Source: a virus
Lineage: Duplodnaviria; Heunggongvirae; Uroviricota; Caudoviricetes
Virus record (IMG/VR): IMGVR_UViG_3300029641_000003
Strand: one strand, 5' to 3'
Length of the DNA stretch: 64,000 nucleotides
Shown: one piece after another, positions 1 to 64,000 of the stretch
Position numbering within the stretch: the first letter of the stretch is position 1
How the letters are laid out: the number at the start of each line of letters is the position of its first letter
The notes under the pieces: generated by a model
The model's database searches: none
What the model was told of the DNA's origin: nothing
What the model saw: the letters and a program-made list of their open reading frames with translations, nothing else
Translations under genes and position numbers: made by a program

Positions 1-1049
1 TGCAATGCTGCCAGTTCGAGTCCGTGTTCACGGCTCAGGTCAGATGCAGCCATAACCGTATGTTCGGATGCGATCACGTACTCCGACGGGCGCAGGGCGT
101 AATTGCGCATGGACTGGTTAATGACAGGTATCAGGTTCGGATTGCGTTCAATGTTGATTTCAACCTGAACAGCGATTTCTGTGCCTTCTGCTGGTGCTTC
201 ATTAAAGGTGATATCGATAACGCCGGTATCGTATCGAACCTTTGCCGTCACAGAGAAAGAGTTGCCGTTGACGTCTTTGTCGTTGAAATACAGGTTGCCG
301 TCACCATCATCTACTTTGGACGGTTTGCGGTTAATCAGCAGTTTGTTGTAGCCCTGGCGCAGTGGGCAGGCCTGGCCTTCGAAGTTCTGGATATCAAACT
401 GGAAGGTGGTTTTGCTGCCATCGCCTTTTTCGGTCAGGATGTACAGGCGTTTCATCTGCGAATACACTCCAGCAGACTGCATGTTCAGTTCCTCGCCCTG
501 CTCGAATGTACCGAATTTTGTACCAGCAACGTTGGTCAGCTCGTAAATATTGGTTTCATCACGATCACAAGGGATAAACGTACATGCGTCGCTGGTGGCT
601 GCGCCGAGAGAAGCAGGCAGGATCAGTGCGGCATATTGTGCAACCTTCATTACACCATCGGAGGTGCGCATGTCCTTGGCTACTGATTCAAACATGGCTT
701 TGCCAGCGCCTTCATGCGTCTCTTTAGCGGACTCCATCATCAGGCGCTCAAGTGCTACATGGGCGTTGGCTAATACATCGCTTGCCGGATAATGCCCATA
801 CTGGCGTTTGTATTCATGAATAGACATGGCCCAGCTACCAATGATCTGGCGAGCTGCTTCTGGTTCAACGCCTTCAAACATAGGCTCTTTCTGGATAGCT
901 TTTTCCAGGTTAGCCATCATCACTTCGTTGTCGGCAATCATGTTACCGGCAGCATCAGTGGTTGGATCGACGGTCATAGCCATGACGCTTGCCGCCCGAT
1001 TCATAATCTCGCGCTCGCGCTTACGAGCTGGCTCAATGTTCTTGTTCAC
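1..1049 (-). CDS. hypothetical protein, 3' end lies beyond window start (possible virion or early protein)
   Basis: Continuous minus-strand frame with no stop from GTG at 1049 (AGGG 9 nt upstream) to position 1, normal amino-acid composition; absent from ORF track because it runs off the window; the plus-strand ORFs here are antisense to it. Confidence 0.5.
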   Translation of the reverse strand, partial: MNKNIEPARKREREIMNRAASVMAMTVDPTTDAAGNMIADNEVMMANLEKAIQKEPMFEGVEPEAARQIIGSWAMSIHEYKRQYGHYPASDVLANAHVALERLMMESAKETHEGAGKAMFESVAKDMRTSDGVMKVAQYAALILPASLGAATSDACTFIPCDRDETNIYELTNVAGTKFGTFEQGEELNMQSAGVYSQMKRLYILTEKGDGSKTTFQFDIQNFEGQACPLRQGYNKLLINRKPSKVDDGDGNLYFNDKDVNGNSFSVTAKVRYDTGVIDITFNEAPAEGTEIAVQVEINIERNPNLIPVINQSMRNYALRPSEYVIASEHTVMAASDLSREHGLELAAL

Positions 1050-1129
1050 GGTTAAACCCTAAATTCGGGCGCGGCGTGAAGATTCTTTTGACGAGGTGAC
1101 AATACTCACTTTGTTATTTAGTCAATAGC

Positions 1130-1193
1130 ATTAGAAAAATAATTTTCTTTAACAAAATCGTCATGTTGTGTTTTAATCTTAATTTTCTAACAC
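1130..1193. promoter_or_regulatory. operator-like half-sites ATTAGAAAAAT and ATTTTCTAACAC in divergent intergenic region
   Basis: Members of the TGTTAGAAAAT motif family, in inverted orientation, in AT-rich spacer between two divergent genes. Confidence 0.4.
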
Positions 1194-1208
1194 ATAACAT
1201 TAGAACAA

Positions 1209-1601
1209 ATGGCGTACAAGATCTTCGTTTCATACAAAAATGGTGCTAAAAGCCATTCTCTGAACACAAGCAGCAGATGCCTTGTAGAAGCTCAACTGTC
1301 ATCAATTCTTACCGAAAGAGATATTCTTTCCCTGGCTGAACGAATCGTGATTCTGCATTCAGGAAAGGCTATTCTTGATGTTCCCGCGCTTACCTCGCCT
1401 TCTGACGTTTTGGCATCTGTTAAGTGGCCTCAAATGGGCACACCTGTAAGAGTGGAAGATCCTGTAACGACCACTCTTTATATGCCGAAGTCAGTAAGGG
1501 ATTGGCTTGCTGCGGTTGGTAATGGGAAGGTCAGCGCGGGGCTTCGGAAGCTGGTTGAAATGGCTGATATTCCGGAGCTGAAAAATGCATGGAGACAGTG
1601 A
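1209..1601 (+). CDS. hypothetical protein (130 aa)
   Basis: ATG-initiated ORF downstream of operator-like sites; no recognised domain. Confidence 0.4.
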   Translation: MAYKIFVSYKNGAKSHSLNTSSRCLVEAQLSSILTERDILSLAERIVILHSGKAILDVPALTSPSDVLASVKWPQMGTPVRVEDPVTTTLYMPKSVRDWLAAVGNGKVSAGLRKLVEMADIPELKNAWRQ

Positions 1602-1659
1602 GTATAGGAAACATGAGTAACGCGAACCCATCGAAAACACAATATCGTTTAATGCTGGC

Positions 1660-3050
1660 TATCCCTCTATCGTTGATGATTGTTTTCAGCAAACAACCGC
1701 CTTTCCTCCGCGCCCAATGCGGGCTGGAAGGAAAGGCGGAAAAGCCCACAAGGCTTTAAAAAAATCATTACGGTGTTAGCATAAAAAACCTGTATCAATG
1801 AGCCGTGACTATGTTAAGAGCAACAAAAGTACGCATCTATCCAACCACTGAACAGGCTGAGTATCTCAATGCTCAGTTCGGTGCAGTGCGTTTTGCGTAC
1901 AACAAAGCTCTTCACATCAAAAAACACGCTTACCAGCGACACGGAGTGAATTTAAGTCCGCGTAAAGATTTAAAGCCGTTGTTGTCTGTGGCGAAGAAGT
2001 CCCGCAGATATGCCTGGCTTAAAGAATTTGATTCAATGGCATTGCAACAGGCGGTAATCAATCTTGATGTGGCGTTTTCCAACTTTTTTAATCCGAAGCT
2101 GAAAGCGCGGTTCCCGACGTTTAAACGTAAACATGGGAAGCAATCGAGCTACCATTGTGTCGGGATTAAAGTACTGGAGAATGCCATCAAAATTCCTAAG
2201 CTGGCACCGATAGAAGCGCGTATACACCGTGTAATGACGGGAAAAGTGACGAGCATAACAATCACTCGCAGTGCCACCGGGAAATACTACGCATCCATCC
2301 TTTGTGAAGACGGTATTCCCACACCAGCGAAACCTGCGTATCTGGAGGAAGAAAAGATTACTGGTGTGGATATGGGACTTGAGCACTATGCCATCACTTC
2401 TGATGCTGTAAAAGTTCCGAATCCTCGCCATCTCATCAATGCCAGCCGTAATCTGCGACGCAAACAAAAAACGCTATCCCGCAAACAAAAGGGAAGCGCG
2501 AACCGTAAAAAGGCCAGAATCCGTCTTGCGGCCTTACACGAACGGGTGGCGAATGCCCGTGCTGATTTTCAACACAAGCTCTCTCGTACAATTGTTGACG
2601 AAAACCAAGCGGTAATTGTGGAGACGCTGAAAACAGCCAACATGATGAAAAGCCACAATCTGGCAAGAGCGATAGGTGATGCTGGCTGGCACAGCTTCAT
2701 CACAAAGCTGGAGTACAAGGCAGCGACAAAAGGCGTTCACCTGGTAAAACTCGACCAGTGGTTTGCCAGTTCGAAAACGTGCCATTGTTGTGGTTACAAA
2801 ATGCCGGAAATGCCACTTCATAAACGCATCTGGCGATGCCCTGAGTGTGGAGCAGAGCACGACCGCGATATCAATGCGGCACTCAACATCCGGCAAAAAG
2901 GAATACTGGAACTAAAGGCGGCGGGACTCGTCGTCTCTGCCCATGGAGGCCAGCGTAAATCCGTCGCACAGACGGTTGCGGCCTGAGAAGTGGGAATCCT
3001 CGTCCGACCGGGCGGGGAGCAGTCACGAGCCTTGATCCCCCTTCCCTTCC
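1660..3050 (+). mobile_element. IS200/IS605-family insertion element carrying tnpB only (IS1341-like); ends approximate
   Basis: Subterminal hairpin CCGCCTTTCCT...AGGAAAGGCGG at 1696-1738 upstream of tnpB; no tnpA seen; structured sequence after tnpB stop. Confidence 0.5.
1805..2986 (+). CDS. tnpB: TnpB (IS200/IS605 OrfB, RuvC-like nuclease with C-terminal zinc finger)
   Basis: 393 aa; N-terminal RIYPTTEQAEYLNAQFGAVRFAYNKAL typical of OrfB_IS605; C-terminal CHCCGYKMP...CPECGAEHDRDINAALNI zinc ribbon. Confidence 0.85.
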   Translation: MTMLRATKVRIYPTTEQAEYLNAQFGAVRFAYNKALHIKKHAYQRHGVNLSPRKDLKPLLSVAKKSRRYAWLKEFDSMALQQAVINLDVAFSNFFNPKLKARFPTFKRKHGKQSSYHCVGIKVLENAIKIPKLAPIEARIHRVMTGKVTSITITRSATGKYYASILCEDGIPTPAKPAYLEEEKITGVDMGLEHYAITSDAVKVPNPRHLINASRNLRRKQKTLSRKQKGSANRKKARIRLAALHERVANARADFQHKLSRTIVDENQAVIVETLKTANMMKSHNLARAIGDAGWHSFITKLEYKAATKGVHLVKLDQWFASSKTCHCCGYKMPEMPLHKRIWRCPECGAEHDRDINAALNIRQKGILELKAAGLVVSAHGGQRKSVAQTVAA

Positions 3051-3322
3051 CAAATCTCCCTGTTTCTTTGGTTATTCAGTGCGTTTCTTTGGTTGCATTC
3101 ATCGATAGTGCTGAATAACTGTTCAGTGTATGCCGGATACTTGTTTAACAGCACAGGCGTGTCCTCTGGCACTATGCAAGGGGTATAATCAATCAGATTT
3201 CCCTGCGGTTTGCTGGTGGCTTCTACGGTAATTTGCATTGGCACGCTGATTGATTTCTTTTGCCCGTTCCCGCTGCATCCTGATAACGTCATCAGGCACA
3301 CGCACATCATTAACCCCGGCAT
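3023..3322 (-). CDS. o-spanin (Rz1-like lipoprotein) embedded out of frame in i-spanin gene
   Basis: Internal start gives MPGLMMCVCLMTLSGC with lipobox LSGC; lies inside 3189-3647 in another frame, the classic Rz/Rz1 arrangement. Confidence 0.55.
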   Translation of the reverse strand: MPGLMMCVCLMTLSGCSGNGQKKSISVPMQITVEATSKPQGNLIDYTPCIVPEDTPVLLNKYPAYTEQLFSTIDECNQRNALNNQRNREIWEGKGDQGS

Positions 3323-3647
3323 TGCGTAACGCAGTTTCAAGACGATTGATTTCATTCTGGCTTTCCTCCCGTTGTTTGATCAGGCTGGTATTCAGTTCTG
3401 CTGTTTTGCGCTGGTACTCCTTCTCCAGTGTTTTAATTCTTTCGTTTTCAGCCATCATGGCAGATCGCGATTTTTCACTTAACTGCAATGCGGTAGAAAG
3501 CGTGTTGTTCTCGCTTTCAAGTTGTGATTTTGAGTCTTCCAGGGAACGGATATACCTGATGTGATCGATAACTGCCGCCGTAGTACGGTAAATTCCATAA
3601 ATGGCTAAAAGCGCAACTACTATCAAAATTATCTTTTTCAAAACCAT
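3189..3647 (-). CDS. i-spanin (Rz-like): N-terminal transmembrane helix plus coiled coil
   Basis: Start taken at MVLKKIILIVVALLAIYGIY (TM helix) followed by charged coiled-coil region; overlaps o-spanin ORF. Confidence 0.55.
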   Translation of the reverse strand: MVLKKIILIVVALLAIYGIYRTTAAVIDHIRYIRSLEDSKSQLESENNTLSTALQLSEKSRSAMMAENERIKTLEKEYQRKTAELNTSLIKQREESQNEINRLETALRNAGVNDVRVPDDVIRMQRERAKEINQRANANYRRSHQQTAGKSD

Positions 3648-3718
3648 CCTCTTCAGATTTTTTTGTTGGTGTGATATGTGTACCAATTTGTAACCATTTA
3701 TGGGCTTAAATGGTGTGG

Positions 3719-4513
3719 TTATGGTTCCTTTTTAGTGTTGCTTTGGAGCGCATCGATTACACCTTGTGGCATGATCAAACTGATTGCGGGACTCATTACT
3801 TCATCGCCCAGTAGAGAACCGGTTAACGTAATAGCTACAGCATTCTCCAGTCCCTGTTTGGCTTTTCCGGTAGAGTCCTTAACTTGCTGTGCAAGTGTTG
3901 AGAGACTACTGCTCGTGTTGTTTATTGCATTTATTTGTTCTGTTGCTGCTTCCACAGCGTCTTTTAGTGCTTTGATCTCTTCTTCTGTTAGTGCTGGTTG
4001 CTGTGTTGTTCCGGTGGAACTTCCGTTGCCTGAAGCCTCCCCGCTTGACGCCTGAACTTTTGCATTTATAGCGGTCATGGCTGAAGTGATTGGCTCCAGT
4101 TCAAATGCTGCCAACGCGTCAATAAGCGATTGCGGATGCAGGGTATCTCCCATAACTGTTACGAGAGCAAATTCTGGCGCAGGAGATAACTCATTACCTT
4201 TGACGTAACATTCCCAGCCAATTTTCATCTGAAGTAATTCAGTTGGCGAAGCATACGGAGACAGCGAGTCGGCTAAATTGGTTGCTTCTGCACTGACAGT
4301 TTTCAGTTGTTCTGAAAAGACAGAAAGCTGATTGACCCATGAAACCACCGACGCCGGGTATGCTTTATCCTTCAGGATAAGAGCCTGGATATTCTCTTCC
4401 AGAGAACTGGCATTGGATGACGCTGTTTTACTTAGCGTGATAGATGCAGGCGTAGTTGTACCTGATGCATTTAGAATTTTGAATGCGTTAACTTCAGCGA
4501 TTGAATCAAGCAT
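3719..4513 (-). CDS. hypothetical Ala/Ser/Thr-rich protein (264 aa)
   Basis: Start overlaps stop of upstream PAAR gene (ATGA), so co-transcribed; no recognised motif. Confidence 0.45.
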   Translation of the reverse strand: MLDSIAEVNAFKILNASGTTTPASITLSKTASSNASSLEENIQALILKDKAYPASVVSWVNQLSVFSEQLKTVSAEATNLADSLSPYASPTELLQMKIGWECYVKGNELSPAPEFALVTVMGDTLHPQSLIDALAAFELEPITSAMTAINAKVQASSGEASGNGSSTGTTQQPALTEEEIKALKDAVEAATEQINAINNTSSSLSTLAQQVKDSTGKAKQGLENAVAITLTGSLLGDEVMSPAISLIMPQGVIDALQSNTKKEP

Positions 4514-4797
4514 TATGACACCTGAAAAATTGCCTCACCATTGGCGATGACTGAGCCACAAGAAAGGGGATCTCCCACACAAACAACTCCTTTCCCGCCT
4601 ATTGCAAACCATGAGCGCGTCGATACGGCTGATCCGGGGTGCGCGCTATTTCCGTCTGTATGGCTGGGGAACGCTCCCCCATCTACAACTACTGGCTTTC
4701 CATTTACGGTAAACCAGGAAACTGTTTCTGCTACAGGTCGCGGAGGGAATCCTCCATGACCAGAACAAACTGTGTCACTGGTCGCTATTGCACTCAT
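4513..4797 (-). CDS. PAAR-domain spike-tip protein
   Basis: 94 aa with PAAR-like repeats: DTVCSGHGG, VNGKPVVVDGG, AIGGKGVVCVGDPLSCGS. Confidence 0.6.
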   Translation of the reverse strand: MSAIATSDTVCSGHGGFPPRPVAETVSWFTVNGKPVVVDGGAFPSHTDGNSAHPGSAVSTRSWFAIGGKGVVCVGDPLSCGSVIANGEAIFQVS

Positions 4798-4859
4798 CTA
4801 ACACCTCCTTTTTCTTAAATCTTCTCCACTTTGTGATTTTCACTCTTCAGATTTCTTAC

Positions 4860-4965
4860 TTCTCATATTTGTCTCTGATTTGTCTCAAAAGGGTATCATG
4901 GGTACATCATGTATCATCTAAGTCTCTTTTGTGTCTCTTTTACGTCTCTAGTTTGATGCTTTTTA
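4860..4965. repeat. parC-like centromere iterons upstream of parM
   Basis: TGTCTC-containing units at about 11-bp spacing (TTGTCTCTGATTTGTCTCA; AAGTCTCTTTTGTGTCTCTTTTACGTCTCT), resembling R1 parC organisation. Confidence 0.45.
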
Positions 4966-5046
4966 CGCTATCTAACTTCTGGTCTTATTTTGTTTTCTCA
5001 TATAAAATTCAATTCTTTCTCAAATGTGTCTCAGAAGTGGAGCAAT

Positions 5047-6006
5047 ATGATGCGCATTTTTATCGACGATGGTTCTACCAATATCAAAATGCTGTGGGAA
5101 CAAGACGGGGAAACTCGAACCCATATCTGTCCGAACAGTTTTAAACGTGGATGGTCCGCCACATTTGGCGCAGGAAAGCCGTTTAACTACATCATTGATG
5201 ACGAAAAATATTCATATGACTTGATTTCGCCGGATGTGCTGCCGACGAATAATGTGGAATGGCAATACAGCCCGCTTAATGTGCTTGCTGTTCATCATGC
5301 CCTGCTTACAAGTGGCATTGAGCCTCAAGAAGTGGAAATAGTTGTCACGTTGCCACTGGCAGAGTTTTATGACGACGACGCACAATACAACATGAAAAAT
5401 ATTGAGCGGAAAAAGGCCAGCCTGATGCGACCAGTCACCCTTAACAAAGGTCAGGTTTTTACTATCAAAAAAGTGACTGTGCGCCCGGAGTCAATACCCG
5501 CAGGGATCGGTCTGTGCGACAGCCTTGTGCCAGCGCATTCTGTGCTTATTGTTGATCTTGGTGGGACTACTCTGGATGTGTCGATGGTCGCCGGGCAAAT
5601 GACCGCCGTTTCTCGCGTATTTGGCGATTCTAATCTCGGCGTTTCGCTGGTAACTAAAGAGGTCAGACAGGCACTTGCAAAAGCGAATACCGAAACCTCT
5701 AATTATAATGTCGATCAATTAATCATTAATCGTGATGATGAGGATTATTTGACCGACAATATTAACGATCCGTCTGCTATTGATGATGTTAAGAAAGCCA
5801 TTTCGTCAAGCATAGAACGACTCCGTACACGCGTACTGGATGTGATCAGTGATTTCAAAGGATACACGCATGTTATGGTCATTGGTGGCGGCGCGCCGCT
5901 TGTTGCTGATGCTATCCGTGAGCAGGTAAACATTCGTGACGATAGGTTTTTTGTTGCTGATGATCCACAACTTGCTCTTGTCTATGGTCTAAAATCTATC
6001 GGTTGA
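5047..6006 (+). CDS. parM: ParM/StbA actin-like plasmid segregation ATPase
   Basis: Start MMRIFIDDGSTNIK with GGAG upstream; recalled R1 ParM similarity along the length (SPNSFKR, WQYSPLNVLAVHHALLTSG, NIERKKA, GYTHVMVIGGGA). Confidence 0.85.
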   Translation: MMRIFIDDGSTNIKMLWEQDGETRTHICPNSFKRGWSATFGAGKPFNYIIDDEKYSYDLISPDVLPTNNVEWQYSPLNVLAVHHALLTSGIEPQEVEIVVTLPLAEFYDDDAQYNMKNIERKKASLMRPVTLNKGQVFTIKKVTVRPESIPAGIGLCDSLVPAHSVLIVDLGGTTLDVSMVAGQMTAVSRVFGDSNLGVSLVTKEVRQALAKANTETSNYNVDQLIINRDDEDYLTDNINDPSAIDDVKKAISSSIERLRTRVLDVISDFKGYTHVMVIGGGAPLVADAIREQVNIRDDRFFVADDPQLALVYGLKSIG

Positions 6007-6016
6007 TGAGGTTGCC

Positions 6017-6382
6017 ATGTCTCAGGAACGTCGAAAAGTATTGTTTTATCTTCGTCCTGGTCTTAACGCCAGTGAGCAATATGCTGATGCAAAACTTGAG
6101 GGCCATCCATTAAGAGATCGCAATGATATGGCGCGCACAGCGATGCTTGCAGGTATCGCTCTTGGCGAGGTTGATAGCAGATTACCTCCCATGTTGGCAT
6201 CGCTTTTATCCGGTGATAATAGCCCTGAAGTGATCAGAAAAATGCTGGTTTCATTTCTTGAAATTTCGCCTGAAGTTCGGGAAAACCCTGAAGGAAACCC
6301 CTCTGCCTCAGCGGATGTTAAAAAACCTGGCGTTTCGAAAAGCCGCTCTGCACAGAATTTGGCAAACTCACTCCCTGATTAA
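6017..6382 (+). CDS. parR: ParR/StbB-like centromere-binding adaptor
   Basis: 121-aa ORF immediately after parM; N-terminal RKVLFYLRPGLNASEQ...RTAMLAGIALG resembles R1 ParR. Confidence 0.6.
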   Translation: MSQERRKVLFYLRPGLNASEQYADAKLEGHPLRDRNDMARTAMLAGIALGEVDSRLPPMLASLLSGDNSPEVIRKMLVSFLEISPEVRENPEGNPSASADVKKPGVSKSRSAQNLANSLPD

Positions 6383-6399
6383 CAAATCTACATCTTCAA

Positions 6400-6424
6400 A
6401 GGCTGCAATTTGCAGCCTTTTTTA
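6400..6424 (+). terminator. intrinsic terminator after parR
   Basis: AGGCTGCA-ATT-TGCAGCCT hairpin followed by TTTTT. Confidence 0.6.
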
Positions 6425-6439
6425 TACTGTTATGGTTCT

Positions 6440-6660
6440 AATTTGGTGCTCTTTTAGTACCAAAATGGTGTTGTTGTGGTGCTGTTTTGTGTCTGGTTCC
6501 ACTTTGAGGCTGATTTCGTGTTAAACAGGATGCAACAGAGGGCAAATTTCGAGTGTTTAGTGTTATACTTTTGCAAAGCATAGTGACTCCACTATAGAGC
6601 CAAAACCGCATCAATAAGGCTTCTGTTTGGAACCATTTTGATACCAAAATAACACCGAGG
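6440..6660. repeat. centromere-like repeat cluster upstream of parA
   Basis: TTTTAGTACCAAAATGGTGTTGTT and GGTTCCA...TTTGAGGCT motifs, repeated again downstream of parG at 7595-7665. Confidence 0.4.
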
Positions 6661-6667
6661 GACGGAT

Positions 6668-7309
6668 ATGATTATATTGGTAGCCAGCCAAAAAGGTGGC
6701 TGTGGCAAATCAACCACCAGCGTAAACATTTGTGCGGAGCTTGCCCGCGCAAATAAGGACGTAGTTCTACTTGATGCAGATAAGCAAGGAACATCTGCCC
6801 GTTGGGCATCGGACCGTAATGCGGCAGAGGTTTCTCCAGTAATTCATTGCGTCCAGAAGTTTGGGAATATTCGTGAAACACTTCTTGATCTGGACAAGCG
6901 TTATGAATTTGTGGTTGTTGATACCGCTGGTCGTGATAGCAAAGAGATGCGCACCGGTATTACTGCGGCGGATGTTTTGCTTGTTCCATTCAGGCCATCT
7001 CAGCCAGATTTAGACACGCTGGCGCATTTTGTTGAAGTCTTTGAAGAGGCTTTGGATCTGATGCCTAATCCTAGCATTAAGGCGTGCGCAGTTTTAACAA
7101 TGGCCCCATCCAATCCGGTTGTGAATGAAGCCAATGAGGCCAAAGAGTACCTGGCTGAATATCCGCAACTGAAGTTGCTGAAAACCATCATTCGCGATCG
7201 CAAGGTTTACCGCGATTGTATGGCTGAAGGGAAGGGCGTTGTTGAGATGGACAACGGGAAAGCTAAAGGTGAAATCCAGATGTTGGTTAAGGAGTTATTA
7301 AGTGATTAA
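6668..7309 (+). CDS. parA: ParA/ParF-type small Walker ATPase (type Ib partition)
   Basis: 213 aa; deviant Walker A SQKGGCGKST at N-terminus, VVVDTAGR Walker B region. Confidence 0.85.
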   Translation: MIILVASQKGGCGKSTTSVNICAELARANKDVVLLDADKQGTSARWASDRNAAEVSPVIHCVQKFGNIRETLLDLDKRYEFVVVDTAGRDSKEMRTGITAADVLLVPFRPSQPDLDTLAHFVEVFEEALDLMPNPSIKACAVLTMAPSNPVVNEANEAKEYLAEYPQLKLLKTIIRDRKVYRDCMAEGKGVVEMDNGKAKGEIQMLVKELLSD

Positions 7310-7589
7310 GCCTCGTAAATCGGTAAAAGCCCCCGAAGTAAAAGACCTCGATCTTGAACGCCGAATTGAGGCTTTTGCCAGCAAAGCTGATTTGGTGCCG
7401 GGTGAGCAACCAGAAGACAACAAAGTGCTCGATAAGGACGCCCCACGTGATTTTAAATCCATTCGTGTTGGCTTCAATGAATACGAGTACCAGGTACTTG
7501 ATGCGTTAAGCAAAAAGCATAATCGCAGCAAATTGAATATGATCCGCCATGCTATCCTCATGCTTGCAGAGTCTGAGGATACAAAATGA
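7302..7589 (+). CDS. ParG-like ribbon-helix-helix centromere-binding protein
   Basis: 95-aa ORF with GTG start overlapping parA stop; C-terminal RHH-like segment IRVGFNEYEYQVLDALSKK...MIRHAILMLAE. Confidence 0.5.
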   Translation: MIKPRKSVKAPEVKDLDLERRIEAFASKADLVPGEQPEDNKVLDKDAPRDFKSIRVGFNEYEYQVLDALSKKHNRSKLNMIRHAILMLAESEDTK

Positions 7590-7594
7590 CGCTG

Positions 7595-7665
7595 GAATGA
7601 CACCGTTTTGGTTCCATGTGTTATTTTGAGGCTACTTTGATTCCTTTTTAGTACCAGAATGGTGT
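7595..7665. repeat. second copy of centromere-like repeats flanking parA-parG
   Basis: GGTTCCATGTGTTATTTTGAGGCT and TTTTAGTACCAGAATGGTGTTGTT match motifs at 6440-6660. Confidence 0.4.
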
Positions 7666-7700
7666 TGTTAGTGTACCGTAACGGTGCTTGTTTGATGTTA

Positions 7701-7724
7701 TAAAAGCCCCATATGGGGCTTTTC
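7701..7724. terminator. bidirectional intrinsic terminator between convergent par and methyltransferase operons
   Basis: AAAA-AGCCCC-ATAT-GGGGCT-TTTT palindrome flanked by A-run and T-run. Confidence 0.55.
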
Positions 7725-8759
7725 TTAATTAAGTGTGGCTATAATGTCGTTAGCTATCATTCGCGTTGATGCTTTACAGGATACAGAGCGACGGGATGGC
7801 ATAGGATACACCTTGAAGCCATTGCCAACGTAAAGTTCGCGAATGTTAGGCGCACCACTGTTTGTTATCACAATTTTCGCTCCGCGTCTGTGGGCATCCA
7901 CCAGCAGTGACACCAGCCGTTGTTGATCTTCAAACCTAAAGCTATGCCCTGAGTAATTTGTAAATCCGGTAGTGTCGGGCAATGGTTCATAGGGGGGATC
8001 GCAGAAAATCACATCATCATTCCCGGCAGCCTCAATTACACCAGCAAAATCGCCGGACACAAATTCCGAATACTTTGAAATATCGTCAGCCAGGAACGCC
8101 TCCATTTCCGCGAGAGGGAAGTGGGGTGATTTCTGCTTTCCATATCCGACGTTGAACTCTCCTTTACGGTTATAGCGAGTGACGCCATTAAAACAATGAC
8201 GATTGAGATACAGGAACGCCGCTGCATGGTGAAGGGAATCATAAGCACCATTGTTGAATGCATTGCGAACATTCAAAAATGCATCAGCAGAGTTGTAATC
8301 CTGAAAAAAACGATATGCCAGTGTGATAAGAGAATGCCCTTCACGCTGCAATGTCTGATAGAAGTTAATCAGGTCATTATTGATATCGTTCAGCAGGTTG
8401 CTTTTAAATCCGGCATTAGTGAAAACAGCGCCACCTCCAACGAAAGGTTCTATCAACCGTTTTCCGTGGGGCAGGTGTTCGAAGATAATGGGCAGTGCAG
8501 AAAATTTGCCGCCGACCCACTTAAAGACTGGGCGATCAAATTCGTCCTCCGAGCGAATACGTCGCATATGGCTGATAGTGGCTTCCGCCGCAGGACGATG
8601 ATTGTCGCTATAAGAAATAAATTTAGCACCAATATCAGCCACGGATTCCCTCCTTATTTGCTTCAAATACAGCTCTTGCAAAACCGTAAGGTGTCGCGCT
8701 ACGAAAATTCGCTCTTTCAGGCCCTGGCGGTGCCTTGTGTATTCGGTTATCTGGATCAC
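7725..8759 (-). CDS. Dam-like N6-adenine DNA methyltransferase (start uncertain, possibly ATG at 8567)
   Basis: KWVGGKF, FVGGGAV (SAM motif), NRHCFNGVTRYN, DPPY catalytic motif; recalled E. coli Dam similarity begins at about residue 75 of the ORF. Confidence 0.8.
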   Translation of the reverse strand: MIQITEYTRHRQGLKERIFVARHLTVLQELYLKQIRRESVADIGAKFISYSDNHRPAAEATISHMRRIRSEDEFDRPVFKWVGGKFSALPIIFEHLPHGKRLIEPFVGGGAVFTNAGFKSNLLNDINNDLINFYQTLQREGHSLITLAYRFFQDYNSADAFLNVRNAFNNGAYDSLHHAAAFLYLNRHCFNGVTRYNRKGEFNVGYGKQKSPHFPLAEMEAFLADDISKYSEFVSGDFAGVIEAAGNDDVIFCDPPYEPLPDTTGFTNYSGHSFRFEDQQRLVSLLVDAHRRGAKIVITNSGAPNIRELYVGNGFKVYPMPSRRSVSCKASTRMIANDIIATLN

Positions 8760-9441
8760 CTAACGACTTGTCGATTCGCGGAGTTGGCATGATGAATCCT
8801 TGCCCGCTCCACAGGCATGTTTTTTTGGTGTAATTGTCTTCCTTGCAATATGCAGTGAAGTGATAAGGATGGAATATGTGATCAGGTTTACGCCAGAATG
8901 TCGATATTTGGCTGACCGGGTTTTCAATCATGTACGGGCAACCAATCATCTTTGCAATGTCGTAACACTGCCAGACAACCTGCATTGCTTTGAACTGGAA
9001 AACCGGATCTTTTTTTGCTTTATCTGCGAACCAGCGTGCGCCAGATACAGCCAGGTCAGTACATGGAGGGAAACCGGCTAAAAATACAACTCTGTGCAAA
9101 TTTTTCCGAAGGAAATTGTAGACCTCATCACTGTCAATAATTGCGCTGATACGTGTGAGTACAGCACCTGACTCCATCAATTGGCTGCCGGACTCCTGGT
9201 GTTGCGGATCGACAATGACTGCATCAATGCCGTGTTCCAGCCAGGGGGAAACCATATTCCCTGTATAATCACAAAGACTCACCGCCAGCGGTCGGTTATT
9301 AATGCTCTGCTTCACCGCCAATGGCCTCCACCAGCGAGCTAAACATCGCGGATAATTCGCTTGTGAACAGAATGAAGTCAGCATCAAATCGCTGGGCAAC
9401 ATCTTCACGGTCGATGTCATCGTTCTGGTCATAGAGATCAT
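8635..9441 (-). CDS. divergent C5-cytosine methyltransferase-like protein
   Basis: Motif IV-like GFPPCTDLAVSG and motif VI-like ENP; motif I degenerate (LCDYTGNM); overlaps the Dam-like ORF by 125 nt and rdgC by 143 nt in other frames. Confidence 0.4.
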   Translation of the reverse strand: MISMTRTMTSTVKMLPSDLMLTSFCSQANYPRCLARWWRPLAVKQSINNRPLAVSLCDYTGNMVSPWLEHGIDAVIVDPQHQESGSQLMESGAVLTRISAIIDSDEVYNFLRKNLHRVVFLAGFPPCTDLAVSGARWFADKAKKDPVFQFKAMQVVWQCYDIAKMIGCPYMIENPVSQISTFWRKPDHIFHPYHFTAYCKEDNYTKKTCLWSGQGFIMPTPRIDKSLGDPDNRIHKAPPGPERANFRSATPYGFARAVFEANKEGIRG

Positions 9442-10213
9442 CGCAAAACGTCAGTGCTTTGATGCTCATGTCATCGTTTAACCTGAAGGTCGCGCGGTCC
9501 TGCCAGTTGATTGCAACCGTTGTTGCAACTTTTCCGGCTTCAATATGAGTCATTATTTCCTCTGACTGTAGGTCTACTTTCTTGCAACGAACTGCGCCGC
9601 CGTCATCGAACAGAGATTTCAATATGGCTTCTTCGCCTGCTTTAAAGCCTTGAGGAAATGTTGACTTGAACCATTCGGTCATAGTCATTTCGAGCGGTTC
9701 TATCGGCGTGAATGGAATCACTGGCAGGCTGCCAAGTGATTTACGTAAGAGCGCCAGCATTTCTTCTGCTTTTCTGGCGCTGGAAGCTTCTACGAAGACC
9801 AGATAGTTGTCGCGATCAATAAGGATTCGCGACAATGATTTGCGAGTGAATGCGCGAGGCAACAAAGAGTGGAGAACTTCATCCTTCAGGGTGTTTTTTT
9901 CCGACTTCTTCAGCTTACGAGATTGCTCATTTTCGAGCTTTTCCACTTTTTTCTGCACTTCCTCCTTAATGACATGAGAGGGCAGGAGCTTAATTTCTCG
10001 CTGTTGCTGGAGAAGTAGAAAACCGTGGTATTCATGGATCAGGTTGTCAGCCAGCACCGGCACCCATCCGACTTTTGCCATTTCTTGTGATGCGCATGGA
10101 GTGAATGTGAATTGGCTTAAGGCATCACTAACGGTGGTTGAGTCCAGTTTTATTTCGCGGGCAAGGCGATAGACGTATATGTTTTTAAAGGCGACTAATC
10201 TCATGTTTCGCAA
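9299..10213 (-). CDS. rdgC: RdgC recombination-associated protein (ATG probably at 10204)
   Basis: FTPC, KDEVLHSLLPRAF, ALLRKSLGSLPV, DIDREDVAQRFDADFIL, GGEA match recalled E. coli RdgC along the full length. Confidence 0.85.
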   Translation of the reverse strand: MRNMRLVAFKNIYVYRLAREIKLDSTTVSDALSQFTFTPCASQEMAKVGWVPVLADNLIHEYHGFLLLQQQREIKLLPSHVIKEEVQKKVEKLENEQSRKLKKSEKNTLKDEVLHSLLPRAFTRKSLSRILIDRDNYLVFVEASSARKAEEMLALLRKSLGSLPVIPFTPIEPLEMTMTEWFKSTFPQGFKAGEEAILKSLFDDGGAVRCKKVDLQSEEIMTHIEAGKVATTVAINWQDRATFRLNDDMSIKALTFCDDLYDQNDDIDREDVAQRFDADFILFTSELSAMFSSLVEAIGGEAEH

Positions 10214-10216
10214 AAT

Positions 10217-10250
10217 TGTGTTAGAAAATAAAACTCAATTATCTAACACA
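10217..10250. promoter_or_regulatory. operator: inverted pair TGTGTTAGA(N16)TCTAACACA
   Basis: 9-bp perfect inverted repeat of the dispersed TGTGTTAGAAAAT motif, just upstream of the rdgC start. Confidence 0.5.
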
Positions 10251-10263
10251 GTTTTGCATTTTG

Positions 10264-10941
10264 CTATCCCTTCACAAAGGAGAAATTGCTCGCTGTTGCT
10301 TTTAGCGCGCCACCAGCTTTCAGGGCTATATCACCATCAGCGGCGACGGTTACATTGCTGCCTTTTACATTAACGTCTCCATCTGAGGATACATTGGTTT
10401 TGCTGCTTGATTTGACGTTAACCTCACCTCCAGCATTAAGCACTATATTCGCCGGGCCGATTATGTAAATCTGGCCGGATTCGTTCATCCCTATCCTTGA
10501 TCCTGCGGCGGTGTTTGCTATTTCATAGCCACCGCCAGCCGTTCTGACCTCAAGGATATTGTTTCGGTGAATAACAAAATCTTCAGTCGCCGAAAACTGG
10601 GGGCGGGCAGGAGCACCATCAACTTCTTCTGGTGACCATCCACTTCCTTGTCCGGAGGCTTCCGGAGGCACATTTGGTACGCCTCCTGGGGCATCCTGCG
10701 CCGCGCCAACGATTAAAGGTCGGCGCGTGTCTATCCTGCCTTTAGCATCCAGATAAGGAAATTCGACCCAGACTAAATCGCCGCTGACTGTAGGTGTAAA
10801 GGCGTTACCGATAGGCATTTGATACTCTGCCCATGGGAGGTCTTCATCCGGTACACCGTTCCAGTCAGGCAGTATGCGGACCTGCGCTCGCATAAGTCCG
10901 GCAGGGTGTTTGGTCCCTACGATTTGCGCTCTGCGTTTCAC
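10264..10941 (-). CDS. baseplate central spike protein (gpV/gp5-like)
   Basis: 225 aa; N-terminal OB-like region then Gly-rich beta-helix-like repeats (NVKSSSKTNVSSDGDVNVKGSNVTVAADGDIALKAGG); first gene of a 4-gene overlapping cluster. Confidence 0.5.
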   Translation of the reverse strand: MKRRAQIVGTKHPAGLMRAQVRILPDWNGVPDEDLPWAEYQMPIGNAFTPTVSGDLVWVEFPYLDAKGRIDTRRPLIVGAAQDAPGGVPNVPPEASGQGSGWSPEEVDGAPARPQFSATEDFVIHRNNILEVRTAGGGYEIANTAAGSRIGMNESGQIYIIGPANIVLNAGGEVNVKSSSKTNVSSDGDVNVKGSNVTVAADGDIALKAGGALKATASNFSFVKG

Positions 10942-11918
10942 TGGTTGGGTACTCCTAATATTATTCGTGTTGTATAGCCGATCCGGTCCTCAAAATGGGC
11001 TACGTTTTTCACCAACAGCTTACGAGGCAACGATTCGTCCAGCTTATTTTCCTGGTCGTAACGATACACGAGGATCTCAATAACCATTCCCGGCGTGATG
11101 TCGGGATTACCCGCGACCTCAATATCCATTTTGGGTACGAGCGACAATTGCATATTGCGCAGAGTTTCCATATCCGGATCGGATATATAGCGTATTGGAA
11201 GTGAGCTATCGCCATATTCGACATAGCCTTCAGTCATTGAATAGCCGGTAAATCGATACTGAGTATTTGCCGTAACGGCATACTCTTGCTGTATAAGCCT
11301 CATTTTTGAAATCGTGTATTCCGCCCTGGGGTTGTTCCCTTCATAGGTGAATGATGGTTTAGCTTTCATAAGGTCAGCTAATGTATAAAAGTTAAACTGA
11401 CCACGGCAGGCCCAGCATAAAGCGCCTTTGTCGCGGGCCATTTCAGATAGCATTTTGGAGGGTTTTTCCCCGGCGGAAAGATGGTACGTACAGCTTCGTT
11501 TCAATGCGCTGGAGGCGATTTTCAGTGTACCGGTATACGTCTTGAAAATGGTATCAGGCGTTTTATTTGTATGCAGGTTAGCCCGTATAGCGGGGATCTT
11601 AAATATCCGAACGTCTTCACTGACTGCAATGACCGTGATGACATCACCAGCCAGCACCGCAGATGTTACGAAAAAAGTTGTTTTAAACGTGCCTGAATTG
11701 CCTTGTGGATCTCCCATCTCTGCAACCAGTGATGCGCCGTATTTTGTTTTCCATTCATCAATTATGGTGCCGGTAATATCGTGAATTTCCAGTTTCAGCA
11801 ATGGTGCACGCAGGTTTGCCTTTTCCACATATATGGCAGTGAATATCCACTCCCTGGGTACTTTGTTTTCGTTGATGGTAACGGACTGTAGAAAGTATTG
11901 CTGTAGCTCCTGGGACAT
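10938..11918 (-). CDS. baseplate structural protein (by context)
   Basis: 326-aa ORF translationally coupled within the baseplate cluster. Confidence 0.4.
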   Translation of the reverse strand: MSQELQQYFLQSVTINENKVPREWIFTAIYVEKANLRAPLLKLEIHDITGTIIDEWKTKYGASLVAEMGDPQGNSGTFKTTFFVTSAVLAGDVITVIAVSEDVRIFKIPAIRANLHTNKTPDTIFKTYTGTLKIASSALKRSCTYHLSAGEKPSKMLSEMARDKGALCWACRGQFNFYTLADLMKAKPSFTYEGNNPRAEYTISKMRLIQQEYAVTANTQYRFTGYSMTEGYVEYGDSSLPIRYISDPDMETLRNMQLSLVPKMDIEVAGNPDITPGMVIEILVYRYDQENKLDESLPRKLLVKNVAHFEDRIGYTTRIILGVPNQ

Positions 11919-11921
11919 GGC

Positions 11922-12689
11922 TTACCCCATTCTCAGAGAGGTTTCAGTGATAATTCGTTTCGCGTCCAGCTCCCAGGCCGTGATCACGTCTGCTATAACA
12001 CTAATTGCCGTTTGTGCAGCATAAATACGCTCTTCCCCAATTGGGGCTGAAACATCAGTAAAACTGATATCTTTAGCATCCTGAATCGCGCAAATTAGCG
12101 GAACGGGTACTCGTACCAGCGGGGTTGTTGCTTCAAACTGCGTTCCTGCCATCAAGCGAAGACGTGCTCCTAGCGAATTACACATCAGACTCATGGTCGC
12201 CTTATCCGTCGCCATTAACGTAACGTCATACGTCAGATTTGCTTGGGTGTATTCCAGGGCTACTAAAGGCATACCGCTGCCAGGTTCGCAGAAGTGATCA
12301 CAGCTTTTGCGGTCTATCTGCTGGTCATTGTTGATATAGCTGATATCCATTGAGCGCGAGATATTAATCAGAGGGAGCGCATCGCGATTAATGTTCGGAT
12401 TCTCTGGCTTTCTCCCTTGCCCGGCATTAGCACGGCGAACCGCTTTAAGGAACTCGACCGCGTTATCAAAACGGGCAACATAAACACGCTCCGCTGGTGG
12501 GCGACTCAGGAATGATGCAAAGCGCCTTTCTTCTTTTGCTGGTTCCACCAGCGTTACGTCAGAAAAAATGTCGCTGATTAGCGTAGCAAAAGCGTTATCC
12601 ACTCTTTCCAGACCAGTTGTCTGGAATTTTCCAGTACGCGTTGTCTGCCACTCGCCAATGCGGGACAGGAGAGTTTTGTTGGATGTCAT
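11922..12689 (-). CDS. baseplate/tail structural protein (by context)
   Basis: 255-aa ORF coupled to its neighbours. Confidence 0.4.
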   Translation of the reverse strand: MTSNKTLLSRIGEWQTTRTGKFQTTGLERVDNAFATLISDIFSDVTLVEPAKEERRFASFLSRPPAERVYVARFDNAVEFLKAVRRANAGQGRKPENPNINRDALPLINISRSMDISYINNDQQIDRKSCDHFCEPGSGMPLVALEYTQANLTYDVTLMATDKATMSLMCNSLGARLRLMAGTQFEATTPLVRVPVPLICAIQDAKDISFTDVSAPIGEERIYAAQTAISVIADVITAWELDAKRIITETSLRMG

Positions 12690-13558
12690 TCGATCACTCC
12701 GTTTTGAGTGGTATCAAAGTTCCTGGCCGGGATGCAGTAATAAAGGGAGCCGACGTGTTGTGTTCCGTAGCTGAAGATTCGGTGCACGTACCACCAGCGG
12801 CGGGCGAGGCCATTCGCCATTTCTTCGTTCCATTCCAGGATTGAACCAACAGGTACGTTGTTTGCAGCAATACGCAGGATTAGCACTTCATCAGCAAGAC
12901 CATCCTGTTCTCCATCGGCATCAATGGCATGAAACGAATCCCTTCCGTCCGGGTTGTCCAGGACGTATACGATTTCCGGTTCCAGATAGGTAAGCTCACG
13001 CTGGTTGTTGTCCAGTTGCGTGAAAGACTCTTCACCTGTTTCATCGTTTACGACGCCATAGGTGCCATCAGCCGGGCGATATAAAAGCGCCTCGAATGCG
13101 TCAGGGCTTGATTCAATAATGAGCATCCAATCGGCGCGGATCTGGTCGTTGAACGCTTTGTGTCCGTTATATCGGGTTTTAAGCTTCTGGTTTGGTTCTC
13201 TGTTAGCGAGCGATGCCGGTAGGGGGGCGATGTCAGGTTCAATCACTTCCGTAACAGAGTCACCAGCATTATCAGGCCAATTATCATGGCGGCTATCAGC
13301 TTCGGTGGCCGCGTGTTCTTCCAGAATACTGAATGGCCCTGTACTGACCTTCCCATTTTCCGTTGTGCTTCCTTCATTCGCTTCAACCGTCGTTGTCTCT
13401 TCTCTCTGCGTGCTGTCATGTTCTGTTCCCTTTCTCATCAGGCTTGCATCATCAGCAAACCATTCATCAAAACGGCCCATAAGCGTCCTCAAAGGTCGAT
13501 TTATCAGGTATCGAGGGGCATTGTCAGGAGATTGTGATTTCAATTCATATCCCAGCAT
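12686..13558 (-). CDS. acidic baseplate/tail protein (by context)
   Basis: 290-aa Asp/Glu-rich ORF, first of the coupled cluster. Confidence 0.4.
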   Translation of the reverse strand: MLGYELKSQSPDNAPRYLINRPLRTLMGRFDEWFADDASLMRKGTEHDSTQREETTTVEANEGSTTENGKVSTGPFSILEEHAATEADSRHDNWPDNAGDSVTEVIEPDIAPLPASLANREPNQKLKTRYNGHKAFNDQIRADWMLIIESSPDAFEALLYRPADGTYGVVNDETGEESFTQLDNNQRELTYLEPEIVYVLDNPDGRDSFHAIDADGEQDGLADEVLILRIAANNVPVGSILEWNEEMANGLARRWWYVHRIFSYGTQHVGSLYYCIPARNFDTTQNGVIE

Positions 13559-13624
13559 GGGACTAAAGTGCTTTACATTGTCCCATATTGGGACTACTAT
13601 ACTTTCAGAGAGAAGGAATCTGTG

Positions 13625-13927
13625 ATGAAAATAATTTCGGTAAAAACACTAAGGGATTTCTGGGCGAAGAATCCCGATGCAGAACAGCCATTAAAGGCAT
13701 GGGTTGATGAAGCAACAAAGGCTGACTGGAAAAATCCGGCTGAGATCAAAGAACAGTACCGGACAGCCAGCATCCTTAAAAACAGGCGCGTGGTGTTCAA
13801 TATTAAGGGAAATGATTACAGGTTAATTGTCGCAATTGCTTATCAGCGAGGATGGATGTTCGTTAAGTTTATTGGAACACATAAGGAATACGATGCCATT
13901 GACGCGGATACAATAGAACTGGAGTAA
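13625..13927 (+). CDS. higB: HigB-like mRNA interferase toxin (RelE/ParE superfamily)
   Basis: Start MKIISVK after AAGGAA; KGNDYRLIVAIAYQRGWMFVKFIGTHKEYD resembles HigB; followed by HTH antitoxin. Confidence 0.7.
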   Translation: MKIISVKTLRDFWAKNPDAEQPLKAWVDEATKADWKNPAEIKEQYRTASILKNRRVVFNIKGNDYRLIVAIAYQRGWMFVKFIGTHKEYDAIDADTIELE

Positions 13928-13930
13928 ATC

Positions 13931-14290
13931 ATGAACATTAAACCTATCCGTACAGAACAAGATTATGAGGCCGCACTGCGTGCGGTCGAACCGATGTTCG
14001 ATAACGAACCGGAAATGAACACCCCGGAAGGTGATTTCTTTGAGGTCATGTGTCTTCTCATTGAGGAGTACGAGAAAAAACATTACCCAATTGAGCCACC
14101 ATCACCTATTGAGGCCATTAAATTCCGTATGGAACAGCAAGGGCTGACCGTGAAGGATCTGGAACCGGCGATTGGTAAGTCAAATCGTGTTTACGAAGTG
14201 CTAAATGGAACACGAAATTTAACGTTACCTATGATTCGTCGTTTACATTCCCAGTTTGGCATTCCTCTTGAAAGCCTGGTTGGTGTATGA
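13931..14290 (+). CDS. higA: HigA-like antitoxin (XRE-family HTH)
   Basis: 119 aa directly after toxin; C-terminal HTH LTVKDLEPAIGKSNRVYEVLNGTRNLTLPMIRRL. Confidence 0.7.
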   Translation: MNIKPIRTEQDYEAALRAVEPMFDNEPEMNTPEGDFFEVMCLLIEEYEKKHYPIEPPSPIEAIKFRMEQQGLTVKDLEPAIGKSNRVYEVLNGTRNLTLPMIRRLHSQFGIPLESLVGV

Positions 14291-14324
14291 GTTCGGCGGT
14301 CTGTATGACCGCCTTTGTTGTCAA

Positions 14325-15521
14325 TCAAGAACCTTTCTTCACGTACTCCATAAACATTTTTTCAGCTTGCCCAGGTGACGTTCCTGCCATGACCAGCGCA
14401 TCAATGAACGCCTGCTTCTTCAGTGCGAACTGATCGGCAAGGCGTTGCTGAAGCTCCTTGTTTTTCTGTTTCTCACGTTGCAAGGCTGCTTCTTTTGCTG
14501 CTGCCCGTTTTTTCTGTGCATCGGACAACTTTCTGGCCCTGGTCAGCTGGTCACGTAGCTTGTCAATCTTGCCGTTGTCCTTTGCCAGTTTTGTGCTTAA
14601 AGCGGCCTGGCGTTTCTGATAGAGCTTCCATTCACGTTTAGCTGCCTCAACATTCGTTTTGCTGCTACGGTTTCGATTGAACGCCTTCTCGTCTTCTTTT
14701 GTGAAGTGTTTTGTCGTGCGGCGGCGATCGTCACCAAAGGCAACTTGCGTTGCAGCTTTTTGCAGGGCGCGAGCAATACTCATCTGCCAACTGGCAGACT
14801 GTAGTCGTGTCATTGAGTGGATCACATGTTTACAGGCGACGCCTTGCAGCTTAGGGTTGCGAACTTTTGGATAGGCGTATTCTTTTGGCGGGGCCAGGGC
14901 AAAGTTACCCGCAGTGGCGATGTAGCGATACCAGTATTGATGGCGACCGCAGTCACAGTCGAAAGACACTCGCCCGGCACACAGTGATTTTGTGACTTTC
15001 AGGGCTGATTTGTCGTCTTCTGCGATGTCATCGACCATCTGATCCCATTCTTCAAAACGTACCCGGACAATGTGGTGCTGGTGAACGGATATATCGGACG
15101 CTTCCACGCGGATATTAATCACATTGTGACGAAGAGATACGGGCGTAGCTCTTTTGATACCAGAACCGTCGTCTACGGCGTTATTTGCTCGCTTAATATC
15201 GATAGCCTGGCTGGACGCTACCAGTTGTGCGTATGTAATGCCAGCCGTCTTGCTGTCATATTTTTCGCGTGCTTTGCTTCGCAGCTTTTCGAAGCCTTTC
15301 AGATCGTCACGCGTAAAGAACGTGCCACCTTTCTTTTTCCCCAGCTTAAGAATGTCTTCGGCTGATTTATTCCTAAGCCTGCCCGGCGTGAGTGTCCTGT
15401 GCGCCTGGCGGCGTTTGCGGTTTTGCTCTTTCCTGATGAGTTCAAATACGCGTGTGAAATCCTTAGAGGACAGACCGTCAGTGATATATCGCCCGTCCTG
15501 ATTTTTCAGGAAGTCAGGCAT
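14325..15521 (-). CDS. SWIM zinc-finger protein with Lys/Ala/Gln-rich coiled-coil C-terminus
   Basis: CDCGRHQ...(38 aa)...CKHV fits SWIM CxCxnCxH; C-terminal 120 aa predicted coiled coil; overlaps upstream gene by 8 nt. Confidence 0.5.
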   Translation of the reverse strand: MPDFLKNQDGRYITDGLSSKDFTRVFELIRKEQNRKRRQAHRTLTPGRLRNKSAEDILKLGKKKGGTFFTRDDLKGFEKLRSKAREKYDSKTAGITYAQLVASSQAIDIKRANNAVDDGSGIKRATPVSLRHNVINIRVEASDISVHQHHIVRVRFEEWDQMVDDIAEDDKSALKVTKSLCAGRVSFDCDCGRHQYWYRYIATAGNFALAPPKEYAYPKVRNPKLQGVACKHVIHSMTRLQSASWQMSIARALQKAATQVAFGDDRRRTTKHFTKEDEKAFNRNRSSKTNVEAAKREWKLYQKRQAALSTKLAKDNGKIDKLRDQLTRARKLSDAQKKRAAAKEAALQREKQKNKELQQRLADQFALKKQAFIDALVMAGTSPGQAEKMFMEYVKKGS

Positions 15522-15843
15522 TTTCTATCTCCGGTGCCGAGCCAGCGTAATCGCGAATCTTGTTTCTTAGCCATGCTGCGTCAGGAAGAGTTAACGTTGT
15601 CCCTACCGGCATTTCTTCCATTTCTGACTCATGGCCCACCAGCACGCGAAATACCCAGCGCAAATCAGCGTTGCCATAGGCGCGATAGGCCGCCAGGTCT
15701 GAGCGATAAACCTCATCAATTTTTATCGTGTACTGGAAATTATCGGAGTGATACTCCGATACCCGCTTGATCATCTCCTGATGGAATAGTGCGCGTAGCA
15801 CATCGTCTTCAATGCATCGATCGTCGAGTCTGCTGTAACTCAT
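15514..15843 (-). CDS. hypothetical protein (109 aa), first gene of the SWIM operon
   Basis: ATG ORF coupled to 14325-15521. Confidence 0.4.
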   Translation of the reverse strand: MSYSRLDDRCIEDDVLRALFHQEMIKRVSEYHSDNFQYTIKIDEVYRSDLAAYRAYGNADLRWVFRVLVGHESEMEEMPVGTTLTLPDAAWLRNKIRDYAGSAPEIENA

Positions 15844-15892
15844 AACAGTTCCTCACAGTCATAACCTGGGGGGAACTGTATGCAGGGTGTGA

Positions 15893-15930
15893 AATGCGAG
15901 AAAGCAGCGTCACCTTGCCTGGTGACGCTG
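15893..15930 (-). terminator. intrinsic terminator after toxin-antitoxin triple cassette
   Basis: CAGCGTCACC-TTGCCT-GGTGACGCTG hairpin followed on minus strand by CTTTCTC. Confidence 0.4.
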
Positions 15931-15935
15931 TGAAA

Positions 15936-16217
15936 TTATGCGTGTGAAAATAATGGACGGATGTTTGGGCGAGCGGTTTGCGAAGCAACCCAAAGCTCAT
16001 ACTGGGATTGCATACCGGTCCACATTTCGGCACTGGTTCCAAGAGCGGACTCCAGACGAAGTGCCATATCAGCGGAAATACCTGTTTTTTCGTTCAAAAT
16101 TCGGGAAAGTGCCGTGCGAGTAATGGCTAATGCAGCGGCGGTGTCTGTGACTGATATGTCTCCCAAATATTCACGAAGAACCGCGCCTGGATGCGGGGGA
16201 TTATGCATACGACTCAT
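15936..16217 (-). CDS. HigA/VapI-like HTH antidote protein
   Basis: [18 protein letters not shown]...[19 protein letters not shown] typical of HigA antidote proteins. Confidence 0.65.
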
Positions 16218-16513
16218 ATGTGGAAAGCAACCCGTTTACCGGTTGGCAATTCAACGTCCAGACTCAACTTTCCACCCATAGCCTCAACGTAACGTTTAAG
16301 CGTTGCTACTTTCAAGTCATTGCCTCGTTGTTCTAGTTTTGTGATGGCTGGTTGACTAATTCCCATCGCATCGGCAACTGTTTTTTGTGATAACTGAAGC
16401 TCCTCTCTCAACATCTGCAATCCGACTTCCAGAATCATTTCATCAGCCTGCTCTTTGATACGAGCTTGGCTTTCAGGGGATTGCGCAGCAATAACTTCTC
16501 TTAGAGTTCTCAT
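16214..16513 (-). CDS. XRE-family HTH antitoxin
   Basis: [22 protein letters not shown] helix-turn-helix; overlaps toxin stop by 1 nt and next gene by 4 nt. Confidence 0.6.
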
Positions 16514-16860
16514 TATTTTTTCTCAAGTTCTGCAAGATGGTTGGAAAATTCGTCGTCTGCAATCCGTATCATTCTTTCGTAGAACTTTTTATCGTTACTT
16601 TTATCTCCGGCGCACAGGATTATGGCTTGCCTTACCGGATCAAATGCGAAGAATGCTCTGATAGGGCGACCAGCGTACTGAATCCGTAACTCCTTCATGT
16701 TTTTATGGCGTGAGCCTTTAACTGTGTCGGCATATGGCCTTGATAATGAAGGGCCATATGTTTCCAGATTGATCAGGTCAACCAGGATTTTTTCTTTTAA
16801 TGCAGGTTCCTGTTCCTGGAACCATTCATCAAAAATTTTTCCAAAATAAATTTGCCACAT
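16513..16860 (-). CDS. RelE/ParE-superfamily toxin (phage Gp49-like)
   Basis: 115 aa; KELRIQYAGRPIRAFFAFDPVRQAIILCAGDKSNDKKFYE resembles Gp49/RelE toxins. Confidence 0.65.
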   Translation of the reverse strand: MWQIYFGKIFDEWFQEQEPALKEKILVDLINLETYGPSLSRPYADTVKGSRHKNMKELRIQYAGRPIRAFFAFDPVRQAIILCAGDKSNDKKFYERMIRIADDEFSNHLAELEKK

Positions 16861-16897
16861 AGTTATTCAAAATCCTTTTTAATAAACTACATGTTAT

Positions 16898-16930
16898 AAA
16901 CTACAGGTTATAGCATATAACCTGTAGTTT
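16898..16930. promoter_or_regulatory. 15-bp perfect inverted repeat (candidate toxin-antitoxin operator)
   Basis: AAACTACAGGTTATA-GCA-TATAACCTGTAGTTT located 38 bp upstream of toxin start. Confidence 0.5.
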
Positions 16931-16965
16931 ATATTTTCAAGACCGTTTTTTATTCGATTTAGCAT

Positions 16966-17619
16966 TTAAAGTATCACGGTATCCTCATCAACTTCTGTCC
17001 CTGCCAGTGACTTTGGCTGGGAGGCGGCTGCTTTAACCTTCTCATGCCCAATAATGGACAGGAACGAGGCCATTATCCCTGCTTTGTTTTCTTTCTCTAC
17101 CGCTCCTGTCATTTGTTTCAGGTAATCCGCGCTGGCAACATTGTGGTATACCGTTGCATAGCAGCACAGAATCATCAGGATGTGCTCTGGTCGGATATCT
17201 TGCCAGTTAACTCGATAAACCTCTTCACCGTTGCCGTTGTATTCGGTATCGACGATAGAGTCGGGGATCTCGAATGCCCCTTTGTTCTTGTCAGGCAGGG
17301 ATAGCAGTCTTTGTAGTTTCAGCTCTCGGTATCTCTCCATGCCGACAATGATCGCCGCTCTGCCGTCGGCGTGCCGTGTTTTTAATGTTACCTGGCTGGC
17401 ACCTGTACCGGCTGAAATGGTTGGCGTGATTTCGTCAACCAGCACCTTAAATTCGCTTTTACGCAGCTCGGCAATTGCTGGTGGAATTTTTCGTTTTTGT
17501 TCAATAGCAGATGCTGGGAGGGGCTTTACTTTGTCAATTACAAGCGCACCGTCTTTCAGGACTGCCGTAGCCATCAGCGGCTTGTTAGTCGAAAGGCTGA
17601 ATATTGCGATCTTTTGCAT
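16966..17619 (-). CDS. hypothetical protein (217 aa)
   Basis: ATG ORF with strong intrinsic terminator just upstream of its start. Confidence 0.45.
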   Translation of the reverse strand: MQKIAIFSLSTNKPLMATAVLKDGALVIDKVKPLPASAIEQKRKIPPAIAELRKSEFKVLVDEITPTISAGTGASQVTLKTRHADGRAAIIVGMERYRELKLQRLLSLPDKNKGAFEIPDSIVDTEYNGNGEEVYRVNWQDIRPEHILMILCCYATVYHNVASADYLKQMTGAVEKENKAGIMASFLSIIGHEKVKAAASQPKSLAGTEVDEDTVIL

Positions 17620-17643
17620 GGCTTTTGCTCCACGATAGCAGGC

Positions 17644-17670
17644 ACAAAAAAAGGCCGCACATGGCGGCCT
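17644..17670 (-). terminator. intrinsic terminator (minus-strand sense)
   Basis: GGCCGC-ACATG-GCGGCC hairpin followed on minus strand by a run of 7 T. Confidence 0.55.
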
Positions 17671-17884
17671 GCTTTGGCGTTATGACTCCCTACCGCGCAT
17701 CGGCTGAAAGTTAGTCGTCAAAAGAACCTTCAACGGGAGCCGTTTGCGCAATGGATTTTGTCCAGATTGTGATTTCCAGAATAGTGTCAACAATTTTTTT
17801 GAATTTTTTATTCGCGCTGAATTTGGCCTAAGTCATTTTGGCGTAGATGTTTGCTTTTGTAACATAAAACTTCAGTTTGTTTAC

Positions 17885-18505
17885 ATGAAGGATGGTTTTG
17901 TGAAGTTAAGGGTTTTGGGAGCAGTGCTCGCGGTTATATTGGGGGGAGTTTCTCTTAATGCTGCCTATGCAGGCGCGTTACCTGCAAAGTATGAGGCTGG
18001 ACTGAAGGTATTGCGGAACTATAAAACCGATAGACCTGATGAATTTATAGACTTTTGCGAAAAAGAAAATATCACGCTGCAACCGGTTGAACCGGGGTTT
18101 ACAGGGAAGGGCGATTTCTGTTTGTTTGCGTATTCAGCAGACCGATTAGACAAGGCTATACGCAAGGCTGGCTATTCCACCAAAGACACTATGACAGCGT
18201 TAAGTAAAAGCTGGATGCAGTTTCAAGTTTATAGCCGGGAAGGTATGGGGGAGCTGTTGCAGCCGTTGTATGCTCTAGCATTGGTGCCGGAAGGTCAGCA
18301 GTTTCTGATCAAGAAAGGGTTCATGAGGGAGGAAGATGTAGCTGGTTTCGATGCCATCGTTGCCTATGAAAAACAACTCAAGGAACAGCGCAATAAAAAA
18401 CCATCTGCCTCATGCGTGCAAAGCAAAACAGCAGAATACAGCGCAGTGGCTGGGCCTTTAGCCCCACAAATGGCAGAGCAATGGTGTAAACAATACGGGC
18501 AATAA
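17885..18505 (+). CDS. secreted hypothetical protein
   Basis: Start taken at MKDGFVKLRVLGAVLAVILGGVSLNAAYA (signal peptide). Confidence 0.5.
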   Translation: MKDGFVKLRVLGAVLAVILGGVSLNAAYAGALPAKYEAGLKVLRNYKTDRPDEFIDFCEKENITLQPVEPGFTGKGDFCLFAYSADRLDKAIRKAGYSTKDTMTALSKSWMQFQVYSREGMGELLQPLYALALVPEGQQFLIKKGFMREEDVAGFDAIVAYEKQLKEQRNKKPSASCVQSKTAEYSAVAGPLAPQMAEQWCKQYGQ

Positions 18506-18525
18506 GTTACACAGCGGAGGCAGAA

Positions 18526-18918
18526 TTGAAAAGATTAGCTATTGCTTTATTGGCAGCTTTCCCTTTGATCGCTCACGCCGGGAATTTACAAGTGAAGTGC
18601 GGTAGGTTTGATATAAAAATCTATCCGAACGCCATATTTCTGAATGGGAATAAGGTCGATAACGCGCACCGGAAAACTGAATCTGACGTAATGAGCTATG
18701 TGTTCCAGGAGTATGCCGAGATGGGGGGAACTTACACGTTGTACTCGCTGGATGTTCCTTCTCGCGGTGATATGACGTTATCTCATCAATGGCAGAACGC
18801 CGATGGCGAAGCTCTGCGCGAGGTTAAAACAGAAAAATGTGGCACTTTCCATTCTTTTAAAGGGAAAGCGCCCAATGTTAAATCTACGCTTGAAAAACAG
18901 CGTGCTGGTGAGCTTTAA
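18526..18918 (+). CDS. secreted hypothetical protein
   Basis: MKRLAIALLAAFPLIAHA signal peptide; 130 aa. Confidence 0.5.
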   Translation: MKRLAIALLAAFPLIAHAGNLQVKCGRFDIKIYPNAIFLNGNKVDNAHRKTESDVMSYVFQEYAEMGGTYTLYSLDVPSRGDMTLSHQWQNADGEALREVKTEKCGTFHSFKGKAPNVKSTLEKQRAGEL

Positions 18919-19253
18919 GCCCCTTTAATCACGGAGATTTCGTTTCCCGCACGATAGCGGCGGGGAACGGAACTCTCCATCAGGTCACGAATTACTCCCG
19001 CTTCACGCAGTTTCTCTGTCTCCCAGTATCTGTTTGTCACCAGGTCAAGGCTGGCAATGACTTTATGCCGGTCATTCGGCATTGCTTCTTTTTCAGCCAT
19101 TATCATCAGTGAGAACTCTTCATCCAGTAGAATTTGATACCAGACTTTTGACAGTTCCAACTCTCTAATGAGGGTGAAGCGCCGCTCAATTGTGGCGGAA
19201 GAATAAGTGAAATCAATTTTTTTCGTGGCATACATTTTGCTGTGTCCGGTCAC
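18915..19253 (-). CDS. hypothetical protein (112 aa)
   Basis: ATG ORF convergent with secreted-protein genes. Confidence 0.4.
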   Translation of the reverse strand: MTGHSKMYATKKIDFTYSSATIERRFTLIRELELSKVWYQILLDEEFSLMIMAEKEAMPNDRHKVIASLDLVTNRYWETEKLREAGVIRDLMESSVPRRYRAGNEISVIKGA

Positions 19254-19291
19254 TTAGTAGTTAAAGCCCCGGCATGACCGGGGCAAATCTA

Positions 19292-20233
19292 TTAACTAAC
19301 AATCCAGTCAGTCGCTGCTACATCTTCTGGCTGTAAATCAATCGCACAGATCTTGCCGTCGCGAATGGTGCGCCAGTTTTTCCGTGAGCCTCTTTCGGGC
19401 CATACCCAGACACTTTCAGGCCAGGATGCTCGACGGCATACGGTTGCATACCCTGTTTTAATCTTCTCTCTGGCGGTATGCAACGACAGGTTTGCCTTTG
19501 GACTTTCAGGCACAGGATGGTGAATGGCCTGAAATAGCCCCATCCTGGGATGATACCAGCGTTTGTTGCGTGGTTCAGCCTCCGACATAACCTGCTTAAA
19601 GGCTTTCCGGAAGGGGGCCAGGGCCACAATGGAACGTCGCGCAAGCAAACCATCGGGAGTTAAAAACTCATGCGTATCAGTGGGTATCCGGTAAGCGTTG
19701 ACCAGGTTACGGCATTTGGCTTCAGTCAGGCCGCATTTTGCCGCCAACTGGCGGTAGCCAATGTAGCCTTCCGGAATATTGCCTTTCTTTATTTGCTCGA
19801 CGGTTTCAGCGACTTTGGACACTTGTGCCGATACTTCGGCTACCTGGGCATTAACGGCGTTGATCCGGCGTTCATGCTCAAGATGCATTTGCGCCATTTC
19901 GGCCAGGATTTCGGCTTTTGATTTTAACGGTCCCCTGGCATTCTCCAGTTCGCGCCAGCGGTCCACCAGCCGGGCGGTGAATTCCGGAGAGAGCTGCGCG
20001 ACGACAATGATGCTGTCTCGTTTTCCTTGTTCTCCTTCAAAGATGTAAGCCTTGGAAAATCGACGAGGGCCAACTGATTGTTTATTTTCAATTTCCTCAA
20101 TTTGAGGAAATTGAATGACACCACCTTTAGTTAATACTTCAATGGTTCGCTTCACATTATCATGACGCTTACCTACCAGTTCCGCGATCTCAATGCTGGT
20201 CATTGTCGCTTTTTGAGAGATGGACAGATTCAT
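19292..20233 (-). CDS. antirepressor-like protein (Rha/Ant family), immI-like copy 1
   Basis: N-terminal TMTSIEIAELVGKRHDNVKRTIEVL Rha-type domain; start overlaps stop of upstream small gene (ATGA); paralog at 55936-56643. Confidence 0.6.
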   Translation of the reverse strand: MNLSISQKATMTSIEIAELVGKRHDNVKRTIEVLTKGGVIQFPQIEEIENKQSVGPRRFSKAYIFEGEQGKRDSIIVVAQLSPEFTARLVDRWRELENARGPLKSKAEILAEMAQMHLEHERRINAVNAQVAEVSAQVSKVAETVEQIKKGNIPEGYIGYRQLAAKCGLTEAKCRNLVNAYRIPTDTHEFLTPDGLLARRSIVALAPFRKAFKQVMSEAEPRNKRWYHPRMGLFQAIHHPVPESPKANLSLHTAREKIKTGYATVCRRASWPESVWVWPERGSRKNWRTIRDGKICAIDLQPEDVAATDWIVS

Positions 20234-20448
20234 CAGTGCACCTCCACGCAGTTCATTGGCAGATTCCAGTAATTGAGGATCTCCATCGCATCAAGAGTGA
20301 AGCGTGCGGCAAAAATGCAGGGGTCTTCGGGAAGGTATGAGCGCGCCTCTGCTTCGGTAGCAGCCATTACGCAGATATAGAGGTGTTTTTGGCAGGAATA
20401 GAAACGCCAGATAAATTCAGAATGAGTTGGGGTAGGGATAGTAGCCAT
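20233..20448 (-). CDS. Icd-like small protein, copy 1
   Basis: 71 aa with EFIWRF...AATEAEAR, motifs I recall from Icd-like proteins; AGGAGG RBS; paralog at 56643-56867. Confidence 0.5.
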   Translation of the reverse strand: MATIPTPTHSEFIWRFYSCQKHLYICVMAATEAEARSYLPEDPCIFAARFTLDAMEILNYWNLPMNCVEVH

Positions 20449-21249
20449 ATTGGCAGCCTCCTTTGACTAAGTTAAGGAGCTACCGCGTGAGGTTCCAATC
20501 TCAATGGCGGTAGCACTGACTGGGTTGGAACTACCGGCGTCAAAGGGAACCGGCCTGCCTTTCGGCAGCCCAGCCAGCACTACCATTGATCTCTGAGCTA
20601 AACGCTACGTATGGCTGTGCGATGGCATGACACAAAAAAAGACGCTTTCGGCGTCTGTGTCGCCTTTGACATTATCCGGGGTTCCAATCCCGGCACCCGT
20701 TTTTCTAAGGTGCCGTAGAAATATACCCCACGATAATGCCAGGGCGCAACAGTCAGTATTTTATGCTTTGGCAGATTTCTTTCGGGCTTGCTTGCAGGCG
20801 TAGGCCATTGCTTTAGCTTTCACTTCATCCAGCTTTCCGGTGATCACTTCTTTTCCGAGAGTGACAAACCAGTCATAGCAACCGCCAGTGATGTTCTGGA
20901 TTTGAAAGTTGAGATAGCGAACGGTCATTTTGACACCCCCAGCGCGAGTAAAGAATGCAGATTATCGCGTGAGTGGCGGACAACGAGTGATGGGAAAAGA
21001 CAGTAGCTGTTCATAGTGTAGTGACTCCTTGCTTTCGGAGCCGCCATCGACTGTTCCACGGTCTGGTGGCGGCGCAATAAAGGTTGGAACACCGTGAGTC
21101 AACGGGGGCTTTTCAGCCACCTATATTGCACCGCCATTGGTATGGCGGCGGCAATCATACGAAAAACCAAACGGTTTGTCTCAAAAAGTTGACCGGTGTA
21201 CCAATCGGTTGTGAATGTACAACGGCGAATTTCACAATTCAACTTAAAA
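20449..21249 (-). other. structured untranslated leader between operator and icd-like gene; candidate c4-like antisense RNA region
   Basis: About 800 bp with no credible ORF, several hairpins (GCTACCGC...GCGGTAGC; CTGCC-TTTC-GGCAG) and an internal intrinsic terminator (GACGCCGAAAGCGTC plus T7) at 20630-20665. Confidence 0.3.
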
Positions 21250-21260
21250 TGTTAGAAAAT
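21250..21260. promoter_or_regulatory. operator half-site TGTTAGAAAAT
   Basis: Exact core motif at the head of the immI-like leader. Confidence 0.4.
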
Positions 21261-21835
21261 TAATTTATTAATTCAGTCACCATCTGATACAACGTCATTT
21301 CATCAGCATTGTGCCGCCTGAAATCTGCTTTGCCGCCTATTTTTCCATCAGCATGAACAGGGACCAACCAAGGGTATTGCTCGCGGATCTCTGCTGGCGC
21401 TGCGTGTTGATGGTGCCATTTACACAAAGGGAGGACGTATTTATGCGCGTTCTCTGCTGTTCTCCCGAAGATGTGGTGCAGGGATACCACAGGGCTATGC
21501 TGTCCGTGCATATGGCAGGCAATGCAGGGGAGAGCACCGATGGCAGTTTGTATCCGGCGCTCATCTGCTGTGAGTGTTCTGCCTTTCAGGCCGCGTGACG
21601 CGCGAGTTTTTTTGACAGGAGCAGAAGCGGCCTTCTCTTTTCTTCGCTGTTCATATTGCTTCGCTTTTTCAATTTTCTTTTGCCGATATTCAGGCGATGC
21701 GGCTTTTTCTCGCGCACGCTGCTGCTGGCGTTGAGCTTGCTGAAGACGCTTTGCCCTTTGTTCCTCCCGCCATTTCGGATCAGCCAGTTTTTGCAGGGCT
21801 TTTTGTGTCTGTTTCTCCCAATAGCTTTGCTTCAT
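21260..21835 (-). CDS. ref: Ref-like HNH endonuclease (track ORF extends to TTG at 21877)
   Basis: LPCIACHMHGQHSPVVSLHHIFGRTAENAHKYVLPLCKWHHQ HNH motif; Lys/Arg/Gln-rich N-terminus; start taken at ATG 21835. Confidence 0.7.
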   Translation of the reverse strand: MKQSYWEKQTQKALQKLADPKWREEQRAKRLQQAQRQQQRAREKAASPEYRQKKIEKAKQYEQRRKEKAASAPVKKTRASRGLKGRTLTADERRIQTAIGALPCIACHMHGQHSPVVSLHHIFGRTAENAHKYVLPLCKWHHQHAAPAEIREQYPWLVPVHADGKIGGKADFRRHNADEMTLYQMVTELIN

Positions 21836-21879
21836 AGAAATACCCGGTTTGTCTACATCGCCGCTATGGTTGATCAAAA

Positions 21880-21913
21880 TGTGTTAGAAAATCAAAATTG
21901 ATTTTCTAACACA
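21880..21913. promoter_or_regulatory. 34-bp near-perfect palindromic operator TGTGTTAGAAAATCAA-AA-TTGATTTTCTAACACA
   Basis: 16-bp arms are exact reverse complements; sits between ref and a divergent plus-strand operon. Confidence 0.55.
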
Positions 21914-21952
21914 AAATGAAGATACTTTTTTCAGACGCTATATCAGGAGGTC

Positions 21953-22108
21953 ATGATGCTTGTCGCAATAAGTGCAATCCACCAGCAATCCGGTACAGAA
22001 ATTGGGTTGCTATATGCCCTGTTTTTCACTGTCCTGGCGTTGTTTGAGCTGGGCATTGAACTCTTTGCTCTCATCAACTTTTGCGTAACGTTCCTGGGGA
22101 AACTTTGA
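21953..22108 (+). CDS. small hydrophobic protein (51 aa)
   Basis: AGGAGG 6 nt upstream of ATG; stop overlaps next start (TGATG); below ORF-track length cutoff. Confidence 0.4.
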   Translation: MMLVAISAIHQQSGTEIGLLYALFFTVLALFELGIELFALINFCVTFLGKL

Positions 22109-22269
22109 TGTCAAAACGCATTATGAAAATTTACATCGCGGGTCCGATGACTGGTTATCCCGACTACAACCGCACAGCGTTTTTTTCGAAAGCAAAAGAG
22201 CTGATGGAGGAAGGGCATATTGTTCTGAATCCGGCGCTGTTACCTGCTGGCCTCTGCCAGAGCGAATAA
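22108..22269 (+). CDS. DUF4406-like protein, N-terminal half
   Basis: MSKRIMKIYIAGPMTGYPDYN Rossmann-like N-terminus; ends at TAA overlapping next ATG; domain appears to continue in next ORF. Confidence 0.45.
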   Translation: MSKRIMKIYIAGPMTGYPDYNRTAFFSKAKELMEEGHIVLNPALLPAGLCQSE

Positions 22270-22718
22270 TGGATATTTGCCTTGCAATGGTGCGTTCGGC
22301 TAATGCGGTCTATTTGCTCAAGGGGTGGGAGGAATCAGTTGGCGCTCGTGCAGAGCACGAGCTGGCTCAAAAGCTGGGGCTGAATGTAATTTATGAGTCA
22401 CCAACCAACATTGAATGCCAGGTTGCTCCGCATATTTACCGGGAACTGGTCAATGCACTGCGTGATATCGCTGCTGTATATCACGGCACAGAACAGCTTC
22501 GTGAGCGTTTAGCCCATACCATTTCCTATTACCTGTCTGCATCTCATGAGCACAAGCTCCGTCAGAAGGTAATGATCAAATTTATCATGAGGTTATCGAA
22601 ATCCCTGGCAAGCGCCGATCCAAAGAATCCATTACCGAAAGAGGCAATGAATTACCTGAAGTCCTGCAACGTTGTTTCTGAAGATGGCGTTCTTTTGGTT
22701 AGAAGGAGTTCTGCGTGA
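22269..22718 (+). CDS. DUF4406-like C-terminal half plus about 100-aa extension
   Basis: MDICLAMVRSANAVYLLKGWEESVGARAEHELAQKLGL matches the C-terminal part of the same domain family as I recall it, in a different frame from the previous ORF. Confidence 0.45.
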   Translation: MDICLAMVRSANAVYLLKGWEESVGARAEHELAQKLGLNVIYESPTNIECQVAPHIYRELVNALRDIAAVYHGTEQLRERLAHTISYYLSASHEHKLRQKVMIKFIMRLSKSLASADPKNPLPKEAMNYLKSCNVVSEDGVLLVRRSSA

Positions 22719-23032
22719 GCTGGCGGGGATGGGGAAGGGCAGAAATCATGATACTCCGCCAGTGCGCCGGGACTATGACAGTCGAGGGTATTGGGAGACT
22801 GATCGGGCGTACCGGTGGTGCTGTCAGGACTAAAGCGCGGCAACTGCGGATCAGCATGATTCTGAAAGGAGACTTTCACCAGTCAGCCAAATACCGGCAG
22901 AGCGATATAGAACTGGCGCGGCAGCTTCATCAGTGTGGTGTTCCCCGCCGTGAGATCGCAGAAAAACTCGAAATGCCCCTGGGAATGATTAATCAGTACG
23001 TTTATTTCGAAAGGAGAGTACATGAAGTCTGA
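22715..23032 (+). CDS. small DNA-binding protein with two HTH-like segments
   Basis: MTVEGIGRLIGRTGGAVRTKARQL and GVPRREIAEKLEMPLGMINQYV. Confidence 0.45.
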   Translation: MSWRGWGRAEIMILRQCAGTMTVEGIGRLIGRTGGAVRTKARQLRISMILKGDFHQSAKYRQSDIELARQLHQCGVPRREIAEKLEMPLGMINQYVYFERRVHEV

Positions 23033-23525
23033 AGGTTTAACGCCAGAGCAACTGGCGGAGCGTAACGCTGAGTATGTAACGGAAATTTCCCGACTTGAGA
23101 AAGAGCGCGCGGCGCTGGCGGCGGAGAATGCACTTGCTCGTAAAGCTGTTCAGGCATTCTGTGAGGTTGTTGGCGACAACACTGAGATTATCTCCGAGTT
23201 GGTTGGGCAAGATGACGTTCTGGTTATTTTGAAGGCCATGAAGGCAACAGGAAATATGTCAGCCACCGATGCTTTCCTGGCTGAAATACGTGCGGAGGCA
23301 CGCAACGAGGGGATTAACTACACCGCAAGCCGTCTTGCTGCTGCGTTCAATCACGGATTTATCAATAAGTCTTTGCGTGAAGTTTTCGACGTTACACGCA
23401 TGATTTTGTCAGCGAAAGAAGAGTTGGCTAATGAACCGCATCCGATTGATGGCCTGTCTGGTGAATATGCGGAGAAATCCCTTGAAGAATGGGCGGAACA
23501 GCTTCGTAAAGGAGTCATCCAGTGA
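23022..23525 (+). CDS. hypothetical protein (167 aa)
   Basis: Coupled ORF in long plus-strand accessory operon. Confidence 0.4.
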   Translation: MKSEGLTPEQLAERNAEYVTEISRLEKERAALAAENALARKAVQAFCEVVGDNTEIISELVGQDDVLVILKAMKATGNMSATDAFLAEIRAEARNEGINYTASRLAAAFNHGFINKSLREVFDVTRMILSAKEELANEPHPIDGLSGEYAEKSLEEWAEQLRKGVIQ

Positions 23526-24352
23526 GCAAGATTGACTATCAGGCACTGCGTGAGGCGGCAGAGCGTGCAATTCCGGCAATGGAACGCCTGTTAATGTTGC
23601 CAGTTGATGATGATCTGATAAGCGAGCAGGAACTTAAAGATAGCGGTGTTGATATTGATGCGCTCAACGCCTTCAAAATTCTGGCCGGACCAGAAACCGT
23701 GATGGCGCTACTGGATGAACGGGAAAGAAACCAGCAATACATCAAATCTCGCGACCAGGAGAACGAGGATATTGCGCTAACGGTAGGGAAGCTGTTAATC
23801 GAAAACGGTCAGCTTGTTGCCGATACGCTACGCCACTTAGCTGATAACGAAATCGACTCTGATTATTTTGCTATCACCTCAACTAATGAGAACGGTACTG
23901 AAATTGATCATGAGATGTCTATTACCGATTACGCACTGCAAGCTGCCGGAACTGTAGACGAATTGGTTGCGGCGCTGGAAGCCGCAAAATCAAAACTCAA
24001 CGAGCAGCGTGAGTATTACGAGGGCGTTATCTCGGATGGAAGTAAGCGCATTGCAGAACTGGAAGCACGGGAAATAAAACCAGCCAAAGGTGAAGTTCTG
24101 GTCGTTGTATCTGGTTTTACTGGTTGCGGAAAAAGCGCCATTGCCGGGGAAATAGAAATCGCGATGAAGGCTATTGGTGTACCGGTTCAGTGGACTAATG
24201 GCGATGCGGAAAAGCGCATGACAGGAGCTGACTGGCTGACAGCGATTGAGATGTACAAACCAACAGTGCGCATCGTGGAAGTTAATGTGCCACGCGCCCC
24301 TGGCATTCGCATCAAAGGAGACGCAGGAGAACAAAACGATGAAAAACCGTAA
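23522..24352 (+). CDS. hypothetical protein with C-terminal P-loop-like motif
   Basis: GFTGCGKS Walker-A-like motif near C-terminus; 276 aa. Confidence 0.45.
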   Translation: MSKIDYQALREAAERAIPAMERLLMLPVDDDLISEQELKDSGVDIDALNAFKILAGPETVMALLDERERNQQYIKSRDQENEDIALTVGKLLIENGQLVADTLRHLADNEIDSDYFAITSTNENGTEIDHEMSITDYALQAAGTVDELVAALEAAKSKLNEQREYYEGVISDGSKRIAELEAREIKPAKGEVLVVVSGFTGCGKSAIAGEIEIAMKAIGVPVQWTNGDAEKRMTGADWLTAIEMYKPTVRIVEVNVPRAPGIRIKGDAGEQNDEKP

Positions 24353-24578
24353 AGCAAAATTACTTCTTTTATCGCGTTCGACGGGGTACGAGAAGCTACC
24401 AATCAGCAATCACAAACGGGCGGTGATCGGCATGTTTGGTAGGGTGGTATTCGCATTTAACTATAAACCCACCGCGTCGCGGAACAGACGAGAGAAGGGG
24501 TACGCAGTGCGATGAAAAACCGTAAGGCAAAGATGCTGATAGCAAAGCCCGGGCAGCGTATCCGTATCTCAAATCGGC

Positions 24579-25160
24579 TTGTTATTTACTATAGATATCT
24601 GGGTTTTAGGGGGTGTTCCTCTATTCGTTTTTACGGTGTCTGGCGGAGCAGAAGCGCGGCGCAAAACCGCTGGAAAAACCACTTGCGCACTAAAGGAGAG
24701 TGAGGTGCCTACACTATTCAGGAAAAACTATCCGCGAAAGAGTAGAGCAATAGAATTGCTGTTTATCATTCTGTTTTTCGTGTTGCTGATACCAATAGCC
24801 TCAATATTAGTGACTGTTCTAATGGGGAGAGTATTTGAACCGTTAGTTGAACTGTATATCGATATAGTGTGGACCCCATTCAGGAAGCTACACAATAAAA
24901 TTAACCCACATAAGGAAACAGATATGGCAACTTTGACAAAAGAAGATCGTTTTACCAAAAAACAAATCGCCGAGGCAAAAATCCTCGATAACAACGGAAC
25001 CTACTTCATCAACGGCTCCATTCTTCCAGTTTATATCAATGAAGATGGAGACACTTACCTTATTGAAGAGTACGAAAAAGGCGAGCCGAGCGAACACCTC
25101 ATTAAAGATTTGTTCGCGGATGGCGTTATTGTTGCTGTTAATCCGATTGGCTACAACTAA
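24579..25160 (+). CDS. hypothetical protein (start uncertain: GTG about 24705 or ATG 24924)
   Basis: Frame contains a hydrophobic helix LLFIILFFVLLIPIASILVTVLM and C-terminal soluble domain. Confidence 0.35.
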   Translation: MLFTIDIWVLGGVPLFVFTVSGGAEARRKTAGKTTCALKESEVPTLFRKNYPRKSRAIELLFIILFFVLLIPIASILVTVLMGRVFEPLVELYIDIVWTPFRKLHNKINPHKETDMATLTKEDRFTKKQIAEAKILDNNGTYFINGSILPVYINEDGDTYLIEEYEKGEPSEHLIKDLFADGVIVAVNPIGYN

Positions 25161-25170
25161 AGCATAAATT

Positions 25171-25683
25171 ATGACCAGTATTACCAGAGAACAGGCCAAG
25201 AAAATTATTGAAGCTGCCGATGAGGTTATTAGTGCGCTTGCCGGAACTAACGAGGATGTTCACCCTGGTAGCGATAACATGCTACGTCTGTGGGATGACC
25301 TGAATGACCGTTACGCGCCGCCGGAAGTTGTGCGTGAGCTGGCGCGTATCGTGCTGGCATCGCTGGAAGCGGAGCCTGTAGCGTGGCGATATCGCTACGT
25401 GAAAAAAGGCGTTACGGACTCTCAGGGGGAGCCGTGGGTTGGTGACTGGAAATATGTACCGACAAAAGAGGATTGCAACGACAGGCCGAGCTATGAGATT
25501 CAGGCCTTATTCACTGCCCCGCCAGTCCCGGTGACATCAGAAGGACTGGTTAAAGCCGTGCGTTTCTATGAACAAGTTAAGCGTGAAAATCCGCCAGTCG
25601 AAACCGGAGCATGGAAAGACGCGGTTGACTGGGTGCTCAAAGAGGCCTGCCAGGTTGTAAACACTGGCATCAAAGGAGACTGA
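25171..25683 (+). CDS. hypothetical protein (170 aa)
   Basis: Shares ASLEAEPV motif with 25891-26856. Confidence 0.45.
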   Translation: MTSITREQAKKIIEAADEVISALAGTNEDVHPGSDNMLRLWDDLNDRYAPPEVVRELARIVLASLEAEPVAWRYRYVKKGVTDSQGEPWVGDWKYVPTKEDCNDRPSYEIQALFTAPPVPVTSEGLVKAVRFYEQVKRENPPVETGAWKDAVDWVLKEACQVVNTGIKGD

Positions 25684-25684
25684 T

Positions 25685-25894
25685 ATGGCTATTGCCGCAA
25701 GTTACACCATGCATCTCTATTGTGATTGCCTCCAGTGTACAGATGGCAAATATAAGTCGCCAGACTTCGGTGAGTATATCGGTACGTCATGGGCTGGCTG
25801 TGCAAAAGAGGCGCGCAAGGATGGCTGGCGAATAAGCAAAGACAAAACGCGTGCTTTTGCGCCCGGGCATAAAGTTTTGAGGATTAACAAATGA
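25685..25894 (+). CDS. small Cys-rich hypothetical protein
   Basis: 69 aa, CDCLQC...C motif, coupled to neighbours. Confidence 0.4.
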   Translation: MAIAASYTMHLYCDCLQCTDGKYKSPDFGEYIGTSWAGCAKEARKDGWRISKDKTRAFAPGHKVLRINK

Positions 25895-26856
25895 CCACTT
25901 TAACCGACAAAGAACTGATTAAAGAAATCAAAGAGCGCATAGGCAGTCTGGACGTGCGAGACAATATTGAGCGCCGTGCTTATGAAATTGCTCTGGCATC
26001 GCTGGAGGCAGAGCCTGTTCTGTATCAGTCCTGCACTCGCCCCACCTGGAATAGCGGTGTTCCGTGGACGGAATGGAAAGAACGAAGTCGTGAGTGCTAC
26101 GAAGACGATTTGCGCTTTACAGACACGCCTGACCATGCCGGTTGGATATACAAATGTCGAAAACTATATACCACTCCGCCAGCGCCGATAGCGTTAGAGG
26201 CCATTGAAAACGCAATTGAATACATCCGCAGTATCGCTTTTCACATCAATGAAGACGATTACCACGGCAAGCATATTGCGTATTTCATGCGACAAGCATT
26301 GGCCTGGCTGGAAGGGCATTCATGCAGCGACGACAGACTGGGTAAAGCCGAGAATCAAACAGTACACGGCAACCAGGCTGCCGAATCCAATCGCGGTAAT
26401 GAGTGGACCGGCAATCCTGATATTGATAACGCCATCATCATGCTCGATCGCATAGATACGCTGGAAAGTTGCGATGATGACCGTATTGAGGCGGTTAAGA
26501 CTGTTTTGCGTAGACTGGCAGGCAACTCTCCGGTAATTCCGGATGGTTTATCCACGGTATGCGCTGAGGCTTATCAGGTTGTAGGAGTTATGGCAGATGC
26601 GCTTGGTGTATTCGGTGATGCAGCAGTACAGAAAGTTCTGGATAACCTGTCACAGCAAAAACTTGTTCACAGAGATGTGCTGCCGTTCTCGCTTCCGGTA
26701 ACTCCGGATGGTTGGGTTATGGTTCCTAAACAGGTAACGCCGGAAATCAGCAACGCGATAAACGTTGTGGGTCAACGCTGTACATGCGGAAATTGCTCTC
26801 AGCGGTTGTGGGATTTATTACTCGACGCCACACAGCAAGGAGTTAACCGTGGCTAA
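25891..26856 (+). CDS. hypothetical protein (321 aa)
   Basis: Coupled ORF; shared N-terminal motif with 25171-25683. Confidence 0.45.
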   Translation: MTTLTDKELIKEIKERIGSLDVRDNIERRAYEIALASLEAEPVLYQSCTRPTWNSGVPWTEWKERSRECYEDDLRFTDTPDHAGWIYKCRKLYTTPPAPIALEAIENAIEYIRSIAFHINEDDYHGKHIAYFMRQALAWLEGHSCSDDRLGKAENQTVHGNQAAESNRGNEWTGNPDIDNAIIMLDRIDTLESCDDDRIEAVKTVLRRLAGNSPVIPDGLSTVCAEAYQVVGVMADALGVFGDAAVQKVLDNLSQQKLVHRDVLPFSLPVTPDGWVMVPKQVTPEISNAINVVGQRCTCGNCSQRLWDLLLDATQQGVNRG

Positions 26857-27032
26857 CCTGCAACTTATCCTCAAAGGTGAAAAGATTTGAGGATTCGCAT
26901 CATTAATAACACCGACAAACATCCGGATGATTATTTGGATTGCTCGTTAGCAGAGCGCGTGGAATTGATATAAGAGAATCTCCGCGCATCGGCAACACAC
27001 AGCTAAATATGTTCGCAATAAAGGGTAAATCA

Positions 27033-27434
27033 ATGGCTAAATTTCGGAGAACTATTATTTTTCTGGCAATGTTATCTGCCTGCCATTTATCACATGCATC
27101 GGTTATTGTTGCAACCGCCGCAACAACGGCAGCAATTAGCGCCTCAGCCGCAAGCGAGCAGGAGCAACGCACTGCAATCAATGCATCCGCAAATACTACC
27201 ACTGTAGCAGTCACGCAAGATAAGCCAAATATAGGCTTTGTTACTTGCGGAAAACGGTATGGAGAGACGGTCGGTTCTCTTGGTTGCGCAGTGTGGCATG
27301 ACGAACGAGCAGAAATTCCGTGGAAATCATGGCCTGGTTACATTCTTGGCGAAAAGATACCCACCAGCTATGAAGTAAATGCTATTTCGTTCGATCAATA
27401 TAACAGAGTCGCAACGGTCTACTTTTCTTATTAA
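27033..27434 (+). CDS. secreted hypothetical protein
   Basis: MAKFRRTIIFLAMLSACHLSHA signal peptide. Confidence 0.45.
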   Translation: MAKFRRTIIFLAMLSACHLSHASVIVATAATTAAISASAASEQEQRTAINASANTTTVAVTQDKPNIGFVTCGKRYGETVGSLGCAVWHDERAEIPWKSWPGYILGEKIPTSYEVNAISFDQYNRVATVYFSY

Positions 27435-27440
27435 CACGGA

Positions 27441-27740
27441 GTGATTATGTGGCGCGGTAATAATCATGGCAGAAGCCATATGATACTTACCGAATATAAG
27501 CTAGACCACAAAACCAATAAATCGCGCTCAGTATATTTGCTCCGGCACAATAGCCGCGTAAGGAATACCGTGCTGGAGCAAAATCTGACCGTTGAAATGG
27601 ATAATTTCGGGAATTTCAAGCCAACAATATCGCTTGATGATTTCCCTCGTGGTTTAAGCGAAAGAGAAGCAATGCTGAAGTTAGCAGAATGGCTACAAAG
27701 ATTGAGCATTGTTATTGAAGATAACTGGAGTCAACCATAA
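27441..27740 (+). CDS. hypothetical protein (99 aa)
   Basis: ATG ORF, stop overlaps next start (TAATG). Confidence 0.4.
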   Translation: MIMWRGNNHGRSHMILTEYKLDHKTNKSRSVYLLRHNSRVRNTVLEQNLTVEMDNFGNFKPTISLDDFPRGLSEREAMLKLAEWLQRLSIVIEDNWSQP

Positions 27741-27916
27741 TGAAAAACAGAAAGAAATTTTGGATTACTTTTTTGTTTGTATGCCTTTGCGGTTTATTTG
27801 TTTTATTAGCTGGTGGTGTTAAATGGGGTACGGTGGGGTGTGGTTTTTGGAGTGGGCTTACTCTTTTCGCAGCTTGGCTTATCGCCAACTTTGAGTCAGG
27901 CGGAGGGTATTGGTAA
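27740..27916 (+). CDS. small membrane protein (58 aa)
   Basis: MKNRKKFWITFLFVCLCGLFVLLAGG with two predicted transmembrane helices; below ORF-track cutoff. Confidence 0.3.
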   Translation: MKNRKKFWITFLFVCLCGLFVLLAGGVKWGTVGCGFWSGLTLFAAWLIANFESGGGYW

Positions 27917-27995
27917 GTGGTCTTATTCCCCACTTCATAACGGATATCACGCTCGTGATAACGGATATTCCAATTTTGATAACGGATAAGGCCAA

Positions 27996-28205
27996 ATGAA
28001 GCATTTTTTAAGGTTGGCATTTGTTCTGGCGCTATTTGCTCCTCAGGCTGCAATGGCTGGAGAACAGCAACATTGCACAAAAGAGAATGAACACCCTTTC
28101 ATCGTTATTCAATGTGATGACGGAACGGTGACAGTGGTTAATGTAAGAAATGACCGTGTAGCTGTATGCCGTAAAGGCGAACCATGCAAGGAAATAAAAC
28201 TATGA
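27996..28205 (+). CDS. small secreted Cys-containing protein
   Basis: MKHFLRLAFVLALFAPQAAMA signal peptide, four Cys in mature part. Confidence 0.45.
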   Translation: MKHFLRLAFVLALFAPQAAMAGEQQHCTKENEHPFIVIQCDDGTVTVVNVRNDRVAVCRKGEPCKEIKL

Positions 28206-28999
28206 CTAAAATCACTAAATTCCGCATATCAGAGATTATTGCACGCATCGAAATGTATGGACACGGCGCTGGATACACGGCAGATGAGGTATTGGAGCTT
28301 GCCCAAATAGCGTTAGCAACCTGCAAAGACGGTGAGAGTATAAAGCTGATTGACTTGTTGGTGCAGGAGCTGCCAAAGCGTGGAGGGTGGCCTGATGATA
28401 TGCTCGATTGTCGCATGGTTAGAGAGGACTGCTGTGAACCATCATATGGTTTCTTTGCTTTTGGCTCTGATCCAGCGAAAAGCCCGTGTGGGCGCAATTT
28501 TTGCCTTGAGGTCAGGCTTCCGATAAGTAACCTTTATCGCGAGGAATACACGGAAATAATTTCGCGCAAACAATACGAAGAGGCTCTTGAAGCATCCAAT
28601 AAGTTAAATTTTGAGCAATGGCTGGGGCAACAACACGAAAAAATCGACCTGGACTGCGGTTGTGTGTCTACTGAAACATTCATGCACTGGCTGCGGGTAG
28701 CCTATGAATCTGGCAACCGTCTGGATACTCATCCACAAGAGGTGCCGAAGCCAAGAGTAAGCACAACTCTGGAAAGGAGCTATCTTGAAACTGCATTAAA
28801 GATTAAGGCAGGCCATACGCTAGGCGTCATTGATGCCATGTTGGTTCATGAAATGGCGAAGGCTTTACTACCAGAAATTCCCGCGAATACGCCTACGCAA
28901 GTATTGGCGCTAATGAACAAACACAATCTGCCCAGGGAAGCATTCTGGTGCTTTGATCATGAACAGTGGAGATACTCATGCTATGAATGCCGGTATTAA
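28202..28999 (+). CDS. hypothetical protein
   Basis: Start MTKITKF overlaps previous stop (ATGA); last gene of the plus-strand accessory operon. Confidence 0.45.
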   Translation: MTKITKFRISEIIARIEMYGHGAGYTADEVLELAQIALATCKDGESIKLIDLLVQELPKRGGWPDDMLDCRMVREDCCEPSYGFFAFGSDPAKSPCGRNFCLEVRLPISNLYREEYTEIISRKQYEEALEASNKLNFEQWLGQQHEKIDLDCGCVSTETFMHWLRVAYESGNRLDTHPQEVPKPRVSTTLERSYLETALKIKAGHTLGVIDAMLVHEMAKALLPEIPANTPTQVLALMNKHNLPREAFWCFDHEQWRYSCYECRY

Positions 29000-29055
29000 T
29001 GATGACTGGTGATCTTGTAGTTCTGGCTACCCGCAGTACCCCTGGTTACTACAAA

Positions 29056-29406
29056 TCATTGTAGTGGGTGGCATTTAACGAAATCGATCACCCTATTCTG
29101 AACTTCGGAAAGAAGGTCTTTTTCACGCGCCAGGACGTCAGGATATTGACGTTCTGGCCTTACCAGATGCCGGAGCTTCCCATTAAGCAGAATGGCCTCA
29201 GAAAACACTTTTACGCTGTGCTTTATCCCCTCTGTTTCACTTTTCAGCGTCAAAATAAAGCGCAATTGCTTATTAGCCTGATTCAGATTCAATACACGAA
29301 TTTGCAGTTCGTCTATGCTGTTTCGCAATGGGATTGATGCCACCACACTGGTGCAGTCTCTGATTGTCTGAATTGAACGGCTAACATTGAGAACGTTATT
29401 GTGCAT
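29056..29406 (-). CDS. hypothetical protein, paralog of lxr-like gene
   Basis: Shares N..RS.QTIR...VV.S.P and F.VTxKS pattern with 29715-30065. Confidence 0.4.
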   Translation of the reverse strand: MHNNVLNVSRSIQTIRDCTSVVASIPLRNSIDELQIRVLNLNQANKQLRFILTLKSETEGIKHSVKVFSEAILLNGKLRHLVRPERQYPDVLAREKDLLSEVQNRVIDFVKCHPLQ

Positions 29407-29438
29407 GTGCCTGATCCACTAACTCCGGGAGGTTTCTT

Positions 29439-29690
29439 GTGTCAGATCGAAATATAGCAGCTAAAAGCCAGGAAGAGCGAGACAATGTGAACGTAGACCT
29501 TGCCGCCAGCGGCGTTGCTTACAAAGAACGGCTGAATATACCTGTGATTGCAGAGCAGGTGGCCCGTGAGCAACCGGAAAACCTGCGCGCCTATTTCATG
29601 GAACGGCTACGGCACTACCGGCAGTTAAGTCTCCAGTTGCCAAAAGGGAGCGATCCGGTGTATCAGAACGAGGATGCGCAAAAAAAATAA
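29439..29690 (+). CDS. hot: Hot, homolog of DNA polymerase III theta subunit
   Basis: [41 protein letters not shown] closely matches recalled HolE; GTG start after GGAGG. Confidence 0.75.
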
Positions 29691-29714
29691 CGGCAAGATG
29701 GGGGAGACTTAAAC

Positions 29715-30065
29715 ATGCTTAACTATCACGACAACACGCGTTCTATGCAGACAATCCGCACCAATACAGCGGTGGTCGATAGCTTTCCTGTACATACTCA
29801 AGGCCGTGAAGATACCGTGGAAGTGCGACGCATGTTGTGTCGCCGGTCACCAGGCCACCAGCACTTCATCGTAACGTTTAAAAGCGATGTAGAGCGCGCC
29901 GAGAAAATCTCTAACTCCACATCTCTGGTTAAGCCATTGGCGGAGGTTATTGTGCGCAACAATAAGGCGCGCTTTGTCCTTGAGGAGCATCATTCTGATT
30001 TTAATGAAAAAATCGAGTCAAGCATTTTGCAATATATGAATGGCAAGTTCACGCCACCAATGTGA
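29715..30065 (+). CDS. Lxr-like protein (by position between hot and humD)
   Basis: 116 aa, positional equivalent of P1 lxr; paralog on opposite strand at 29056-29406. Confidence 0.4.
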   Translation: MLNYHDNTRSMQTIRTNTAVVDSFPVHTQGREDTVEVRRMLCRRSPGHQHFIVTFKSDVERAEKISNSTSLVKPLAEVIVRNNKARFVLEEHHSDFNEKIESSILQYMNGKFTPPM

Positions 30066-30126
30066 TTAGCCCCCAGCGTGGCGCGCGTACAAACCCCGCT
30101 TTCACAAACTATGCCTTTTCAATGTA

Positions 30127-30146
30127 TACTGTATAAATAAACAGCA
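30127..30146. promoter_or_regulatory. LexA box upstream of humD
   Basis: TACTGTATAAATAAACAGCA fits CTGT-N8-ACAG SOS box consensus, 19 bp before humD start. Confidence 0.7.
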
Positions 30147-30164
30147 TCATTGAGGTAAAACGCT

Positions 30165-30554
30165 ATGGGCTTCCCTTCTCCTGCGGCGGATTATGCAGAG
30201 AGCCGTATTTCTCTTGATCAGCAACTAATCAGACATCCTTCTGCGACCTACTTCATGCGAGCGGCAGACAGTCATCACCGTGAGGGAATATTGCAAGGTG
30301 CTTTGCTGGTGGTTGATTCCTCACTTACTCCGGTTGATGGTTCACTGCTTATATGCGCTATGGAGGGTGAATATCGCATAAAGAGATACAGGAAGTATCC
30401 GCGCCAGCACCTGGAGGATTTAAGCACCGGGAAGAAAGAGGCGCTACCAGTGGATGACGATGGATACACGGGCAGTAATGCTGTTTTTGGTGTGATCACT
30501 CATGTCATCAATGATGCCCGAAGTGGGGAGTTTGATGATTGTCCGGTCATTTAA
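30165..30554 (+). CDS. humD: HumD, UmuD'-like protein
   Basis: FPSPAADYAESRISLDQQLIRHPSATYFMRA and downstream segments match recalled UmuD. Confidence 0.8.
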   Translation: MGFPSPAADYAESRISLDQQLIRHPSATYFMRAADSHHREGILQGALLVVDSSLTPVDGSLLICAMEGEYRIKRYRKYPRQHLEDLSTGKKEALPVDDDGYTGSNAVFGVITHVINDARSGEFDDCPVI

Positions 30555-30588
30555 GCTGCAAAGTGCTGGTGCTTTATGCCTGTGAAGT

Positions 30589-30617
30589 TTATAATTGTGT
30601 ACACATAACGAGTACAC
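30589..30617. promoter_or_regulatory. phd-doc promoter with palindromic Phd operator sites
   Basis: TATAAT at 30589-30594 followed by TGTGTACACA and GAGTACAC palindromes immediately upstream of phd. Confidence 0.55.
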
Positions 30618-30626
30618 GAGGTGTTT

Positions 30627-30848
30627 ATGCAATCCATTAACTTCCGTACCGCGCGTGGCAACCTTTCTGAAGTGCTCAACAATGTTGAAGCCGGGGAAGA
30701 GGTTGAAATCACCCGCAGAGGCCGTGAGCCAGCAGTAATTGTCAGCAAGGCTACTTTCGAAGCCTACAAAAAAGCGGCGCTGGATGCTGAATTTGCATCC
30801 CTGTTTGACACCCTGGACTCCACCAACAAGGAACTGGTTAACCGATAA
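30627..30848 (+). CDS. phd: Phd antitoxin
   Basis: [73 protein letters not shown] matches P1 Phd as recalled. Confidence 0.9.
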
Positions 30849-31228
30849 TGAGGCATATATCACCGGAAGAACTTATTGCGCTTCATGATGCGAATATAAA
30901 CCGCTACGGCGGCCTGCCGGGAATGTCTGATCCGGGCAGGGCAGAGGCCATTATCGGGAGAGTCCAGGCCAGAGTTGTGTACGAAGAGATCACCGACCTT
31001 TTCGAAGTCTCCGCCACCTACCTGGTGGCAACGGCGAGAGGGCATATATTCAATGATGCCAATAAGCGTACCGCGCTAAACAGTGCGCTGCTATTTCTAC
31101 GCCGTAACGGTATACAGGTATATGATTCTCCCGTGCTGGTGGAACTTGCGGTGGGGGCTGCAACTGGTGAAATCCCCGTATCTTCAGTAGCGGAAAAACT
31201 ACGTGAACTATATGGTTCCAATATTTGA
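30848..31228 (+). CDS. doc: Doc toxin (Fic-fold kinase)
   Basis: 126 aa, start overlaps phd stop; [19 protein letters not shown]ic-like motif. Confidence 0.9.
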
Positions 31229-31257
31229 AAAGAAGCCCGCTCAACCAGGCGGGCTTC
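31227..31257. terminator. hairpin terminator between convergent doc and terminase-paralog operon
   Basis: GAAGCCCGC-TCAACCAG-GCGGGCTTC, A-run on plus side gives U-run for minus-strand transcripts. Confidence 0.45.
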
Positions 31258-31263
31258 CTACTA

Positions 31264-32370
31264 TCACTCAATGATTTTTTCTGCTGTCAGCCAGCTAATT
31301 TCTTGCCTGTCTTTCGGCGGTTTTAGCATGTGGGCGTATTCAGCGACATTCTCCCACGGAATTGTTTTTGCCCACTCAACGATAGCATTGTGATCTGCAG
31401 TGAAGAGTGGAATGGTGTGCGATTTCAACCACTCTAATGTTGTAACGCCATGTTTTTTGGCGTGGTGCTGTGCATGATGCCGGGCTATCACTAGTAATGG
31501 CATTGTCCATTCACTACCATCATGCATCGTAAAGCGCATTGTTTTCGGCATATCTGATTCAAGAACAGCCTCCCGAATACCCGGGAACTCACCAAGAACC
31601 ATGCGACGGTAATCATCGCCGCTTTTACCACCATACATTTCTGCGATCCCATCAAGATAATCTTGAGTAAGCAGAGGTGATTCTTCTGCGTTCAGCTTGA
31701 TGGCAGTATAAATACCACATGGATTTTCTTCAGTTTTTGCACGACCATGATGGGAATCGTAAAAGTGTCCATGTTCCTCCTCTGGAGGAGCAGACGTCAA
31801 AAGTATACGTGAGTCGCCACTAACTAAAGATGCTCTTAACATCCCGAATAGCCGATAGCTTACCAGAGCCGCGTCCATAACAATGATCAAAAGATGTTCA
31901 GCATAATATCCGGCTACATCTTCCTCATAATTTAGGCGATATGGTTTAATTTCGCAGCCCCAAGATTTTTGGTAACGATGATTGAGGCCATTTTGGTCGA
32001 TTTGAAAATACTCTCCCAGTAATGGCGCTTTTGTATTAGCTTTCTCCCAATACATATTCATGAGTGAGAGAGTTACCATTCCATTACGCTCAAAGTCTGG
32101 AGCGACCATGACCGTTTTAGACTCAGGCATCAGGATCGTATAAAGGATACAAATGATAGCCATAGCAGACTTATGCCCTATCCCAGTCGGTGTGGTAACG
32201 CTGACTGCTGAACCTTTTTGTTGAATCGCCTCAACAATTAATTTTTGCTGGTGGGTTAACTTAACCCCCATCAACTCTTCTGCTGCTAATGCCCAGTCAT
32301 GGCTATATTTGCTTACCAGCTCTCTCCACTCTGGTAATTCGGTGATGTTTTTAGGCGTCAGCATCAGCAT
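31264..32370 (-). CDS. terminase large-subunit ATPase-domain paralog lacking nuclease domain
   Basis: Aligns by eye with N-terminal half of PacB (37719-39227): SVTTPTGIGHKS vs TVTSGHGTGKSS, LLTSAPPEEEHGHFYDSHHGRAKTEENP vs [27 protein letters not shown]; only 368 aa. Confidence 0.5.
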   Translation of the reverse strand: MLMLTPKNITELPEWRELVSKYSHDWALAAEELMGVKLTHQQKLIVEAIQQKGSAVSVTTPTGIGHKSAMAIICILYTILMPESKTVMVAPDFERNGMVTLSLMNMYWEKANTKAPLLGEYFQIDQNGLNHRYQKSWGCEIKPYRLNYEEDVAGYYAEHLLIIVMDAALVSYRLFGMLRASLVSGDSRILLTSAPPEEEHGHFYDSHHGRAKTEENPCGIYTAIKLNAEESPLLTQDYLDGIAEMYGGKSGDDYRRMVLGEFPGIREAVLESDMPKTMRFTMHDGSEWTMPLLVIARHHAQHHAKKHGVTTLEWLKSHTIPLFTADHNAIVEWAKTIPWENVAEYAHMLKPPKDRQEISWLTAEKIIE

Positions 32371-33157
32371 CCTCCGCTACCTCTGCTTCCACATCTGCCG
32401 CGACTTCATCGGACTGTTCTTCTTTGGCCTGTTCTGCAATCGCCGCACGGCATTTCGCCCTGGCTGTAGCGATAGCCTCAACTTTCACGTCATTAGGAAT
32501 ACTTGAGGTGACATACATATCCAGTTCTTCAGCACGGAATACTGTTTTGCCCAGGAATTCATCAAGCATCCAGGTTAAGGAAAAGTCGCAGGAAATCAGG
32601 TCTACTTCGCCTTCCGCGCCGTTTGGGAAATGGATAAATATCTGTTTGCCCAGGCCAAGCACGCGACAAGCAGCCATCATTACTGCAAGTTCCAGGTCTT
32701 TGTTTTCACCTGCTACTGGTTGATCCACACCAGTAATAGTGCCGTTCAAATGGATATTATATGGCTGATATTTAGAGATACGTTCTACACGCCATGTGCC
32801 GGTTAAGGTTCCCTGGCGGAAGATTATTGGCGTGACCGAAAGCGACAGCTCTCGAATGAGTTGTTGCGCTATGGCTGGGTCATACAGCGGATCTAACGCG
32901 ATGCATCCATAAGACTGCGCCAGTTCAAACAATTCTTCCTGTGTGCACTGAATGCCTCTTGCCGTAATAAAACGTCTGACTCCCGTTTTCCCATCACGCC
33001 AGATAGCAATGCCATTCTCACTATCTAACTCTTCGTCTAAGCCCAGGTATGTAAGGATGGTTCGCTCAATGGTGGCAAAGGGCAGGGACATATCATCGTT
33101 TACATCCACCAGCAGGCCATTACGCAGGCGATATTGAATGTTTTTGGTATTTTCCAC
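32351..33157 (-). CDS. hypothetical protein with acidic C-terminal tail
   Basis: 268 aa; overlaps next gene by 20 nt. Confidence 0.4.
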   Translation of the reverse strand: MENTKNIQYRLRNGLLVDVNDDMSLPFATIERTILTYLGLDEELDSENGIAIWRDGKTGVRRFITARGIQCTQEELFELAQSYGCIALDPLYDPAIAQQLIRELSLSVTPIIFRQGTLTGTWRVERISKYQPYNIHLNGTITGVDQPVAGENKDLELAVMMAACRVLGLGKQIFIHFPNGAEGEVDLISCDFSLTWMLDEFLGKTVFRAEELDMYVTSSIPNDVKVEAIATARAKCRAAIAEQAKEEQSDEVAADVEAEVAEDADADA

Positions 33158-33163
33158 GTTAAA

Positions 33164-33826
33164 TCACTCCACAACAAACCAGTCACAGGCCAGCAGGTCG
33201 CCAACTGAAGGCACCCACGGAACAACTACACCTTGTGCATTTTTTAAGGCGAAATAAGCACCATACGGAACGAGGTCGCCGGGGAAATATCCCTTAATGG
33301 CTTCCATTCGTGCCGGGTACTGTCCTTCAGGAACCAGCCAGCAGAATTGGTTTTCGCCGTTCCACCCACGTCGGGCAACTTTCTTGCCATCCTTCAGCCA
33401 CATCAGCGCGTCAGAAAAGTCGGCTGCTTCAAGGTCGATTTCTTCTTGTAGAGTAACGATACCGCCAGCAGAAATAGTTACGTCCCTGGCTGTAATGAAT
33501 GTCACCCCATTGTGACCTTCAATGCTGAGCGATACCCCATTTTCGGAGGCGTCGTTAACCCGGCTATAGCATTTTTCAAATGCTTTCTCTGGCACATAGA
33601 CCAGATAGCCATTTTCAGCAGTGACGAGATATCCTCCTATTTGCGGTCGGAATTTTTCCAAGAACACACCATCAACACGAAGCGTCATTCCTTTTGGCTC
33701 AACGACTTCGATACTGCCAAAAATGGGCGCATAAGCTTCGCCGACAATAACAATATCTTTGATTTTCGATGCCCGAATGATGCTGTGGCATTTGTATTTG
33801 GGGAACACCTGAAAAGTGCTGACCAT
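33164..33826 (-). CDS. two-domain protein with C-terminal DUF2829 (Tad2-like) domain
   Basis: C-terminal ALMWLKDGKKVARRGWNGENQF...VPWVPSVGDLLACDWFVV fits DUF2829 signature as recalled; N-terminal 130 aa unassigned. Confidence 0.5.
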   Translation of the reverse strand: MVSTFQVFPKYKCHSIIRASKIKDIVIVGEAYAPIFGSIEVVEPKGMTLRVDGVFLEKFRPQIGGYLVTAENGYLVYVPEKAFEKCYSRVNDASENGVSLSIEGHNGVTFITARDVTISAGGIVTLQEEIDLEAADFSDALMWLKDGKKVARRGWNGENQFCWLVPEGQYPARMEAIKGYFPGDLVPYGAYFALKNAQGVVVPWVPSVGDLLACDWFVVE

Positions 33827-33840
33827 AATCCTTCCTCTAC

Positions 33841-34335
33841 TTAAAACTTTGCGTACTGAAGCGGTGTACGCTTGATTTCAACGCGGCCTTCCGATGTGCT
33901 ACCAAAGCCACCAGCACCTCGCTCTGTTTCATCGAGTTCATCAACTTCTACCAGCGATACCGGTTCAACACGCTCAAAAATGCCTTGCATGACCGCCATT
34001 CCTGGCTTAAGGCAAACGCCTTCACCACCGGGATCTGTAATCAGTTTTGCCATGATTTCACCGCGATAATCGGAGTCGATAATTCCTACGCAGTTAGCCA
34101 GGCGCGTATGCTTTTTGCAGCCCAATCCGGAACGAGGATAAAGTTTCAGACACCAGCCAGGAGGGATCGCCATAGCGAGGCCGGTATGCACCCACCAGCT
34201 TGAGGAAATAGCGCCGTTGCTATCGATACCCGGCGTTATTTCAACAGCAACAAAATCCATCGCCGCCGATCCGGCGGTGGCGTAAACGGGGAGTTTTGCC
34301 GCCGGATGAAGGCGTTTCACTTTCACGTTAATCAT
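33841..34335 (-). CDS. dut: dUTPase
   Basis: AGSAAMDF, PRSGLG, GIIDSDYRGEI, GGFGSTS motifs of trimeric dUTPase. Confidence 0.85.
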   Translation of the reverse strand: MINVKVKRLHPAAKLPVYATAGSAAMDFVAVEITPGIDSNGAISSSWWVHTGLAMAIPPGWCLKLYPRSGLGCKKHTRLANCVGIIDSDYRGEIMAKLITDPGGEGVCLKPGMAVMQGIFERVEPVSLVEVDELDETERGAGGFGSTSEGRVEIKRTPLQYAKF

Positions 34336-34820
34336 TGCTTTTTAGCTCTCCGGGTAAATGTATAAATCCGGCGTTTGATATGCGGAGCGGTCGGAACGGA
34401 GACGCAGGTATTCTCGATAACACCTTGTTCCTCCAGCGATCGCACAGCACGCAAGAACTGTGATGCATCACCACCGCCAGACAGCCAGAATTTGCGGGCA
34501 TAGACGCTGCCATTACGGATAATTTCTGCGATCACCCGCGCTTGCGTCTGGCTTTCTCGATAGCCAAAGAGTTCTCTTGCCTCTCCTTGTGGGATAGCCA
34601 ACTGATAGCCTTTCCCGCTACGGTGACGAACAAAACCGTGAGCAATGAGGTTCTTCAGCTCATTTCTGGTGCGGATACACCCGTACTCAGGGAACTGTAT
34701 GTTGATATCACCAGGCTTATGCCATTCATCAGGACTATCAGCCAGGAGGGACAGAAGTTTCCCTGACAGCTCAGGATTAGTGGTTGGATAACAGTTCAGG
34801 GATGGGTAGTAAGTTTTCAT
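34332..34820 (-). CDS. hypothetical protein (162 aa)
   Basis: Coupled ORF in operon downstream of cre. Confidence 0.4.
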   Translation of the reverse strand: MKTYYPSLNCYPTTNPELSGKLLSLLADSPDEWHKPGDINIQFPEYGCIRTRNELKNLIAHGFVRHRSGKGYQLAIPQGEARELFGYRESQTQARVIAEIIRNGSVYARKFWLSGGGDASQFLRAVRSLEEQGVIENTCVSVPTAPHIKRRIYTFTRRAKKQ

Positions 34821-35161
34821 TTGCGCCCCCTTGCCGGATAGCGCCCGGCATTCGCATCAGGGGCAATGAAGCCGCTGGTGGGGCGAGTGAAAACATGGTT
34901 AATTTTCTCGGTCATAGCGCGATAATTTTCCTGATAGTGGGCCAGGAGTTTTTCAGCAGCAATGACGGTTACTTTCCGGACGTAGCGTTCAGCTTCCTCC
35001 AGATTTCGCCAGTTTTTTTCGAGGGTAAATACGGGAACGGCATCAAGTCCGGTCATAACACCGAACACCACGACCGCCTGGTCGCGCTTAACGCCCGCAG
35101 TGAAGGTTATGGTGTAACCGTCAACAGTGAAGCGTTTTGATTCCGTAATACGATTGTGCAA
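34817..35161 (-). CDS. hypothetical protein (114 aa)
   Basis: First gene of operon, behind operator half-site at 35219. Confidence 0.4.
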   Translation of the reverse strand: MHNRITESKRFTVDGYTITFTAGVKRDQAVVVFGVMTGLDAVPVFTLEKNWRNLEEAERYVRKVTVIAAEKLLAHYQENYRAMTEKINHVFTRPTSGFIAPDANAGRYPARGRK

Positions 35162-35218
35162 AGTACCCTCCGCAATAGGCGAGGGTACTTTACATTAAAA
35201 TGCACTGTCTAAAAAGAT

Positions 35219-35229
35219 TGTTAGAAAAT
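35219..35229. promoter_or_regulatory. operator half-site TGTTAGAAAAT
   Basis: Exact core motif between cre stop and start of downstream operon. Confidence 0.4.
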
Positions 35230-35233
35230 TAAT

Positions 35234-36262
35234 TTATGAATCCATCAGGCGACTATTTGCACCAACGGATGCCCCGCTACGGCGCAAATATCGCATAAGT
35301 GTTTCGGGCTTTTTCCATGTGCCTTCCTGCATGATCTCGACCATTGACACCTGTTTCTCAGCCATATCAATTGCCGCACCAACACGCGCACTATGGCCTG
35401 TCCACGTCCGGTATCTTCCTTTGTTCGGCGTGGCATCTCGTTTGTTCAGCAACCCCCAGGCATCGCTGAATATTTTCTCCATTGCAGGTGCAGTAAGGGG
35501 CGTTGTCGTGATTCTGGCCTTATTACTGCGGTGTATTGGCGGGAATAGCACCGCGTCCGGATGTTCTCGAAGTCCGGACACCTCCAGCCAGTCGTTCAGT
35601 ACGGCGGTAGTGTAACGAGAAAGCACCTTATCAAGTCCGGCGGCGGTCGTGATGGTCTTCGTGTGTGAAATATGCAGCGTTACAGTGTCACCTGTTTGGT
35701 CCAGATCTCCGACGCGGATGCGCGAGATTTCTGACATACGCATCAGGGTATTGTATGCCACGAAGAGAAACGCCCGATTGCGCAGGTCCACCAGCCGCTC
35801 GGAACGGGACAGCAACACGTCGAGCAATTTCAGATCATCCCACCGCAACGGTATAGCCTGGCCTGTTCGCTCGCCTTTTTCCGTTGCCGCTTCGCGCCGG
35901 ATGCGCCGCATGGCCAGAGACACACTTTTATCGTCCGACAGCGGCGGGAGGCCACATTGCGAAAGCAGCATGTTAAGCATGGCATAGTGCTTATCAATGG
36001 TGGTCGAAGCCAGATCGGCCTCATGCAACTGGAGAAGATACTCGCGGGCCATTTCCGGCGTAATCGGGAACCAGGGGCGCTGGCGCGAGTTACACCACCG
36101 CGCCCAGGAATGAAACACCAGACGGAGATCACGAAGTGTATTTGGGGCATAAGCTCCCTGGTCGTTCATGAACTGCATAAAGTTTTTTGCAGCTTCCTGG
36201 TATTCGGTGCCAATATCGCGCAGAAAACCACCAGAACCGCCGGAGATAACTAGTTCACCCAT
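35234..36262 (-). CDS. cre: Cre-like tyrosine site-specific recombinase
   Basis: 342 aa; aligns by eye with recalled P1 Cre along the length (WFPITPE, NTLMRMSEISRIRVGDL, HSARVGAAIDMA, MQEGTWKKPETLMRYLR) at roughly 40 percent identity. Confidence 0.85.
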   Translation of the reverse strand: MGELVISGGSGGFLRDIGTEYQEAAKNFMQFMNDQGAYAPNTLRDLRLVFHSWARWCNSRQRPWFPITPEMAREYLLQLHEADLASTTIDKHYAMLNMLLSQCGLPPLSDDKSVSLAMRRIRREAATEKGERTGQAIPLRWDDLKLLDVLLSRSERLVDLRNRAFLFVAYNTLMRMSEISRIRVGDLDQTGDTVTLHISHTKTITTAAGLDKVLSRYTTAVLNDWLEVSGLREHPDAVLFPPIHRSNKARITTTPLTAPAMEKIFSDAWGLLNKRDATPNKGRYRTWTGHSARVGAAIDMAEKQVSMVEIMQEGTWKKPETLMRYLRRSGASVGANSRLMDS

Positions 36263-36413
36263 GAAACTATTAAACCTCTATATACAGATAACGCTACGTG
36301 AAAAATAGAAAACTGACAGGGTAGTTATAAGTTAATTTTCAAAATTCAAGCCTTTGATTCGAGGCATGATTTTTCATCCTTGTCAATACTGCCTGTTTAC
36401 TGGTGATTATAGC

Positions 36414-36447
36414 CTAACTTTAAATAATGCCAATTATTTAAAGTTAG
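36414..36447. other. lox-like recombination site (34 bp)
   Basis: CTAACTTTAAATA-ATGCCAAT-TATTTAAAGTTAG: perfect 13-bp inverted arms, 8-bp asymmetric spacer, 150 bp upstream of cre; 9 of 13 arm positions equal to loxP. Confidence 0.65.
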
Positions 36448-36530
36448 AAATCGGGGCTTTTTTCCCAAAAAAAACACCGACCAGATCACTTCGCAAATCC
36501 GTCAGCCATGCGGTAGCCGCTCCTGGTTAC

Positions 36531-36626
36531 ATTTTCTAATAGGAACAATCAAAAAAAAGCGGTTTTATCCTTTACTCACCTTGTTATTCAGCATAAATTT
36601 GTCACAGGACTTTTATGTTAGAAAAC
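36531..36626. promoter_or_regulatory. operator pair flanking promoter of the c1-position gene
   Basis: ATTTTCTAATA (36531-36541) and TGTTAGAAAAC (36616-36626) in inverted orientation. Confidence 0.45.
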
Positions 36627-36643
36627 TAAATCGAGTAGGAATA

Positions 36644-37681
36644 ATGAGTAAGAAGTCGATCGAGAATGAGTACAAACGGTTCCTGCAAACCGCTGAACGG
36701 TGGAAAGAGCTGGTGGTCGCAAACTCTGTTTTCCATGATACCAGTTATGTTGGCGAGGAATTTCGCCATGTTGCATTAACACATGATCCGGCTGTATTAG
36801 AAGAAGCTGAAAAATGCATAGCCGAATGGAAAGCCTTTGTTGATCTGTGTCGCAAGGATGATGACAAAGCCTCAAACATTGTTGAGTCGGTTTATTTACC
36901 GATCCCATTCATTGTTGAGGATACTAATCAGAGTACGCATATCGTTATGCAAAGCGCAACCACAACGAGAACATTTACGCGCGAAGACCTGTTGAAAAAA
37001 TACGATAAAACTATAAAGAAAAGCATGAAAAACAGGATATTTTCACAGGTTGTCGGTGCGCTTGAAGAAGAACGCAGATTCTTCGCCGCTGAACGTGAGG
37101 GCGAGGTATACCGCGCAAGAAAAGAAGGTTATACCGATGTGGTGATTACCACCAATATCGAGGGCAACAATGGACTTTCACGCTTCAGAGTGGGTACGCA
37201 CGGTGCGCTGATCTTTGCCAGAAAAGCAAACACAGAGATTCCCGTTGTTAACAACGTTGGTGAGCGCCGCACCCTTACCATTTACACTGGCATTAAACCG
37301 CTTCCGTGCGGACTTCTCGGCGAATTTGACCTTTATCGGGTTCGTGATCTGGAAAAGCAGCAGCCAAGCTATGTCGTGAAGTCATATATCCTGAGAAACA
37401 TTGATATCCGCAATCAGAGTTTAAAAAACAAATCAGATAAAATGCTGGCCGAAGCCGATCCAGCCATACACCAGATCGTTAGCCGGAAAATTCAAGAGGC
37501 TAAAGATGCAATGGCAAGGCTGGATAAAATGGACCTGGAACTACTGGAAGTTATGATTGCCTCCGGCGATGACCTGACAGGCATCCGCCTTACTGAAGCC
37601 AGGAAAAAATACGGTAAAAGCGTTGAAGAACGCTATGGGTACACATTCACACAAACGATGTACGCGGCAAAACTCTGGTAA
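36644..37681 (+). CDS. candidate primary repressor (occupies the c1 position between lox and pacB)
   Basis: 345 aa, AGGA RBS; convergent with pacB and divergent from cre as c1 is in P1; homology to C1 not verified. Confidence 0.35.
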   Translation: MSKKSIENEYKRFLQTAERWKELVVANSVFHDTSYVGEEFRHVALTHDPAVLEEAEKCIAEWKAFVDLCRKDDDKASNIVESVYLPIPFIVEDTNQSTHIVMQSATTTRTFTREDLLKKYDKTIKKSMKNRIFSQVVGALEEERRFFAAEREGEVYRARKEGYTDVVITTNIEGNNGLSRFRVGTHGALIFARKANTEIPVVNNVGERRTLTIYTGIKPLPCGLLGEFDLYRVRDLEKQQPSYVVKSYILRNIDIRNQSLKNKSDKMLAEADPAIHQIVSRKIQEAKDAMARLDKMDLELLEVMIASGDDLTGIRLTEARKKYGKSVEERYGYTFTQTMYAAKLW

Positions 37682-37697
37682 TCGCAAACCACCCACA

Positions 37698-37721
37698 AGC
37701 CCCGAATCGCCGGGGCTTTTA
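37698..37721 (+). terminator. intrinsic terminator after c1-position gene
   Basis: AGCCCCG-AATCGC-CGGGGCT followed by TTTT. Confidence 0.55.
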
Positions 37722-39227
37722 AATGTCAATATCAGGAATATCCACTTCTGCCAACACCTGATCGCGGAATGTTGCGAGTTCTGCGCCAATGTCTTCATTA
37801 GCAGGCACGTAATCCACCAGCATAGTGAAGCAGTAGGTATCCCATCTGTCCGGCGACTTGATGTTTAACTTCTGCCGCATGTGCTCCTTGCGCATCATCG
37901 CTACCTTCCCTTCTTCGTTAAGCATATACGGGATTTTTGATGCCTGATCTGCGGTTTTGGGGTCACTATCGATACGCATACGCCCGGATTTAATGGCATC
38001 CCCTGCCATAATATTGGCGTAAGCACGCTGATTGACAAAGCGTTCTCTGTCTCTTAGCGCAAACATAGGCTTACCCCAACGGATGCGAACGGGATTAGCA
38101 CCACGGCGGACAAGCTGCGCACACGTATCTGAACCAAAGCCATCAGCATCCACAGCAATGGTGATGTTCGGGTATTTATCAGGAGTGCATTCGTTATAGA
38201 TAAAGTCGGCAAAAGCCAACGGGTCCATAGTGCCTGGCATCTCCAGTATCTTAAAGTTCACAACGCGTCGTTTCTCACGATAACCGGATACTTTGCATAT
38301 ATTGAGCACCGATTTGTCGCGACCATTACCGACGTCAGCGGTCGCTACCCAGCCCCAATCTTTCTCCAGCAACACTTTACGCCGTGCGGCGCGGTCGCAC
38401 TCATCACGACCAAGCAAATACCCGTTAATTGCACGCGGGAACTGGCCCAGCACCTTAACCATGTACTCCAGCGAATCCCTGCCGCCGTACTCAAGCAATT
38501 TCTCACGAATAAAGCTCGGTTCAACGAATGGTGATTCTTCAGAGTTAAGGACTATTGCCGTCCAGACACCTTCCGGATTGCCTTCTGCCTTTGCCCTTGA
38601 ATGGTGAGATTCATAAAAGTAACCGCTTGGACGCGTAGGCTGGGAAAGCATGAGCATACGGTTATCTTTCTGCGTTAACGCCCCCGTCATGACGTTAATC
38701 GCCTTATCGGATATGCCCGATGCTTCATCAAGGATTAGCAGTAAATGCTCCGCGTGCTCCCCCGCCAGTGCCTCTTCGTTACCGAGTCGATAACCTTTAC
38801 AGAGCACTTCCCATATCCCTTTACGGGAACGCTCATAAAACATGGTGTCAGACAGGACAAAATAGGTCTGTAACCAGCCGTGGCGCTTAACAGCATTCGC
38901 CCAAAACTGTTTCACGTATTTGAATACGCCTGTTTTTACCTGGCCTATTTTGTTCGCAACAATAATGACGCGGGCGTCGGGGAACAGGATCATAAAAATT
39001 AGTAGCAACATCGCGGTAAGGGACGACTTACCCGTTCCGTGTCCGGACGTAACGGTCGTCCTGCTCCCCGTCTCCTGCACTGACTGAATGATCTGCTGCT
39101 GCTGGTGGGAGGGGAACATCCCAAAAATATCGACAACCGCCTGGGTAAAGTTGTATCGATACCTGATAACCATATCGCGCCAACGTGGATCACTGGTGAC
39201 GCACTTAATCTTACGACCACCAGCCAT
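37719..39227 (-). CDS. pacB: PacB terminase large subunit
   Basis: 502 aa; Walker A GHGTGKSS, LLLILDEASGI Walker B, C-terminal nuclease-like region with acidic residues. Confidence 0.85.
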   Translation of the reverse strand: MAGGRKIKCVTSDPRWRDMVIRYRYNFTQAVVDIFGMFPSHQQQQIIQSVQETGSRTTVTSGHGTGKSSLTAMLLLIFMILFPDARVIIVANKIGQVKTGVFKYVKQFWANAVKRHGWLQTYFVLSDTMFYERSRKGIWEVLCKGYRLGNEEALAGEHAEHLLLILDEASGISDKAINVMTGALTQKDNRMLMLSQPTRPSGYFYESHHSRAKAEGNPEGVWTAIVLNSEESPFVEPSFIREKLLEYGGRDSLEYMVKVLGQFPRAINGYLLGRDECDRAARRKVLLEKDWGWVATADVGNGRDKSVLNICKVSGYREKRRVVNFKILEMPGTMDPLAFADFIYNECTPDKYPNITIAVDADGFGSDTCAQLVRRGANPVRIRWGKPMFALRDRERFVNQRAYANIMAGDAIKSGRMRIDSDPKTADQASKIPYMLNEEGKVAMMRKEHMRQKLNIKSPDRWDTYCFTMLVDYVPANEDIGAELATFRDQVLAEVDIPDIDI

Positions 39228-40591
39228 TAGTCATCCTCCGGCTGGTCTATCGCAATCTCGTCATCTACAGCATCAAAACCGGTATCCCCCGCGTCATAAT
39301 CACCGTAGATATCAGCCGTGGCGGAAGGGTCTATATTCAGGTCTTCATCATTGGCCTCAAATTCACCGGCTTTACGTTCTCCGTTCCGGTCGTAATCCCC
39401 CATCCCAAGCCTATCAACGATTTTCGCTACTTCAGCCCGGCGTTGTGCAAGCCATTGTGGGAGTCCAGCTTGTTGCTCGGCAAACTGCTTCGCCTCTTTA
39501 TCCAGTTGCTCATCATCAACATCGTTAACGTCAGAAACCGGAGGCTCCAGAAGTGAGATCGCTTTTGCCGCTCGTGCCGCCAGGATAGCCGGGACACTGA
39601 CGCCCTGCCGCTCGATATATTCAGCAACACCTATATCATCCAGCTCCTCGCGCTCACGCATACGTATAGCGGCGGCGATAACTCTGGCGGCGCGTGCGTC
39701 AGCGCCAATGCGATACTCAATCTCCTTGCCACGCTGCTCGGCTTGTAGGCGGGCAATCGCCAGTTTTTCTCTGGCCTCAGCCTCCCTGAATGCCTGCTGA
39801 CGCGCGCCCTGCGCAAGTTTTTCATCCCCCTGGCGTAGCTTCTGCTCGTTCTGATAGATGGCTGCCAGCCTGGTGATAAAGTCATTCATGTAGTAGGCAG
39901 CATCGCTGATCAGTCCGAGAAGACGTTGCCCTGGATGCATCCCCTCTGGCTGTGTATCACCGAGGGCATCAATCTCTTCCTGTAGTCGCTCCGCTTCCTG
40001 GTCAACGATAGCCTGATACTGAATTGCTCGTTCCTGCGCCATCTGTATCGCAAGTCGTAAATGTTCAGTCGCGCCGTTCTTCATCATCTCGCGGGCGACG
40101 TTGGTGGCAGGCAAAGTGGCGCTTTGAGCTGATGAATCAGGGATCATTTGCAATGATCCCTTGTTTCGTTGGGCTTTTTCGCTGCTTTTAGGGATCATTT
40201 CTCCCATTTCATCACAAAATGATCCCTTTACATCCTTGTGTATCTTGTTGTTATTATTTGGCTTTTCTTTGTGATCCGCATTTTGTTTTTGCGGCATGGC
40301 GCGGAACCGTCCACCAGCTAACGGTTTGTCAGTTTTTGTAAATTCTGTGCTTTTATCAGCCTTTTTTTGCTCTTTTTTTGAGCCGGTGGCGCTGCTTTTT
40401 GCGCGCTGTTTTGTACTTTTCCCGGCAGCCTTAGCTTTCGCCTTAACCTCATTTTTTTTCATATTGAGATGCTTTCTGGCGGTGTTAAAGCTGAGGTCAT
40501 GCTGCTCGCAATATTCTTTTATGGTGATCCCGGTTTCTTCTCTTAACTCCAGGAACTTAGCTCGATGCGCTTCCCAGTTAATTAACGTCAT
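39227..40591 (-). CDS. pacA: PacA terminase small subunit
   Basis: N-terminal HTH (ITIKEYCEQHDLSFNTARKHL), start overlaps lpa-like stop, stop overlaps pacB start; pac-like GATC cluster inside 5' third. Confidence 0.7.
   Translation of the reverse strand: MTLINWEAHRAKFLELREETGITIKEYCEQHDLSFNTARKHLNMKKNEVKAKAKAAGKSTKQRAKSSATGSKKEQKKADKSTEFTKTDKPLAGGRFRAMPQKQNADHKEKPNNNNKIHKDVKGSFCDEMGEMIPKSSEKAQRNKGSLQMIPDSSAQSATLPATNVAREMMKNGATEHLRLAIQMAQERAIQYQAIVDQEAERLQEEIDALGDTQPEGMHPGQRLLGLISDAAYYMNDFITRLAAIYQNEQKLRQGDEKLAQGARQQAFREAEAREKLAIARLQAEQRGKEIEYRIGADARAARVIAAAIRMREREELDDIGVAEYIERQGVSVPAILAARAAKAISLLEPPVSDVNDVDDEQLDKEAKQFAEQQAGLPQWLAQRRAEVAKIVDRLGMGDYDRNGERKAGEFEANDEDLNIDPSATADIYGDYDAGDTGFDAVDDEIAIDQPEDD
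40139..40226. other. candidate pac packaging site with four GATC heptamers
   Basis: GGGATCATT-TGC-AATGATCCC palindrome (40140-40160) and GGGATCATTT...AAATGATCCC (40190-40227), two pairs flanking a 30-bp core inside pacA. Confidence 0.5.
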
Positions 40592-40980
40592 AGGGAAGCC
40601 TCACGTTTTTTCACAGCGGCGTTCCATAGCTGGTTAGTCATCGCCACCAACTGACGCTGCTCCTTTCGTAATTGAGCTTCTATCTTTCGGTTGGTGTTTT
40701 TCACCAACAGCCGACCGAATTCAGGAGTGCGCCCGCGCACCTTGAACTGGTATCCATTCAGGCCATGTAACCAATATTTCCGGGGGTATACGCGGTCGTC
40801 TATTTCGCAAATGGCACGACTGGAACGAACAAAAAAACGTATGATGTTATTTACGTTTACGCGCGACACATGAAGGTGAGGATATTGTGCTTTTGCACGG
40901 CTGGTGATTTCGGTGACCGTCAGATAGCAGTCAGCCCTGATCATGATATCCGCTATTTCGGCGCTACTGATTTGCTCCAT
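40588..40980 (-). CDS. Lpa-like late promoter activator (by position upstream of pacA)
   Basis: 130-aa ORF overlapping pacA start; operator pair 70 bp upstream. Confidence 0.4.
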   Translation of the reverse strand: MEQISSAEIADIMIRADCYLTVTEITSRAKAQYPHLHVSRVNVNNIIRFFVRSSRAICEIDDRVYPRKYWLHGLNGYQFKVRGRTPEFGRLLVKNTNRKIEAQLRKEQRQLVAMTNQLWNAAVKKREASL

Positions 40981-41047
40981 TTATCCCCCGGATAGAAAAA
41001 GACCGAGGGGATGATAATCAGCTTGTTAATACTGAGAAGACTGTCAA

Positions 41048-41078
41048 AAACATGATGTATTAGAAAATTAATATTAAT
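41048..41078. promoter_or_regulatory. operator pair TATTAGAAAAT ... AATTTACTAACAC
   Basis: Inverted motif-family half-sites upstream of lpa-like gene. Confidence 0.45.
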
Positions 41079-41087
41079 TTACTAACA

Positions 41088-41471
41088 CTACCAGCGGGAT
41101 AAACGAACAACATGCTTAACTTTTGCCTCCCACTTCCCTTTATGTTTGTTGATCACCGCCTGGGCCATCTTCAGACTGGCTTCAAAATCGGCTTTTCGAC
41201 CACTATTACCCACCAGCAACGCTCCGTCTATTTCAGGTAAGCATAAGTAATCCTGCTCGACGGTAAGCGGCATTGATGATGTAACCTGGCAGGCTTTCCA
41301 TCTGAAGCGTATGCGCACACTCCTGACTGACATCACGACATAACCTGATATTGTGCTCTTGTGTCCGGCGTCTGTGCGTGTAGCCTTGCATGATGTTATC
41401 TTGCAGGTGATAATGTCCCAACCAATGTGCATCGCATCCTCAATGCGTAATTTAGTAGCCTCGTACATCAA
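41088..41471 (-). CDS. hypothetical protein (127 aa)
   Basis: ATG ORF overlapping next gene by 4 nt. Confidence 0.4.
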   Translation of the reverse strand: MMYEATKLRIEDAMHIGWDIITCKITSCKATRTDAGHKSTISGYVVMSVRSVRIRFRWKACQVTSSMPLTVEQDYLCLPEIDGALLVGNSGRKADFEASLKMAQAVINKHKGKWEAKVKHVVRLSRW

Positions 41472-42043
41472 AAAACCTCCCAGTCAGTAGCGATAATATC
41501 AACACCAGTTGCAAACCAGTCTGTCTGTGCCTGTAAATCCCCATTCATCATTACCAGGCGAGGCATAACCATCACATCACAACCTTCAACAATATCGAAT
41601 GCCTCTTCCGGCAGGAATTCGACGAGCTTTTCTTTGCTGCCAACACTGCCACGGAGCATCGATATATAGCTCCCTTTAGGCCATGATGTTCGCCGGGCAT
41701 CAAGCCCCTTCATCATCCAGTAAAAGGCCGATGAGAACGGGATGTTCTTTTTGGCGATGAGCACGTTATTCGCTTCTGTGTACTTCAGGAACTTAATTAA
41801 CCTTACCATTGACTCGGATAACGCAATGTACGGCTCATGATTGATTGCTGACACGCTTACGCCGTGCAGTCCAACACTTACCACAGTCATATCACCGTTC
41901 TGTGCGGTTTCGATGTTGACGCCTTTACGAACTAACGCTGCATAAAGCTCCTCGCGCTTTTGCGTCCAGCATTCTCGTCGCCCTATAAAGTCACTCAAAA
42001 CGAGATCATCTTCTGAATACGCGTTATCGTTCGCCGTTAACAT
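41468..42043 (-). CDS. hypothetical protein (191 aa)
   Basis: ATG ORF; no recognised motif. Confidence 0.4.
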   Translation of the reverse strand: MLTANDNAYSEDDLVLSDFIGRRECWTQKREELYAALVRKGVNIETAQNGDMTVVSVGLHGVSVSAINHEPYIALSESMVRLIKFLKYTEANNVLIAKKNIPFSSAFYWMMKGLDARRTSWPKGSYISMLRGSVGSKEKLVEFLPEEAFDIVEGCDVMVMPRLVMMNGDLQAQTDWFATGVDIIATDWEVF

Positions 42044-42497
42044 AACGTCTCCTTTTTTACACGCGCGACTATCCCCCGGCTGAACCGGTAGTGACGTCGT
42101 AACTTCGTATTAATTAAGGGTTACAGCCTGAGCGGCTATATGATGAATTGAAAGGAGTTGTGGCGGTGGTGCCTCCACCTGCCAGGTTAGCCACGCCCGG
42201 CGACGACACTTATCAGAACGTAGTGAATGAAAATGGCTTCGTCACGAGCGCATAGCCGCAATTACCACAACGGAGAAGGCGCTCGTATTAATTAAACACC
42301 TTTTCCTGTTGTACGCCGTGCTATTCCGGCTGTCACACCGAATCGCCAGGATGGTGAGTCCCTGAGTCCGCTATCCCTCCAACGGTGACTTGCACATTCC
42401 GGCTACCTGGTGTGCCCATGCAGTGTTAGTAAGGCACCTAACAGCTACACCAGACCGCTAACGACGCATGTGCCATACGCCGTGTTACAACCAAATG

Positions 42498-42573
42498 TGG
42501 TGGCCCCTACCGGACTTGAACCGGTGACCGTGCGATTATGAGTCGCCCGCTCTAACCACTGAGCTAAAGGGCC
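42498..42573 (-). tRNA. tRNA-Ile (anticodon CAU, ileX-like)
   Basis: 76 nt GGCCCTTTAGCTCAGTGGTTAGAGCGGGCGACTCATAATCGC...GGTTCAAGTCCGGTAGGGGCCACCA; cloverleaf with CAU anticodon and encoded CCA; near-identical to E. coli ileX as recalled. Confidence 0.8.
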
Positions 42574-42710
42574 AGATTACTGTTAATTACGCTTACGCTT
42601 TTTGCCAGAACCGCGTAAGGCTTTTGCCGCTTGCTCTACCCCGTATGCAACCACCAGCAGAAACAATAATGTCCACTCCGGGTTTTTATCGGCAAACGCC
42701 CAAAAATTCA

Positions 42711-42944
42711 TCACTTACAGCCACCTTGCATTTCCTCGGATAATTCATTGACTTTAGTGCTCAATAAGTAATCAAAGTAAAGATAAAACACAAAAGTAAC
42801 GATAGTGCTTAAAGTGTCTGAAATTGCGTATTTCAGCTCAGGAAGCATGACAAAGCAGACAAATAGCGGAAGAAATAACTGCACTATGCACAGACTCTCC
42901 TTCCACAACCATCTATATCTGAAGTCTGACAACAAAAACTCCAT
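42711..42944 (-). CDS. small membrane protein (77 aa)
   Basis: Hydrophobic segments; stop overlaps start (TGATG) of a further 41-aa hydrophobic ORF at 42583-42711. Confidence 0.35.
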   Translation of the reverse strand: MEFLLSDFRYRWLWKESLCIVQLFLPLFVCFVMLPELKYAISDTLSTIVTFVFYLYFDYLLSTKVNELSEEMQGGCK

Positions 42945-43194
42945 TGCTTGAAACTTTATTAGATTGCGGTGCCTGGTGCCTCCAGGTGACGTTAACCAGT
43001 TAACAATTAACGCCGGGATGTTTGACTTAACTATTAAGGAAAATTGTTTTAACTGTTCCGCGTGCGCTTAGCCGCATTCACCGCAATGGTAAGAGCATTT
43101 GGCTGGCTGGGCGGCGATGACGCCTGTACGCATTTGGTGATCCGGTTCTGCTTCCGGCATTCGCTTAATTAGCCAAATACTCTTAACGTTGCGC

Positions 43195-43281
43195 TGGCGG
43201 AGAGTAATGGAATCGAACCATCATCGCTTGCGCAATGGGACGGTTTTCAAGACCGCTTGAGCACCATGCTCCCTACTCTCC
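43195..43281 (-). tRNA. tRNA-like gene, type II (long variable arm), possible tRNA-Ser(UGA)
   Basis: GGAGAGT/ACTCTCC 7-bp acceptor stem, discriminator G plus CCA, T-arm GATGG-TTCGATT-CCATT, anticodon loop CTTGAAA; D-arm atypical. Confidence 0.4.
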
Positions 43282-43529
43282 AGTGATTGTGGTGGTCGGT
43301 ACTGATCTCCGACTGCGCCTCTTTTTTTCATAGCCCATAAGGCCGGTCAGTGCGCTTGATGACTGAGGCATCGATATTTACTACGCCGCCTCGTTGCCAT
43401 AGGGCGGACTTGCGCGCCAGCAACGCGCATTCACCACAACGGAAAGAGCATTTATGGCTCGCATCGCGGGAAGCGGGAAAAAACCCACGGTAGAGAGTCG
43501 AACTCTACAAATGCTCTTACCTGTTGTGT

Positions 43530-43605
43530 TGGTGCCGGTTAACGGACTCGAACCGCTGACATCCTGCTTACAAGGCAGGCGCTCTACCAACTGAGCTAAA
43601 CCGGC
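43530..43605 (-). tRNA. tRNA-Thr (anticodon UGU)
   Basis: GCCGGTTTAGCTCAGTTGGTAGAGC...CTTGTAA...GGTTCGAGTCCGTTAACCGGCACCA canonical cloverleaf. Confidence 0.85.
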
Positions 43606-43607
43606 AT

Positions 43608-43682
43608 TGGCGATGGTGGATGGATTCGAACCACCGACCAGTTGGTTAACAGCCAACTGCTCTACCACTGAGCTACACCATC
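43608..43682 (-). tRNA. tRNA-Asn (anticodon GUU)
   Basis: GATGGTGTAGCTCAGTGGTAGAGC...CTGTTAA...GGTTCGAATCCATCCACCATCGCCA; 2 nt from tRNA-Thr. Confidence 0.85.
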
Positions 43683-44995
43683 ACTTGCCGGGTACGTCTC
43701 CGGCGAGGGCTTCCACCTCCGTATGCTTTTCGGCGCACCGCGCCCTGGCTGCAATTCGGTAACAGGGGATGCACAACCCTGGCTTCCAGCGTGATTAGCG
43801 CCTTCAGCATGACGGGATATACCCGTTACAAGACATTATTCCAGAAAGCCATTAACCAATGGCTGTTACGCGGAAAGGACGTAACAGGTAAGGGCGCTGA
43901 CCAGAAAGACCTGACCCTTCTCATTCATCTGGTTAATCACACCAGCGCCCTTGCCTGTTATGCCTCCCCGTTCCCTAATACACAGACGGGGACACTCTGC
44001 GGTCGATTTTTTGACGGGGGACGACTCATACCCCGTGGTGTCAGGCTTCTTAGGCCGCTACCATCATCAGATCATCGTTTGCATTTACTTTAATGGTCGG
44101 GTTCTAAACCGCCGCAAAGTCGCTAACCATGACGAAAACACTGAAAAAACACCCACCCGAAGGTGGGCAAATATCCCACTCGCGGTATTGCCACTTAGGC
44201 GTATGGTCAACCTGGCAACTCGGTGTCCTCAACGGGGAAGGAATAACCCCGCCATACTTACCGCCGCGCCTGTCGCGGTTATCGCTACGTATCAACATAA
44301 AAGCCGACTGCCTGAGCAAGATTCACTTTCAAAGGCCCGCAGAAAGGAATCCATAGTCGGCTTTTATCTTGAAGCGGCTCTCTCTCCGCCCGTCACCGCT
44401 CTGTCTCGGTTGTCACGTTTGCCACGCCAGCCGTAACGAGGTTTAAAGTCTTTGCACGTTTCCATCACTCGACTGCCGTCTGTGGCTGTTCGTTGCAGCG
44501 GGGGTGCCTCCCCCTGGGGATATCCCCGGCCTTACCCCATTCTTTCAAGACACAATGCAAGGCCACATCCGCATAGGTGCATTACCGCAACGTTAAGGAG
44601 ACTCAGAGTCAGCAAAATAAGAGGAAAACCCAACTCTGCGCCTCCTTAACGTTGAGGATGTGCACTGATGATGACCCGATGCAGCCTGGCCCACTTAACA
44701 TACTCACTGCCAGATCATCATCAATGAACACCATAAAAAGACCTTCCGTGGCTCAAGTCACTGTCGTTTACTCCGTAAAATGCTCTCGCTGAAACCACTT
44801 TACGCACTAAACCTGCCGGGCATGTATTTGCACGGTGCCGGAGCTTTCCCTTACCTTAAAATTTACTTTCTAACACTTAAATTTGTTTGATGCTGGTGGG
44901 GAAAGACAATGAAGTGACTATCAAACCCGCAAGCGACATGGGAAGCTCCCCACCAGCACGAAAAATTCTATGTTAAGTTAACCCCATAATCAATA

Positions 44996-45027
44996 TGTTA
45001 GAAAAACAATTTTAATTTTCTAACATA
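44996..45027. promoter_or_regulatory. operator: inverted pair ATGTTAGAAAA(N10)TTTTCTAACAT
   Basis: 11-bp perfect inverted repeat; another half-site TTTCTAACAC at 44867-44876. Confidence 0.5.
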
Positions 45028-46236
45028 TTATTTCCCGTAAAGATTTTCAACTCCACCGTTCTTCTTATCCCACTCGTTCGCCCATACCCGGCAAGCATCA
45101 ATTATTTCCTGACGGCGATCGCCCTGCATGAACGGAATGCTTTCATGAAAGCTGCTTGGAATGCAGGCCACACTGAACACTGTATCAAACTCAGTCTGCT
45201 TGATTGCCTCCAACGTCTCTGGACGCATTTTCAATTCGTCGATCGGTGCATCCTTAGAGTCCATAATCCGGCGATGCAAGCGTGGAAAATCCGTTTCAAG
45301 GTACGCCATAATTTTATCTGCCAGGCATTCGTCTATGTCGGTATTCCAGTCAGTTTCGAAGCCAGGAATTCGGTAGTAAAGCGGCGTTCCCCATACTGAC
45401 GGGATCACATCCATCGTCAGCAGGCGGCTGGTTCTGATTTGCTGATGGTAATTTGCCGTCAGCAACGCTTCGCCACGTTGCCCAGTCTCCGCGACCAGAC
45501 CATGCGGAAACTCATGGATATAGGCAATAGCTTCTCTTCCGTCATACATTAGCGGGAATGTCTCTGGCCTTTGCCCCATGCCACAGGCGCGATTCAGATC
45601 ATGACCAAGCTCTGAGCACTCTCGTTTCAATGTTTCAATAATGCTCTGCGCCGCTGCTAACTTTTTACGCAGTGTGACGAGTTCGCCTTGATACTCAACG
45701 CATTGCTGATTTAGCTTGGTTAAACGCTCTTTTAGTTCCCGACGCTCTCTTTTCAGCGTGCGGTTATCTTTCTCCGCAACATCCAGTCGTTTTGTCAGGC
45801 TTGGCGGATAGTCTTTTTTGTAACGACTCAAATCGACTTCAGCAGATTTGCGCAGTGTATTTGCCTGCTCAAGACGCGCCTCCAGATTGCCGATCTCATT
45901 ACGCATATTCGCGGCAAATTGATTAACTGCATCCCCCAGGCTTTCAACTGTCGCTGATACACCAGTGACTTGAGAAAAACGGATCAAGCCATCATTAACG
46001 GCTTGCTGATATTCCTCAAACTGATCCACCAGCTTATTGTAATCAACTGCCCCATCATCAAGGAGCTGGTTGATTTCCGCCACCAGGTTATCTGTAGTGG
46101 CAATGACGCTCTCATGCAGTCGCTTTGACAGGTCATCGCCCGGATTTCGTTTCTGTATAAGCGCGATTTGTGTCCGCAGCGTTTCAATTGCGGTTGAGAT
46201 GATCTCCAGGCTTGATGATTCTACTTGCTGACTCAT
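45028..46236 (-). CDS. hypothetical protein, N-terminal coiled coil plus C-terminal globular domain (402 aa)
   Basis: Single gene bracketed by operator sites and an intrinsic terminator upstream. Confidence 0.5.
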   Translation of the reverse strand: MSQQVESSSLEIISTAIETLRTQIALIQKRNPGDDLSKRLHESVIATTDNLVAEINQLLDDGAVDYNKLVDQFEEYQQAVNDGLIRFSQVTGVSATVESLGDAVNQFAANMRNEIGNLEARLEQANTLRKSAEVDLSRYKKDYPPSLTKRLDVAEKDNRTLKRERRELKERLTKLNQQCVEYQGELVTLRKKLAAAQSIIETLKRECSELGHDLNRACGMGQRPETFPLMYDGREAIAYIHEFPHGLVAETGQRGEALLTANYHQQIRTSRLLTMDVIPSVWGTPLYYRIPGFETDWNTDIDECLADKIMAYLETDFPRLHRRIMDSKDAPIDELKMRPETLEAIKQTEFDTVFSVACIPSSFHESIPFMQGDRRQEIIDACRVWANEWDKKNGGVENLYGK

Positions 46237-46260
46237 GTTTGTTCCCTTTCTTGAAATTAG

Positions 46261-46270
46261 TTTTCTAACA
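46261..46270. promoter_or_regulatory. operator half-site TTTTCTAACA
   Basis: 25 bp upstream of start of 45028-46236. Confidence 0.4.
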
Positions 46271-46311
46271 TATTTTATTAGTATGCAATTTCAATAAAAA
46301 GACTCAGGCAA

Positions 46312-46335
46312 CAAAAAACCCGCCAACTGGCGGGT
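46312..46335 (-). terminator. intrinsic terminator ending the darB operon
   Basis: CCCGCC-AACT-GGCGGG hairpin followed on minus strand by a run of 6 T. Confidence 0.55.
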
Positions 46336-46345
46336 TTATGACCGT

Positions 46346-46672
46346 TTAGACGTGTTGGAGTAGCATGTATGCCATATAAATCAAAGCTATCAGTACGACA
46401 ACTACCTCTGAAATTCTAAACGCGCGCTTTACTATCTGCCGCTCACCGTGGGGTATACCATCCGAGTATTCCTGATCCGTCATTTTCCCCAGCCAGCTTA
46501 CCGATAACAGAGCTGCATTCTCACTCATATCAAGTTCACTTACGGCCTCTCGTATAAGTGGAGCGGTTACTTTCCTGGAAGCAACTTTCATGGTTATGCT
46601 TCTGGTTCTTCCGGCGTCATCAGCAAACGTCAGATTTACGTGGTGTTTTCTGCTCAATGAACAAACTCCCAA
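46346..46672 (-). CDS. hypothetical protein with C-terminal membrane anchor
   Basis: 108 aa ending VVVVLIALIYMAYMLL. Confidence 0.4.
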   Translation of the reverse strand: MGVCSLSRKHHVNLTFADDAGRTRSITMKVASRKVTAPLIREAVSELDMSENAALLSVSWLGKMTDQEYSDGIPHGERQIVKRAFRISEVVVVLIALIYMAYMLLQHV

Positions 46673-46854
46673 TCATTGGCTTTCGCGCTTTCCGGGGTAA
46701 TGCATACCTTGTCGCCGGTAACTATGTTTCGGGCTTCTAATGCCCCATCATCCATCTTTTTAAGCTCTATACAGAAAGAATGAGGCCATGAGCAGCGACG
46801 AGCAACAACGTTAGCACCGGCAGGGATAAGTTCAGCCACGTTAAGTAAACGCAA
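46654..46854 (-). CDS. small hypothetical protein (66 aa)
   Basis: ATG ORF overlapping neighbour by 19 nt. Confidence 0.3.
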   Translation of the reverse strand: MRLLNVAELIPAGANVVARRCSWPHSFCIELKKMDDGALEARNIVTGDKVCITPESAKANDWEFVH

Positions 46855-46868
46855 AACGATTTCTCCGT

Positions 46869-47315
46869 TTAATCAAGATTTACATATTCCGTGATAGCTT
46901 TTATGGCTTCATCGGCACTGCGCGCCTCAAAGCAGTAATAGCCTGCTTCCGTGAGGCGAGTCATCCAGACGAGCTGTTCGGGAGTCAGACGGTTTCTCCC
47001 GTGCTTCATCTCAATGCGCATTCCGTGATACCCACCACGAGCAAGGTCAATAGAAAGGTCCGGATAGCCCTTCTTCTGACCTTCTGCCACCATCTTAATG
47101 GCTGTCCTTTTGCCTCTCAGGCCGCCGTTCGGTGTTGAGTGTGTGTGCTCATACACGTATCGCATGTTGCGATACAGCCAATCCAGAACGCGAACCTGTT
47201 CGTAATGTTCGTAATTCCGTTTTAATAAGTCAGGTTTTCTTTCTAACTCTCTCAGTGCAGCAGCGTGCGGGGATATTTCAGAATACGCACTATGATGCCT
47301 GCGTCTTCGCATCAA
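46869..47315 (-). CDS. VRR-NUC domain nuclease (start uncertain)
   Basis: GYPDLSIDL...RIEMKHG fits PD-(D/E)xK core of VRR-NUC. Confidence 0.55.
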   Translation of the reverse strand: MMRRRRHHSAYSEISPHAAALRELERKPDLLKRNYEHYEQVRVLDWLYRNMRYVYEHTHSTPNGGLRGKRTAIKMVAEGQKKGYPDLSIDLARGGYHGMRIEMKHGRNRLTPEQLVWMTRLTEAGYYCFEARSADEAIKAITEYVNLD

Positions 47316-47316
47316 A

Positions 47317-47327
47317 TTTCTAACACA
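47317..47327. promoter_or_regulatory. operator half-site TTTCTAACACA
   Basis: Motif-family member abutting the VRR-NUC ORF start. Confidence 0.4.
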
Positions 47328-47501
47328 AACCTCCTTAATTCATAATCACGATAATAACAAGAGCGTTAGTTTTATCAAAACCGGGGGGAATACTACTAAA
47401 GAGATAGGTGGATGCAACAGGTCGGATTTGTTTTTAGAGCAAATGGTGATAAGGGTCAACAAGCCGGGTAAATTGTATGTCATTTACCCAACTTGTTATT
47501 T

Positions 47502-47762
47502 TTAATGGTTTATTTTATCCGGTTCGTTAATTTCCGTAACCGCCTTGTCGATAGCGATCATCCATCCTTCATAGGATAAATCATCAACAAGCCCCACCAG
47601 CTTATCGTCAGTGTGCGGAAAATAAATCCATCCCCATTTCGAAGGGTTTTCTATATGCCGCAGGGTAAATACCCGCTTATAACGGTGGTATTCAAGGGCG
47701 TATCCCTTCCCTTGTGAGTACGCTTTTAAGTCGTCGATCGTAAACCTACGATTCTTTCGCAT
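47502..47762 (-). CDS. hypothetical protein (86 aa)
   Basis: ATG ORF in darB operon. Confidence 0.4.
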   Translation of the reverse strand: MRKNRRFTIDDLKAYSQGKGYALEYHRYKRVFTLRHIENPSKWGWIYFPHTDDKLVGLVDDLSYEGWMIAIDKAVTEINEPDKINH

Positions 47763-47764
47763 GG

Positions 47765-48199
47765 CTACCCCACGATTCGATATTTCTCTATAGACTCGTC
47801 GTAACTTGTGTATACGTATGGCTCTGTATCATCAGCATAAGGCGCGACTTCCAGAGCATGAACGGGATTGTATACCGCGTCATTTTCCAGGCGATCGCTC
47901 GAATACAGATGCCCGGCTAAAACCGTAAGCGCCGGGCGACTCATTTTGTAGATCTCTGCCACATCACTATCTACAACTTGTCCAAATGATATGTCGCCGC
48001 GCTCCAGCAATAACGTTTTAAGCGCAGGCCACCACGGCCCATAAAGGTGATAAAGCTGTGGATCTCTTTTCAGCCTTTCCACCATGCCATCCAGATATGC
48101 ATCCAGAAACGCCTCTTCACTCCTGCCATTGAGCGCCTGCGGCAAAATGTCCTCAAGGTAGGATTCCGTCGGTTTTACAGTGTCAATTAATGTCGTCAT
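47765..48199 (-). CDS. hypothetical protein (144 aa)
   Basis: ATG ORF immediately downstream of darB. Confidence 0.4.
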   Translation of the reverse strand: MTTLIDTVKPTESYLEDILPQALNGRSEEAFLDAYLDGMVERLKRDPQLYHLYGPWWPALKTLLLERGDISFGQVVDSDVAEIYKMSRPALTVLAGHLYSSDRLENDAVYNPVHALEVAPYADDTEPYVYTSYDESIEKYRIVG

Positions 48200-48235
48200 T
48201 CAAATTCGGCCCCGGATGGGGCCGCTCCTTATCTG

Positions 48236-51200
48236 TTAGGCCGCATCGGCGATTATTTTACGCAGTTCATCTACCGAGTAACGCGTAGATACCATCCATG
48301 CCGGACGGTCAAAGTTCACATCAGCAACCGGGTTTGCTTCAAAATTCCAGAAACGCCCGCCAATCTTCTTAATCGCGTCTTTGGCGTTTCGTATTGTCGA
48401 GGAACCAGGTTGGTCGGCAATGAGATAAACCGCGCCAACGTCCTCGCTGACGCTCCACCAGCGCCCGCGAACACGCGCCTTAGCGCGAATCGGCTTATCA
48501 TTAACCACAATGATATAGTCATCATTCGCCGCTTCATCAGCTCTGGCTTCAGCCACTGCCGCCTGCTCTTCTCTTTTGCTTTCAGCCTGTTCAAGCCTTT
48601 CCGCGATCTCTGATTCGGTGGCCCCGCCGTTTTTCAGCGATACATAGTCTTGCCACGTAGCTGATTTGAGCGCATCCGGCAACTCATTCACATAGTCACC
48701 GTCTTTCAACTCACGGGCGCGGCGGGTAGCCATTTCTACCAGGCGATTAACAGAAACAGCATCAGCAAAATCGTCCTTACTAATTTTTTCATCAAATGCA
48801 TTGATGACAGCCCCCACCTTAATCCACTGTGCTGCCGGTGATTCCAGGGGGTTATCAGCCTGGACTATGGCGAGTTTCGCTCCATCTACCCCATTATTCG
48901 CCAGCTGTTCCAGTGCCGCCCATCCATCTGCATCACTGAGTGATTTATATTGCTCAAACAATGCATCGCGCCAGGCCACCAGCGCAGAACGTGTTTTTTC
49001 GATCTTCGTCTTAATTTTCGCGATCTTGACCTGATTAAACATCCGTTCAATATCATCGATATTGCTAAAGGCTTTCATCCTGCCCTGGAATAAACGGTAT
49101 GCCAGCACGGTCCTCCAGAATGATTCCAGACCTTCTCCGGACGGTTTGCGGAACAAGCTAAGAATATCTTCAGAAGTGACTTTATTAAGCGAACGACCTG
49201 ACAGACCACGCCCAGCCATCCAGTTTTCGAACTCCTGGGCAACATCATCCATCGTTGCCTGTGCGCCCCATGCCTGCATTCCCTGGATGTAATCATACCC
49301 ATACAATGCCTGGAGGAATCCCTCACCGTCCACGATATTCAGCGGGTTATCACTGGCTTGTATTTTTGCCACTTCACGCTTCAGCGCCTCATCGTTGCCA
49401 TCTGGATATATCCATCGTTCAGGTGCTATATCCGATGCTCGCCCGATTTTTTGGCCTATCACGCCATCATAGGCCGATGACAGCGCGATCTGACCATCAT
49501 CTGTGCGATATGCCCAGTATTTAATAGCTGACCCACCGCCCCATGCATTACCAGGTTTACCAGCAATAACATTCATTACCCCATTGCGAATAGCATCATA
49601 GAACTGATCGCGAGTAAGTATTGTTGATAGCTGGTGGCACTGAACACCACGCGCAGCCGTTGCGCGCGATTCAGCTACCCCCTCTTCAAAAGTTACCGCT
49701 TCAATCACAGAGTCAAACGGCAATGTAACGATTGACCCCGGTGATCGAGCGTAACGACTTGCTCTATCCAGCCAGGCGATACGGCAGAGGTATTGTGCTT
49801 TTTCACCGTCAATTTTTTCCACCCGGACAATCGCTGTTGTTTCGCGATCATCAATGACTGCACGGTAATAACTACCTTTATGCAACAGGATATTCTTGTC
49901 AGTGCGCATATATTCCTGTGGGTTCTGAATAACATCGATACTGATATCCAGCACACCAGACTTAATAGCGCGCTCCACATCACCACGAGAGCGTTTCATT
50001 ATGGTATCCGCGTCTTTTGCCCTGGTGATCGCAAACCGCAGCACCCGCGCACGTTTTCTGTAGCTACTCAACTGCTCAAGCGCGAATTTTTGCCCATTCC
50101 TGTTCGTACCCGCTTTTATCAGGTCGTCAAGATTTCGCTGGTAATACTCTATCTGTTCCATCGCGCTTTTCAGTTCTGTCTCCATCATGCCGATATCTTT
50201 TCCAGCGGCGTTTGCCGCTTTCAGGTAGATATCGAGAGCATTGTTGGCCTCGCGCTGTGCTTTCAGTTTCAGACGTTCTTCACGCTCTTGCGCCTGGCGA
50301 GCCATGATTGCGCGGCGTTCTTCCGGGTTTGCCGCCAGCATAATGGCGCGTTCATCAGCATCATCCGCATCACCATTGGCGATCTCTGACATGTCGGAGG
50401 TCATCACCATCTTGATCCAGTCTTTCTTACGTTTCAGCGTATCCAGACGGAAGTCGTCGAATGTGCCTTTGCCACAATAGTAGTGAACATTGACCTTCTC
50501 TTGCGGTGAACCTACGCGCGCACCGCGCCCATTTCGTTGGTCGATACTGGCTGGTGTCCAGGGTAGTGTCAGGTGGTGGATATCGGTTGTCCCGATATGC
50601 AGGTTAATACCTACTTCAGCCTTCTTGTTACAGATAATGATGCGCGTGCGCCCTTCGTTATAGTCGGCGGCAATGCCTTCCATACCCTCAAGGCCAGCAT
50701 CATTTTTAGCTGAGAGATAATCCTCATATTGGGCAAGTTTGCTGTAGTAGGTTTCCCATGCCCCTTCTTTGTATTCACCGTTTTTATTCGGAGTAGGTTC
50801 AGTCGGCTTATTCACCTTCTTCAGCTTGATGCCGCCAGCCTGGCTAACGGTCGTCGCATTGATAATGCCTATCTCCTGCTCCGGCATTTGCAGTGCACTG
50901 GCGATAATACGGCGCAGCTTCTGGTGCTGGGCTTTTTCATCAATGAAGACAATTTGTTTACCGTTCTTCAGACCTTCACGAAGGTTTTCGATCAGCGCGG
51001 CATACTTCGGCGGGATGGGGTGTGATACCTGCTGCAGATCAATCCCGGCGGCAGCAATGGCCTTCAGTATTTCAGCTTCCAGTTCAATGCTGGCGCGTAT
51101 TTCAACATGCACCGGATGTTCACTAAAGGTGGTCTTCACTACCTTGCTGGTACGTGTATTGACCAGTCCACCAGCGCCGTCTTCTTCGACCTCGTCTGCA

Positions 51201-54200
51201 TCATCTGCCACTTTACCGCCAGCTACTTTTGGCAGGGCATCAGCAATAGCTTTTACCTTGTCTGCAAGCTCAACGGGGAACTGGAATGTAATCGCACTGG
51301 CATACAGATCCGGATCTATAGCAACCTTATCCATGTCGCGGATGATGGAGAAGATGAAATCATCCGGTTTTTCGTTTGTGATATGCCCGTTTTCATCAAC
51401 CGTCAGCGCATCTTTACTACTTAACTCCTGTGCACGCTTACGAAGTTCTTCATAAGCAGCCTCCTGCTCCCCTGTCATCGGGATCTGCAAGGTATTCTCG
51501 ACAATATCAGGGATTTTAACCGTCGCCCCGACGTCCGCAGCAGTCTTCAGAGTAGTCCAGCGATGGAAAATACCACGCAGGCCATCAAGGTTCTGGAAGC
51601 CAACCAGCCCCTGCTTCTCTTCCACTTCCCCGGAAATTTTCTGGACCTGAACTGTGGCTGTTTTACCAAACACACGAACGAAATCATCAGGCGTAATGAT
51701 GCCCATGCGCATCCACTCTTCCTGCGGAATGACAGTAGACAGCATGTTGAAGGCATCAATCGGACTGTTCACCAGCGGTGTTGCCGTCAGCATGACTACA
51801 CCACGCCCGTTGTTGCGTTTCATCATGTACGCAGCTTTTACAGCCATGTCGCGGGCCATCTTGGATACTGCCGGGTTAGGCAAATATGCCAGTTGTCCCG
51901 CTTCACGCCCGGCATTAAAGGAGTTGCGGTAGTTATGCCCCTCGTCGGCAATCACGCTATCGAAGTTCATATCCTCAAAGTACGGGATATTCTGCTTCTT
52001 CGTTGTACCGGTATTCGCGGCCTGATCCTTAATCTTGTTCTTCTTCTGCGCATCACGGTGTTTACCAGACGCCAGGTCAAGACGCCCCATTTCCACAGCA
52101 TTAAAGACAGCTTGCTGTGAGTTCTCCTCGATGGTTTTTTCTCGTAGCGGGATAGACGCGAATTGTTCTTTTGTCATGATGACCGTTCGCCAATTTGACG
52201 ACGGGATCATGTTCATGCGCTGAACGATAACGGCGCTGGCGGACTCTTTCACAACATTTCTGGTAAGAGGCTGCCCGTTACTGTCGAGGCGGGGTTCGCC
52301 ATTTTCATCAAGCACCGGCGCGGTCAGAATATTGCCGTCTTCATCACGAACCTCATCCAGACCGATAAACATCATATTGGCGAAGGCATCAGCACTGTAG
52401 AAGCTCTGTGCCTCGTGATACCAGTTCTGATAAACCGCCTTCGGAACAACAATACACGTGCGTTTAGTGCGACCTGTTTCGAAGTTATACGCCTCAAGCG
52501 CAAGCGCAGTCGTGGTTTTACCCAGCCCGGTACCAAATCCCATGATGCCGCGCCCATCTTCTGACAAGCGACGAACTTCTTCATTCTGATAAGTCAGAGG
52601 AATGCGCTTTCCACTAATCCCTTCCAGGCCAAGCGGTGCGTTAGAGTGCGTAAACGGAATGAAGCCATTGAATGCGTCGTTATAGTCACGGGCTATCTGA
52701 TCCGCCTGCGGGTGGGTGCGTAACCAGTCGTTAAAACTAACTTCCAGTTGAGCAATTTTATCCAGGTACTCGTTAGCGTTCTGCCCACGCGGTTTAACAC
52801 CGTTCAGGTAGTTTTCTAACTGGTTCAGGAAGCCGTCTTTATTGTTGGCCTTCTTGAACTCATTCCCGTTTTTGCCGTTTACGGTTCGTAGTTGATAGCC
52901 GGTAAATACCCCGTCCTTACCTTCGTAATCGTCCGGAGATACCAGAATGCCATCGACGACCTTCAGATCAGGTTCAGTGTACTTAAACTCGTCATAGCCC
53001 TGCTCTGCCAGGAACTCTTTTATCAAGCGGCGATCCAGCCAGCGGGCGTTCAGATTAACGGTGACTTTATTTAGTGGCGTGAAAATGCGTTTCTCTTCGA
53101 TTTTCGCCAACTGACGCTCAAAGTTCGCTTTCTGCTCACCTGTTGACGCATCACGCCAACCCACCAGCAATGTTGTTTTGGTTGCAATATCGCCGCTGGT
53201 GGCGCGGTCCATCGGCAGCAGGCAGCCATACCCATCAATAGCGATATCATCAAATTTCGCCAGGTATTCAAGGGCCGCGTCGTCGTCCTCTGGCAGTTCA
53301 CCAGCAAACGCCTCACGAAAGTCGCCCAGCGTTATAGGATTAAGGGCTACATCACTGAAAAGATGTGCTATCACTTGTTCAGGACGTGTAAAGTCAATAC
53401 CGGCAGCACCATCCGTTACATCAAGTCGCCCTGCCAGAAGGTCAGAAGTGGAACCATCCTGTTTCACATTGCCAGTGAACGTCATCCAGTTTTTAGCGCC
53501 AGCTTCTGCAAGCCCATTCAGCTTAATCGCGTGCGGTGGTCCATACTTCGCAACTTCTGCTGCCGCCAGGCGGGATGCATCTGCCAGTTTGTCATCAACG
53601 TTCACCCCCAGGTTACGCAAATCAAGTGCCTTGTTGATCAACTGCCCTATCAACGCACCGCGCATAACGCGCTCCCTGTCTTTTTCTCGCTGTTTGCCAG
53701 CAAAGCGAATCATTGCTGCCACTTCATCACTGACAACCGATGGATAGTCGGACGCGATCGCCGATATCTGGTCCCATGACAAAGCCAGAATCCCGTTTGT
53801 TGACTGGAACGCGATCTGCAGATCGCCAAACGTCGAAACACCATATCGACTTACATCAAGCGCGGAGGATTTGGTTGTCGTGTCCTTAACCCATTTCAGA
53901 CCATCAAACTCATGCCAGATACCGCCTACAAGGCGTTTATCGCCCACTTTCGCGCCCTGCCATGCCTGAGTAGTTACGCCGAGCAAATCCCAATTGATGC
54001 GACTATCAAAGCGACGAGATAGCGCGGTTTTCATCGACTCATTGGATACACGACCGTCTTTTTTCACCACCAGGGTATTGCGGAAGCTGGTGCGTTCCAT
54101 GTCGCCGTAAACAAATCGCTTCCCTTCGGTTGTAAACCATTTCCCTTTGAGGAAGGTATCCCAAAGGACGTTTGCCGATTTGAGCGTTGCATCATCCGTG

Positions 54201-55084
54201 TCGGGGATCATCTCCAGGAAGGTTTCCGGGTGTTTACGCAATACCCATACGTCCACCACCGTATCTGTACCGGATTCGCTGAACGTACCAGAAGGCATAC
54301 GATGCGCGCCCAAAAATTCCGCTTTACGGCTGACTTTATCGCGCAATTTTTTGTATTTCGTACCATCGGTCATGCCATTCGGCACCACCAATACAATTAG
54401 TCCACCAGGCTTAACCTTGTCGATTGTGCGCAGCACAAAGTAATTGCCAACGTTCTTCTCGTTTGCATATGCCGGATCAAGCCCGGCGACACCGGAACGC
54501 CCTTCACCAAACGGTACGTTACCAACAGCGTGATCATACATTGCGTCTTTCGCCGCCAGCGCCTCAAACGCCCCGATATTCACATCGTCTTCCGGGTGCA
54601 AAAGCTGGTTTATTCGACCGGAAATCGGAGACAGTTCGGCGCTGGTCATTATCATGCCCTGCCGTTTTGTCTCCTGGAAAATACCTGTGCCCGCTGATGG
54701 TTCCAGTACGTGCCCGCCATCAATACCGTAGTCAGCAAACAGATCCCATATACCTTCAGCCATAAACTGTGGCGTGTAGTATTCGTATTGGCTGCCCTCA
54801 CCATCTGTCAGGCCGCCTTCACCGGTATACCCGGCAAGAATCTGACGTTGTTCGTCAGTTAATTTCGCCCCATCGAAGCCGGGCGGAAGGGAATTAAGAA
54901 GATTTACTGCGGCGTTGTTTGCTGCCCGGCGTGTTTTCTGAATACTGACGCCATCGACTTTCTTAACGCCAAAGGTCACTACAGCTCGCGGTTTATGCAA
55001 CCGACTAACAATTTCAATCAGCGCCCCAATGCTGGTGGCCTGGCTAATTGAATCAATTATTTTGTCCAAAGGAAGCCCCCTCAA
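48236..55084 (-). CDS. darB: DarB-like antirestriction protein (N6-adenine methyltransferase plus SF2 helicase, 2282 aa)
   Basis: Single 6.8-kb frame; SAM motif VLEPSAGTG in N-terminal region; helicase Walker A GFGTGLGKTT and DEGH box (SVIADEGHNYRNS); size matches P1 DarB. Confidence 0.85.
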   Translation of the reverse strand: MRGLPLDKIIDSISQATSIGALIEIVSRLHKPRAVVTFGVKKVDGVSIQKTRRAANNAAVNLLNSLPPGFDGAKLTDEQRQILAGYTGEGGLTDGEGSQYEYYTPQFMAEGIWDLFADYGIDGGHVLEPSAGTGIFQETKRQGMIMTSAELSPISGRINQLLHPEDDVNIGAFEALAAKDAMYDHAVGNVPFGEGRSGVAGLDPAYANEKNVGNYFVLRTIDKVKPGGLIVLVVPNGMTDGTKYKKLRDKVSRKAEFLGAHRMPSGTFSESGTDTVVDVWVLRKHPETFLEMIPDTDDATLKSANVLWDTFLKGKWFTTEGKRFVYGDMERTSFRNTLVVKKDGRVSNESMKTALSRRFDSRINWDLLGVTTQAWQGAKVGDKRLVGGIWHEFDGLKWVKDTTTKSSALDVSRYGVSTFGDLQIAFQSTNGILALSWDQISAIASDYPSVVSDEVAAMIRFAGKQREKDRERVMRGALIGQLINKALDLRNLGVNVDDKLADASRLAAAEVAKYGPPHAIKLNGLAEAGAKNWMTFTGNVKQDGSTSDLLAGRLDVTDGAAGIDFTRPEQVIAHLFSDVALNPITLGDFREAFAGELPEDDDAALEYLAKFDDIAIDGYGCLLPMDRATSGDIATKTTLLVGWRDASTGEQKANFERQLAKIEEKRIFTPLNKVTVNLNARWLDRRLIKEFLAEQGYDEFKYTEPDLKVVDGILVSPDDYEGKDGVFTGYQLRTVNGKNGNEFKKANNKDGFLNQLENYLNGVKPRGQNANEYLDKIAQLEVSFNDWLRTHPQADQIARDYNDAFNGFIPFTHSNAPLGLEGISGKRIPLTYQNEEVRRLSEDGRGIMGFGTGLGKTTTALALEAYNFETGRTKRTCIVVPKAVYQNWYHEAQSFYSADAFANMMFIGLDEVRDEDGNILTAPVLDENGEPRLDSNGQPLTRNVVKESASAVIVQRMNMIPSSNWRTVIMTKEQFASIPLREKTIEENSQQAVFNAVEMGRLDLASGKHRDAQKKNKIKDQAANTGTTKKQNIPYFEDMNFDSVIADEGHNYRNSFNAGREAGQLAYLPNPAVSKMARDMAVKAAYMMKRNNGRGVVMLTATPLVNSPIDAFNMLSTVIPQEEWMRMGIITPDDFVRVFGKTATVQVQKISGEVEEKQGLVGFQNLDGLRGIFHRWTTLKTAADVGATVKIPDIVENTLQIPMTGEQEAAYEELRKRAQELSSKDALTVDENGHITNEKPDDFIFSIIRDMDKVAIDPDLYASAITFQFPVELADKVKAIADALPKVAGGKVADDADEVEEDGAGGLVNTRTSKVVKTTFSEHPVHVEIRASIELEAEILKAIAAAGIDLQQVSHPIPPKYAALIENLREGLKNGKQIVFIDEKAQHQKLRRIIASALQMPEQEIGIINATTVSQAGGIKLKKVNKPTEPTPNKNGEYKEGAWETYYSKLAQYEDYLSAKNDAGLEGMEGIAADYNEGRTRIIICNKKAEVGINLHIGTTDIHHLTLPWTPASIDQRNGRGARVGSPQEKVNVHYYCGKGTFDDFRLDTLKRKKDWIKMVMTSDMSEIANGDADDADERAIMLAANPEERRAIMARQAQEREERLKLKAQREANNALDIYLKAANAAGKDIGMMETELKSAMEQIEYYQRNLDDLIKAGTNRNGQKFALEQLSSYRKRARVLRFAITRAKDADTIMKRSRGDVERAIKSGVLDISIDVIQNPQEYMRTDKNILLHKGSYYRAVIDDRETTAIVRVEKIDGEKAQYLCRIAWLDRASRYARSPGSIVTLPFDSVIEAVTFEEGVAESRATAARGVQCHQLSTILTRDQFYDAIRNGVMNVIAGKPGNAWGGGSAIKYWAYRTDDGQIALSSAYDGVIGQKIGRASDIAPERWIYPDGNDEALKREVAKIQASDNPLNIVDGEGFLQALYGYDYIQGMQAWGAQATMDDVAQEFENWMAGRGLSGRSLNKVTSEDILSLFRKPSGEGLESFWRTVLAYRLFQGRMKAFSNIDDIERMFNQVKIAKIKTKIEKTRSALVAWRDALFEQYKSLSDADGWAALEQLANNGVDGAKLAIVQADNPLESPAAQWIKVGAVINAFDEKISKDDFADAVSVNRLVEMATRRARELKDGDYVNELPDALKSATWQDYVSLKNGGATESEIAERLEQAESKREEQAAVAEARADEAANDDYIIVVNDKPIRAKARVRGRWWSVSEDVGAVYLIADQPGSSTIRNAKDAIKKIGGRFWNFEANPVADVNFDRPAWMVSTRYSVDELRKIIADAA

Positions 55085-55221
55085 AACCGTTAAATCCGCC
55101 TTAAGCGGTTCGGTTTGAGAGGGTATGGAGAATGTTATTTTCAGGGATGAACGACACTACCGTCAAAATCACATACTCACCATAGTTTGCCTACTTATTA
55201 ACCCATGAGCGGGAGAAATAT

Positions 55222-55707
55222 ATGGCAAACATTGAACCTCGCTGGCTTATTGAGGCCCGTAAAAATATTGGAGTCACCGAAATAAAAGGAGCGAAACACA
55301 ATCCAGAGATCGTTCAGTTCTGGCGGGATATTAAGCGCAGCGGAATTAAAGACGACGAAACGCCGTGGTGCGCTGCATTTGTTGGTGCAATGCTGGAACG
55401 TGTAGGTATCCGCTCAACAAGATTTGAGTCGGCAAAATCCTATCTGGATTGGGGCGAGAAATTAGATACACCGGCATACGGATGTATCGTTGTATTTACC
55501 CGCGTAGGCGGTGGGCACGTAGGCTTCGTTGTCGGACACCGCGCCAATGGCGATCTGCTTGTCTTGGGTGGGAACCAGGGGGATGCTGTTAATATTCGCG
55601 CATTCCCAACATCAAGAGTGTCTGGCTATCGCTGGCCTGCTGGCGAACCACGCAATACAGCTCTGTTACCAGTCGGAGACGCAGCAACCTCAACTAATGA
55701 GGCATAA
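55222..55707 (+). CDS. CHAP/NlpC-P60-like cysteine peptidase domain protein
   Basis: Candidate catalytic Cys in ETPWCAAFVG and His in GGGHVGFVVGH. Confidence 0.5.
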   Translation: MANIEPRWLIEARKNIGVTEIKGAKHNPEIVQFWRDIKRSGIKDDETPWCAAFVGAMLERVGIRSTRFESAKSYLDWGEKLDTPAYGCIVVFTRVGGGHVGFVVGHRANGDLLVLGGNQGDAVNIRAFPTSRVSGYRWPAGEPRNTALLPVGDAATSTNEA

Positions 55708-55731
55708 AAAAGCCCCGGCCAAGCCGGGGCA
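55704..55731 (-). terminator. intrinsic terminator after immI-like copy 2
   Basis: GCCCCGGC-CAA-GCCGGGGC hairpin followed on minus strand by a run of 6 T. Confidence 0.5.
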
Positions 55732-55738
55732 TCACACT

Positions 55739-55951
55739 TCAAGTTACGATCCAATCATTACCGACTGCATCCGCCGTCGATAAATCGACTTCCCGGATCT
55801 GGTATCCATTAATACAAAACCATCCAGTAGTAGAGCTATTATCAGGCCAGACCCATACACCAACACTCCATGCTTTACGGCGGCACACTTCAGCCTGTCC
55901 TTCCCTGATTTTTTTTACCGCCTGCATGATGTCCATCACTCGCCTCCCCAA
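55739..55951 (-). pseudogene. C-terminal segment of Ant-like protein in shifted frame
   Basis: Product aligns with the C-terminal tail of the copy-1 Ant (CRRKAWSVGVWVWPD vs CRRASWPESVWVWPE; DWIVT vs DWIVS) but is in another frame from 55936-56643. Confidence 0.4.
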
Positions 55952-56643
55952 CCGATTACCTGGAATTGCCCCATCCTTGGGTGATACCAGCGTTTTCCTC
56001 GGTGTTCAGCCTCCGACATCATCAGGGTAAAGGCATTCATGAAGGGAGATAAGGCCACAATAGTACGACGCGACAATACCCCCTCTGGCGTCAAAAACTC
56101 ATGCGTATCTGTGGGGATCCGGTAAGCGTTGACCAGGTTACGGCATTTGGCTTCAGTCAGGCCGCATTTCGCCGCCAGTTGGCGGTAGCCAATGTAGCCT
56201 TCTGGTATGTTGCCTTTCTTGATCTGCTCGACGGTTTCAGCGACCTGGCTAACCTTTGACTCAACAGCATGAAGCCGCTTTTGCTGCTGAACTGCATTCG
56301 CAGCCATTGCAGCGATCATCTCTATTTCGGTCAACGGCTGGCGTACTTGTTCTTCCAGTTCGCGCCAGCGGTCCACCAGCCGGGCGGTGAATTCGGGAGA
56401 GAGCTGCGCAACGACAATAATGCTGTCTCGTTTGCCTTGCTCGCCTTCGAAGACGTAAGCCTCAACGCCACGACGCAATCCTAAGTTATTGATTTTTTCG
56501 AAAACAGCCATTGGCGGTTTTCGGATAATGCTTCGAGCAACCATACGCTCAATACTACGTTTAACGTCAGAGTGTTGACTTCCCACCAGCTCCGCAATCT
56601 CAATGCTGGTCATTGATAGTTTTTCGAGAATGCAGATATCCAT
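55936..56643 (-). CDS. antirepressor-like protein (Rha/Ant family), immI-like copy 2, C-terminally truncated by frameshift
   Basis: Paralog of 19292-20233 with identical central block (VFEGEQGKRDSIIVVAQLSPEFTARLVDRWRELE); ends early at GWGGE. Confidence 0.6.
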   Translation of the reverse strand: MDICILEKLSMTSIEIAELVGSQHSDVKRSIERMVARSIIRKPPMAVFEKINNLGLRRGVEAYVFEGEQGKRDSIIVVAQLSPEFTARLVDRWRELEEQVRQPLTEIEMIAAMAANAVQQQKRLHAVESKVSQVAETVEQIKKGNIPEGYIGYRQLAAKCGLTEAKCRNLVNAYRIPTDTHEFLTPEGVLSRRTIVALSPFMNAFTLMMSEAEHRGKRWYHPRMGQFQVIGWGGE

Positions 56644-56867
56644 CAGTGAGCCTCCGCAATGCCGGGATTGGTAATATTGCGATACCAGGGATTAGTGTTT
56701 GGTTGTGGGGAAGTAGAGAAACGACCAGTGAGAACGCCATACTGATCAGGGATCAGAGAACGGGCTTCTTTTTCAGTTGCGGCAATTGCGAAGTGATCAC
56801 AATGTTTTTGCAGGGAGTGGAAACGCCAGATGAATTCTGGGCGTGAGCAATGATTGGCATTAACCAT
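56643..56867 (-). CDS. Icd-like small protein, copy 2
   Basis: EFIWRFHSLQKH...AATEKEARS, paralog of 20233-20448; start of ant overlaps its stop. Confidence 0.5.
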   Translation of the reverse strand: MVNANHCSRPEFIWRFHSLQKHCDHFAIAATEKEARSLIPDQYGVLTGRFSTSPQPNTNPWYRNITNPGIAEAH

Positions 56868-57196
56868 AGTTACGGCCTCGTAAGTTGATAAACAACCTGC
56901 GACCCGCTGTCAAACAGGTGGCAGGACGTGACAGGGTTGACAGACTGGCACTTACGAAACCAGCAGGCCGAAGCCTCCCCATCACGCCCCACCATAATTC
57001 GGGCGTAACGTGGTTTTACGGACACAAAAATACCGCAATATCGGAAATGTGCGGTTGTCCGCGTAAGTATTCAGGCTGTCAAACCTGGTCGCAGAATTTG
57101 CTACGACGGCATGAATATAAGCCTGAACATTAGAAAGATCAACAGAATTTTTATCAAATGCTGTTTTTTAGTGACAATGTAAATCATACATTCTTG
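56868..57196 (-). other. structured untranslated leader, copy 2 (candidate c4-like RNA region)
   Basis: No ORF; hairpin CCGCA...TGCGG followed by U-run ending TTTTTGTGTC, the same tail as in copy 1. Confidence 0.3.
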
Positions 57197-57226
57197 ATTA
57201 GAAACATCAATTTAATTTTCTAACAT
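57197..57226. promoter_or_regulatory. operator pair ATTAGAAACAT ... TTTTCTAACAT
   Basis: Inverted motif-family half-sites at head of immI-like copy 2. Confidence 0.45.
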
Positions 57227-57282
57227 AGATTTTCGAGCGATGAAATTCCCGCCGCACGGTTATTGTACAGTCAATCGCAACA

Positions 57283-58242
57283 TCATCCCCGAAAGCCCTC
57301 CGGAATTGACCAGTCTTCCCGGTCAAATTCAGACCGATAGCCACGCTGTATCATCAGGTCAAATGCTTCATTGATGGTTGCACATCCCTGGGAACCAGAA
57401 TAATCCATAGAGAAATCCAGGGCGCTGGATCGTTTGGGCTTATTCACTGTGGTAGCACTACGTAACCATGCAAATTTTTTTGCCAGTTTTTCAGCGGTAC
57501 GATACAGAGCCTGCCGTTTTGCGTACCCCTCGTCTGAACGACGCTTTGCAGCTCTCGCTTTTGCTGCCGCCAGGCAGTGGTTGGTATGTTCTTCCCTGAT
57601 TACTGTTTTTTTATCCAGCAAGCCATTATCCGCTTGAGAACTATCTGCTGGTGAAGCCTTTGGCTGAACCGCGCATGATCTTTCTCTTCTTTTGGCTATA
57701 GAGTGACTCTTATTTTCTATTGGCTGTTCATTTTGAACATGGGGGGGCTTGTTCAATTTGAACAGGGGGTTCCCAGTTTCAAAAAAATAACGAACCTTTG
57801 AAATCAACTGCTTAACCAGTTTTGTGGCGTTGGCAAATTTGATGCCCTGCTTACTCCCTATCTCCATTGCTACATGAATGAAGTGGAGAAATTGTGTTGT
57901 AAACCGGTACACGTTACACACCTGAGCATTGTTATTCGCTACCTGATGCTGCTTAACAAGCATTCCGCACTTCGTCGCTTCGGCAAATGCCCGGCGCACA
58001 GTAGAAATACTGCGTCCTGTAATCTCGGACATATCCGCATATGAGCGACGGATCATGTATTCATCGGTAGCTCCTGCCAGGTTGGCGAACTCGGCAATAA
58101 TGGCGCTATGTGAAGGGGAAAGAAAACCGCTATGACGAGCAAAAAAACTCAACTGATGACCTTTGATTTTTTTGTGGTATTCAGTGTTGTTTTTATACTC
58201 AGAAGTGTTGAAAGTAACTGAAACTGAATTTAAAATACTCAC
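57283..58242 (-). CDS. putative replication/regulatory protein with HTH (RepL-like by position)
   Basis: 319 aa; HTH MSEITGRSISTVRRAFAEATKCGML; operator 170 bp upstream; adjacent to immI-like module as kilA-repL is in P1. Confidence 0.3.
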   Translation of the reverse strand: MSILNSVSVTFNTSEYKNNTEYHKKIKGHQLSFFARHSGFLSPSHSAIIAEFANLAGATDEYMIRRSYADMSEITGRSISTVRRAFAEATKCGMLVKQHQVANNNAQVCNVYRFTTQFLHFIHVAMEIGSKQGIKFANATKLVKQLISKVRYFFETGNPLFKLNKPPHVQNEQPIENKSHSIAKRRERSCAVQPKASPADSSQADNGLLDKKTVIREEHTNHCLAAAKARAAKRRSDEGYAKRQALYRTAEKLAKKFAWLRSATTVNKPKRSSALDFSMDYSGSQGCATINEAFDLMIQRGYRSEFDREDWSIPEGFRG

Positions 58243-58412
58243 CAGATAGTTCCGTGAAAAATCTATCTACCGTATAAATCTATGCCAGTGGATTTATACA
58301 CCCAAAAGCCGCTACTCAGCGGCTTTTGCTTTTTTTGGCAGTCGCTACCGGAGCAGTGACCGCGATCCTACTCGATCACGTGCCGTCGGATCAACAGTGT
58401 ATAAAAACACAC

Positions 58413-58425
58413 TGTGTTAGAAAAT
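58413..58425. promoter_or_regulatory. operator half-site TGTGTTAGAAAAT
   Basis: Exact 13-bp motif between pro-like stop and RepL-like start. Confidence 0.45.
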
Positions 58426-58441
58426 TAAGCTATCTTTTAGC

Positions 58442-59440
58442 TCACATCCTCTTAGACACAAAGATCAGCGGAGTCACCGTCTTGTTCTCTTTCACCGGTA
58501 TTTCTTGTTGTTTATTGGCTGATATTGGCAGACCATAAGTGGCATTAGCCCCCAGGGATTCAAGCATCGCTGCAACAATGCGTGCATCATCCTCTGACTG
58601 CATACGGCAGAGCGCCCGGCGCTGTTCTGTGCTGATAAAAACAGGCATTTCCTGGATAGCATCACGCAAAATACGGCGGCATTTCTTCGCGTTCTCCCCC
58701 TGGCTTTCCATCATCGCGGCCTGGTCGCGTAGTTTGTCGCGAAGCTGCATATTTTCCACTTCAAGATGTATCAGTTCCGACTCCAGAACTTCACGTTGTG
58801 CTGATTCGAGTATGGCTTGCTGACTCTTCATTGCTGAAAAGTGGTGAACCAGATCCGTAGCAGCATTATCGGTAAAACCTTGTTCGATAAGTGCCGCATG
58901 AATCGCCGCGTCGCGTTCTTCTGCTGATTCAAGCATCAGGCTTTTCTTGTCGAGGCTGATATAGTTAGGCACAGTTACGTAATCAAAACCGTGAAAAGAC
59001 TTTACCAGGGATACAGAGTAATCTGGACCAGATGTAGCCCATGACCAACCACCTGCGCCAGAATTAATCATACCCTGAACAATACGTCCGGTGTCCGTAT
59101 CCAGTATTTCCTGTGTATGGGTAACAATGCCGTTGTCGTCAATTGAAATGTCGATAGTCCTGTTTGACGGCACGTTCTCCAATACAACAGGCTTCCCATC
59201 TACCATCACAACAGAGACTTCCGGCAAGTCCAGGCTTTTCGTTTTGTTATAGTGCATCGCCCGGCGACCATGACCGTAATAACCATACATCTCACCCAGT
59301 GCGATACGCTCTTTTGTTTCTGGCGAGTTGAATGTGTCTCGTACCGACTGGATAACGTAATTGCGATTGTTCTGAGGTGTGTGTTTGCGGATTTTCTCTA
59401 CCAGGGAGAAGCGATCCGTAACGGTATTCAGTGATTGCAT
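58442..59440 (-). CDS. hypothetical morphogenesis protein (possible prohead protease/scaffold by position)
   Basis: 332-aa ORF directly downstream of portal-like gene. Confidence 0.35.
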   Translation of the reverse strand: MQSLNTVTDRFSLVEKIRKHTPQNNRNYVIQSVRDTFNSPETKERIALGEMYGYYGHGRRAMHYNKTKSLDLPEVSVVMVDGKPVVLENVPSNRTIDISIDDNGIVTHTQEILDTDTGRIVQGMINSGAGGWSWATSGPDYSVSLVKSFHGFDYVTVPNYISLDKKSLMLESAEERDAAIHAALIEQGFTDNAATDLVHHFSAMKSQQAILESAQREVLESELIHLEVENMQLRDKLRDQAAMMESQGENAKKCRRILRDAIQEMPVFISTEQRRALCRMQSEDDARIVAAMLESLGANATYGLPISANKQQEIPVKENKTVTPLIFVSKRM

Positions 59441-59453
59441 TATTTCCCTCCGG

Positions 59454-61139
59454 TTAATTATTGCTCATCACAAATTTTGCAAAGTTGATTAATTGTTCTT
59501 GCGTCCAGTTTTCCGGATCGTCACCGGACGACAACGGCGCGGATTCGTACATACCATGCTCGTTGTTTTGCTCTGATTCATTCGCCTTAAACTCTTTGAT
59601 CATTACGTTGAGAGTGTCATCGTCGATACGAAGCTGTTCGGTGAACAGATAACGCATAAACGCGTCGCTACCCGCCAGTTTCGGGTTGTTCTGGATCTGG
59701 TCCATTATTTGCGAGATGACAGCTACGAAGTTGGCGCGCGCATCCAGCTCTCGGTTTTCCTCTTCCTGGATAGCTGTATTCATTGAGTTGAATTGCACGT
59801 CATAAGGACGGTTTTTTTCGGTGTAAACCTTCCCGTATTTATAAGCGAGGTGAATGTCATGAAGCCGATAAATAGTCCGCTGGGCGGCCTGTCTGATCCA
59901 GTTCGCGCGTAATGCGGCCTGGATAGCTGTTTGCTGCCAACCGCCTTCTCCAAGTCCACCACTCATCTGATCAGCCCAGCCAAGCATTGTTGCGTCAATA
60001 CCGAGGCTTGCCGCGAGCTGTCGGAGATGAAACATAACGTCTTCGATACCACTGATATCTGCGGGTATAGATTGCGTATCAATGGTGATCCCGTTCTTCC
60101 CATCCCCCATGACGGGTATCAGATGGTTAAGTACAGATGGGAGAGCATTAGAATTAATCGACCGTTGCGCTACGAGGTCGCTATGACGCTTCAGTGCCTG
60201 GCTGACCCCGCGCGTATAATTCGCCGCGTTTACCGGATCTATCGTGTTCGTTGTGAGTGCAATCAGGCGATCAATTTTTGCAGCGTTGTTTCGCGTTGCT
60301 TTCAGCGCAGCAAGCGCGGCACATAAATTCAGGTAGGGTTCATAACTGTATTCAAGAAACGACGTACCGTAGTTCTGCGTCTCCATTAACGGCTTGTCCT
60401 GCTGTTCACTAAGCAAGGAATAGCCTTTAGTGCCGTAAGTTACTGGCATTACTTTATGCTGAGGCGTCCAGTACGGGTTTTTCATGGAAACCAGATTCCA
60501 CGGTTCGGTTATAACTCTGCGCAAAGTATGCGTATCCAGAATGTAATCACCGCTGAATCCGACAAGTTGGCTACCGCGATAAAACTCCTGAACGAAATGA
60601 GGGAGCGTGTAATAGCTCGACTCAATTCCAGTTATCCCCTTCCCTTGCTCTGCATATGGACGGATATACGACACACCGAAAATAGCCATGATCATGGCCC
60701 ACGATGGAAGGCCATCATTAATCATTGAGCTTAAATCAGCGGTCAATTCCTCACATCGACTTACAGCCTCCTTATCCGCCCCATTTTTCGGCGCGAGAAT
60801 AAATGCGAGGCCTGTTTTTTTTGATGGAGCCAGAGAATGCGCAATGTGAATGTTTAATGCTGTGGAGATAGTCGGACTTTTCGCCATCGTCTCCAGTATG
60901 TTGTATTTTTGCAGGCGGTCACTCGGTAATTCTGCCGATATAGATACTGTATCCGCCGCGCTTGTCATGCCATCGCTATTGCTCCCCAGGATGCCAGGAC
61001 GCAAGGCGGACAGGCCAGAACGAGCAACGACGCTATGCCCGCTCGCAAATACGACCGGATCGGCAGGCGTAACATCACCACCGCTGAAGGCTTTCTTCAA
61101 TGCCGACAGAAAGCCCTTGTTTTTGTCTTTCGTTGCCAT
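59454..61139 (-). CDS. portal-like protein
   Basis: 561 aa, size and position typical of a portal (prt) gene; no motif verification possible. Confidence 0.4.
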   Translation of the reverse strand: MATKDKNKGFLSALKKAFSGGDVTPADPVVFASGHSVVARSGLSALRPGILGSNSDGMTSAADTVSISAELPSDRLQKYNILETMAKSPTISTALNIHIAHSLAPSKKTGLAFILAPKNGADKEAVSRCEELTADLSSMINDGLPSWAMIMAIFGVSYIRPYAEQGKGITGIESSYYTLPHFVQEFYRGSQLVGFSGDYILDTHTLRRVITEPWNLVSMKNPYWTPQHKVMPVTYGTKGYSLLSEQQDKPLMETQNYGTSFLEYSYEPYLNLCAALAALKATRNNAAKIDRLIALTTNTIDPVNAANYTRGVSQALKRHSDLVAQRSINSNALPSVLNHLIPVMGDGKNGITIDTQSIPADISGIEDVMFHLRQLAASLGIDATMLGWADQMSGGLGEGGWQQTAIQAALRANWIRQAAQRTIYRLHDIHLAYKYGKVYTEKNRPYDVQFNSMNTAIQEEENRELDARANFVAVISQIMDQIQNNPKLAGSDAFMRYLFTEQLRIDDDTLNVMIKEFKANESEQNNEHGMYESAPLSSGDDPENWTQEQLINFAKFVMSNN

Positions 61140-61371
61140 GATTCACCGCAAAAGGTTTCCGATTTCGTGGCAGCTTATCCAGTGTGTGATTTCATCAGTA
61201 ATTTTTCGTTGTTTTCACTATTTGCTGATGTTTTTTCATATGCGGAAATGCTTTTCCAAAAACGCAACCACTAAACAAAGAAGTTATGTTTATAAACATT
61301 TTTGTTGTGTTTTATATCTTTTGTGTTATTATCCTTGTCGCCCATGATGGATAAATTGCATAAGGAAACTT

Positions 61372-61554
61372 GTGAAGTATTCAGAGTTCAAACGCTGGTT
61401 AATCCAGCAAGGGGCAGAGTTCAGGAAAGCGCCAGGTGGCGGCAGTCATCAGAAAGTGAACCTGAACGGAAAGCGGTCGGTTTTCCCGGACCACGGTTCA
61501 AAGGAAATGCCTGAACCGCTACGCAAGAAAATAATGAAGGACCTGGGGCTTTAA
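61372..61554 (+). CDS. hicA: HicA mRNA interferase toxin
   Basis: 60 aa, GTG start after AAGGAA; FRKAPGGGSHQK...FPDHGSKEMPEPLRKKIMKDLGL fits HicA. Confidence 0.7.
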   Translation: MKYSEFKRWLIQQGAEFRKAPGGGSHQKVNLNGKRSVFPDHGSKEMPEPLRKKIMKDLGL

Positions 61555-61584
61555 GCCCCAGCCTTTTTCACTAGGAGCTTCTCT

Positions 61585-62016
61585 ATGTTTAACTATCCGG
61601 TAAAACTGGAGCGCGACGACAAAACCGGCGCGTATGTCGTATCATGCCGCGACCTACCATTGTTTAATTCCGTGGGTGACTCAGTTGAAGAAGCGTTGCT
61701 TGAGGCTGGTTATGGATTGGTCGCAGCGGTTGCGATTGAGATTGAAGAACGCCGACCTGTTCCCACTGGTAGCGAGCCAAAAGAAGGTGAGTACGTTGTC
61801 TCTTTGCCAGTGCTACCAGCAATGAAGGCTGCACTCCACAACGCGATGATAGAAACCGGCACACGCAAAGCAGAGTTGGCGCGCAAACTCGGCAAAAATG
61901 GAACACAGATTGATCGGCTTCTCGACGTCGAACATTCATCGAAAGTTGAAACTGTCGAGCTGGCACTGCATCAACTGAATAAAAATATCGCCGTATCTGT
62001 CACACCAATGCGGTGA
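61585..62016 (+). CDS. hicB: HicB antitoxin
   Basis: 143 aa; N-terminal MFNYPVKLERDDKTGAYVVSCRDLP HicB fold, C-terminal HTH-like TRKAELARKLGKNGTQIDRLL. Confidence 0.7.
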   Translation: MFNYPVKLERDDKTGAYVVSCRDLPLFNSVGDSVEEALLEAGYGLVAAVAIEIEERRPVPTGSEPKEGEYVVSLPVLPAMKAALHNAMIETGTRKAELARKLGKNGTQIDRLLDVEHSSKVETVELALHQLNKNIAVSVTPMR

Positions 62017-62128
62017 CTGCTCCCCGCCCTGGCTGGGCGAGGATTTACGGGGTATTTGTTAAAAACGCTCTATTCAAAGAAGAAATACCGAATCCCCCGG
62101 AGGTTATCCGGGGTGTCCGGTCGCCAGG

Positions 62129-63514
62129 TCAGGTTTCCAGCCCAAAATCGCTTTGTTCTGTTTTGGCTTCGAACATCGTGAAGTTAAGCCCTTTCCCCTC
62201 TCCATGTTCCAGTTCAATCTCATTAGAAACAGCGGTCAAAATACTACGTAGATCAACATCTCCACCGCCGAACATATCGCCCAACGCCTGCTGTTTATGA
62301 ATCAGTTCGTCGTTGATTTTTTGTGCCATTTTTTTGAATGCAGCCCCCATGCGCTTCGCGCTTCGATTATTTGCCACGATGAATAGCGCCAACGCCTCAG
62401 CTTCCGGCGTGCTATCACCGAAGAGTCCGCGCTGGGCTATCACCTCTTCCACTGCCTGACCGTTGTCTTTGGCTTCACGAACAAGGTTAATCGCGTCCTG
62501 GAGTGCTGCTATAGCCTGTTTATCCAGACCGTTCACCTGCTCTATACCATCAACCAGACCAGTTACAGCATCATGATGTGCATCGCCAGAAATCGACTGC
62601 ATTTGCGCAAAGTCACTGGCTGCTGTATTAAGCGCGGTCAGGATATTGCGCATTTCCGGATCCGGTTCTTCCGCCACAAGCCGAACAAGTCGCTCATCCT
62701 TATAGGCTTTGGCAAAAATCGCATTCTGAATGCGATCGATAAGCTGTTTCGTTGGACGTCCATCGGCTGTAAGCAAACCTGCCGTCGCGGTATCGCCTAT
62801 TTCGTGCAAAAACGCACGAATAAACGCATCATTGGACCGCGCCAGTAGATTTCCATCATCTGAAGGATTAAATAGCGCCATGACGCTCTCAGTGAGAAAT
62901 TGCGCATCCGCATACGCTTTCTCACTTGCAGCCATCTCTTGCAGATCGCTGATGTTTGAGTCGCGTGCAAATTGAGCACGATCAACGTCAGTGAGGCGCT
63001 CGCGAACCAGTACAGGCATCACCATTGCCCTGACGTCTTCGGGATTAAGGCCAAACTCTTTAGCGTGATCGATAAGATATTGTCGGTAATCTTCAGCCTG
63101 CCCTTGTTCATAAGCACGCCAGATTCCCATGCTTCGACCATTACCAGACTCAACGACATTATCCGGACCAACAATCGGGGAACCATGACTACTCATACCC
63201 GAATCAGTGAGTTGTGCCGGGCGTAAATTGGCGGCGATACGGTTAACCTGGAGCTTGCTTGACAGTCGGGTGCGATCGCGAGGCTGGAGTTCCTCCGGAA
63301 ATGACGGATTTATACTTCCGTCCAGGTTGTTAGAAATGATGAGCTTTTTGGCATCAATAACCTTGAACGCTGTTTTAACTTCGTCGCCTTTGCTGGTGAC
63401 GACATAGCTGCTACGCCCCAACTTCGTCTCTTGCTTTTCAAGAGATGACACCACAGCGATAACCCCCTCAATGTTCGCTGCGGCCAAAAGTGCTGATGTT
63501 ACGTTTTGAGTCAC
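62129..63514 (-). CDS. hypothetical protein (461 aa), possibly virion-associated
   Basis: Long ATG ORF convergent with hicAB; acidic, helix-rich. Confidence 0.45.
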   Translation of the reverse strand: MTQNVTSALLAAANIEGVIAVVSSLEKQETKLGRSSYVVTSKGDEVKTAFKVIDAKKLIISNNLDGSINPSFPEELQPRDRTRLSSKLQVNRIAANLRPAQLTDSGMSSHGSPIVGPDNVVESGNGRSMGIWRAYEQGQAEDYRQYLIDHAKEFGLNPEDVRAMVMPVLVRERLTDVDRAQFARDSNISDLQEMAASEKAYADAQFLTESVMALFNPSDDGNLLARSNDAFIRAFLHEIGDTATAGLLTADGRPTKQLIDRIQNAIFAKAYKDERLVRLVAEEPDPEMRNILTALNTAASDFAQMQSISGDAHHDAVTGLVDGIEQVNGLDKQAIAALQDAINLVREAKDNGQAVEEVIAQRGLFGDSTPEAEALALFIVANNRSAKRMGAAFKKMAQKINDELIHKQQALGDMFGGGDVDLRSILTAVSNEIELEHGEGKGLNFTMFEAKTEQSDFGLET

Positions 63515-63605
63515 AATTAACCACCTTTCTGTAAAAAAGGCAGTGTAAAAAGTGTGTTATTTCGGTGACTATTTTAAGAAGAAAGGGGCATTCTGCCCCT
63601 TTCTT

Positions 63606-63977
63606 TCACGCTGCATACCCGTTAGCTGAAACCCAGTTTACGGTCTGTTCTTTGGCCTGGTCGAGTGTCAAAAATTCACCAATATATTGAGATATGCCTC
63701 TCAAAGCATCGATGAACTCCATTTGTGATGATTTAGTAAATGCACCACTAAGGAAGTCAGCAACAATTTTAGGCGTTTCTTGTGCCGCCGGTTGCACTTC
63801 CTCTTCTTGCTGTTGTGCTGGATTATTCGATGAACCAAGCCCCAGCTTCATCATCACTTCAACTATCCGCACGCCAATAGTGACACGTTGTACCGCAGTC
63901 GCGCTTTTTTGCGCTGACATCAGCTCAGACAGTTCTTTGCCTAAGCTAAGGCGCTCCGTTACTGATATTTTCACCAC
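63606..63977 (-). CDS. hypothetical protein (123 aa)
   Basis: ATG ORF followed by hairpin AAAGGGGCA-TTC-TGCCCCTTT at 63582-63602. Confidence 0.4.
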   Translation of the reverse strand: MVKISVTERLSLGKELSELMSAQKSATAVQRVTIGVRIVEVMMKLGLGSSNNPAQQQEEEVQPAAQETPKIVADFLSGAFTKSSQMEFIDALRGISQYIGEFLTLDQAKEQTVNWVSANGYAA

Positions 63978-64000
63978 ACGCCCCCTTGTTGTATCTCTGC

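Follow-up and report, generated by a model that had tools for sequence, protein, structure and literature searches.

A 64-kb window that appears to belong to a temperate phage-plasmid of the D6 lineage, distantly related to P1

Gene content of the window

The window, by which we mean the whole 64-kb stretch of DNA that was analysed, carries D6-type genes as judged by sequence comparison, including c1, pacAB, lpa, repL, portal, darB and tail genes (Table 1), the features of D6 being taken from its GenBank annotation. The major capsid protein gene at the left edge aligns to that of D6 (D6 53031-54074) and to CP104667 16584-18281, and DarB is 98% identical to its D6 counterpart over 2278 residues. 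Outside the window lie the plasmid replicon (a RepB-family gene), the lysis genes, cin and the genes for sheath and tail fibres.

Table 1. Features of the window, with strand and basis of assignment (aa, amino acid identity; nt, nucleotide identity)
Position	Strand	Feature	Basis or comparison
1..1049	-	Major capsid protein gene, N-terminal part (cut by window start)	P1 gp23 homologue
1664..3022	+	tnpB-only IS200/IS605-family element (tnpB 1805-2986)	Replaces 395 bp of D6 orf53
3719..4797	-	upfB and upfC (PAAR) homologues	blastp to D6 and P1
4861..6382	+	Type II partition locus: 11-bp iterons 4861-4948, parM 4990-6006, stbB/parR-like 6017-6382	Pfam StbA_N/ParM, Plasmid_stab_B; 94% aa to D6 orf58
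6442..7589	+	Second partition locus: palindromic repeats 6442-6466 and 6626-6650, small Walker-type ParA 6668-7309, 95-aa partner orf61 7302-7589	Pfam AAA_31/MipZ/CbiA/ParA; 96% aa to D6 orf60
7725..10213	-	Dam-type methyltransferase, second methyltransferase-like gene, rdgC/hrdC	Pfam MethyltransfD12; blastp
10264..13558	-	Tail/baseplate genes 5, 6, 24, 7	78-85% aa to D6, 22-45% to P1
13568..14290	+	Predicted TA pair 1: HigB-family toxin 13568-13927, HTH_3 antitoxin 13931-14290	PF09907, 116.8 bits (toxin); HTH_3 match, = D6 orf72 (antitoxin)
14325..15843	-	Tail genes 25, 26	96%, 92% aa to D6
15936..16860	-	Three-gene operon: Gp49/DUF891 toxin 16513-16860, HTH_3 antitoxin 16214-16513, orphan HigA 15936-16217	Pfam Gp49, HTH_3; ORFs
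16966..17619	-	mat (maturation control)	88% aa to D6, 33% to P1
17900..18918	+	Two predicted exported proteins (17900-18505, 18526-18918)	PHROG 12786, 13864 (function-unknown families); in place of D6 simB-like orf79/orf80
19292..20713	-	immI module A: IsrK-like leader with a1/b1 and terminator 20635-20713, C4 RNA 20503-20590, a2/b2 20498-20460, icd 20233-20448, Rha-type antirepressor 19292-20233	Rfam C4 77.1 bits, isrK 62.7 bits; Pfam Phage_pRha
21260..21877	-	ref (recombination enhancement nuclease)	92% aa to D6, 54% to P1
21953..29000	+	Small early/accessory genes	DUF4406, Ea22-like, DUF4014, pmgU/DUF551-like, lipoprotein, others
29439..31228	+	hot, humD, phd, doc; predicted TA pair 3 (phd 30627-30848, doc 30848-31228)	90-98% aa to P1 and D6, 93% nt to P1; PhdYeFM
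31264..32370	-	Degenerate paralogue of PacB N-terminal (ATPase) half, no nuclease half	PHROG 5902
32351..35161	-	isaA, Tad2-like (33164-33826), dut, orf116, orf117 homologues	blastp; Pfam Tad2-like 80 bits
35234..36446	-	Dre tyrosine recombinase 35234-36262, rox 36415-36446	blastp
36581..37681	+	c1 prophage repressor, D6 type; real start probably downstream of 36581	81% aa to D6 c1
37719..40980	-	pacB, pacA (terminase), lpa (late promoter activator)	92%, 74%, 82% aa to D6
41088..42043	-	orf5 homologue, second Tad2-like protein (41468-42043)	Pfam Tad2-like 40 bits; blastp
42498..43682	-	tRNA-Ile2(CAT) 42498-42573, Ser(TGA) 43195-43281, Thr 43530-43605, Asn 43608-43682	ARAGORN, Rfam
45028..55084	-	pmgS, pmgR, pmgM (VRR-NUC), ulx, darB (48236-55084)	91-99% aa to D6
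55222..55707	+	CHAP-domain / TIGR02594-type protein	Pfam CHAP; 98% aa to D6 orf16
55936..57120	-	immI module B: a1/b1 57082-57062, C4 RNA 56914-56999, a2/b2 56913-56879, icd 56643-56867, Rha-type antirepressor 55936-56643	Rfam C4 69.6 bits, c4-a1b1 55.2 bits
57283..61139	-	repL (lytic replication), pro (head processing), portal (59454-61139)	94%, 92%, 94% aa to D6
61372..62016	+	Predicted TA pair 4: hicA 61372-61554 (PF07927), hicB 61585-62016	Pfam HicA_toxin 38.4 bits, HicB-like_2 49.2 bits; replaces D6 orf23/orf24
62129..63977	-	ddrB, ddrA (Dar antirestriction operon); darA cut by window end	90%, 65% aa to D6

Maintenance and addiction

An earlier sequence-only reading had proposed two partition systems and four toxin-antitoxin (TA) loci, and all of these are present, each partition locus being preceded by repeats. 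Dre is 94% identical to D6 Dre and 42% to Cre by blastp, the adjoining rox is an exact copy of the 32-bp D6 rox, and no loxP was found in the window. The four TA pairs, of which Gp49/DUF891 with its HTH_3 partner is one, are accompanied by an orphan HigA and compare with two pairs in D6, so that the high addiction load claimed for the element is borne out. The HigB cassette sits in place of D6 orf70/71 and occurs in the same version in LR890273 and others, and hicAB falls in a blastn gap against D6 and is present in CP104667. The orphan HigA is identical in 89 of 93 residues to the HigA of pEC361_3, which is there partnered with a RelE/ParE toxin, and the homology to pEC361_3 stops at the HigA start. 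Going by the biology of P1, D6 and Gifsy-1, the two partition loci, Dre/rox by way of multimer resolution and the four type II TA pairs would together confer plasmid stability.

Cargo hot spots and tRNA genes

DNA without a D6 counterpart amounts to 12.4 kb by blastn and is found in hot-spot cassettes of 0.15-2.5 kb each, most of which other D6-like plasmids carry at the same places. As far as the alignments tell, differences from D6 are restricted to such hot spots, where cassettes would be swapped, and the cargo includes TA pairs, glnS, tRNA/tci, the genes of the sim locus, ea-like genes and a single tnpB element. The latter, of approximate boundaries, accounts for the IS element seen earlier; its TnpB matches Pfam OrfB_IS605, Cas12f1-like TNB and HTH_OrfB_IS605, its best E. 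coli relatives stand at 95.2%, and it is missing from this site in D6 and CP104667. Several signal-peptide proteins had likewise been claimed and are again predicted, by a crude heuristic, for the two sim-locus genes, which lie in a blastn gap against D6, for 27033-27434 (with a lipobox) and for 27996-28205; an N-terminal membrane anchor is furthermore predicted in 3189-3647(-). The most mosaic stretch is that of the small early genes, where PHROGs are of unknown function and blastn matches to D6, CP104667 and lambdoid/phiV10-like phages are patchy. The PacB paralogue is 34% identical to PacB (residues 7-263 against 8-264) with Walker A changed from GKS to HKS and Walker B from DE to DA. D6 glnS is absent between orf61 and dam (a blastn gap against D6 59657-61610), as is the tciAB of D6 and Salmonella D6-like plasmids.

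The tRNA with anticodon CAT is identical to P1 trnI (tRNA-Ile2) at 75 of 76 positions, and its designation as "Met" by ARAGORN is a naive anticodon reading. The placing of tRNA-Ile next to tRNA-Thr/Asn, cited as a departure from P1, stands only in part: the distance is 0.96 kb with tRNA-Ser in between, which is barely unlike the 1.4 kb of P1.

Two immI modules

The two immI-like modules of the sequence-only reading are real in the sense that both contain a C4 RNA that passes the Rfam gathering score, with icd and a Rha-type ant coming after it. The C4 of module B is 100% identical to that of D6 and 94% to that of P1, and in module A the sole departures from the D6 version are three-way compensatory changes affecting loops and targets; perfect three-way pairing is kept in 71 of 73 module-A copies, across four allele combinations. 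A-type c4-icd modules also occur in P1-like contigs. Each C4 is perfectly complementary to its own a1/b1 and a2/b2 targets, and no cross-complementarity was found between the C4 of either module and the targets of the other. Since the two C4 RNAs do not cross-pair, we infer that the two switches act independently of each other, and this orthogonality is the most instructive detail of the element. In a lysogen, if P1, D6 and Gifsy-1 are a guide, C1 would repress the lytic genes and each antirepressor would be silenced by the C4 antisense RNA of its own module, the a' and b' loops pairing with a2/b2 over the icd ribosome-binding site and the upstream a1/b1 copies being located in a terminated leader. 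P1 C1 has no BLAST match to the c1 of the window, and P1-type C1 operators are likewise missing from the window.

Gene order and lineage

By blastn D6 covers 79% of the window at 85% nucleotide identity in 24 HSPs, all on the same strand and monotonic, which correspond to D6 53031-91159 plus 1-28136. The 61 reciprocal orthologues have a median amino acid identity of 87%, and the sole order change among them is a local swap of orf102 and orf103. In contrast, P1 gives 11% coverage at 76% identity in mixed orientation, and the 30 reciprocal-best P1 orthologues (median 46%) fall into 15 blocks with 14 breakpoints, in keeping with the claim that P1 homologues stand in a non-P1 order. Likewise ref and the cre homologue were correctly described as far apart, at 13.4 kb versus 0.6 kb in P1, and portal is indeed separated from darB, by the CHAP-domain gene, ant/icd/C4, repL and pro. 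However, the D6 annotation has ref distant from dre, the darB-portal separation, two par loci and two icd-ant pairs as well. What was called "shuffled synteny" is the arrangement that the D6 lineage conserves, the window being collinear with that lineage over its full length, and is nothing peculiar to this element. The term mosaic is apt for the accessory regions but not for the backbone order, which is that of D6.

The view of the element as a P1 relative that is neither P1 nor P7 is supported. Near-identity and collinearity with a characterised phage-plasmid had been named as the finding that would speak against a mosaic relative; D6 provides the collinearity but only about 85% identity, and both (97-99%) occur together only in plasmids that are uncharacterised, NZ_CP104667.1 and NZ_LR890273.1 among them, the former covering 92% of the window at 97.3% identity. 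Given that about 21% of the window is unaligned to D6 and that identity varies from 73 to 98% across the aligned parts, the element is by its sequence a sublineage distinct from D6 itself. We regard it as very likely that the element represents about 64 kb of a temperate myovirus of about 90 kb, carried as a low-copy plasmid and belonging to the D6 lineage (P1-g2) and not to P1/P7, the window thus holding, on sequence grounds, some 70% of this distant P1 cousin. It is an ordinary addition to the already described D6 family, its "shuffled" order and doubled modules being the standard D6 layout.

A defective remnant of a D6-like plasmid, unable to produce phage any more, has a precedent in a 75-kb Salmonella variant without baseplate, tail-fibre and lysis genes (PMC6799933), and here orf53 is destroyed by the tnpB element and one third of the genome is out of view. 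This is nonetheless unlikely, since every D6 gene to be expected in this region is there as a full-length ORF (58-99% amino acid identity), portal, pro, pacAB, lpa, repL, mat and the tail genes among them, since the nearest plasmids are complete at 90-94 kb, and since orf53 is a small gene of no known function. It seems still more improbable that the element is a recent hybrid of a D6-like phage-plasmid with other phages or plasmids, in which the mosaic would denote a new chimeric backbone instead of cargo turnover: the segment-wise spread in identity to D6, the patches of the early-gene block that match phiV10-, Stx- and P1-like phages at 92-97% and the A-type modules of P1-like contigs would fit such an origin, but the backbone order is intact and non-D6 DNA is confined to short cassettes that mostly recur in D6-like plasmids. 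The notion of a P1/P7-type punavirus rearranged in this one element is yet harder to uphold and is indeed refuted by the collinearity with D6. It draws on the 30 P1 orthologues, on humD-phd-doc (93% identical to P1), on the c4-B region (84-94%) and on the tRNA-Ile/Thr/Asn regions (84-88%), but the low overall similarity to P1 argues against it, as do rearrangements that are all common to D6 and dozens of plasmids, rox in place of lox, the lack of P1 C1 operators and the finding of no P1 parAB, repA, ban, ssb or res/mod homologues in the 64-kb window. An SSU5-type phage-plasmid, a comparison suggested by the sequence-only reading, can be dismissed: apart from five domain-level protein matches (two each for the Ant N-terminal domain and for one accessory family, and one for ParA), blastn shows only 350 bp shared with the first 100 kb of SSU5, and no structural or replication genes are in common.

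Comparison with known systems

The D6-like subgroup of P1-type phage-plasmids was termed P1-g2 by Pfeifer et al. 2021 (PMC7969092), and among 232 D6-like isolates Tad2 is found in 93% (bioRxiv 10.1101/2025.09.12.675607). Its prototype D6 (NC_050154 / MF356679; Gilcrease & Casjens 2018) has the same gene order over the whole window and shares the two par loci, two c4-icd-ant modules, phd/doc, Dar genes and tRNA-Ser/Thr/Asn, but it differs in having glnS, tciAB, the simB-like orf79/orf80, orf73 and orf23/24, in lacking hicAB, the Gp49/HTH_3 pair with orphan HigA, the HigB that replaces orf70/71, tRNA-Ile2, the tnpB element and the PacB-like paralogue, and in its immI-A specificity alleles. The closest relatives are the collinear, uncharacterised E. 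coli and E. marmotae plasmids NZ_CP104667.1, NZ_LR890273.1, NZ_CP056699.1 and NZ_CP099353.1 (97-99% nt), which share hicAB, the PacB-like paralogue, the sim-locus genes and the very same C4-A and C4-B, and which likewise lack glnS. They differ at hot spots, being without tnpB at orf53 and without the Gp49/HTH_3-HigA operon and having other ea-like genes and another tRNA set (Ile, Ser, Thr, Tyr and Arg in CP104667, which also has RelE/HigA where the window has HigB). Salmonella pYU39_89 and relatives carry parM/stbB/parA, phd-doc with higAB and four tRNAs, one with a CAT anticodon, and likewise vary near the simB locus (PMC6799933), but they align at about 83-84% nt identity, with about 74% of the first 25 kb covered, and possess glnS and tciA.

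With P1 and P7 (Punavirus) the element would share its lifestyle, C1 immunity, C4-controlled icd-ant, RepL, PacAB headful packaging, Lpa late activation, Dar antirestriction, phd/doc, resolution by a tyrosine recombinase and tRNA genes. It differs from them in Dre/rox instead of Cre/lox, in a different C1, in ParM plus small ParA instead of ParAB, in a second immI module and in that EcoP1 res/mod, ban and ssb are not in the window. The C4 heteroimmunity of P1/P7 and the IsrK-orf45-AnrP system of Gifsy-1 (PMC4825925) would have in common with the present modules a processed, two-loop antisense RNA some 80 nt long that pairs with duplicated targets, a terminated leader RNA bearing the upstream target copies, a small ORF translationally coupled to the antirepressor and specificity that shifts by compensatory substitutions. 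Unlike either system, the element appears from its sequence to combine two modules of orthogonal specificities, and in module A the leader fits the isrK model and the downstream RNA fits C4.

Classification as a D6-like phage-plasmid

When the window was compared in three thirds with 50,697 phage records by megablast, the only long match was Escherichia phage D6 (NC_050154 / MF356679), found on the same strand in all three thirds, with window 6-25000 corresponding to D6 53031-83415, 36567-50000 to D6 150-14050 and 50001-63773 to D6 14051-27959, and matches to P1, P7, RCS47 and SJ46 were limited to short pieces of the humD-phd-doc, c4/icd and tRNA regions. With the entire window as query, local blastn against the concatenated references aligned D6 through 24 HSPs, all same-strand and monotonic, covering 79% of the window at a mean identity of 85% (73-98%), and the plasmid NZ_CP104667.1 (CP104667) through 13 collinear HSPs covering 92% at a mean of 97.3%. 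Furthermore, 61 reciprocal-best orthologues are shared with D6 at a median of 87% amino acid identity, and the sole change in gene order is a local swap of orf102 and orf103 in the early accessory block. From the collinear alignments and the orthologue order it follows that the window is the counterpart of D6 53031-91159 together with 1-28136 and makes up about 73% of a D6-type genome; it begins inside the major capsid gene and ends at ddrA/darA. Amino acid identity to D6 is 94% for portal, 92% for PacB, 74% for PacA, 96% for gp25, 98% for DarB and 94% for RepL.

The sequence-only reading had taken the stretch for a mosaic relative of P1 with shuffled gene order and a high load of addiction modules. 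Its distinction from P1 and P7, its mosaic character and its toxin-antitoxin (TA) load all stand, but the collinearity with D6 shows that the shuffled synteny is no trait of its own and is simply the ordinary D6 arrangement. D6, a characterised phage-plasmid, is collinear with the window but not nearly identical to it, and the plasmids that are both collinear and nearly identical, such as CP104667, are uncharacterised. All of the items listed in that reading are indeed present, and most of them characterise the D6 family as a whole: the GenBank record of D6 is annotated with a ParM/StbA and a ParA-like locus, two pairs of icd and ant (orf18/19 and orf82/83), a ref gene 14 kb from dre, a lysozyme-like gene, ant, icd, repL and pro between darB and the portal gene, a hig-type TA pair in addition to phd/doc, and tRNA-Ser/Thr/Asn.

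Membership of Punavirus, the genus of P1 and P7, would account for the 30 reciprocal-best orthologues shared with P1, but these have a median amino acid identity of only 46% and fall into 15 blocks with 14 breakpoints, and the 13 P1 HSPs are of mixed orientation and cover 11% of the window at a mean identity of 76%. Identity with P1 itself is ruled out by both alignments, by gene order and by scans for loxP and the P1 C1 operator consensus, which gave 0 matches in the window at up to 3 mismatches. An affinity to SSU5, also proposed for comparison, is likewise rejected: overlap with the first 100 kb of that phage is limited to 350 bp by blastn and five domain-level tblastn matches, with no shared structural or replication genes. 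We conclude that the element is a member of the already described D6-like group and that nearly identical plasmids have already been sequenced; neither the 5,426 complete E. coli genomes searched nor PLSDB contained an identical record.

Recombination, repressor and partition markers

The 32-bp rox site of D6 (TAACTTTAAATAATGCCAATTATTTAAAGTTA) is present as an exact copy between a tyrosine recombinase, 94% identical to D6 Dre and 42% to Cre at the amino acid level, and a D6-type c1 gene, which is 81% identical to that of D6 and without BLAST similarity to P1 C1. Dre/rox is heterospecific from Cre/lox. The ParM locus encodes StbA_N/ParM domains (94% amino acid identity to D6 orf58) and a Plasmid_stab_B partner according to Pfam, and the repeats upstream of parM resemble a parC centromere. 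The second locus consists of a 213-residue Walker-type ParA, 96% identical to D6 orf60, and a 95-residue partner without family assignment, and is accompanied by palindromic repeats. Both loci are predicted from these features to function in partition. No replicon gene is found near them; the RepB-family initiator of D6 (45841-46596) and of CP104667 (10106-10861) falls in the part of the genome outside the window, and separation of partition and replication is a property of subgroup P1-g2, of which D6 is the prototype (PMC7969092). Collinearity with D6, Dre together with rox, the protein identity of the persistent genes and the ParM/StbB and small ParA loci are thus all as in the D6-like (P1-g2) elements.

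Features of the window, in order of position
Feature	Position	Strand	Description
tnpB-only IS605-family element	about 1664-3022		in place of 395 bp of orf53
Repeats upstream of parM	4861-4948		two clusters, 11-bp spacing, core GTCTC
Palindromic repeats, second partition locus	6442-6466; 6626-6650
gp7/gp25 gap	13541-14290		HigB (PF09907) directly upstream of HTH_3 gene orf72
gp26/mat gap	15936-16860	-	Gp49 toxin, HTH_3 antitoxin, orphan HigA; one operon
sim-locus genes	17900-18505; 18526-18918	+	adjacent, replacing D6 orf79/80
immI module A	19292-20713	-	C4, icd, antirepressor
b2, module A	20467-20460		GTCAAAGG
a2, module A	20498-20492		TTGGAAC
C4 RNA, module A	20503-20590	-	Rfam 77.1 bits; isrK-type leader upstream; loops a' GTTCCAA, b' CCTTTGAC
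Hairpin, module A leader	about 20655-20634		terminator-like, with T-run
b1, module A	20670-20663		GTCAAAGG
a1, module A	20687-20681		TTGGAAC
orf103/orf102 block	24579-25894		DUF4014 gene (orf103 homologue), unrelated 170-aa gene, orf102 homologue
PacB-like paralogue	31264-32370	-	368 aa, replacing pdcA
Tad2-like proteins	33164-33826; 41468-42043	-	anti-Thoeris, DUF2829
rox	36415-36446		32 bp
c1	36581-37681		D6-type
STnc100-like sRNA match	42911-43106	-	between tRNA-Ile2 and tRNA-Ser
tRNA-Ser(UGA)	43198-43282	-	type II
ORF without family match	43951-44436	+	probably no gene
immI module B	55936-57120	-	beside repL; C4, icd, antirepressor
C4 RNA, module B	56914-56999	-	Rfam 69.6 bits; c4-a1b1 element upstream; loops a' CTGTCAA, b' CGTAAGT; targets a1/a2 TTGACAG, b1/b2 ACTTACG
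hicAB	61372-62016		in place of D6 orf23/24

Two immI modules with C4 RNAs that are not cross-complementary

Both immI modules contain a C4 RNA scoring above the Rfam gathering threshold of 45 bits (RF01695 / CL00128), followed by icd and a Rha-type antirepressor gene (ant) matching Phage_pRha in Pfam, and in both the icd stop overlaps the ant start, the coordinates sharing one base. The a' and b' loops of each C4 are perfectly complementary, over 7 and 8 nt, to the leader targets a1/b1 as well as the downstream targets a2/b2, and no 7-mer of either C4's loops is complementary to the targets of the other module. In module A, direct sequence reading places b2 across the icd Shine-Dalgarno sequence AAGGAGG, 12 nt upstream of the ATG. 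The module B C4 is 100% identical to that of D6 and 94% to that of P1, with which it shares the a' loop; its b' loop differs (CACTAAC in P1) and b1 and b2 are altered in step.

By analogy with the P1 C4, whose targets and functions are given in the annotation of P1, the C4 RNAs would block translation of icd and ant, and the a1/b1 leader would modulate this control in the manner of the Gifsy-1 IsrK RNA (PMC4825925). The trans-acting RNA of Gifsy-1 is a short terminated leader whose target is the read-through isrK-orf45-anrP mRNA, and from this mRNA an RNA of about 80 nt is furthermore processed (PMC4825925). We infer a comparable mechanism of C4 and leader control for the two modules described here.

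Over the 340 bp in which module A (window 20420-20760) can be set against D6 75150-75490, differences are confined almost entirely to a1, b1, b', a', a2 and b2, and all of them are compensatory, the D6 alleles being TTGAGAC/GTCTCAA and GCAAAAGG/CCTTTTGC. Judged from the sequences, this would represent a switch in C4 antisense specificity that has arisen in nature. A survey of public viral contigs anchored on the conserved C4-A stems recovered 73 copies (71 IMG/VR loci, the window and D6), in which two a alleles and two b alleles occur in all four combinations (25, 20, 19 and 7 copies). Three-way complementarity is perfect in 71 of the 73, and the two exceptions (L048 and L054) are recombinants mismatched at a1 only. 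About 26 of the surveyed loci have D6-type flanks, and among these the combination of the window is the commonest (15). About 42 of the 71 loci, the majority of those not of D6 type, lie in a P1-like context and align to P1 over a median of 73%; reference P1 itself has no A-type C4.

These observations suggest that the a and b alleles of module A may reassort freely and that the module may move between D6-like and P1-like elements; on this view the element would be expected to show heteroimmunity to D6 at immI-A and homoimmunity at immI-B. The two coexisting C4-type modules may thereby form a combinatorial immunity code.

Toxin-antitoxin hot spots and orphan antitoxins

The HigB version of the gp7/gp25 gap recurs in other D6-like plasmids, and in D6 (67413-68641) and CP104667 the gap instead holds RelE and HigA (orf70/71), with orf72 kept without an adjacent toxin. 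In the gp26/mat gap the HTH_3 antitoxin and HigA overlap by 4 nt, and in pEC361_3 the same HigA (89/93 residues) is paired with a RelE/ParE toxin, with homology that breaks off precisely at the start codon of HigA. The Gp49/HTH_3 cassette had no match of at least 80% query coverage in the 5,426 complete E. coli genomes. At both sites, as far as the gene arrangements tell, a TA pair appears to have displaced the neighbouring toxin only, leaving an orphan antitoxin, and such orphans (HigA here, orf72 in D6) could have an anti-addiction role towards rival D6-like plasmids. As a joint proposal, the combinatorial two-module C4 code and, separately, toxin-only displacement leaving anti-addiction orphan antitoxins must be regarded as tentative and rather doubtful.

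Other variable regions

DNA not shared with D6 amounts to 12.4 kb, split into 18 segments of 0.15-2.5 kb, and that not shared with CP104667 to 5.1 kb. The IS element has complete TnpB domains (OrfB_IS605, RuvC/TNB; Pfam), and the 1359-bp insert leaves no room for tnpA, so that it would be a tnpB-only, non-autonomous IS200/IS605 member. Relatives are found in 718 of the 5,426 E. coli genomes; the most similar copies (92-95% identity) are all on plasmids of 85-113 kb. There is no glnS between orf61 and dam (7590-7724); it is also missing from CP104667 and is therefore variable within the D6-like group, of which it is a frequent accessory marker and not a defining one.

The two genes that occupy the position of the P1 and D6 sim (superimmunity) genes have predicted Sec-type signal peptides, clear by heuristic, and no Pfam, NCBIfam or PADLOC matches; by position only, they are candidate superinfection-exclusion proteins. 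The gene in place of pdcA, also present in CP104667 and absent from D6, encodes a paralogue, 34% identical, of PacB's N-terminal ATPase half; it lacks the nuclease half and has an unrelated C-terminal stretch of 100 residues and degenerate Walker motifs (GKS to HKS in Walker A, DE to DA in Walker B). The paralogue falls in PHROG 5902, a family of unknown function, and a PDB sequence search with it returned nothing. Pfam and NCBIfam likewise gave nothing for this paralogue, c1, orf61 and several ea-like ORFs, PHROGs matches were to "unknown function" families only, and PADLOC recognised none of ten unknown cargo ORFs as part of a known defence system. Two separate Tad2-like proteins are encoded in this one element, and the orf103/orf102 block contains patches 92-97% identical to phiV10-like and Stx phages.

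A segment with tRNA-Ile2 replaces tciAB. The original tRNA-Ile call is borne out, the CAT-anticodon tRNA being identical to P1 trnI, annotated tRNA-Ile2, at 75 of 76 positions. Its place beside tRNA-Thr/Asn is likewise as described, but hardly distinguishes the element from P1, the distance being about 1 kb here and 1.4 kb there. The adjacent STnc100 match is sub-threshold in Rfam (43.7 bits, gathering 47). The tRNA-Ser(UGA) obtains a score with the tRNA-Sec model (44.6 bits, gathering 47) and not with the general tRNA model, and the D6 annotators remarked that tRNAscan-SE was unable to call it. The ORF at 43951-44436 is probably not a gene, because it has no family match and lies in a non-coding P1-homologous region.

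Comparison with known D6-like elements

The main value of the analysis is correct classification, since phage-plasmids of the D6 type are frequent in E. coli, Shigella and Salmonella and readily mislabelled as rearranged P1. The separation of ref from the cre-type gene and of darB from the portal gene, the two par loci and the pair of immI modules are diagnostic features of the D6 layout and not novelties. Only the allele system of immI and the pattern of orphan antitoxins merit experiments: the former would show clearly how, in nature, the specificity of an antisense RNA switches through three-way compensatory substitutions, four allele combinations being in circulation, and the latter points to TA cassette turnover at fixed hot spots. 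Both bear, with modest value, on incompatibility and superimmunity between co-circulating phage-plasmids. The D6-like elements form subgroup P1-g2, clearly apart from P1-g1, with a wGRR of about 0.75 within the subgroups and 0.23 between them (PMC7969092). In Salmonella ST213 the group carries parM/stbB/parA, phd-doc and higAB, four tRNAs and glnS (PMC6799933), and D6-like elements have been reported in 232 clinical isolates, with Tad2 in 93% (bioRxiv 10.1101/2025.09.12.675607).

What the first reader, a model, noticed from the sequence alone, without database searches (positions are those of the whole stretch)
1660..3050. tnpB-only IS200/IS605 element inserted beside the spanin genes
A TnpB gene with an upstream subterminal hairpin and no tnpA is inserted between an operator-controlled small gene and the lysis spanin pair. 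The right end of the element abuts or overlaps the 3' end of the o-spanin ORF (stop at 3023), so the insertion may have altered the o-spanin C-terminus. The 3' flank (2987-3060) would encode the guide RNA of the TnpB nuclease.
Basis: partly seen in the sequence, partly recalled or inferred. Interest (0 to 1): 0.45.

Follow-up and report, generated by a model that had tools for sequence, protein, structure and literature searches.

The report
TnpB-only insertion sequence in a phage-plasmid
A small, well-known kind of jumping gene that carries only an RNA-guided nuclease (TnpB) sits next to the lysis genes of a D6-like phage-plasmid. It left the lysis gene intact but replaced most of a neighbouring gene, and its guide RNA is aimed at relatives that lack the element.

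Summary
Confirmed and ordinary in kind. Window 1690-3026 is a 1,337-bp tnpA-less IS200/IS605 element of the ISEc46 lineage (closest known copy 95% identical) in a D6-like phage-plasmid.

- **Ends.** They are fixed to the base by 59 right ends, 12 left ends and a clean empty site in norW.
- **Cargo.** It carries an intact TnpB (391 aa, catalytic residues as in ISDra2 TnpB) and a covariation-supported omega-RNA scaffold (2916-3026). The guide starts at 3027.
- **o-spanin.** It is not altered. The last four IS bases (TCAC) now supply its stop codon and the wobble base of its last Ser codon, and the tail (...GDQGS) equals that of IS-free phage D6.
- **Gene actually lost.** The IS replaces 330 bp of an orf53-like gene, from one TCAG target motif to a second. 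The same motif-to-motif replacement occurs at three other sites (P1/RCS47, IncI1, hicA).
- **Target.** The guide matches the vacant site (TTCAG + 20 nt) in D6 and in 12 IMG/VR contigs, so the nuclease is programmed against IS-free relatives.
- **Mobility.** The left end has lost its conserved hairpin foot and DNA-guide bases, so this copy is probably no longer excisable.

The parts
1613..1689 (+). 5' remnant of the orf53-like gene (phrog_8101), now a pseudogene. It also carries a 43-bp deletion between two GCTGGCTATC repeats that shifts the frame.
   Evidence: Alignment with IS-free relatives L003, L091-L095 and D6. The 43-bp deletion is seen only in the window.
1686..1689 (+). TCAG, the transposon-adjacent motif (TAM, the left cleavage and target site). 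It belongs to the host gene, not to the IS.
   Evidence: TCAG lies directly 5' of the left end in all 12 copies of this clade. It is present in IS-free relatives. A clean empty site in norW confirms it.
1690..3026 (+). The insertion sequence: 1,337 bp, tnpA-less IS200/IS605 family, ISEc46 lineage.
   Evidence: Homology to other copies starts and stops at these bases. The best copies are 95.2-95.8% identical, in P1-like plasmids.
1697..1739 (+). Left-end subterminal hairpin, in a mutated form. 9 of 43 positions differ from the clade consensus, and the first 13 nt are the exact reverse complement of consensus positions 31-43.
   Evidence: Fold; comparison with 11 other copies.
1811..2986 (+). 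tnpB, 391 aa, an RNA-guided nuclease. RuvC D (GVDMG, nt 2363), E (VETLK, nt 2618) and D (HDRD, nt 2858) are present, as are the CxxC...CxxC zinc-finger motifs (nt 2780, 2837).
   Evidence: (ISDra2 TnpB 8h1j/8exa, E 6e-81 over residues 5-384). dN/dS is 0.16-0.19 against the nearest copies.
2916..3026 (+). Omega-RNA scaffold with five helices: 2916-22/2930-36, 2940-44/2990-94, 2947-54/2978-84, 2961-65/2971-75 and 2998-3005/3010-17. The last helix is also the right-end hairpin bound by TnpA.
   Evidence: RNAalifold on 58 copies: 16 of 35 pairs show compensatory changes. 98.2% of cells are paired versus 36-54% when slid, and 0 of 500 shuffles reach the observed values. Coordinates verified.
3023..3026 (+). 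TCAC, the transposon-encoded motif (right cleavage site). On the other strand it supplies the o-spanin TGA stop codon and the third base of its last Ser codon.
   Evidence: The right-end boundary ...GGCGGGGAGCAGTCAC| is seen in 59 loci. D6 has TTCAG at the same place.
3027..3046 (+). Guide segment of the omega-RNA, made from flanking DNA (GAGCCTTGATCCCCCTTCCC). 3027-3035 is also the last two codons and stop of the destroyed orf53-like gene. The whole segment is antisense to the o-spanin 3' end.
   Evidence: The position follows from the right-end boundary. The same sequence, preceded by TTCAG, is present in D6, L093 and L095 and in 12 IMG/VR contigs. The guide length is inferred from ISDra2-type TnpB.
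3023..3355 (-). o-spanin, 110 aa, with lipobox LSGC. The protein sequence is unchanged by the insertion.
3189..3686 (-). i-spanin ORF. The likely start is ATG at 3647, as annotated in relatives. It overlaps the o-spanin gene.

Best explanation
Window 1690-3026 is a non-autonomous IS200/IS605 element of the ISEc46 lineage: TnpB plus omega-RNA, with no TnpA.

Shown:
- The left end lies 3' of a TCAG motif inside an orf53-like gene of a D6-like phage-plasmid.
- The right end is joined to the DNA that, in IS-free relatives, follows a second TTCAG 330 bp downstream. The element therefore replaced that stretch and killed the gene.
- The element's last bases (TCAC) mimic the target (TCAG), so the convergent o-spanin keeps its stop codon and its protein sequence.
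- TnpB has all catalytic residues and is under purifying selection.
- The right end encodes a conserved structured RNA.
- The guide equals the vacant site of IS-free relatives.

Inferred:
- TnpB with its omega-RNA cuts TTCAG + GAGCCTTGATCC... in sister or incoming D6-like plasmids that lack the element. Repair from the IS-bearing copy then copies the element in (homing and retention, as shown for ISGst and ISDra2 TnpB).
- The IS-bearing plasmid is spared because TCAC is not a TAM.
- Movement to new sites needs a Y1 transposase (TnpA) in trans, and such a gene exists in E. coli chromosomal copies.
- This copy's left end has lost the bases 5' of the hairpin foot (the DNA guide) and the lower stem. 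It is therefore probably fixed in place.
- The 330-bp replacement most likely arose from TnpA chemistry at two target motifs: one insertion, followed by transfer of one IS end to a second motif in cis.
For: - Identity and ends.
- Clean empty site: the autonomous relative in norW has flanks that rejoin to intact norW at 360/360 identity.
- Replaced gene: seven IS-free relatives carry orf53. The window's left flank ends ...TTTTCAG and its right flank starts where the relatives read ...CTTCAG|GAGCC.
- o-spanin unchanged.
- TnpB intact. dN/dS is 0.16-0.19.
- Omega-RNA.
- Vacant targets exist. There is no self-target in the window.
- TnpA: absent from the window and from the plasmid copies; a tnpA match is present in 34 of the 80 relatives fetched by protein search, full-length in most of them, and in E. 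coli NZ_CP135671.1.
- Left-end damage: 9 of 43 positions differ from 11 other copies. In IS608, mutating the guide bases 5' of the hairpin foot abolishes the synaptic complex (PMC3201880).
- Homing model: Meers et al., 10.1101/2023.03.14.532601.
- Motif-to-motif replacement recurs. In P1/RCS47, 142 bp ending CTTAG are replaced. In IncI1 R64, 639 bp ending ATCAG are replaced. In hicA, 40 nt ending TTCAG are replaced.
Against: - No expression, cleavage or TAM data exist for this TnpB.
- The clade's TAM (TCAG) differs from that of the wider family (TTAG). Whether the protein's TAM reading followed the change is untested.
- Three close IS-free relatives differ from the guide at positions 8-10 and might escape cutting.
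- Calling the left end dead is an extrapolation from IS608. The inner 4 bp and the loop of the hairpin survive.
- No intermediate of the replacement (the IS at one motif with the 330 bp still present) was found, so the order of events is unknown.
- Rfam has no family for this RNA.
Confidence: 0.75

Rival explanations
1. The element is still a fully mobilisable IS. The altered left-end hairpin is a tolerated variant, and TnpA supplied in trans can excise and move this copy.
For: The right end, the TAM and the TEM are intact. The loop and the inner GCCC/GGGC pairs of the left hairpin are kept, and the new hairpin is very stable. TnpA-encoding relatives exist in E. coli.
Against: 7 of 9 consecutive bases that cover the guide position and the hairpin foot are changed, while 11 other copies are invariant there. 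In IS608, mutating those guide bases abolishes synaptic complex formation (PMC3201880). The orf53 remnant beside the left end has decayed further (a 43-bp deletion), which suggests long residence.
Confidence: 0.2
2. The 330-bp loss comes from two separate insertions of the IS, at the first and at the second TCAG, followed by homologous recombination between the two copies. It was not a single TnpA-mediated event.
For: This route gives exactly the observed product and is a classical route to IS-bounded deletions. A local hop followed by TnpB cutting of the old site would promote it (my inference from the homing model).
Against: It needs two rare insertions 40-639 bp apart, in the same orientation, at four independent loci. 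No single-insertion intermediate or two-copy form was found in PLSDB, IMG/VR or JGI metagenomes.
Confidence: 0.25
3. The deletion is unrelated to the IS. It was either an older polymorphism of the plasmid or a later microhomology deletion that happens to end at the IS.
For: The region is polymorphic: o-spanin tails are 107, 110 or 126 aa, and there is a 43-bp repeat-mediated deletion nearby.
Against: Both deletion ends are flush with the IS ends to the base. In all four replacement cases the lost segment ends in T[C/T]AG, with a chance of about (2/256)^4 by my own calculation. The junction keeps the IS's own final C rather than the G expected from recombination within the shared TCA. All seven IS-free relatives have the full gene.
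Confidence: 0.05
4. The tnpB is domesticated. It would act as a nuclease-dead RNA-guided regulator (TldR-like), for example of the convergent lysis genes, or as a host-serving function, and not as part of a selfish element.
For: The guide and read-through transcripts are antisense to the o-spanin 3' end. The left end looks disabled. tnpB is under purifying selection.
Against: The RuvC D-E-D residues and the zinc finger are intact and the protein is full length, unlike TldR proteins. The same element with the same ends sits at many unrelated sites. The guide is simply the flanking DNA, as in any IS605-family copy.
Confidence: 0.05

Closest known systems
ISEc46 (IS200/IS605 family, as annotated in phage-plasmid RCS47, FO818745)
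   Same: It has the same architecture: a short left end, tnpB only, and a right end ending GGGGAGCAGTCAC. It inserts 3' of TTTTCAG in a phage-plasmid. The RCS47 copy also replaced target DNA, 142 bp relative to P1.
   Different: It is only 79% identical in DNA, well below what would count as the same IS. The window's element is closer (95%) to unnamed copies in P1-like plasmids of E. coli and E. albertii. The insertion site is different.
ISDra2 TnpB with omega-RNA (PDB 8h1j, 8exa, 8bf8)
   Same: The proteins are homologous over almost their full length (E 6e-81), with the same catalytic and zinc-finger residues. In both, the guide RNA scaffold overlaps the 3' end of tnpB and the guide comes from the flank.
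   Different: The TAM is TCAG here, versus TTGAT for ISDra2 (the latter from my own knowledge). ISDra2 carries its own tnpA. No biochemistry exists for this protein.
IS608 of Helicobacter pylori (TnpA peel-and-paste model)
   Same: The end geometry matches. The left cleavage site lies about 18 nt 5' of the hairpin foot (19 in IS608) and the right cleavage site 9 nt 3' of the foot (10 in IS608). There is a tetranucleotide target and no target duplication. A change of the target (TTAG to TCAG) goes with a change of the bases 5' of the hairpin foot (GTAAAC to GAGAAC), as expected if DNA guides read the target.
   Different: There is no tnpA in this copy, the motifs are different, and the left-end guide region is destroyed here.
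ISGst elements and the TnpB homing model (Meers et al., 10.1101/2023.03.14.532601)
   Same: The logic is the same: a TAM at the left end, a near-identical TEM at the right end that protects the element, a guide matching the donor joint or vacant site, many tnpA-less copies, and gene-less PATE-like derivatives.
   Different: Here the vacant site lies in a competing or sister phage-plasmid, not in a chromosome, and the copy has replaced target DNA rather than simply inserting.

Membership tests
IS200/IS605 family insertion sequence | Encodes a TnpB/OrfB protein (HTH_OrfB_IS605, OrfB_IS605, zinc-ribbon domains) | tested here: met
   all three Pfam domains above cutoff; NCBIfam guided_TnpB 353 bits against a cutoff of 100.
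IS200/IS605 family insertion sequence | Subterminal hairpins of related sequence at both ends, with no terminal inverted repeats | tested here: inconclusive
   The right-end hairpin CCTCGTCC/GGGCGGGG is present. In 11 other copies the left end has the same stem (CCTCGCCC/GGGCGGGG). In the window the left stem is largely rewritten. The feature is met for the family and degraded in this copy.
IS200/IS605 family insertion sequence | Inserts 3' of a fixed short motif without target-site duplication | tested here: met
   TCAG lies 5' of all 12 clade copies. The norW copy's flanks rejoin to the intact gene at 360/360. TCAG is present in IS-free relatives of the window.
IS200/IS605 family insertion sequence | Y1 (HUH) transposase TnpA | tested here: not met
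   None in the 64-kb window. A tnpA match is present divergently upstream of tnpB in 34 of 80 relatives, full-length in most of them, and in an E. coli chromosomal copy. This copy is therefore a non-autonomous member.
IS200/IS605 family insertion sequence | Multiple copies at unrelated sites with the same sharp boundaries | tested here: met
   742 E. coli records and 555 plasmids hold matches. The right-end boundary is identical in 59 loci.
OMEGA system (TnpB nuclease plus omega-RNA) | Intact RuvC catalytic triad and zinc finger | tested here: met
   Alignment to ISDra2 TnpB; residues located.
OMEGA system (TnpB nuclease plus omega-RNA) | Conserved structured RNA overlapping the tnpB 3' end and ending at the right-end boundary | tested here: met
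   Five helices; 16 pairs with compensatory changes; 98.2% paired; 0 of 500 shuffles reach the observed values. There is no Rfam family match, so the evidence is covariation only.
OMEGA system (TnpB nuclease plus omega-RNA) | TAM- and guide-dependent DNA cleavage; omega-RNA expressed | not testable with these tools
   This needs interference assays and RNA-seq.
ISEc46 (the named ISfinder element) | Near-identity to the reference copy (my recollection of ISfinder practice: above about 95% DNA identity for the same IS) | tested here: not met
   79% DNA identity to the copy annotated as ISEc46 in RCS47. Same lineage, not the same IS. ISfinder itself was not available.
TldR-type domesticated TnpB | Loss of RuvC catalytic residues or C-terminal truncation, and a fixed non-IS context | tested here: not met
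   The catalytic residues and full length are retained, and the IS ends are present.
Two-component spanin (neighbouring genes) | An i-spanin with an N-terminal membrane helix, plus an overlapping o-spanin lipoprotein with a lipobox | tested here: met
   Rz-like spanin PHROGs hit both proteins. The LSGC lipobox and hydrophobic N-termini are visible in the translations.

The most novel reading that the evidence does not exclude
Replacement of the DNA between two target motifs (TAM to TAM) may be a regular outcome of IS200/IS605 transposition that I could not find described. Under this reading, TnpA transfers one IS end to a second nearby TCAG/TTAG, or uses two motifs during integration. An insertion then often deletes 40-640 bp, sometimes a whole gene, in the same step.

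This would make these small elements precise gene-replacement agents on plasmids and phage-plasmids. Four of the six insertion sites for which an IS-free comparator resolves both junctions show it, and no intermediates were found.
Probability: 0.3. Interest if true: 0.55.

Novelty: new member of a known kind. Interest (0 to 1): 0.3.

Why it matters
For annotating this plasmid, the result is practical:
- The lysis cassette is intact.
- The gene actually lost is an orf53-like gene of unknown function.
- The tnpB should be labelled as a non-autonomous IS whose guide RNA points at IS-free D6-like plasmids.

More generally, the locus is a compact natural example of three things:
- The right-end motif of an IS605-family element mimics its target so closely that a convergent gene ending in ...C-TGA keeps its stop codon after insertion.
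- A TnpB guide can be aimed at a competing or sister mobile element rather than at a chromosome.
- These elements can replace target DNA from one target motif to the next. I did not find this pattern described, and it would be cheap to test.

Tried and rejected
- **Rfam.** A scan of 1-8000 at E <= 1 gave no hit, so the omega-RNA had to be shown by covariation.
- **The window's own junctions.**
  - The right junction was searched as an exact pattern in IMG/VR: none.
  - The left junction was searched in JGI metagenomes: none.
  - No PLSDB, INPHARED or complete E. coli record spans the window's junctions.
  - The insertion is on record only in ENA-type assemblies.
- **Intermediates of the replacement.**
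  - For the window's site, both hypothetical junctions were searched in IMG/VR, and one of them in JGI metagenomes. The left-junction scan would also have caught the other. None was found.
  - For the IncI1 site, both junctions were searched in PLSDB. None was found.
- **Promoters and terminators.** The scan of 1050-3750 found nothing above chance.
- **Replaced genes.** Pfam and NCBIfam give no family for the D6 orf53 homologue or the R64 198-aa protein.
- **Literature.**
  - ISEc46 appears only in resistance-genomics listings.
  - Searching TnpB with phage-plasmid found nothing relevant.
  - Searching for adjacent or flanking deletions with IS605/IS608 found nothing.
- **Microhomology deletion at the right end.** Rejected. 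The junction keeps the IS's final C, and the P1 case ends in TTAG, which shares little with GTCAC.
- **The lost segments as insertions in the IS-free plasmids.** Rejected. The 330 bp is the in-frame interior of a conserved ORF.
- **The copy in NZ_CP085065.1 (L089).** Its right flank starts just after the hicA TTCAG, but its left flank comes from a differently arranged region. I could not resolve what was replaced there.
- **Pairing register.** I could not assign an exact pairing register between the TAM and the left-end guide bases.
Full report
**What the window is**

The first 6 kb match Escherichia phage D6 at about 81% and a set of E. coli and E. marmotae plasmids at 98-99%. These are D6-like phage-plasmids. 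The local gene order is capsid, orf52, orf53, o- and i-spanin, upfB-like, PAAR, ParM. An 87-kb ENA metagenome contig is 100% identical to window 1-5986. The identical TnpB protein is on four contigs; the place shown has the window's gene order, and the tool lists the other three as similar places. The feature is therefore not an assembly accident.

**Checking the observation**

- ORF 1805-2986 (+) carries the three Pfam domains of TnpB. The likely start is ATG 1811, giving 391 aa, as annotated in relatives.
- The upstream hairpin at 1697-1739 is real and far stronger than in shuffles (z = -5.75).
- No TnpA is encoded anywhere in the window.
- The convergent genes 3023-3355 and 3189-3686 (-) hit Rz-like spanin families. 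The shorter one has an LSGC lipobox.

**Defining the element**

- Homology to other copies runs from 1690 to 3026.
- The right boundary ...GGCGGGGAGCAGTCAC| is identical in 59 loci from many Gammaproteobacteria, followed by unrelated DNA.
- The left boundary is TCAG|C(A/G)AAA... in all 12 copies of the E. coli plasmid clade.
- The wider family has TTAG| at the same place (39 loci).
- A relative that still has its divergent tnpA sits in norW of E. coli TUM9803. Its two flanks, joined, equal intact norW at 360 of 360 bases. This proves insertion 3' of TCAG with no duplication or loss, and it fixes both ends to the base.
- The geometry mirrors IS608. The left cleavage site lies about 18 nt 5' of the hairpin foot and the right one 9 nt 3' of it, versus 19 and 10 in IS608 (PMC3201880).
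- The clade's switch from TTAG to TCAG goes with a change of the bases just 5' of the hairpin foot, GTAAAC to GAGAAC. This is what one expects if those bases act as the DNA guide that reads the target. I could not assign the exact pairing register.

**What the insertion did to the plasmid**

- All seven IS-free relatives examined carry a 152-160-aa gene (D6 orf53, phrog_8101, no known function) between orf52 and the spanins.
- In the window, its first part survives up to ...GATGATTGTTTTCAG (1689). Then comes the IS. After the IS, the sequence resumes with GAGCCTTGA.
- In the relatives, that same GAGCCTTGA follows a second ...CTTCAG 330 bp downstream. The IS therefore replaces 330 bp that begin after one target motif and end with another.
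- The remnant has decayed further. It carries a 43-bp deletion between two GCTGGCTATC repeats that is unique to the window.

**The o-spanin**

- In D6 the gene ends ...GGC TCC TGA, and the TGA is the complement of the TCA in the second TTCAG.
- In the window the last four IS bases, TCAC, take that place. The gene now ends ...GGC TCG TGA.
- The protein is the same 110 aa ending ...EGKGDQGS.
- The stop codon is thus now IS-encoded, but nothing changed at the protein level.
- The same arrangement occurs where a copy abuts lpa in P1-like plasmids. There the lpa stop is the TCA of the target TCAG in P1 and of the IS's TCAC after insertion.
- Among IS-free relatives the o-spanin tail is itself variable: 110, 126 or 107 aa, through changes around the orf53 stop codon.

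**The nuclease and its RNA**

- TnpB aligns with ISDra2 TnpB over residues 5-384 (E 6e-81), and the RuvC D, E, D and both CxxC motifs are conserved.
- Against its nearest copies, dN/dS is 0.16-0.19.
- An alignment of the last 230 nt of 58 copies folds into five helices. 16 of the 35 predicted pairs (32 in these helices) show compensatory changes.
- 98.2% of cells are paired, against 36-54% when the partners are slid. No shuffle out of 500 reaches the observed values.
- In window coordinates the scaffold is 2916-3026. The last helix is also the right-end hairpin.
- The guide therefore begins at 3027 (GAGCCTTGATCCCCCTTCCC...).
- Preceded by TTCAG, exactly this sequence is present in D6, in two close plasmid relatives and in 12 IMG/VR contigs.
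- The window has no second copy of the guide sequence. Its own copy is preceded by TCAC, not by a TAM.
- By the homing model established for ISGst and ISDra2 TnpB (10.1101/2023.03.14.532601), the complex would cut IS-free sister or incoming D6-like plasmids and be copied into them during repair. This step is inferred, not shown.
- Three close relatives differ from the guide at positions 8-10. Whether that is escape or chance cannot be told.

**Is this copy still mobile?**

- Eleven other clade copies share the left-end sequence CCGCCGAGAACCCTCGCCCAATGCGGGCGGGGAGGAAAGGCGG nearly unchanged: nine are identical and two differ at a single base in the 3' arm.
- The window differs at 9 of 43 positions. 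Seven of these lie in one run that covers the guide position and the foot of the hairpin.
- The new 13-nt left arm is the exact reverse complement of consensus positions 31-43.
- This looks like a single template-switch (quasi-palindrome) event that made a longer hairpin at the cost of the conserved one.
- In IS608, mutation of the guide bases abolishes the synaptic complex. I therefore consider this copy probably non-excisable, while the TnpB and omega-RNA half is intact. This is an inference.

**Motif-to-motif replacement elsewhere**

I compared other copies with IS-free relatives.

| Site | IS-free sequence | With IS |
|---|---|---|
| P1 versus RCS47-type | TTTTCAG\|142 bp ending CTTAG\|TATGG | TTTTCAG\|IS\|TATGG |
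| IncI1 R64 versus many IncI1 plasmids (incl. ColIb-P9) | GAAATCAG\|639 bp (a whole gene) ending ATCAG\|GGGTGG | GAAATCAG\|IS\|GGGTGG |
| hicA, with the window itself as the IS-free state | GTATTCAG\|40 nt ending TTCAG\|GAAAGCG | GTATTCAG\|IS\|GAAAGCG (IMG/VR contig L111) |

- Simple insertions occur in norW. The P1 lpa/pacA site is also simple apart from a 4-nt TCAA repeat unit.
- Four replacements of 40-639 bp thus each end in T[C/T]AG, which chance would give about (2/256)^4 of the time by my own calculation.
- No intermediate was found in PLSDB, IMG/VR or JGI metagenomes.
- I favour TnpA chemistry at two motifs, with transfer of the right end to a downstream motif in cis. That reaction has the same chemistry as normal integration and would release the intervening strand as a circle.
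- The rival route is two insertions followed by recombination between the copies. I found no description of this pattern in the searched literature. Much of the older IS605 literature is not in that library.

**Comparison with known families and verdict**

- The element is a non-autonomous member of the IS200/IS605 family with an ISDra2-like TnpB and omega-RNA.
- It belongs to the ISEc46 lineage but is only 79% identical to the copy so named.
- It is not a TldR-type domesticated tnpB, because the catalytic residues and the IS ends are present.
- The kind is well known and the site is new.
- The points of interest are the stop-codon mimicry, the guide aimed at IS-free phage-plasmids, the disabled left end and the recurrent motif-to-motif replacement.
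- Overall interest is modest (0.3).

Noticed in passing
window 62013-62058 (- strand), with TTAA at 62059-62062: A 46-nt relic of a related element. It consists of a left-end 5' part (CAAATACCCCGTAAATC), one hairpin (CTCGCCC...GGGCGGGG) and a right-end tail (AGCAGTCAC), and it abuts hicB. The hicB TGA stop lies inside the relic's GTCAC. The same relic is in plasmid NZ_CP085065.1 (L089 3443-3500). IMG/VR contigs L111 (full IS) and L115 (a 48-nt collapsed form at the identical site) show how such single-hairpin scars arise.
   Followed up: partly
window 61372-62016 (+); 61383-61387 and about 61423-61427: A hicA/hicB toxin-antitoxin pair. The hicA 5' end holds two TTCAG motifs 40 nt apart that are insertion and replacement sites for this IS lineage in other plasmids (L089, L111). 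Those insertions truncate the toxin gene.
   Followed up: partly
L089 (NZ_CP085065.1 57757-59068), one of the window's closest relatives: This plasmid lacks the IS at the orf53 site but carries another copy (90% identical) whose right flank starts just after the hicA TTCAG. Its left flank comes from upstream of a ddrB-ParB-like gene that is arranged differently from the window. The rearrangement was not resolved.
   Followed up: partly
window 3027-3040 and the same site in L001, L003, L091-L095: The o-spanin C-terminal tail and orf53 stop region is polymorphic among IS-free relatives (GAGCCTTGATCCCCC, GAGCCTTAACCCCC, GAGCCTTAACCCCCC). This gives o-spanins of 110, 126 or 107 aa. The changes fall at guide positions 8-10 of this TnpB. 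Escape from cutting versus chance cannot be distinguished.
   Followed up: partly
window 1125-1208: Operator-like repeats lie upstream of the orf52-like gene: ATAGCATTAGAAAAA / ATAACATTAGAACAA, and the inverted pair TTAGAAAAATAA / TTAATTTTCTAA. Because the IS lies in the same orientation downstream, tnpB may be co-transcribed under that control.
   Followed up: no
window 1654-1663 versus L003 2154-2206: A 43-bp deletion between two 10-bp direct repeats (GCTGGCTATC) in the orf53 remnant is unique to the window. There are also two extra substitutions in the next 24 nt. Both suggest decay after the gene was inactivated.
   Followed up: yes
L096 (E. coli TUM9803 chromosome NZ_CP135671.1, 1420508-1422208): An autonomous relative (divergent tnpA plus tnpB, 91% identical to the window's IS) interrupts norW. 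It is a possible in-trans source of TnpA for the plasmid-borne tnpA-less copies.
   Followed up: partly
L088 (R64 60367-60963) and hundreds of IncI1-type plasmids: In IncI1 plasmids that carry the IS, the whole 198-aa gene downstream of psiA in the leading region is replaced by it. That gene has no family assignment.
   Followed up: partly
window 4513-4797 (-) and 62129-63514 (-): A PAAR-motif protein lies next to the upfB-like gene, as in D6 and P1. A 461-aa ddrB-like ParB-superfamily protein lies beside the hicAB pair.
   Followed up: no

What the first reader, a model, noticed from the sequence alone, without database searches (positions are those of the whole stretch)
4860..7724. Tandem partition locus (parMRC plus parA/parG with flanking repeats) replacing P1-type parAB
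An actin-type ParM/ParR system with 11-bp TGTCTC iterons is immediately followed by a small ParA/ParF ATPase and a ribbon-helix-helix ParG-like protein. The second operon is bracketed on both sides by related repeat clusters (TTTTAGTACCAAAATGGTGTTGTT; GGTTCCA...TTTGAGGCT). This double-par layout resembles the par1/par2 locus of plasmid pB171, although there the two operons are divergent and here they are tandem. I recall P1 itself using parA-parB-parS, so the maintenance module appears to have been exchanged.
Basis: partly seen in the sequence, partly recalled or inferred. Interest (0 to 1): 0.5.

Follow-up and report, generated by a model that had tools for sequence, protein, structure and literature searches.

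The report
Double partition locus of D6-like phage-plasmid
This stretch holds two complete, adjacent plasmid-segregation systems (an actin-type ParM/ParR set and a small ParA plus a ribbon-helix-helix partner, each with its own repeat arrays); the same locus is already annotated in phage D6 and about 120 related plasmids, so it is real but largely ordinary.

Summary
Window 4860-7724 carries, all on the + strand:
- parC iterons
- parM, 54% identical to R1 ParM
- parR, which matches the pB171 ParR structure
- a terminator
- a repeat array and a candidate promoter
- a 213-aa ParA with a deviant Walker A motif
- an overlapping 95-aa protein whose model is a ribbon-helix-helix fold
- a second related repeat array, then a bidirectional terminator

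ParM, ParR and ParA are homologous to the pB171-type double par locus (42%, 33% and 43% identity). Here the operons are tandem rather than divergent. The 95-aa protein shows no sequence homology to pB171 ParB.

No P1 ParA, ParB, RepA or parS homologue is found in the window or in the closest complete plasmid. That plasmid uses a RepB replicon.

The element is not P1 but a D6-like phage-plasmid. The same four genes sit at the same place in phage D6 (annotated 'partition protein' twice, 'ParA-like', 'hypothetical') and in 122 PLSDB plasmids. Combinations of type II with type Ib systems, and type Ib operons with arrays on both sides, are published.

Three things are not annotated anywhere:
- the centromere arrays
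- the RHH protein family, labelled 'hypothetical' in 210 plasmids
- the two deeply diverged ParR/parC alleles paired with a nearly invariant ParM, with the two modules reassorting among relatives

Interest is low to moderate.

The parts
4860..5036 (+). parC: proposed ParR-binding iteron region that also contains the parM promoter. KTCTC units at 4860, 4871, 4882 / 4922, 4933, 4944 / 4995 / 5017, 5028. A candidate -10 box, TAAAAT, lies at 5003-5008.
   Evidence: There are 9 units against 0.38 expected (P 3e-10), spaced 11 nt within clusters, and this is the densest GTCTC window in the 64 kb. Tandem Repeats Finder gives period 11. The -10 box is inferred only from conservation in the alignment of variants; the promoter scan did not report it.
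5050..6006 (+). parM: actin-like segregation ATPase, type II. An alternative ATG lies at 5047.
   Evidence: Pfam StbA_N 2e-69 and ParM C-terminal domain 9e-56. R1 ParM structures match at E 1e-110 with 54% identity. The DDGST, DLGGTTLD and GGGA motifs are intact. dN/dS against D6 is 0.014.
6017..6382 (+). parR: ribbon-helix-helix adaptor expected to bind parC.
   Evidence: PF10784 3e-14. PDB 2JD3 (pB171 ParR) 4e-7. 33% identity to pB171-type ParR. PHROG 8671 'partition protein' 9e-58.
6398..6420 (+). Intrinsic terminator after parR, separating the two operons.
   Evidence: 10-bp stem followed by a T run. Free energy -14.5 kcal/mol, z-score -5.1. Conserved in all variants.
6433..6512 (+). Upstream repeat array of the parA operon (proposed ParG-binding centromere, analogous to parC1/parH). 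About six 11-nt units, TGGTnCTnTTT, followed by GGTTCCA-N3-TTTGAGGCT.
   Evidence: The 11-nt register is visible. Tandem Repeats Finder gives period 11 at 6466-6486. This is the densest TGGTNC window in the 64 kb. 6 GGTNY copies against 0.9 expected. Part of the 38-nt repeat, 84% identical to 7632-7669.
6561..6569 (+). Candidate extended -10 promoter element of parA, TGTTATACT.
   Evidence: It is conserved across all aligned variants in an otherwise variable spacer and is the only match to TGNTATACT in the window. It is inferred; the consensus promoter scan did not report it.
6603..6656 (-). Inverted copies of the same repeat units, between the candidate promoter and the parA start (proposed operator for autoregulation).
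   Evidence: Inverted repeat I1: 6445-6469 pairs with 6632-6656, 25 nt, 84% complementary. GGTNY copies on the minus strand at 6603, 6630, 6641 and 6652, the last three 11 nt apart. Conserved in the closer, D6-type variants.
6668..7309 (+). parA: small Walker-type partition ATPase (type Ib) with no N-terminal DNA-binding domain.
   Evidence: 213 aa with KGGCGKST. Pfam CbiA, MipZ and VirC1. NCBIfam ParA_partition 2e-46, below its cut-off. 43% identical to pB171-type ParA. ParF of TP228 matches at 3e-18. dN/dS 0.056.
7302..7589 (+). ParG-like centromere-binding protein, 95 aa. It has a basic N-terminal tip (MIKPRK), a helix at residues 16-29, a linker, and a C-terminal ribbon-helix-helix domain (about residues 50-92). 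It is translationally coupled to parA.
   Evidence: The AlphaFold2 model has pLDDT 87.8, and 92-98 over the RHH domain. All top Foldseek hits are RHH proteins: CopA, ParG 1P94, CopG and Arc. Family members hit the Pfam RHH families NikA-like (21 of 67) and RHH_1 (18 of 67). A PHROG 'Arc-like repressor' family matches at 5e-4. dN/dS 0.09-0.12.
7600..7692 (+). Downstream repeat array (proposed second ParG-binding site, analogous to parC2).
   Evidence: It contains the 38-nt copy of the upstream array (7632-7669) and the GGTTCCA...TTTGAGGCT module. 6 GGTNY copies against 1.4 expected. Variants whose downstream sequence has diverged still carry the motif, for example two GGTGCACC palindromes in D6.
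7702..7723 (.). Bidirectional terminator hairpin shared by parG and the convergent dam methyltransferase gene.
   Evidence: Free energy -14.6 kcal/mol on both strands, z-scores -3.4 and -3.9.

Best explanation
This is the plasmid-maintenance (segregation) region of a D6-like phage-plasmid. It holds two complete, independently transcribed partition systems in tandem.

System 1 is type II (parMRC).
- ParR dimers are expected to coat the 11-bp iterons upstream of parM.
- That binding would both repress the parM promoter and cap ATP-ParM filaments.
- The filaments grow between two ParR/parC complexes and push sister prophage plasmids apart.

System 2 is type Ib.
- The ribbon-helix-helix protein is expected to bind the GGTNY-type units in three places: upstream of the operon, in the 5' leader, and downstream of the operon.
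- Binding at the leader and promoter would autoregulate the operon.
- The protein's basic N-terminal tail would stimulate ATP hydrolysis by nucleoid-bound ParA dimers, so that plasmids are spaced along the nucleoid.

What is shown here: gene identities, protein folds, repeat anatomy, terminators, purifying selection on the genes, conservation across relatives, and absence of the P1 parABS system.

What is inferred from the families: which protein binds which repeat, the promoter positions, and that both systems actually stabilise the plasmid.
For: Protein identities.

Homology to the pB171-type double par locus: ParM 42%, ParR 33%, ParA 43%, with the stand-in locus validated.

RHH fold of the 95-aa protein.

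Catalytic motifs are intact. The ParM aspartate equivalent to R1 D170 is present; it is required for function according to PMC6519299.

Repeats: the iteron arrays are strongly enriched and spaced at 11 nt. Long repeat copies link the upstream, leader and downstream sites of the parA operon.

Precedent: arrays on both sides are a published feature of the type Ib systems of pESBL, pB171 and pSM19035 (PMC7602700).

Transcription units: a terminator lies between the operons and another after parG.

Selection and conservation:
- ParM dN/dS is 0.014 with synonymous sites saturated; ParA 0.056; ParG 0.09-0.12. For ParR no ratio could be computed because synonymous sites are saturated (pN 0.24 against pS 0.84).
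- The four-gene order is kept in D6, in 19 IMG/VR contigs and in 122 plasmids.
- The iteron sequence changes together with the ParR allele: GTCTC here, TTCTCAA in D6-type loci.

No other partition genes are annotated in the closest complete plasmid, and no P1 ParA, ParB or parS homologue is found.
Against: - Nothing here shows binding or plasmid stabilisation.
- The consensus promoter scan did not find promoters at the expected places.
- The GGTNY motif was defined after looking at the sequence, and its enrichment is only P about 0.003 per region.
- The downstream array is poorly conserved in sequence between variants: 45-56% identity to D6.
- In other plasmids with two systems, one is often dispensable under laboratory conditions, for example pINV StbAB and SCP1 parABS2.
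- The window covers only about 64 of about 92 kb. The rest was checked only in a 97-99% identical relative.
Confidence: 0.8

Rival explanations
1. Only one of the two systems carries out segregation. The other is redundant, conditional (for example dependent on temperature or host), or serves mainly as a regulator or incompatibility determinant. One published description of a D6-like plasmid labels a 'cop' (copy-number control) gene in this gene set; I take this to be the RHH gene.
For: [quoted passage not shown] In SCP1 only one of two functional systems is needed (PMC13245405). PMC6799933 lists 'cop, parA, stbB and parM' for the D6-like pYU39_89.
Against: All four genes are under purifying selection, and the order is conserved in more than 120 records. 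The RHH gene is translationally coupled to parA, as in type Ib operons. Its family is found next to ParA genes in unrelated plasmids of Acinetobacter, Aeromonas, Moraxella and Serratia. The repeat arrays are much larger than a simple operator would need.
Confidence: 0.12
2. The downstream repeat cluster (7600-7692) is not a second centromere. It would be a leftover partial duplication at a recombination boundary of the module, so only the upstream array functions.
For: The segment downstream of parG is the least conserved part of the locus (45-56% identity to D6). It coincides with a variable junction: D6 has glnS there and the window does not. The motif enrichment is modest and was defined after looking at the sequence.
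Against: A 38-nt copy is 84% identical to the upstream array, and a second shared module is present. Variants with unrelated downstream sequence still carry several GGTNY/RNACC units there, which suggests selection for the motif rather than shared ancestry: D6 has two GGTGCACC palindromes, and L027 has six units. Distant ParA/ParG pairs in L004 and L008 also have GTACC/GGTGC units just after the stop codon. Dual arrays are known for pB171, pSM19035 and pESBL.
Confidence: 0.2
3. The two systems share regulatory sites, as in pB171: ParR and the RHH protein would each bind in the other's control region.
For: A single ParR-type unit, CTGTTTTGTGTCT, lies at 6482-6494 inside the ParG-type array. A single ParG-type unit lies at 4948-4964 inside parC (families D7 and D9). 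pB171 has cross-talk through a shared region.
Against: These are single copies. By my own estimate, a 12-of-13 match between the two regions is expected about 0.3 times by chance. The unit at 6482-6494 does not change to the D6-type iteron in D6-type loci. The operons are tandem and separated by a strong terminator, not divergent from one region.
Confidence: 0.05

Closest known systems
Phage D6 orf58-orf61 (NC_050154, 57140-59656) and the D6-like plasmid prophages
   Same: The four genes are orthologous and lie in the same order and position, between upfC and the dam/hrdC block. Overall DNA identity is 85% over 77% of the region. ParM is 94% identical, ParA 96% and the RHH protein 95%.
   Different: ParR is only 59% identical, and the parC iterons differ (GTCTC here, TTCTCAA there). 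Synonymous sites in parM are saturated between the two. The sequence downstream of parG differs, and D6 has glnS there. In D6 the RHH gene is annotated as hypothetical, and no centromere is annotated.
Double par locus (par1 parMRC plus par2 parABC) of E. coli virulence plasmid pB171, seen here through its near-identical IncI-gamma/K1 copy CP082591.1
   Same: An adjacent type II and type Ib pair. ParM is 42% identical, ParR 33% and ParA 43%. The small partner of ParA overlaps the parA end. [quoted passage not shown]
   Different: The operons there are divergent from one shared control region; here they are tandem with a terminator between them. The small DNA-binding protein shows no detectable sequence relationship: BLASTP E 2.1 and hhalign probability below 1%. 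The repeat sequences are unrelated.
parMRC of plasmid R1
   Same: This is the closest solved ParM (54% identity, E 1e-110). Both have 11-bp iterons upstream of parM and around its promoter, and both have the order parC-parM-parR. The R1 parC layout is from my own knowledge.
   Different: Nine recognisable units in four groups here, against two blocks of five in R1 (from memory). The ParR sequence was not compared directly, because R1 ParR has no entry in the libraries used.
parFGH of plasmid TP228
   Same: A small ParA-type ATPase: ParF is the best solved match to ParA (3e-18). Its partner also has a flexible N-terminal tail followed by a C-terminal ribbon-helix-helix domain; ParG 1P94 is among the top fold matches.
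   Different: ParG shows no significant sequence similarity. The TP228 centromere is described as a single array of 4-bp boxes (about 100 bp; PMC3130281, abstract listed; its position upstream of the operon is from my own knowledge). Here the units are about 11 nt long and lie on both sides.
Type Ib par locus of IncI plasmid pESBL
   Same: A small ParA (45% identical in the IncI-gamma/K1 plasmid L002, which I infer to be of the pESBL type; not checked against pESBL), a DNA-binding partner of about 100 aa, and two arrays of direct repeats, one upstream and one downstream of the operon.
   Different: The partner protein is unrelated in sequence. The repeats there are octamers. There is no adjacent parMRC.
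P1 parA-parB-parS (type Ia)
   Same: The same role, in a related phage-plasmid whose neighbouring genes are shared with this element (23, upfB, upfC, hrdC, dmt).
   Different: No homologue is present here. P1 ParA is 398 aa and is itself the operator-binding repressor; its N-terminal DNA-binding domain is from my own knowledge. P1 ParB is a ParB/SopB-family protein of 333 aa, a helix-turn-helix type. P1 parS is a single IHF-bent site. The P1 module lies next to repA, between gene 23 and upfA.

Membership tests
Type II partition system (ParMRC) | Actin-fold ATPase with ParM N- and C-terminal domains and intact nucleotide-binding motifs | tested here: met
   Pfam 2e-69 and 9e-56. 54% identity to R1 ParM across the full length. 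DDGST, DLGGTTLD and GGGA motifs are conserved.
Type II partition system (ParMRC) | Small ParR adaptor encoded directly downstream of parM | tested here: met
   PF10784 3e-14. Matches the pB171 ParR structure 2JD3 at 4e-7.
Type II partition system (ParMRC) | parC centromere: multiple direct iterons upstream of parM, overlapping its promoter | tested here: met
   9 KTCTC units with 11-nt spacing in 4860-5036, P 3e-10. The overlap with the promoter is only inferred.
Type II partition system (ParMRC) | ParR binds parC, ParM filaments form, and the plasmid is stabilised | not testable with these tools
   Needs footprinting, imaging and plasmid-loss assays.
Type Ib partition system (small ParA plus ribbon-helix-helix centromere-binding protein) | ParA of about 200-220 aa with a deviant Walker A motif and no N-terminal DNA-binding domain | tested here: met
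   213 aa with KGGCGKST at residues 9-16. Full-length alignment to 214-aa pB171-type ParA and to ParF.
Type Ib partition system (small ParA plus ribbon-helix-helix centromere-binding protein) | Small partner protein with a ribbon-helix-helix DNA-binding domain and an unstructured or basic N-terminal tail, encoded right after parA | tested here: met
   AlphaFold2 model. All top Foldseek hits are RHH proteins. Family members hit Pfam RHH families. The genes overlap by 8 nt. The strand of the fold forms only in the dimer, so it is not seen in the monomer model.
Type Ib partition system (small ParA plus ribbon-helix-helix centromere-binding protein) | Arrays of short repeats next to the operon that serve as centromere and operator | tested here: inconclusive
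   The arrays exist at 6433-6512, 6603-6656 and 7600-7692 and are related to each other. Binding and function were not tested.
pB171-type double par locus | Adjacent type II and type Ib systems with homologous ParM, ParR and ParA | tested here: met
   42%, 33% and 43% identity.
pB171-type double par locus | Divergent operons sharing one central control and centromere region (parC1) | tested here: not met
   Both operons are on the + strand, with terminator 6398-6420 between them. The stand-in locus L003 is divergent.
pB171-type double par locus | ParB homologous to pB171 ParB | tested here: not met
   BLASTP E 2.1. hhalign probability 0.9%.
TP228 ParG family | Sequence homology to ParG | tested here: not met
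   phmmer and a family profile against all PDB sequences did not return 1P94. Only the fold matches.
P1-type (type Ia) parABS | Large ParA, ParB/SopB-family protein and a parS site | tested here: not met
   There is no hit better than E about 1 in the window or in the closest complete plasmid.

The most novel reading that the evidence does not exclude
Among D6-like phage-plasmids the two partition modules behave as exchangeable specificity cassettes.

- ParR and its iterons have split into at least two old alleles. ParR is 59% identical between them and synonymous sites are saturated, yet ParM has stayed 94% identical.
- The parA-parG module moves between lineages independently of parMRC.

This pattern would be expected if partition incompatibility between co-resident related prophage plasmids drives diversification of the centromere and its binding protein. 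Carrying two systems would then let an element escape incompatibility through one of them.

In addition, the RHH protein would define an unnamed family of type Ib centromere-binding proteins that recognise GGTNY units spaced one helical turn apart on both sides of the operon.
Probability: 0.35. Interest if true: 0.4.

Novelty: new member of a known kind. Interest (0 to 1): 0.25.

Why it matters
D6-like phage-plasmids are common in E. coli, Salmonella and Shigella: 122 PLSDB records carry this locus. Their stable inheritance as low-copy plasmids depends on regions like this one.

Mapping the centromere arrays and recognising the 'hypothetical' 95-aa gene as the ParA partner gives three practical things:
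- a correct annotation for about 210 plasmid records
- defined fragments for stability and incompatibility experiments
- two natural ParR/parC alleles, paired with an almost unchanged ParM, for studying how centromere specificity evolves

It does not change what is known about how partition works.

Tried and rejected
- **Papers not available.** I tried to read the D6 genome paper (Gilcrease and Casjens 2018) and Ebersbach and Gerdes 2001. Neither is held. Statements about D6 therefore rest on its GenBank annotation. Details of pB171 rest on later papers that cite it and on my own knowledge.
- **pB171 record not available.** NC_002142 is not in the plasmid collection. I used CP082591.1 instead, after checking that its ParR is about 97% identical to PDB 2JD3.
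- **Homology of the 95-aa protein to other ParA partners: rejected.** There is none to pB171-type ParB or to the 100-aa partner in the IncI-gamma/K1 plasmid L002 (which I take to be pESBL-type), by BLASTP or hhalign. Direct PDB sequence searches gave only marginal CopG hits, E about 0.09.
- **Searches for related loci.** The search for related loci with the family alignment failed because no block was conserved enough. The single-protein scan of genome contigs gave only one locus.
- **Promoter scan.** It found no convincing sigma-70 sites upstream of parM or parA. The promoter positions I give rest on conservation only.
- **Cross-talk between the two systems through shared sites: rejected.** See the third rival explanation.
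- **A small RNA in the 285-nt spacer or elsewhere in the locus.** There are no Rfam matches in 4700-7800.
- **A sharp recombination mosaic as the explanation for the divergent parR: rejected.** Synonymous sites are saturated across parM as well. The whole parMRC module is therefore anciently diverged and ParM is simply under very strong constraint.

Full report
**What is there**

Between the PAAR gene (upfC-like, 4513-4797, minus strand) and a Dam methyltransferase gene (7725-8759, minus strand) lie four genes on the + strand:
- parM at 5050-6006. It matches Pfam StbA_N at 2e-69 and the ParM C-terminal domain at 9e-56.
- parR at 6017-6382. It matches PF10784 at 3e-14.
- A 213-aa ParA at 6668-7309. 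It matches CbiA, MipZ and VirC1 and has the Walker A sequence KGGCGKST.
- A 95-aa ORF at 7302-7589. It starts at a GTG that overlaps the parA stop, follows an AAGGAG ribosome-binding site, and has no Pfam hit.

PHROGs calls the first three 'partition protein' or 'ParA-like partition protein'. It places the fourth in a family of unknown function, with a weak 'Arc-like repressor' match.

**The repeats**

Upstream of parM:
- The unit KTCTC occurs nine times on the + strand in 4850-5046, against 0.38 expected from the window-wide rate (P 3e-10). The positions are 4860, 4871, 4882 / 4922, 4933, 4944 / 4995 / 5017, 5028.
- Spacing within clusters is therefore 11 nt. Tandem Repeats Finder reports period 11.
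- This is the densest GTCTC window in the whole 64 kb.

Around the second operon there are three related clusters:
1. 6433-6512 reads in an 11-nt register as TGGTTCTAATT / TGGTGCTCTTT / TAGTACCAAAA / TGGTGTTGTTG / TGGTGCTGTTT / TGTGTCTGGTT, followed by CCACTTTGAGGCT.
2. 6603-6656 carries the same units on the other strand, just before the parA start. It forms a 25-nt inverted repeat, 84% complementary, with 6445-6469.
3. 7600-7692, after the 95-aa gene, contains a 38-nt copy (7632-7669) that is 84% identical to 6438-6475. It also repeats the GGTTCCA...TTTGAGGCT module.

A loose core, GGTNY on either strand, is enriched in the spacer (10 against 3.5 expected) and downstream (6 against 1.4 expected). 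It is not enriched in the coding parts. I chose that motif after looking at the sequence, so the long repeat pairs carry more weight.

**Transcription signals**

A strong hairpin followed by a T run lies after parR (6398-6420, -14.5 kcal/mol, z -5.1). Another lies after the 95-aa gene (7702-7723, stable on both strands). The two gene pairs are therefore separate operons.

The consensus promoter scan found nothing convincing. An extended -10 element, TGTTATACT (6561-6569), is conserved in every variant within an otherwise variable spacer, and it is the only such site in the window. A TAAAAT at 5003-5008 is likewise conserved upstream of parM. Both promoter positions are inferences.

**The 95-aa protein**

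- A full HMMER scan of 1.84 billion representative proteins found 101 relatives of about 90 aa.
- Their alignment shows a basic N-terminal tip (consensus MVKRR), a conserved IE-FA--AD helix, and a C-terminal block, K-I-VPFNEYEY--LE-----GRSKLN-IR-A.
- Individual members hit the Pfam ribbon-helix-helix families NikA-like (21 of 67), RHH_1/CopG (18 of 67), DUF6290, RHH_7 and TraY.
- The family profile aligns to CopG over the whole RHH unit, at a marginal E-value of 0.09.
- The AlphaFold2 model has mean pLDDT 87.8, and 92-98 over residues 41-90. It has helices at 16-29, 60-73 and 77-92. The short strand before the first RHH helix is not formed in the monomer model, which is expected because it pairs only in the dimer.
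- All top Foldseek matches in the PDB are RHH proteins: CopA_SO, TP228 ParG (1P94, rank 4), CopG, Arc, NikA and ParD. The rmsd is 1.2-1.5 Å over about 42 residues.

The architecture (tail, helix, RHH) is that of type Ib centromere-binding proteins. There is no sequence relationship to the pB171-type ParB or to the 100-aa partner in the IncI-gamma/K1 plasmid L002, which I take to be pESBL-type.

**Relatives**

Megablast finds the region in phage D6 at 85% identity over 77% of the query. There the genes are orf58 to orf61, annotated 'partition protein', 'partition protein', 'ParA-like partition protein' and 'hypothetical protein'. It also finds the region in 122 PLSDB plasmids of Escherichia, Salmonella and Shigella. 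Almost all are non-mobilizable and about 90 kb. Seven of them match along the full length.

A paper on D6-like prophages of Salmonella lists 'cop, parA, stbB and parM' as the partition system of pYU39_89 (PMC6799933). The element is therefore a D6-like phage-plasmid, and the locus is already in the public record.

**Comparison with P1**

In P1 the order is 23 - parS - parB - parA - incA - repA - oriR - upfA - mlp - ppfA - upfB - upfC, followed by uhr - hrdC - dmt.

Here and in D6, small ORFs lie between gene 23 and upfB. The par locus lies after upfC, followed by dam and rdgC/hrdC in inverted orientation.

tblastn with P1 ParA, ParB and RepA, and blastn with parS, gave nothing better than E about 1. 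This held both in the window and in the closest complete plasmid, NZ_LR890273.1, which is 97-99% identical across the window. That plasmid has a RepB-family initiator about 10 kb from the par locus and no other annotated partition gene. So the P1 maintenance block is absent, but it was not replaced in place.

**Comparison with known systems**

CP082591.1 (IncI-gamma/K1) carries a divergent parM-parR / parA-copG locus. Its ParR is about 97% identical to PDB 2JD3, the pB171 ParR structure, so it stands in for pB171.
- Against it, ParM is 42% identical, ParR 33% and ParA 43%.
- ParM is closer to R1 ParM, at 54% identity and E 1e-110.
- The best solved match to ParA is ParF of TP228, at 3e-18.

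[quoted passage not shown] It also states that the two pB171 systems are adjacent and share one regulatory region (PMC6519299), and that 971 PLSDB plasmids combine a type I RHH-ParB system with a type II system (PMC13245405).

The layout here is therefore a tandem variant of a known combination, with a different family of RHH partner.

**Evidence that both systems are maintained by selection**

Window compared with D6:

| Gene | Amino-acid identity | dN/dS | Note |
|---|---|---|---|
| ParM | 94% | 0.014 | pS 0.73, synonymous sites saturated |
| ParA | 96% | 0.056 | |
| RHH protein | 96% | 0.12 (0.09 against L027) | |
| ParR | 62% | not computable | dN 0.29, pS 0.84 |

- The iterons upstream of parM differ with the ParR allele: GTCTC in window-type loci, TTCTCAA in D6-type loci. 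The last 35 nt before the start codon are conserved.
- The window-type ParR allele is found in only 7 PLSDB plasmids. The next closest is the D6 type, at 54-59%.
- The two modules reassort. L013 and L014 combine window-type parMRC with D6-type parA. L011 and L012 do the reverse.
- Variants with 74-76% identical RHH proteins (L025 to L027) have different spacer and downstream sequences but still carry GGTGC, GGTGT and GTACC units there.
- Two distant ParA/RHH pairs also have GTACC or GGTGC units immediately after the stop codon. One is on a Kacie_13 plasmid next to repB; the other is in a Pseudomonadota MAG. Their RHH proteins are 52% and 43% identical to the window's.
- The RHH family occurs in 210 PLSDB plasmids, about 90 of them outside the D6 group. 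In the rows listed it is labelled 'hypothetical protein' (or lacks a matching annotation) and in most it lies beside a ParA-type ATPase gene.

**Mechanism proposed**

System 1 would work like R1 parMRC. ParR on the iterons represses the promoter and anchors growing ParM filaments, which push plasmid copies apart.

System 2 would work like pB171 par2 or TP228 parFGH. RHH dimers bind the arrays on both sides of the operon and in its leader, which represses the operon. Their basic N-terminal tails activate nucleoid-bound ParA, which spaces the plasmids.

The assignment of each protein to its repeats, the promoter positions and the actual stabilising activity are inferences from family knowledge. 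Nothing here measures binding or plasmid loss.

**Verdict**

It is a new member of a known kind. Its interest is limited to three things: the unannotated centromere arrays, the unnamed RHH family, and the allelic divergence and reassortment of the two modules.

Noticed in passing
window 7590-7760, compared with L001 6575-8504: Phage D6 and many relatives carry a glutaminyl-tRNA synthetase gene (glnS) between the RHH gene and dam. In those loci the Dam match lies about 2 kb further away (L011, L015, L018 to L023, L026). The window and L009, L010, L013, L014, L024, L025 and L027 lack it, and dam follows directly after a shared terminator.
   Followed up: partly
window 5050-6382, compared with L001 4058-5362: Between the window and D6, synonymous sites in parM are saturated (pS 0.73) while the protein is 94% identical. 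ParR has dropped to 59% identity. parA-parG is much more recently shared (dS 0.2-0.4). The two modules occur in both combinations among IMG/VR contigs.
   Followed up: partly
window 7302-7589, and 210 PLSDB plasmids: The family of the 95-aa RHH protein has no Pfam or NCBIfam model. In the PLSDB rows listed it is annotated 'hypothetical protein' or has no matching annotation, including in Acinetobacter, Moraxella, Aeromonas, Serratia and Arsenophonus plasmids; in most rows it lies next to a ParA-type ATPase gene.
   Followed up: partly
window 20503-20713 and 56914-57120: There are two P1-type immunity RNA loci. C4 antisense RNA lies at 20503-20590 and at 56914-56999. The second has its a1/b1 target at 57068-57120. 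An isrK sRNA match lies at 20635-20713.
   Followed up: no
window 42498-43682: A cluster of four tRNA genes on the minus strand: Met-CAT, Ser-TGA, Thr-TGT and Asn-GTT. Rfam reports three of them.
   Followed up: no
window 7725-9441: The single bifunctional P1 dmt gene is represented here by two overlapping ORFs on the minus strand. One is a Dam-type N6-adenine methyltransferase (7725-8759, PF02086 2e-53). The other is a 268-aa ORF with no Pfam hit (8635-9441). RdgC/hrdC follows them. D6 has the same split.
   Followed up: no
window 6482-6494 and 4948-4964: One parC-type unit (CTGTTTTGTGTCT) sits inside the array upstream of parA, and one unit of the parA-side type sits inside parC. They are single copies, roughly what chance would give, and they do not change with the ParR allele in D6-type loci.
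   Followed up: yes
L006/L007 (NZ_LR890273.1): The closest complete plasmid carries several addiction modules besides the par locus (HicA, Phd/Doc, HigB with an HTH partner, and a type I toxin), plus a RepB initiator and a lytic replication protein.
   Followed up: no
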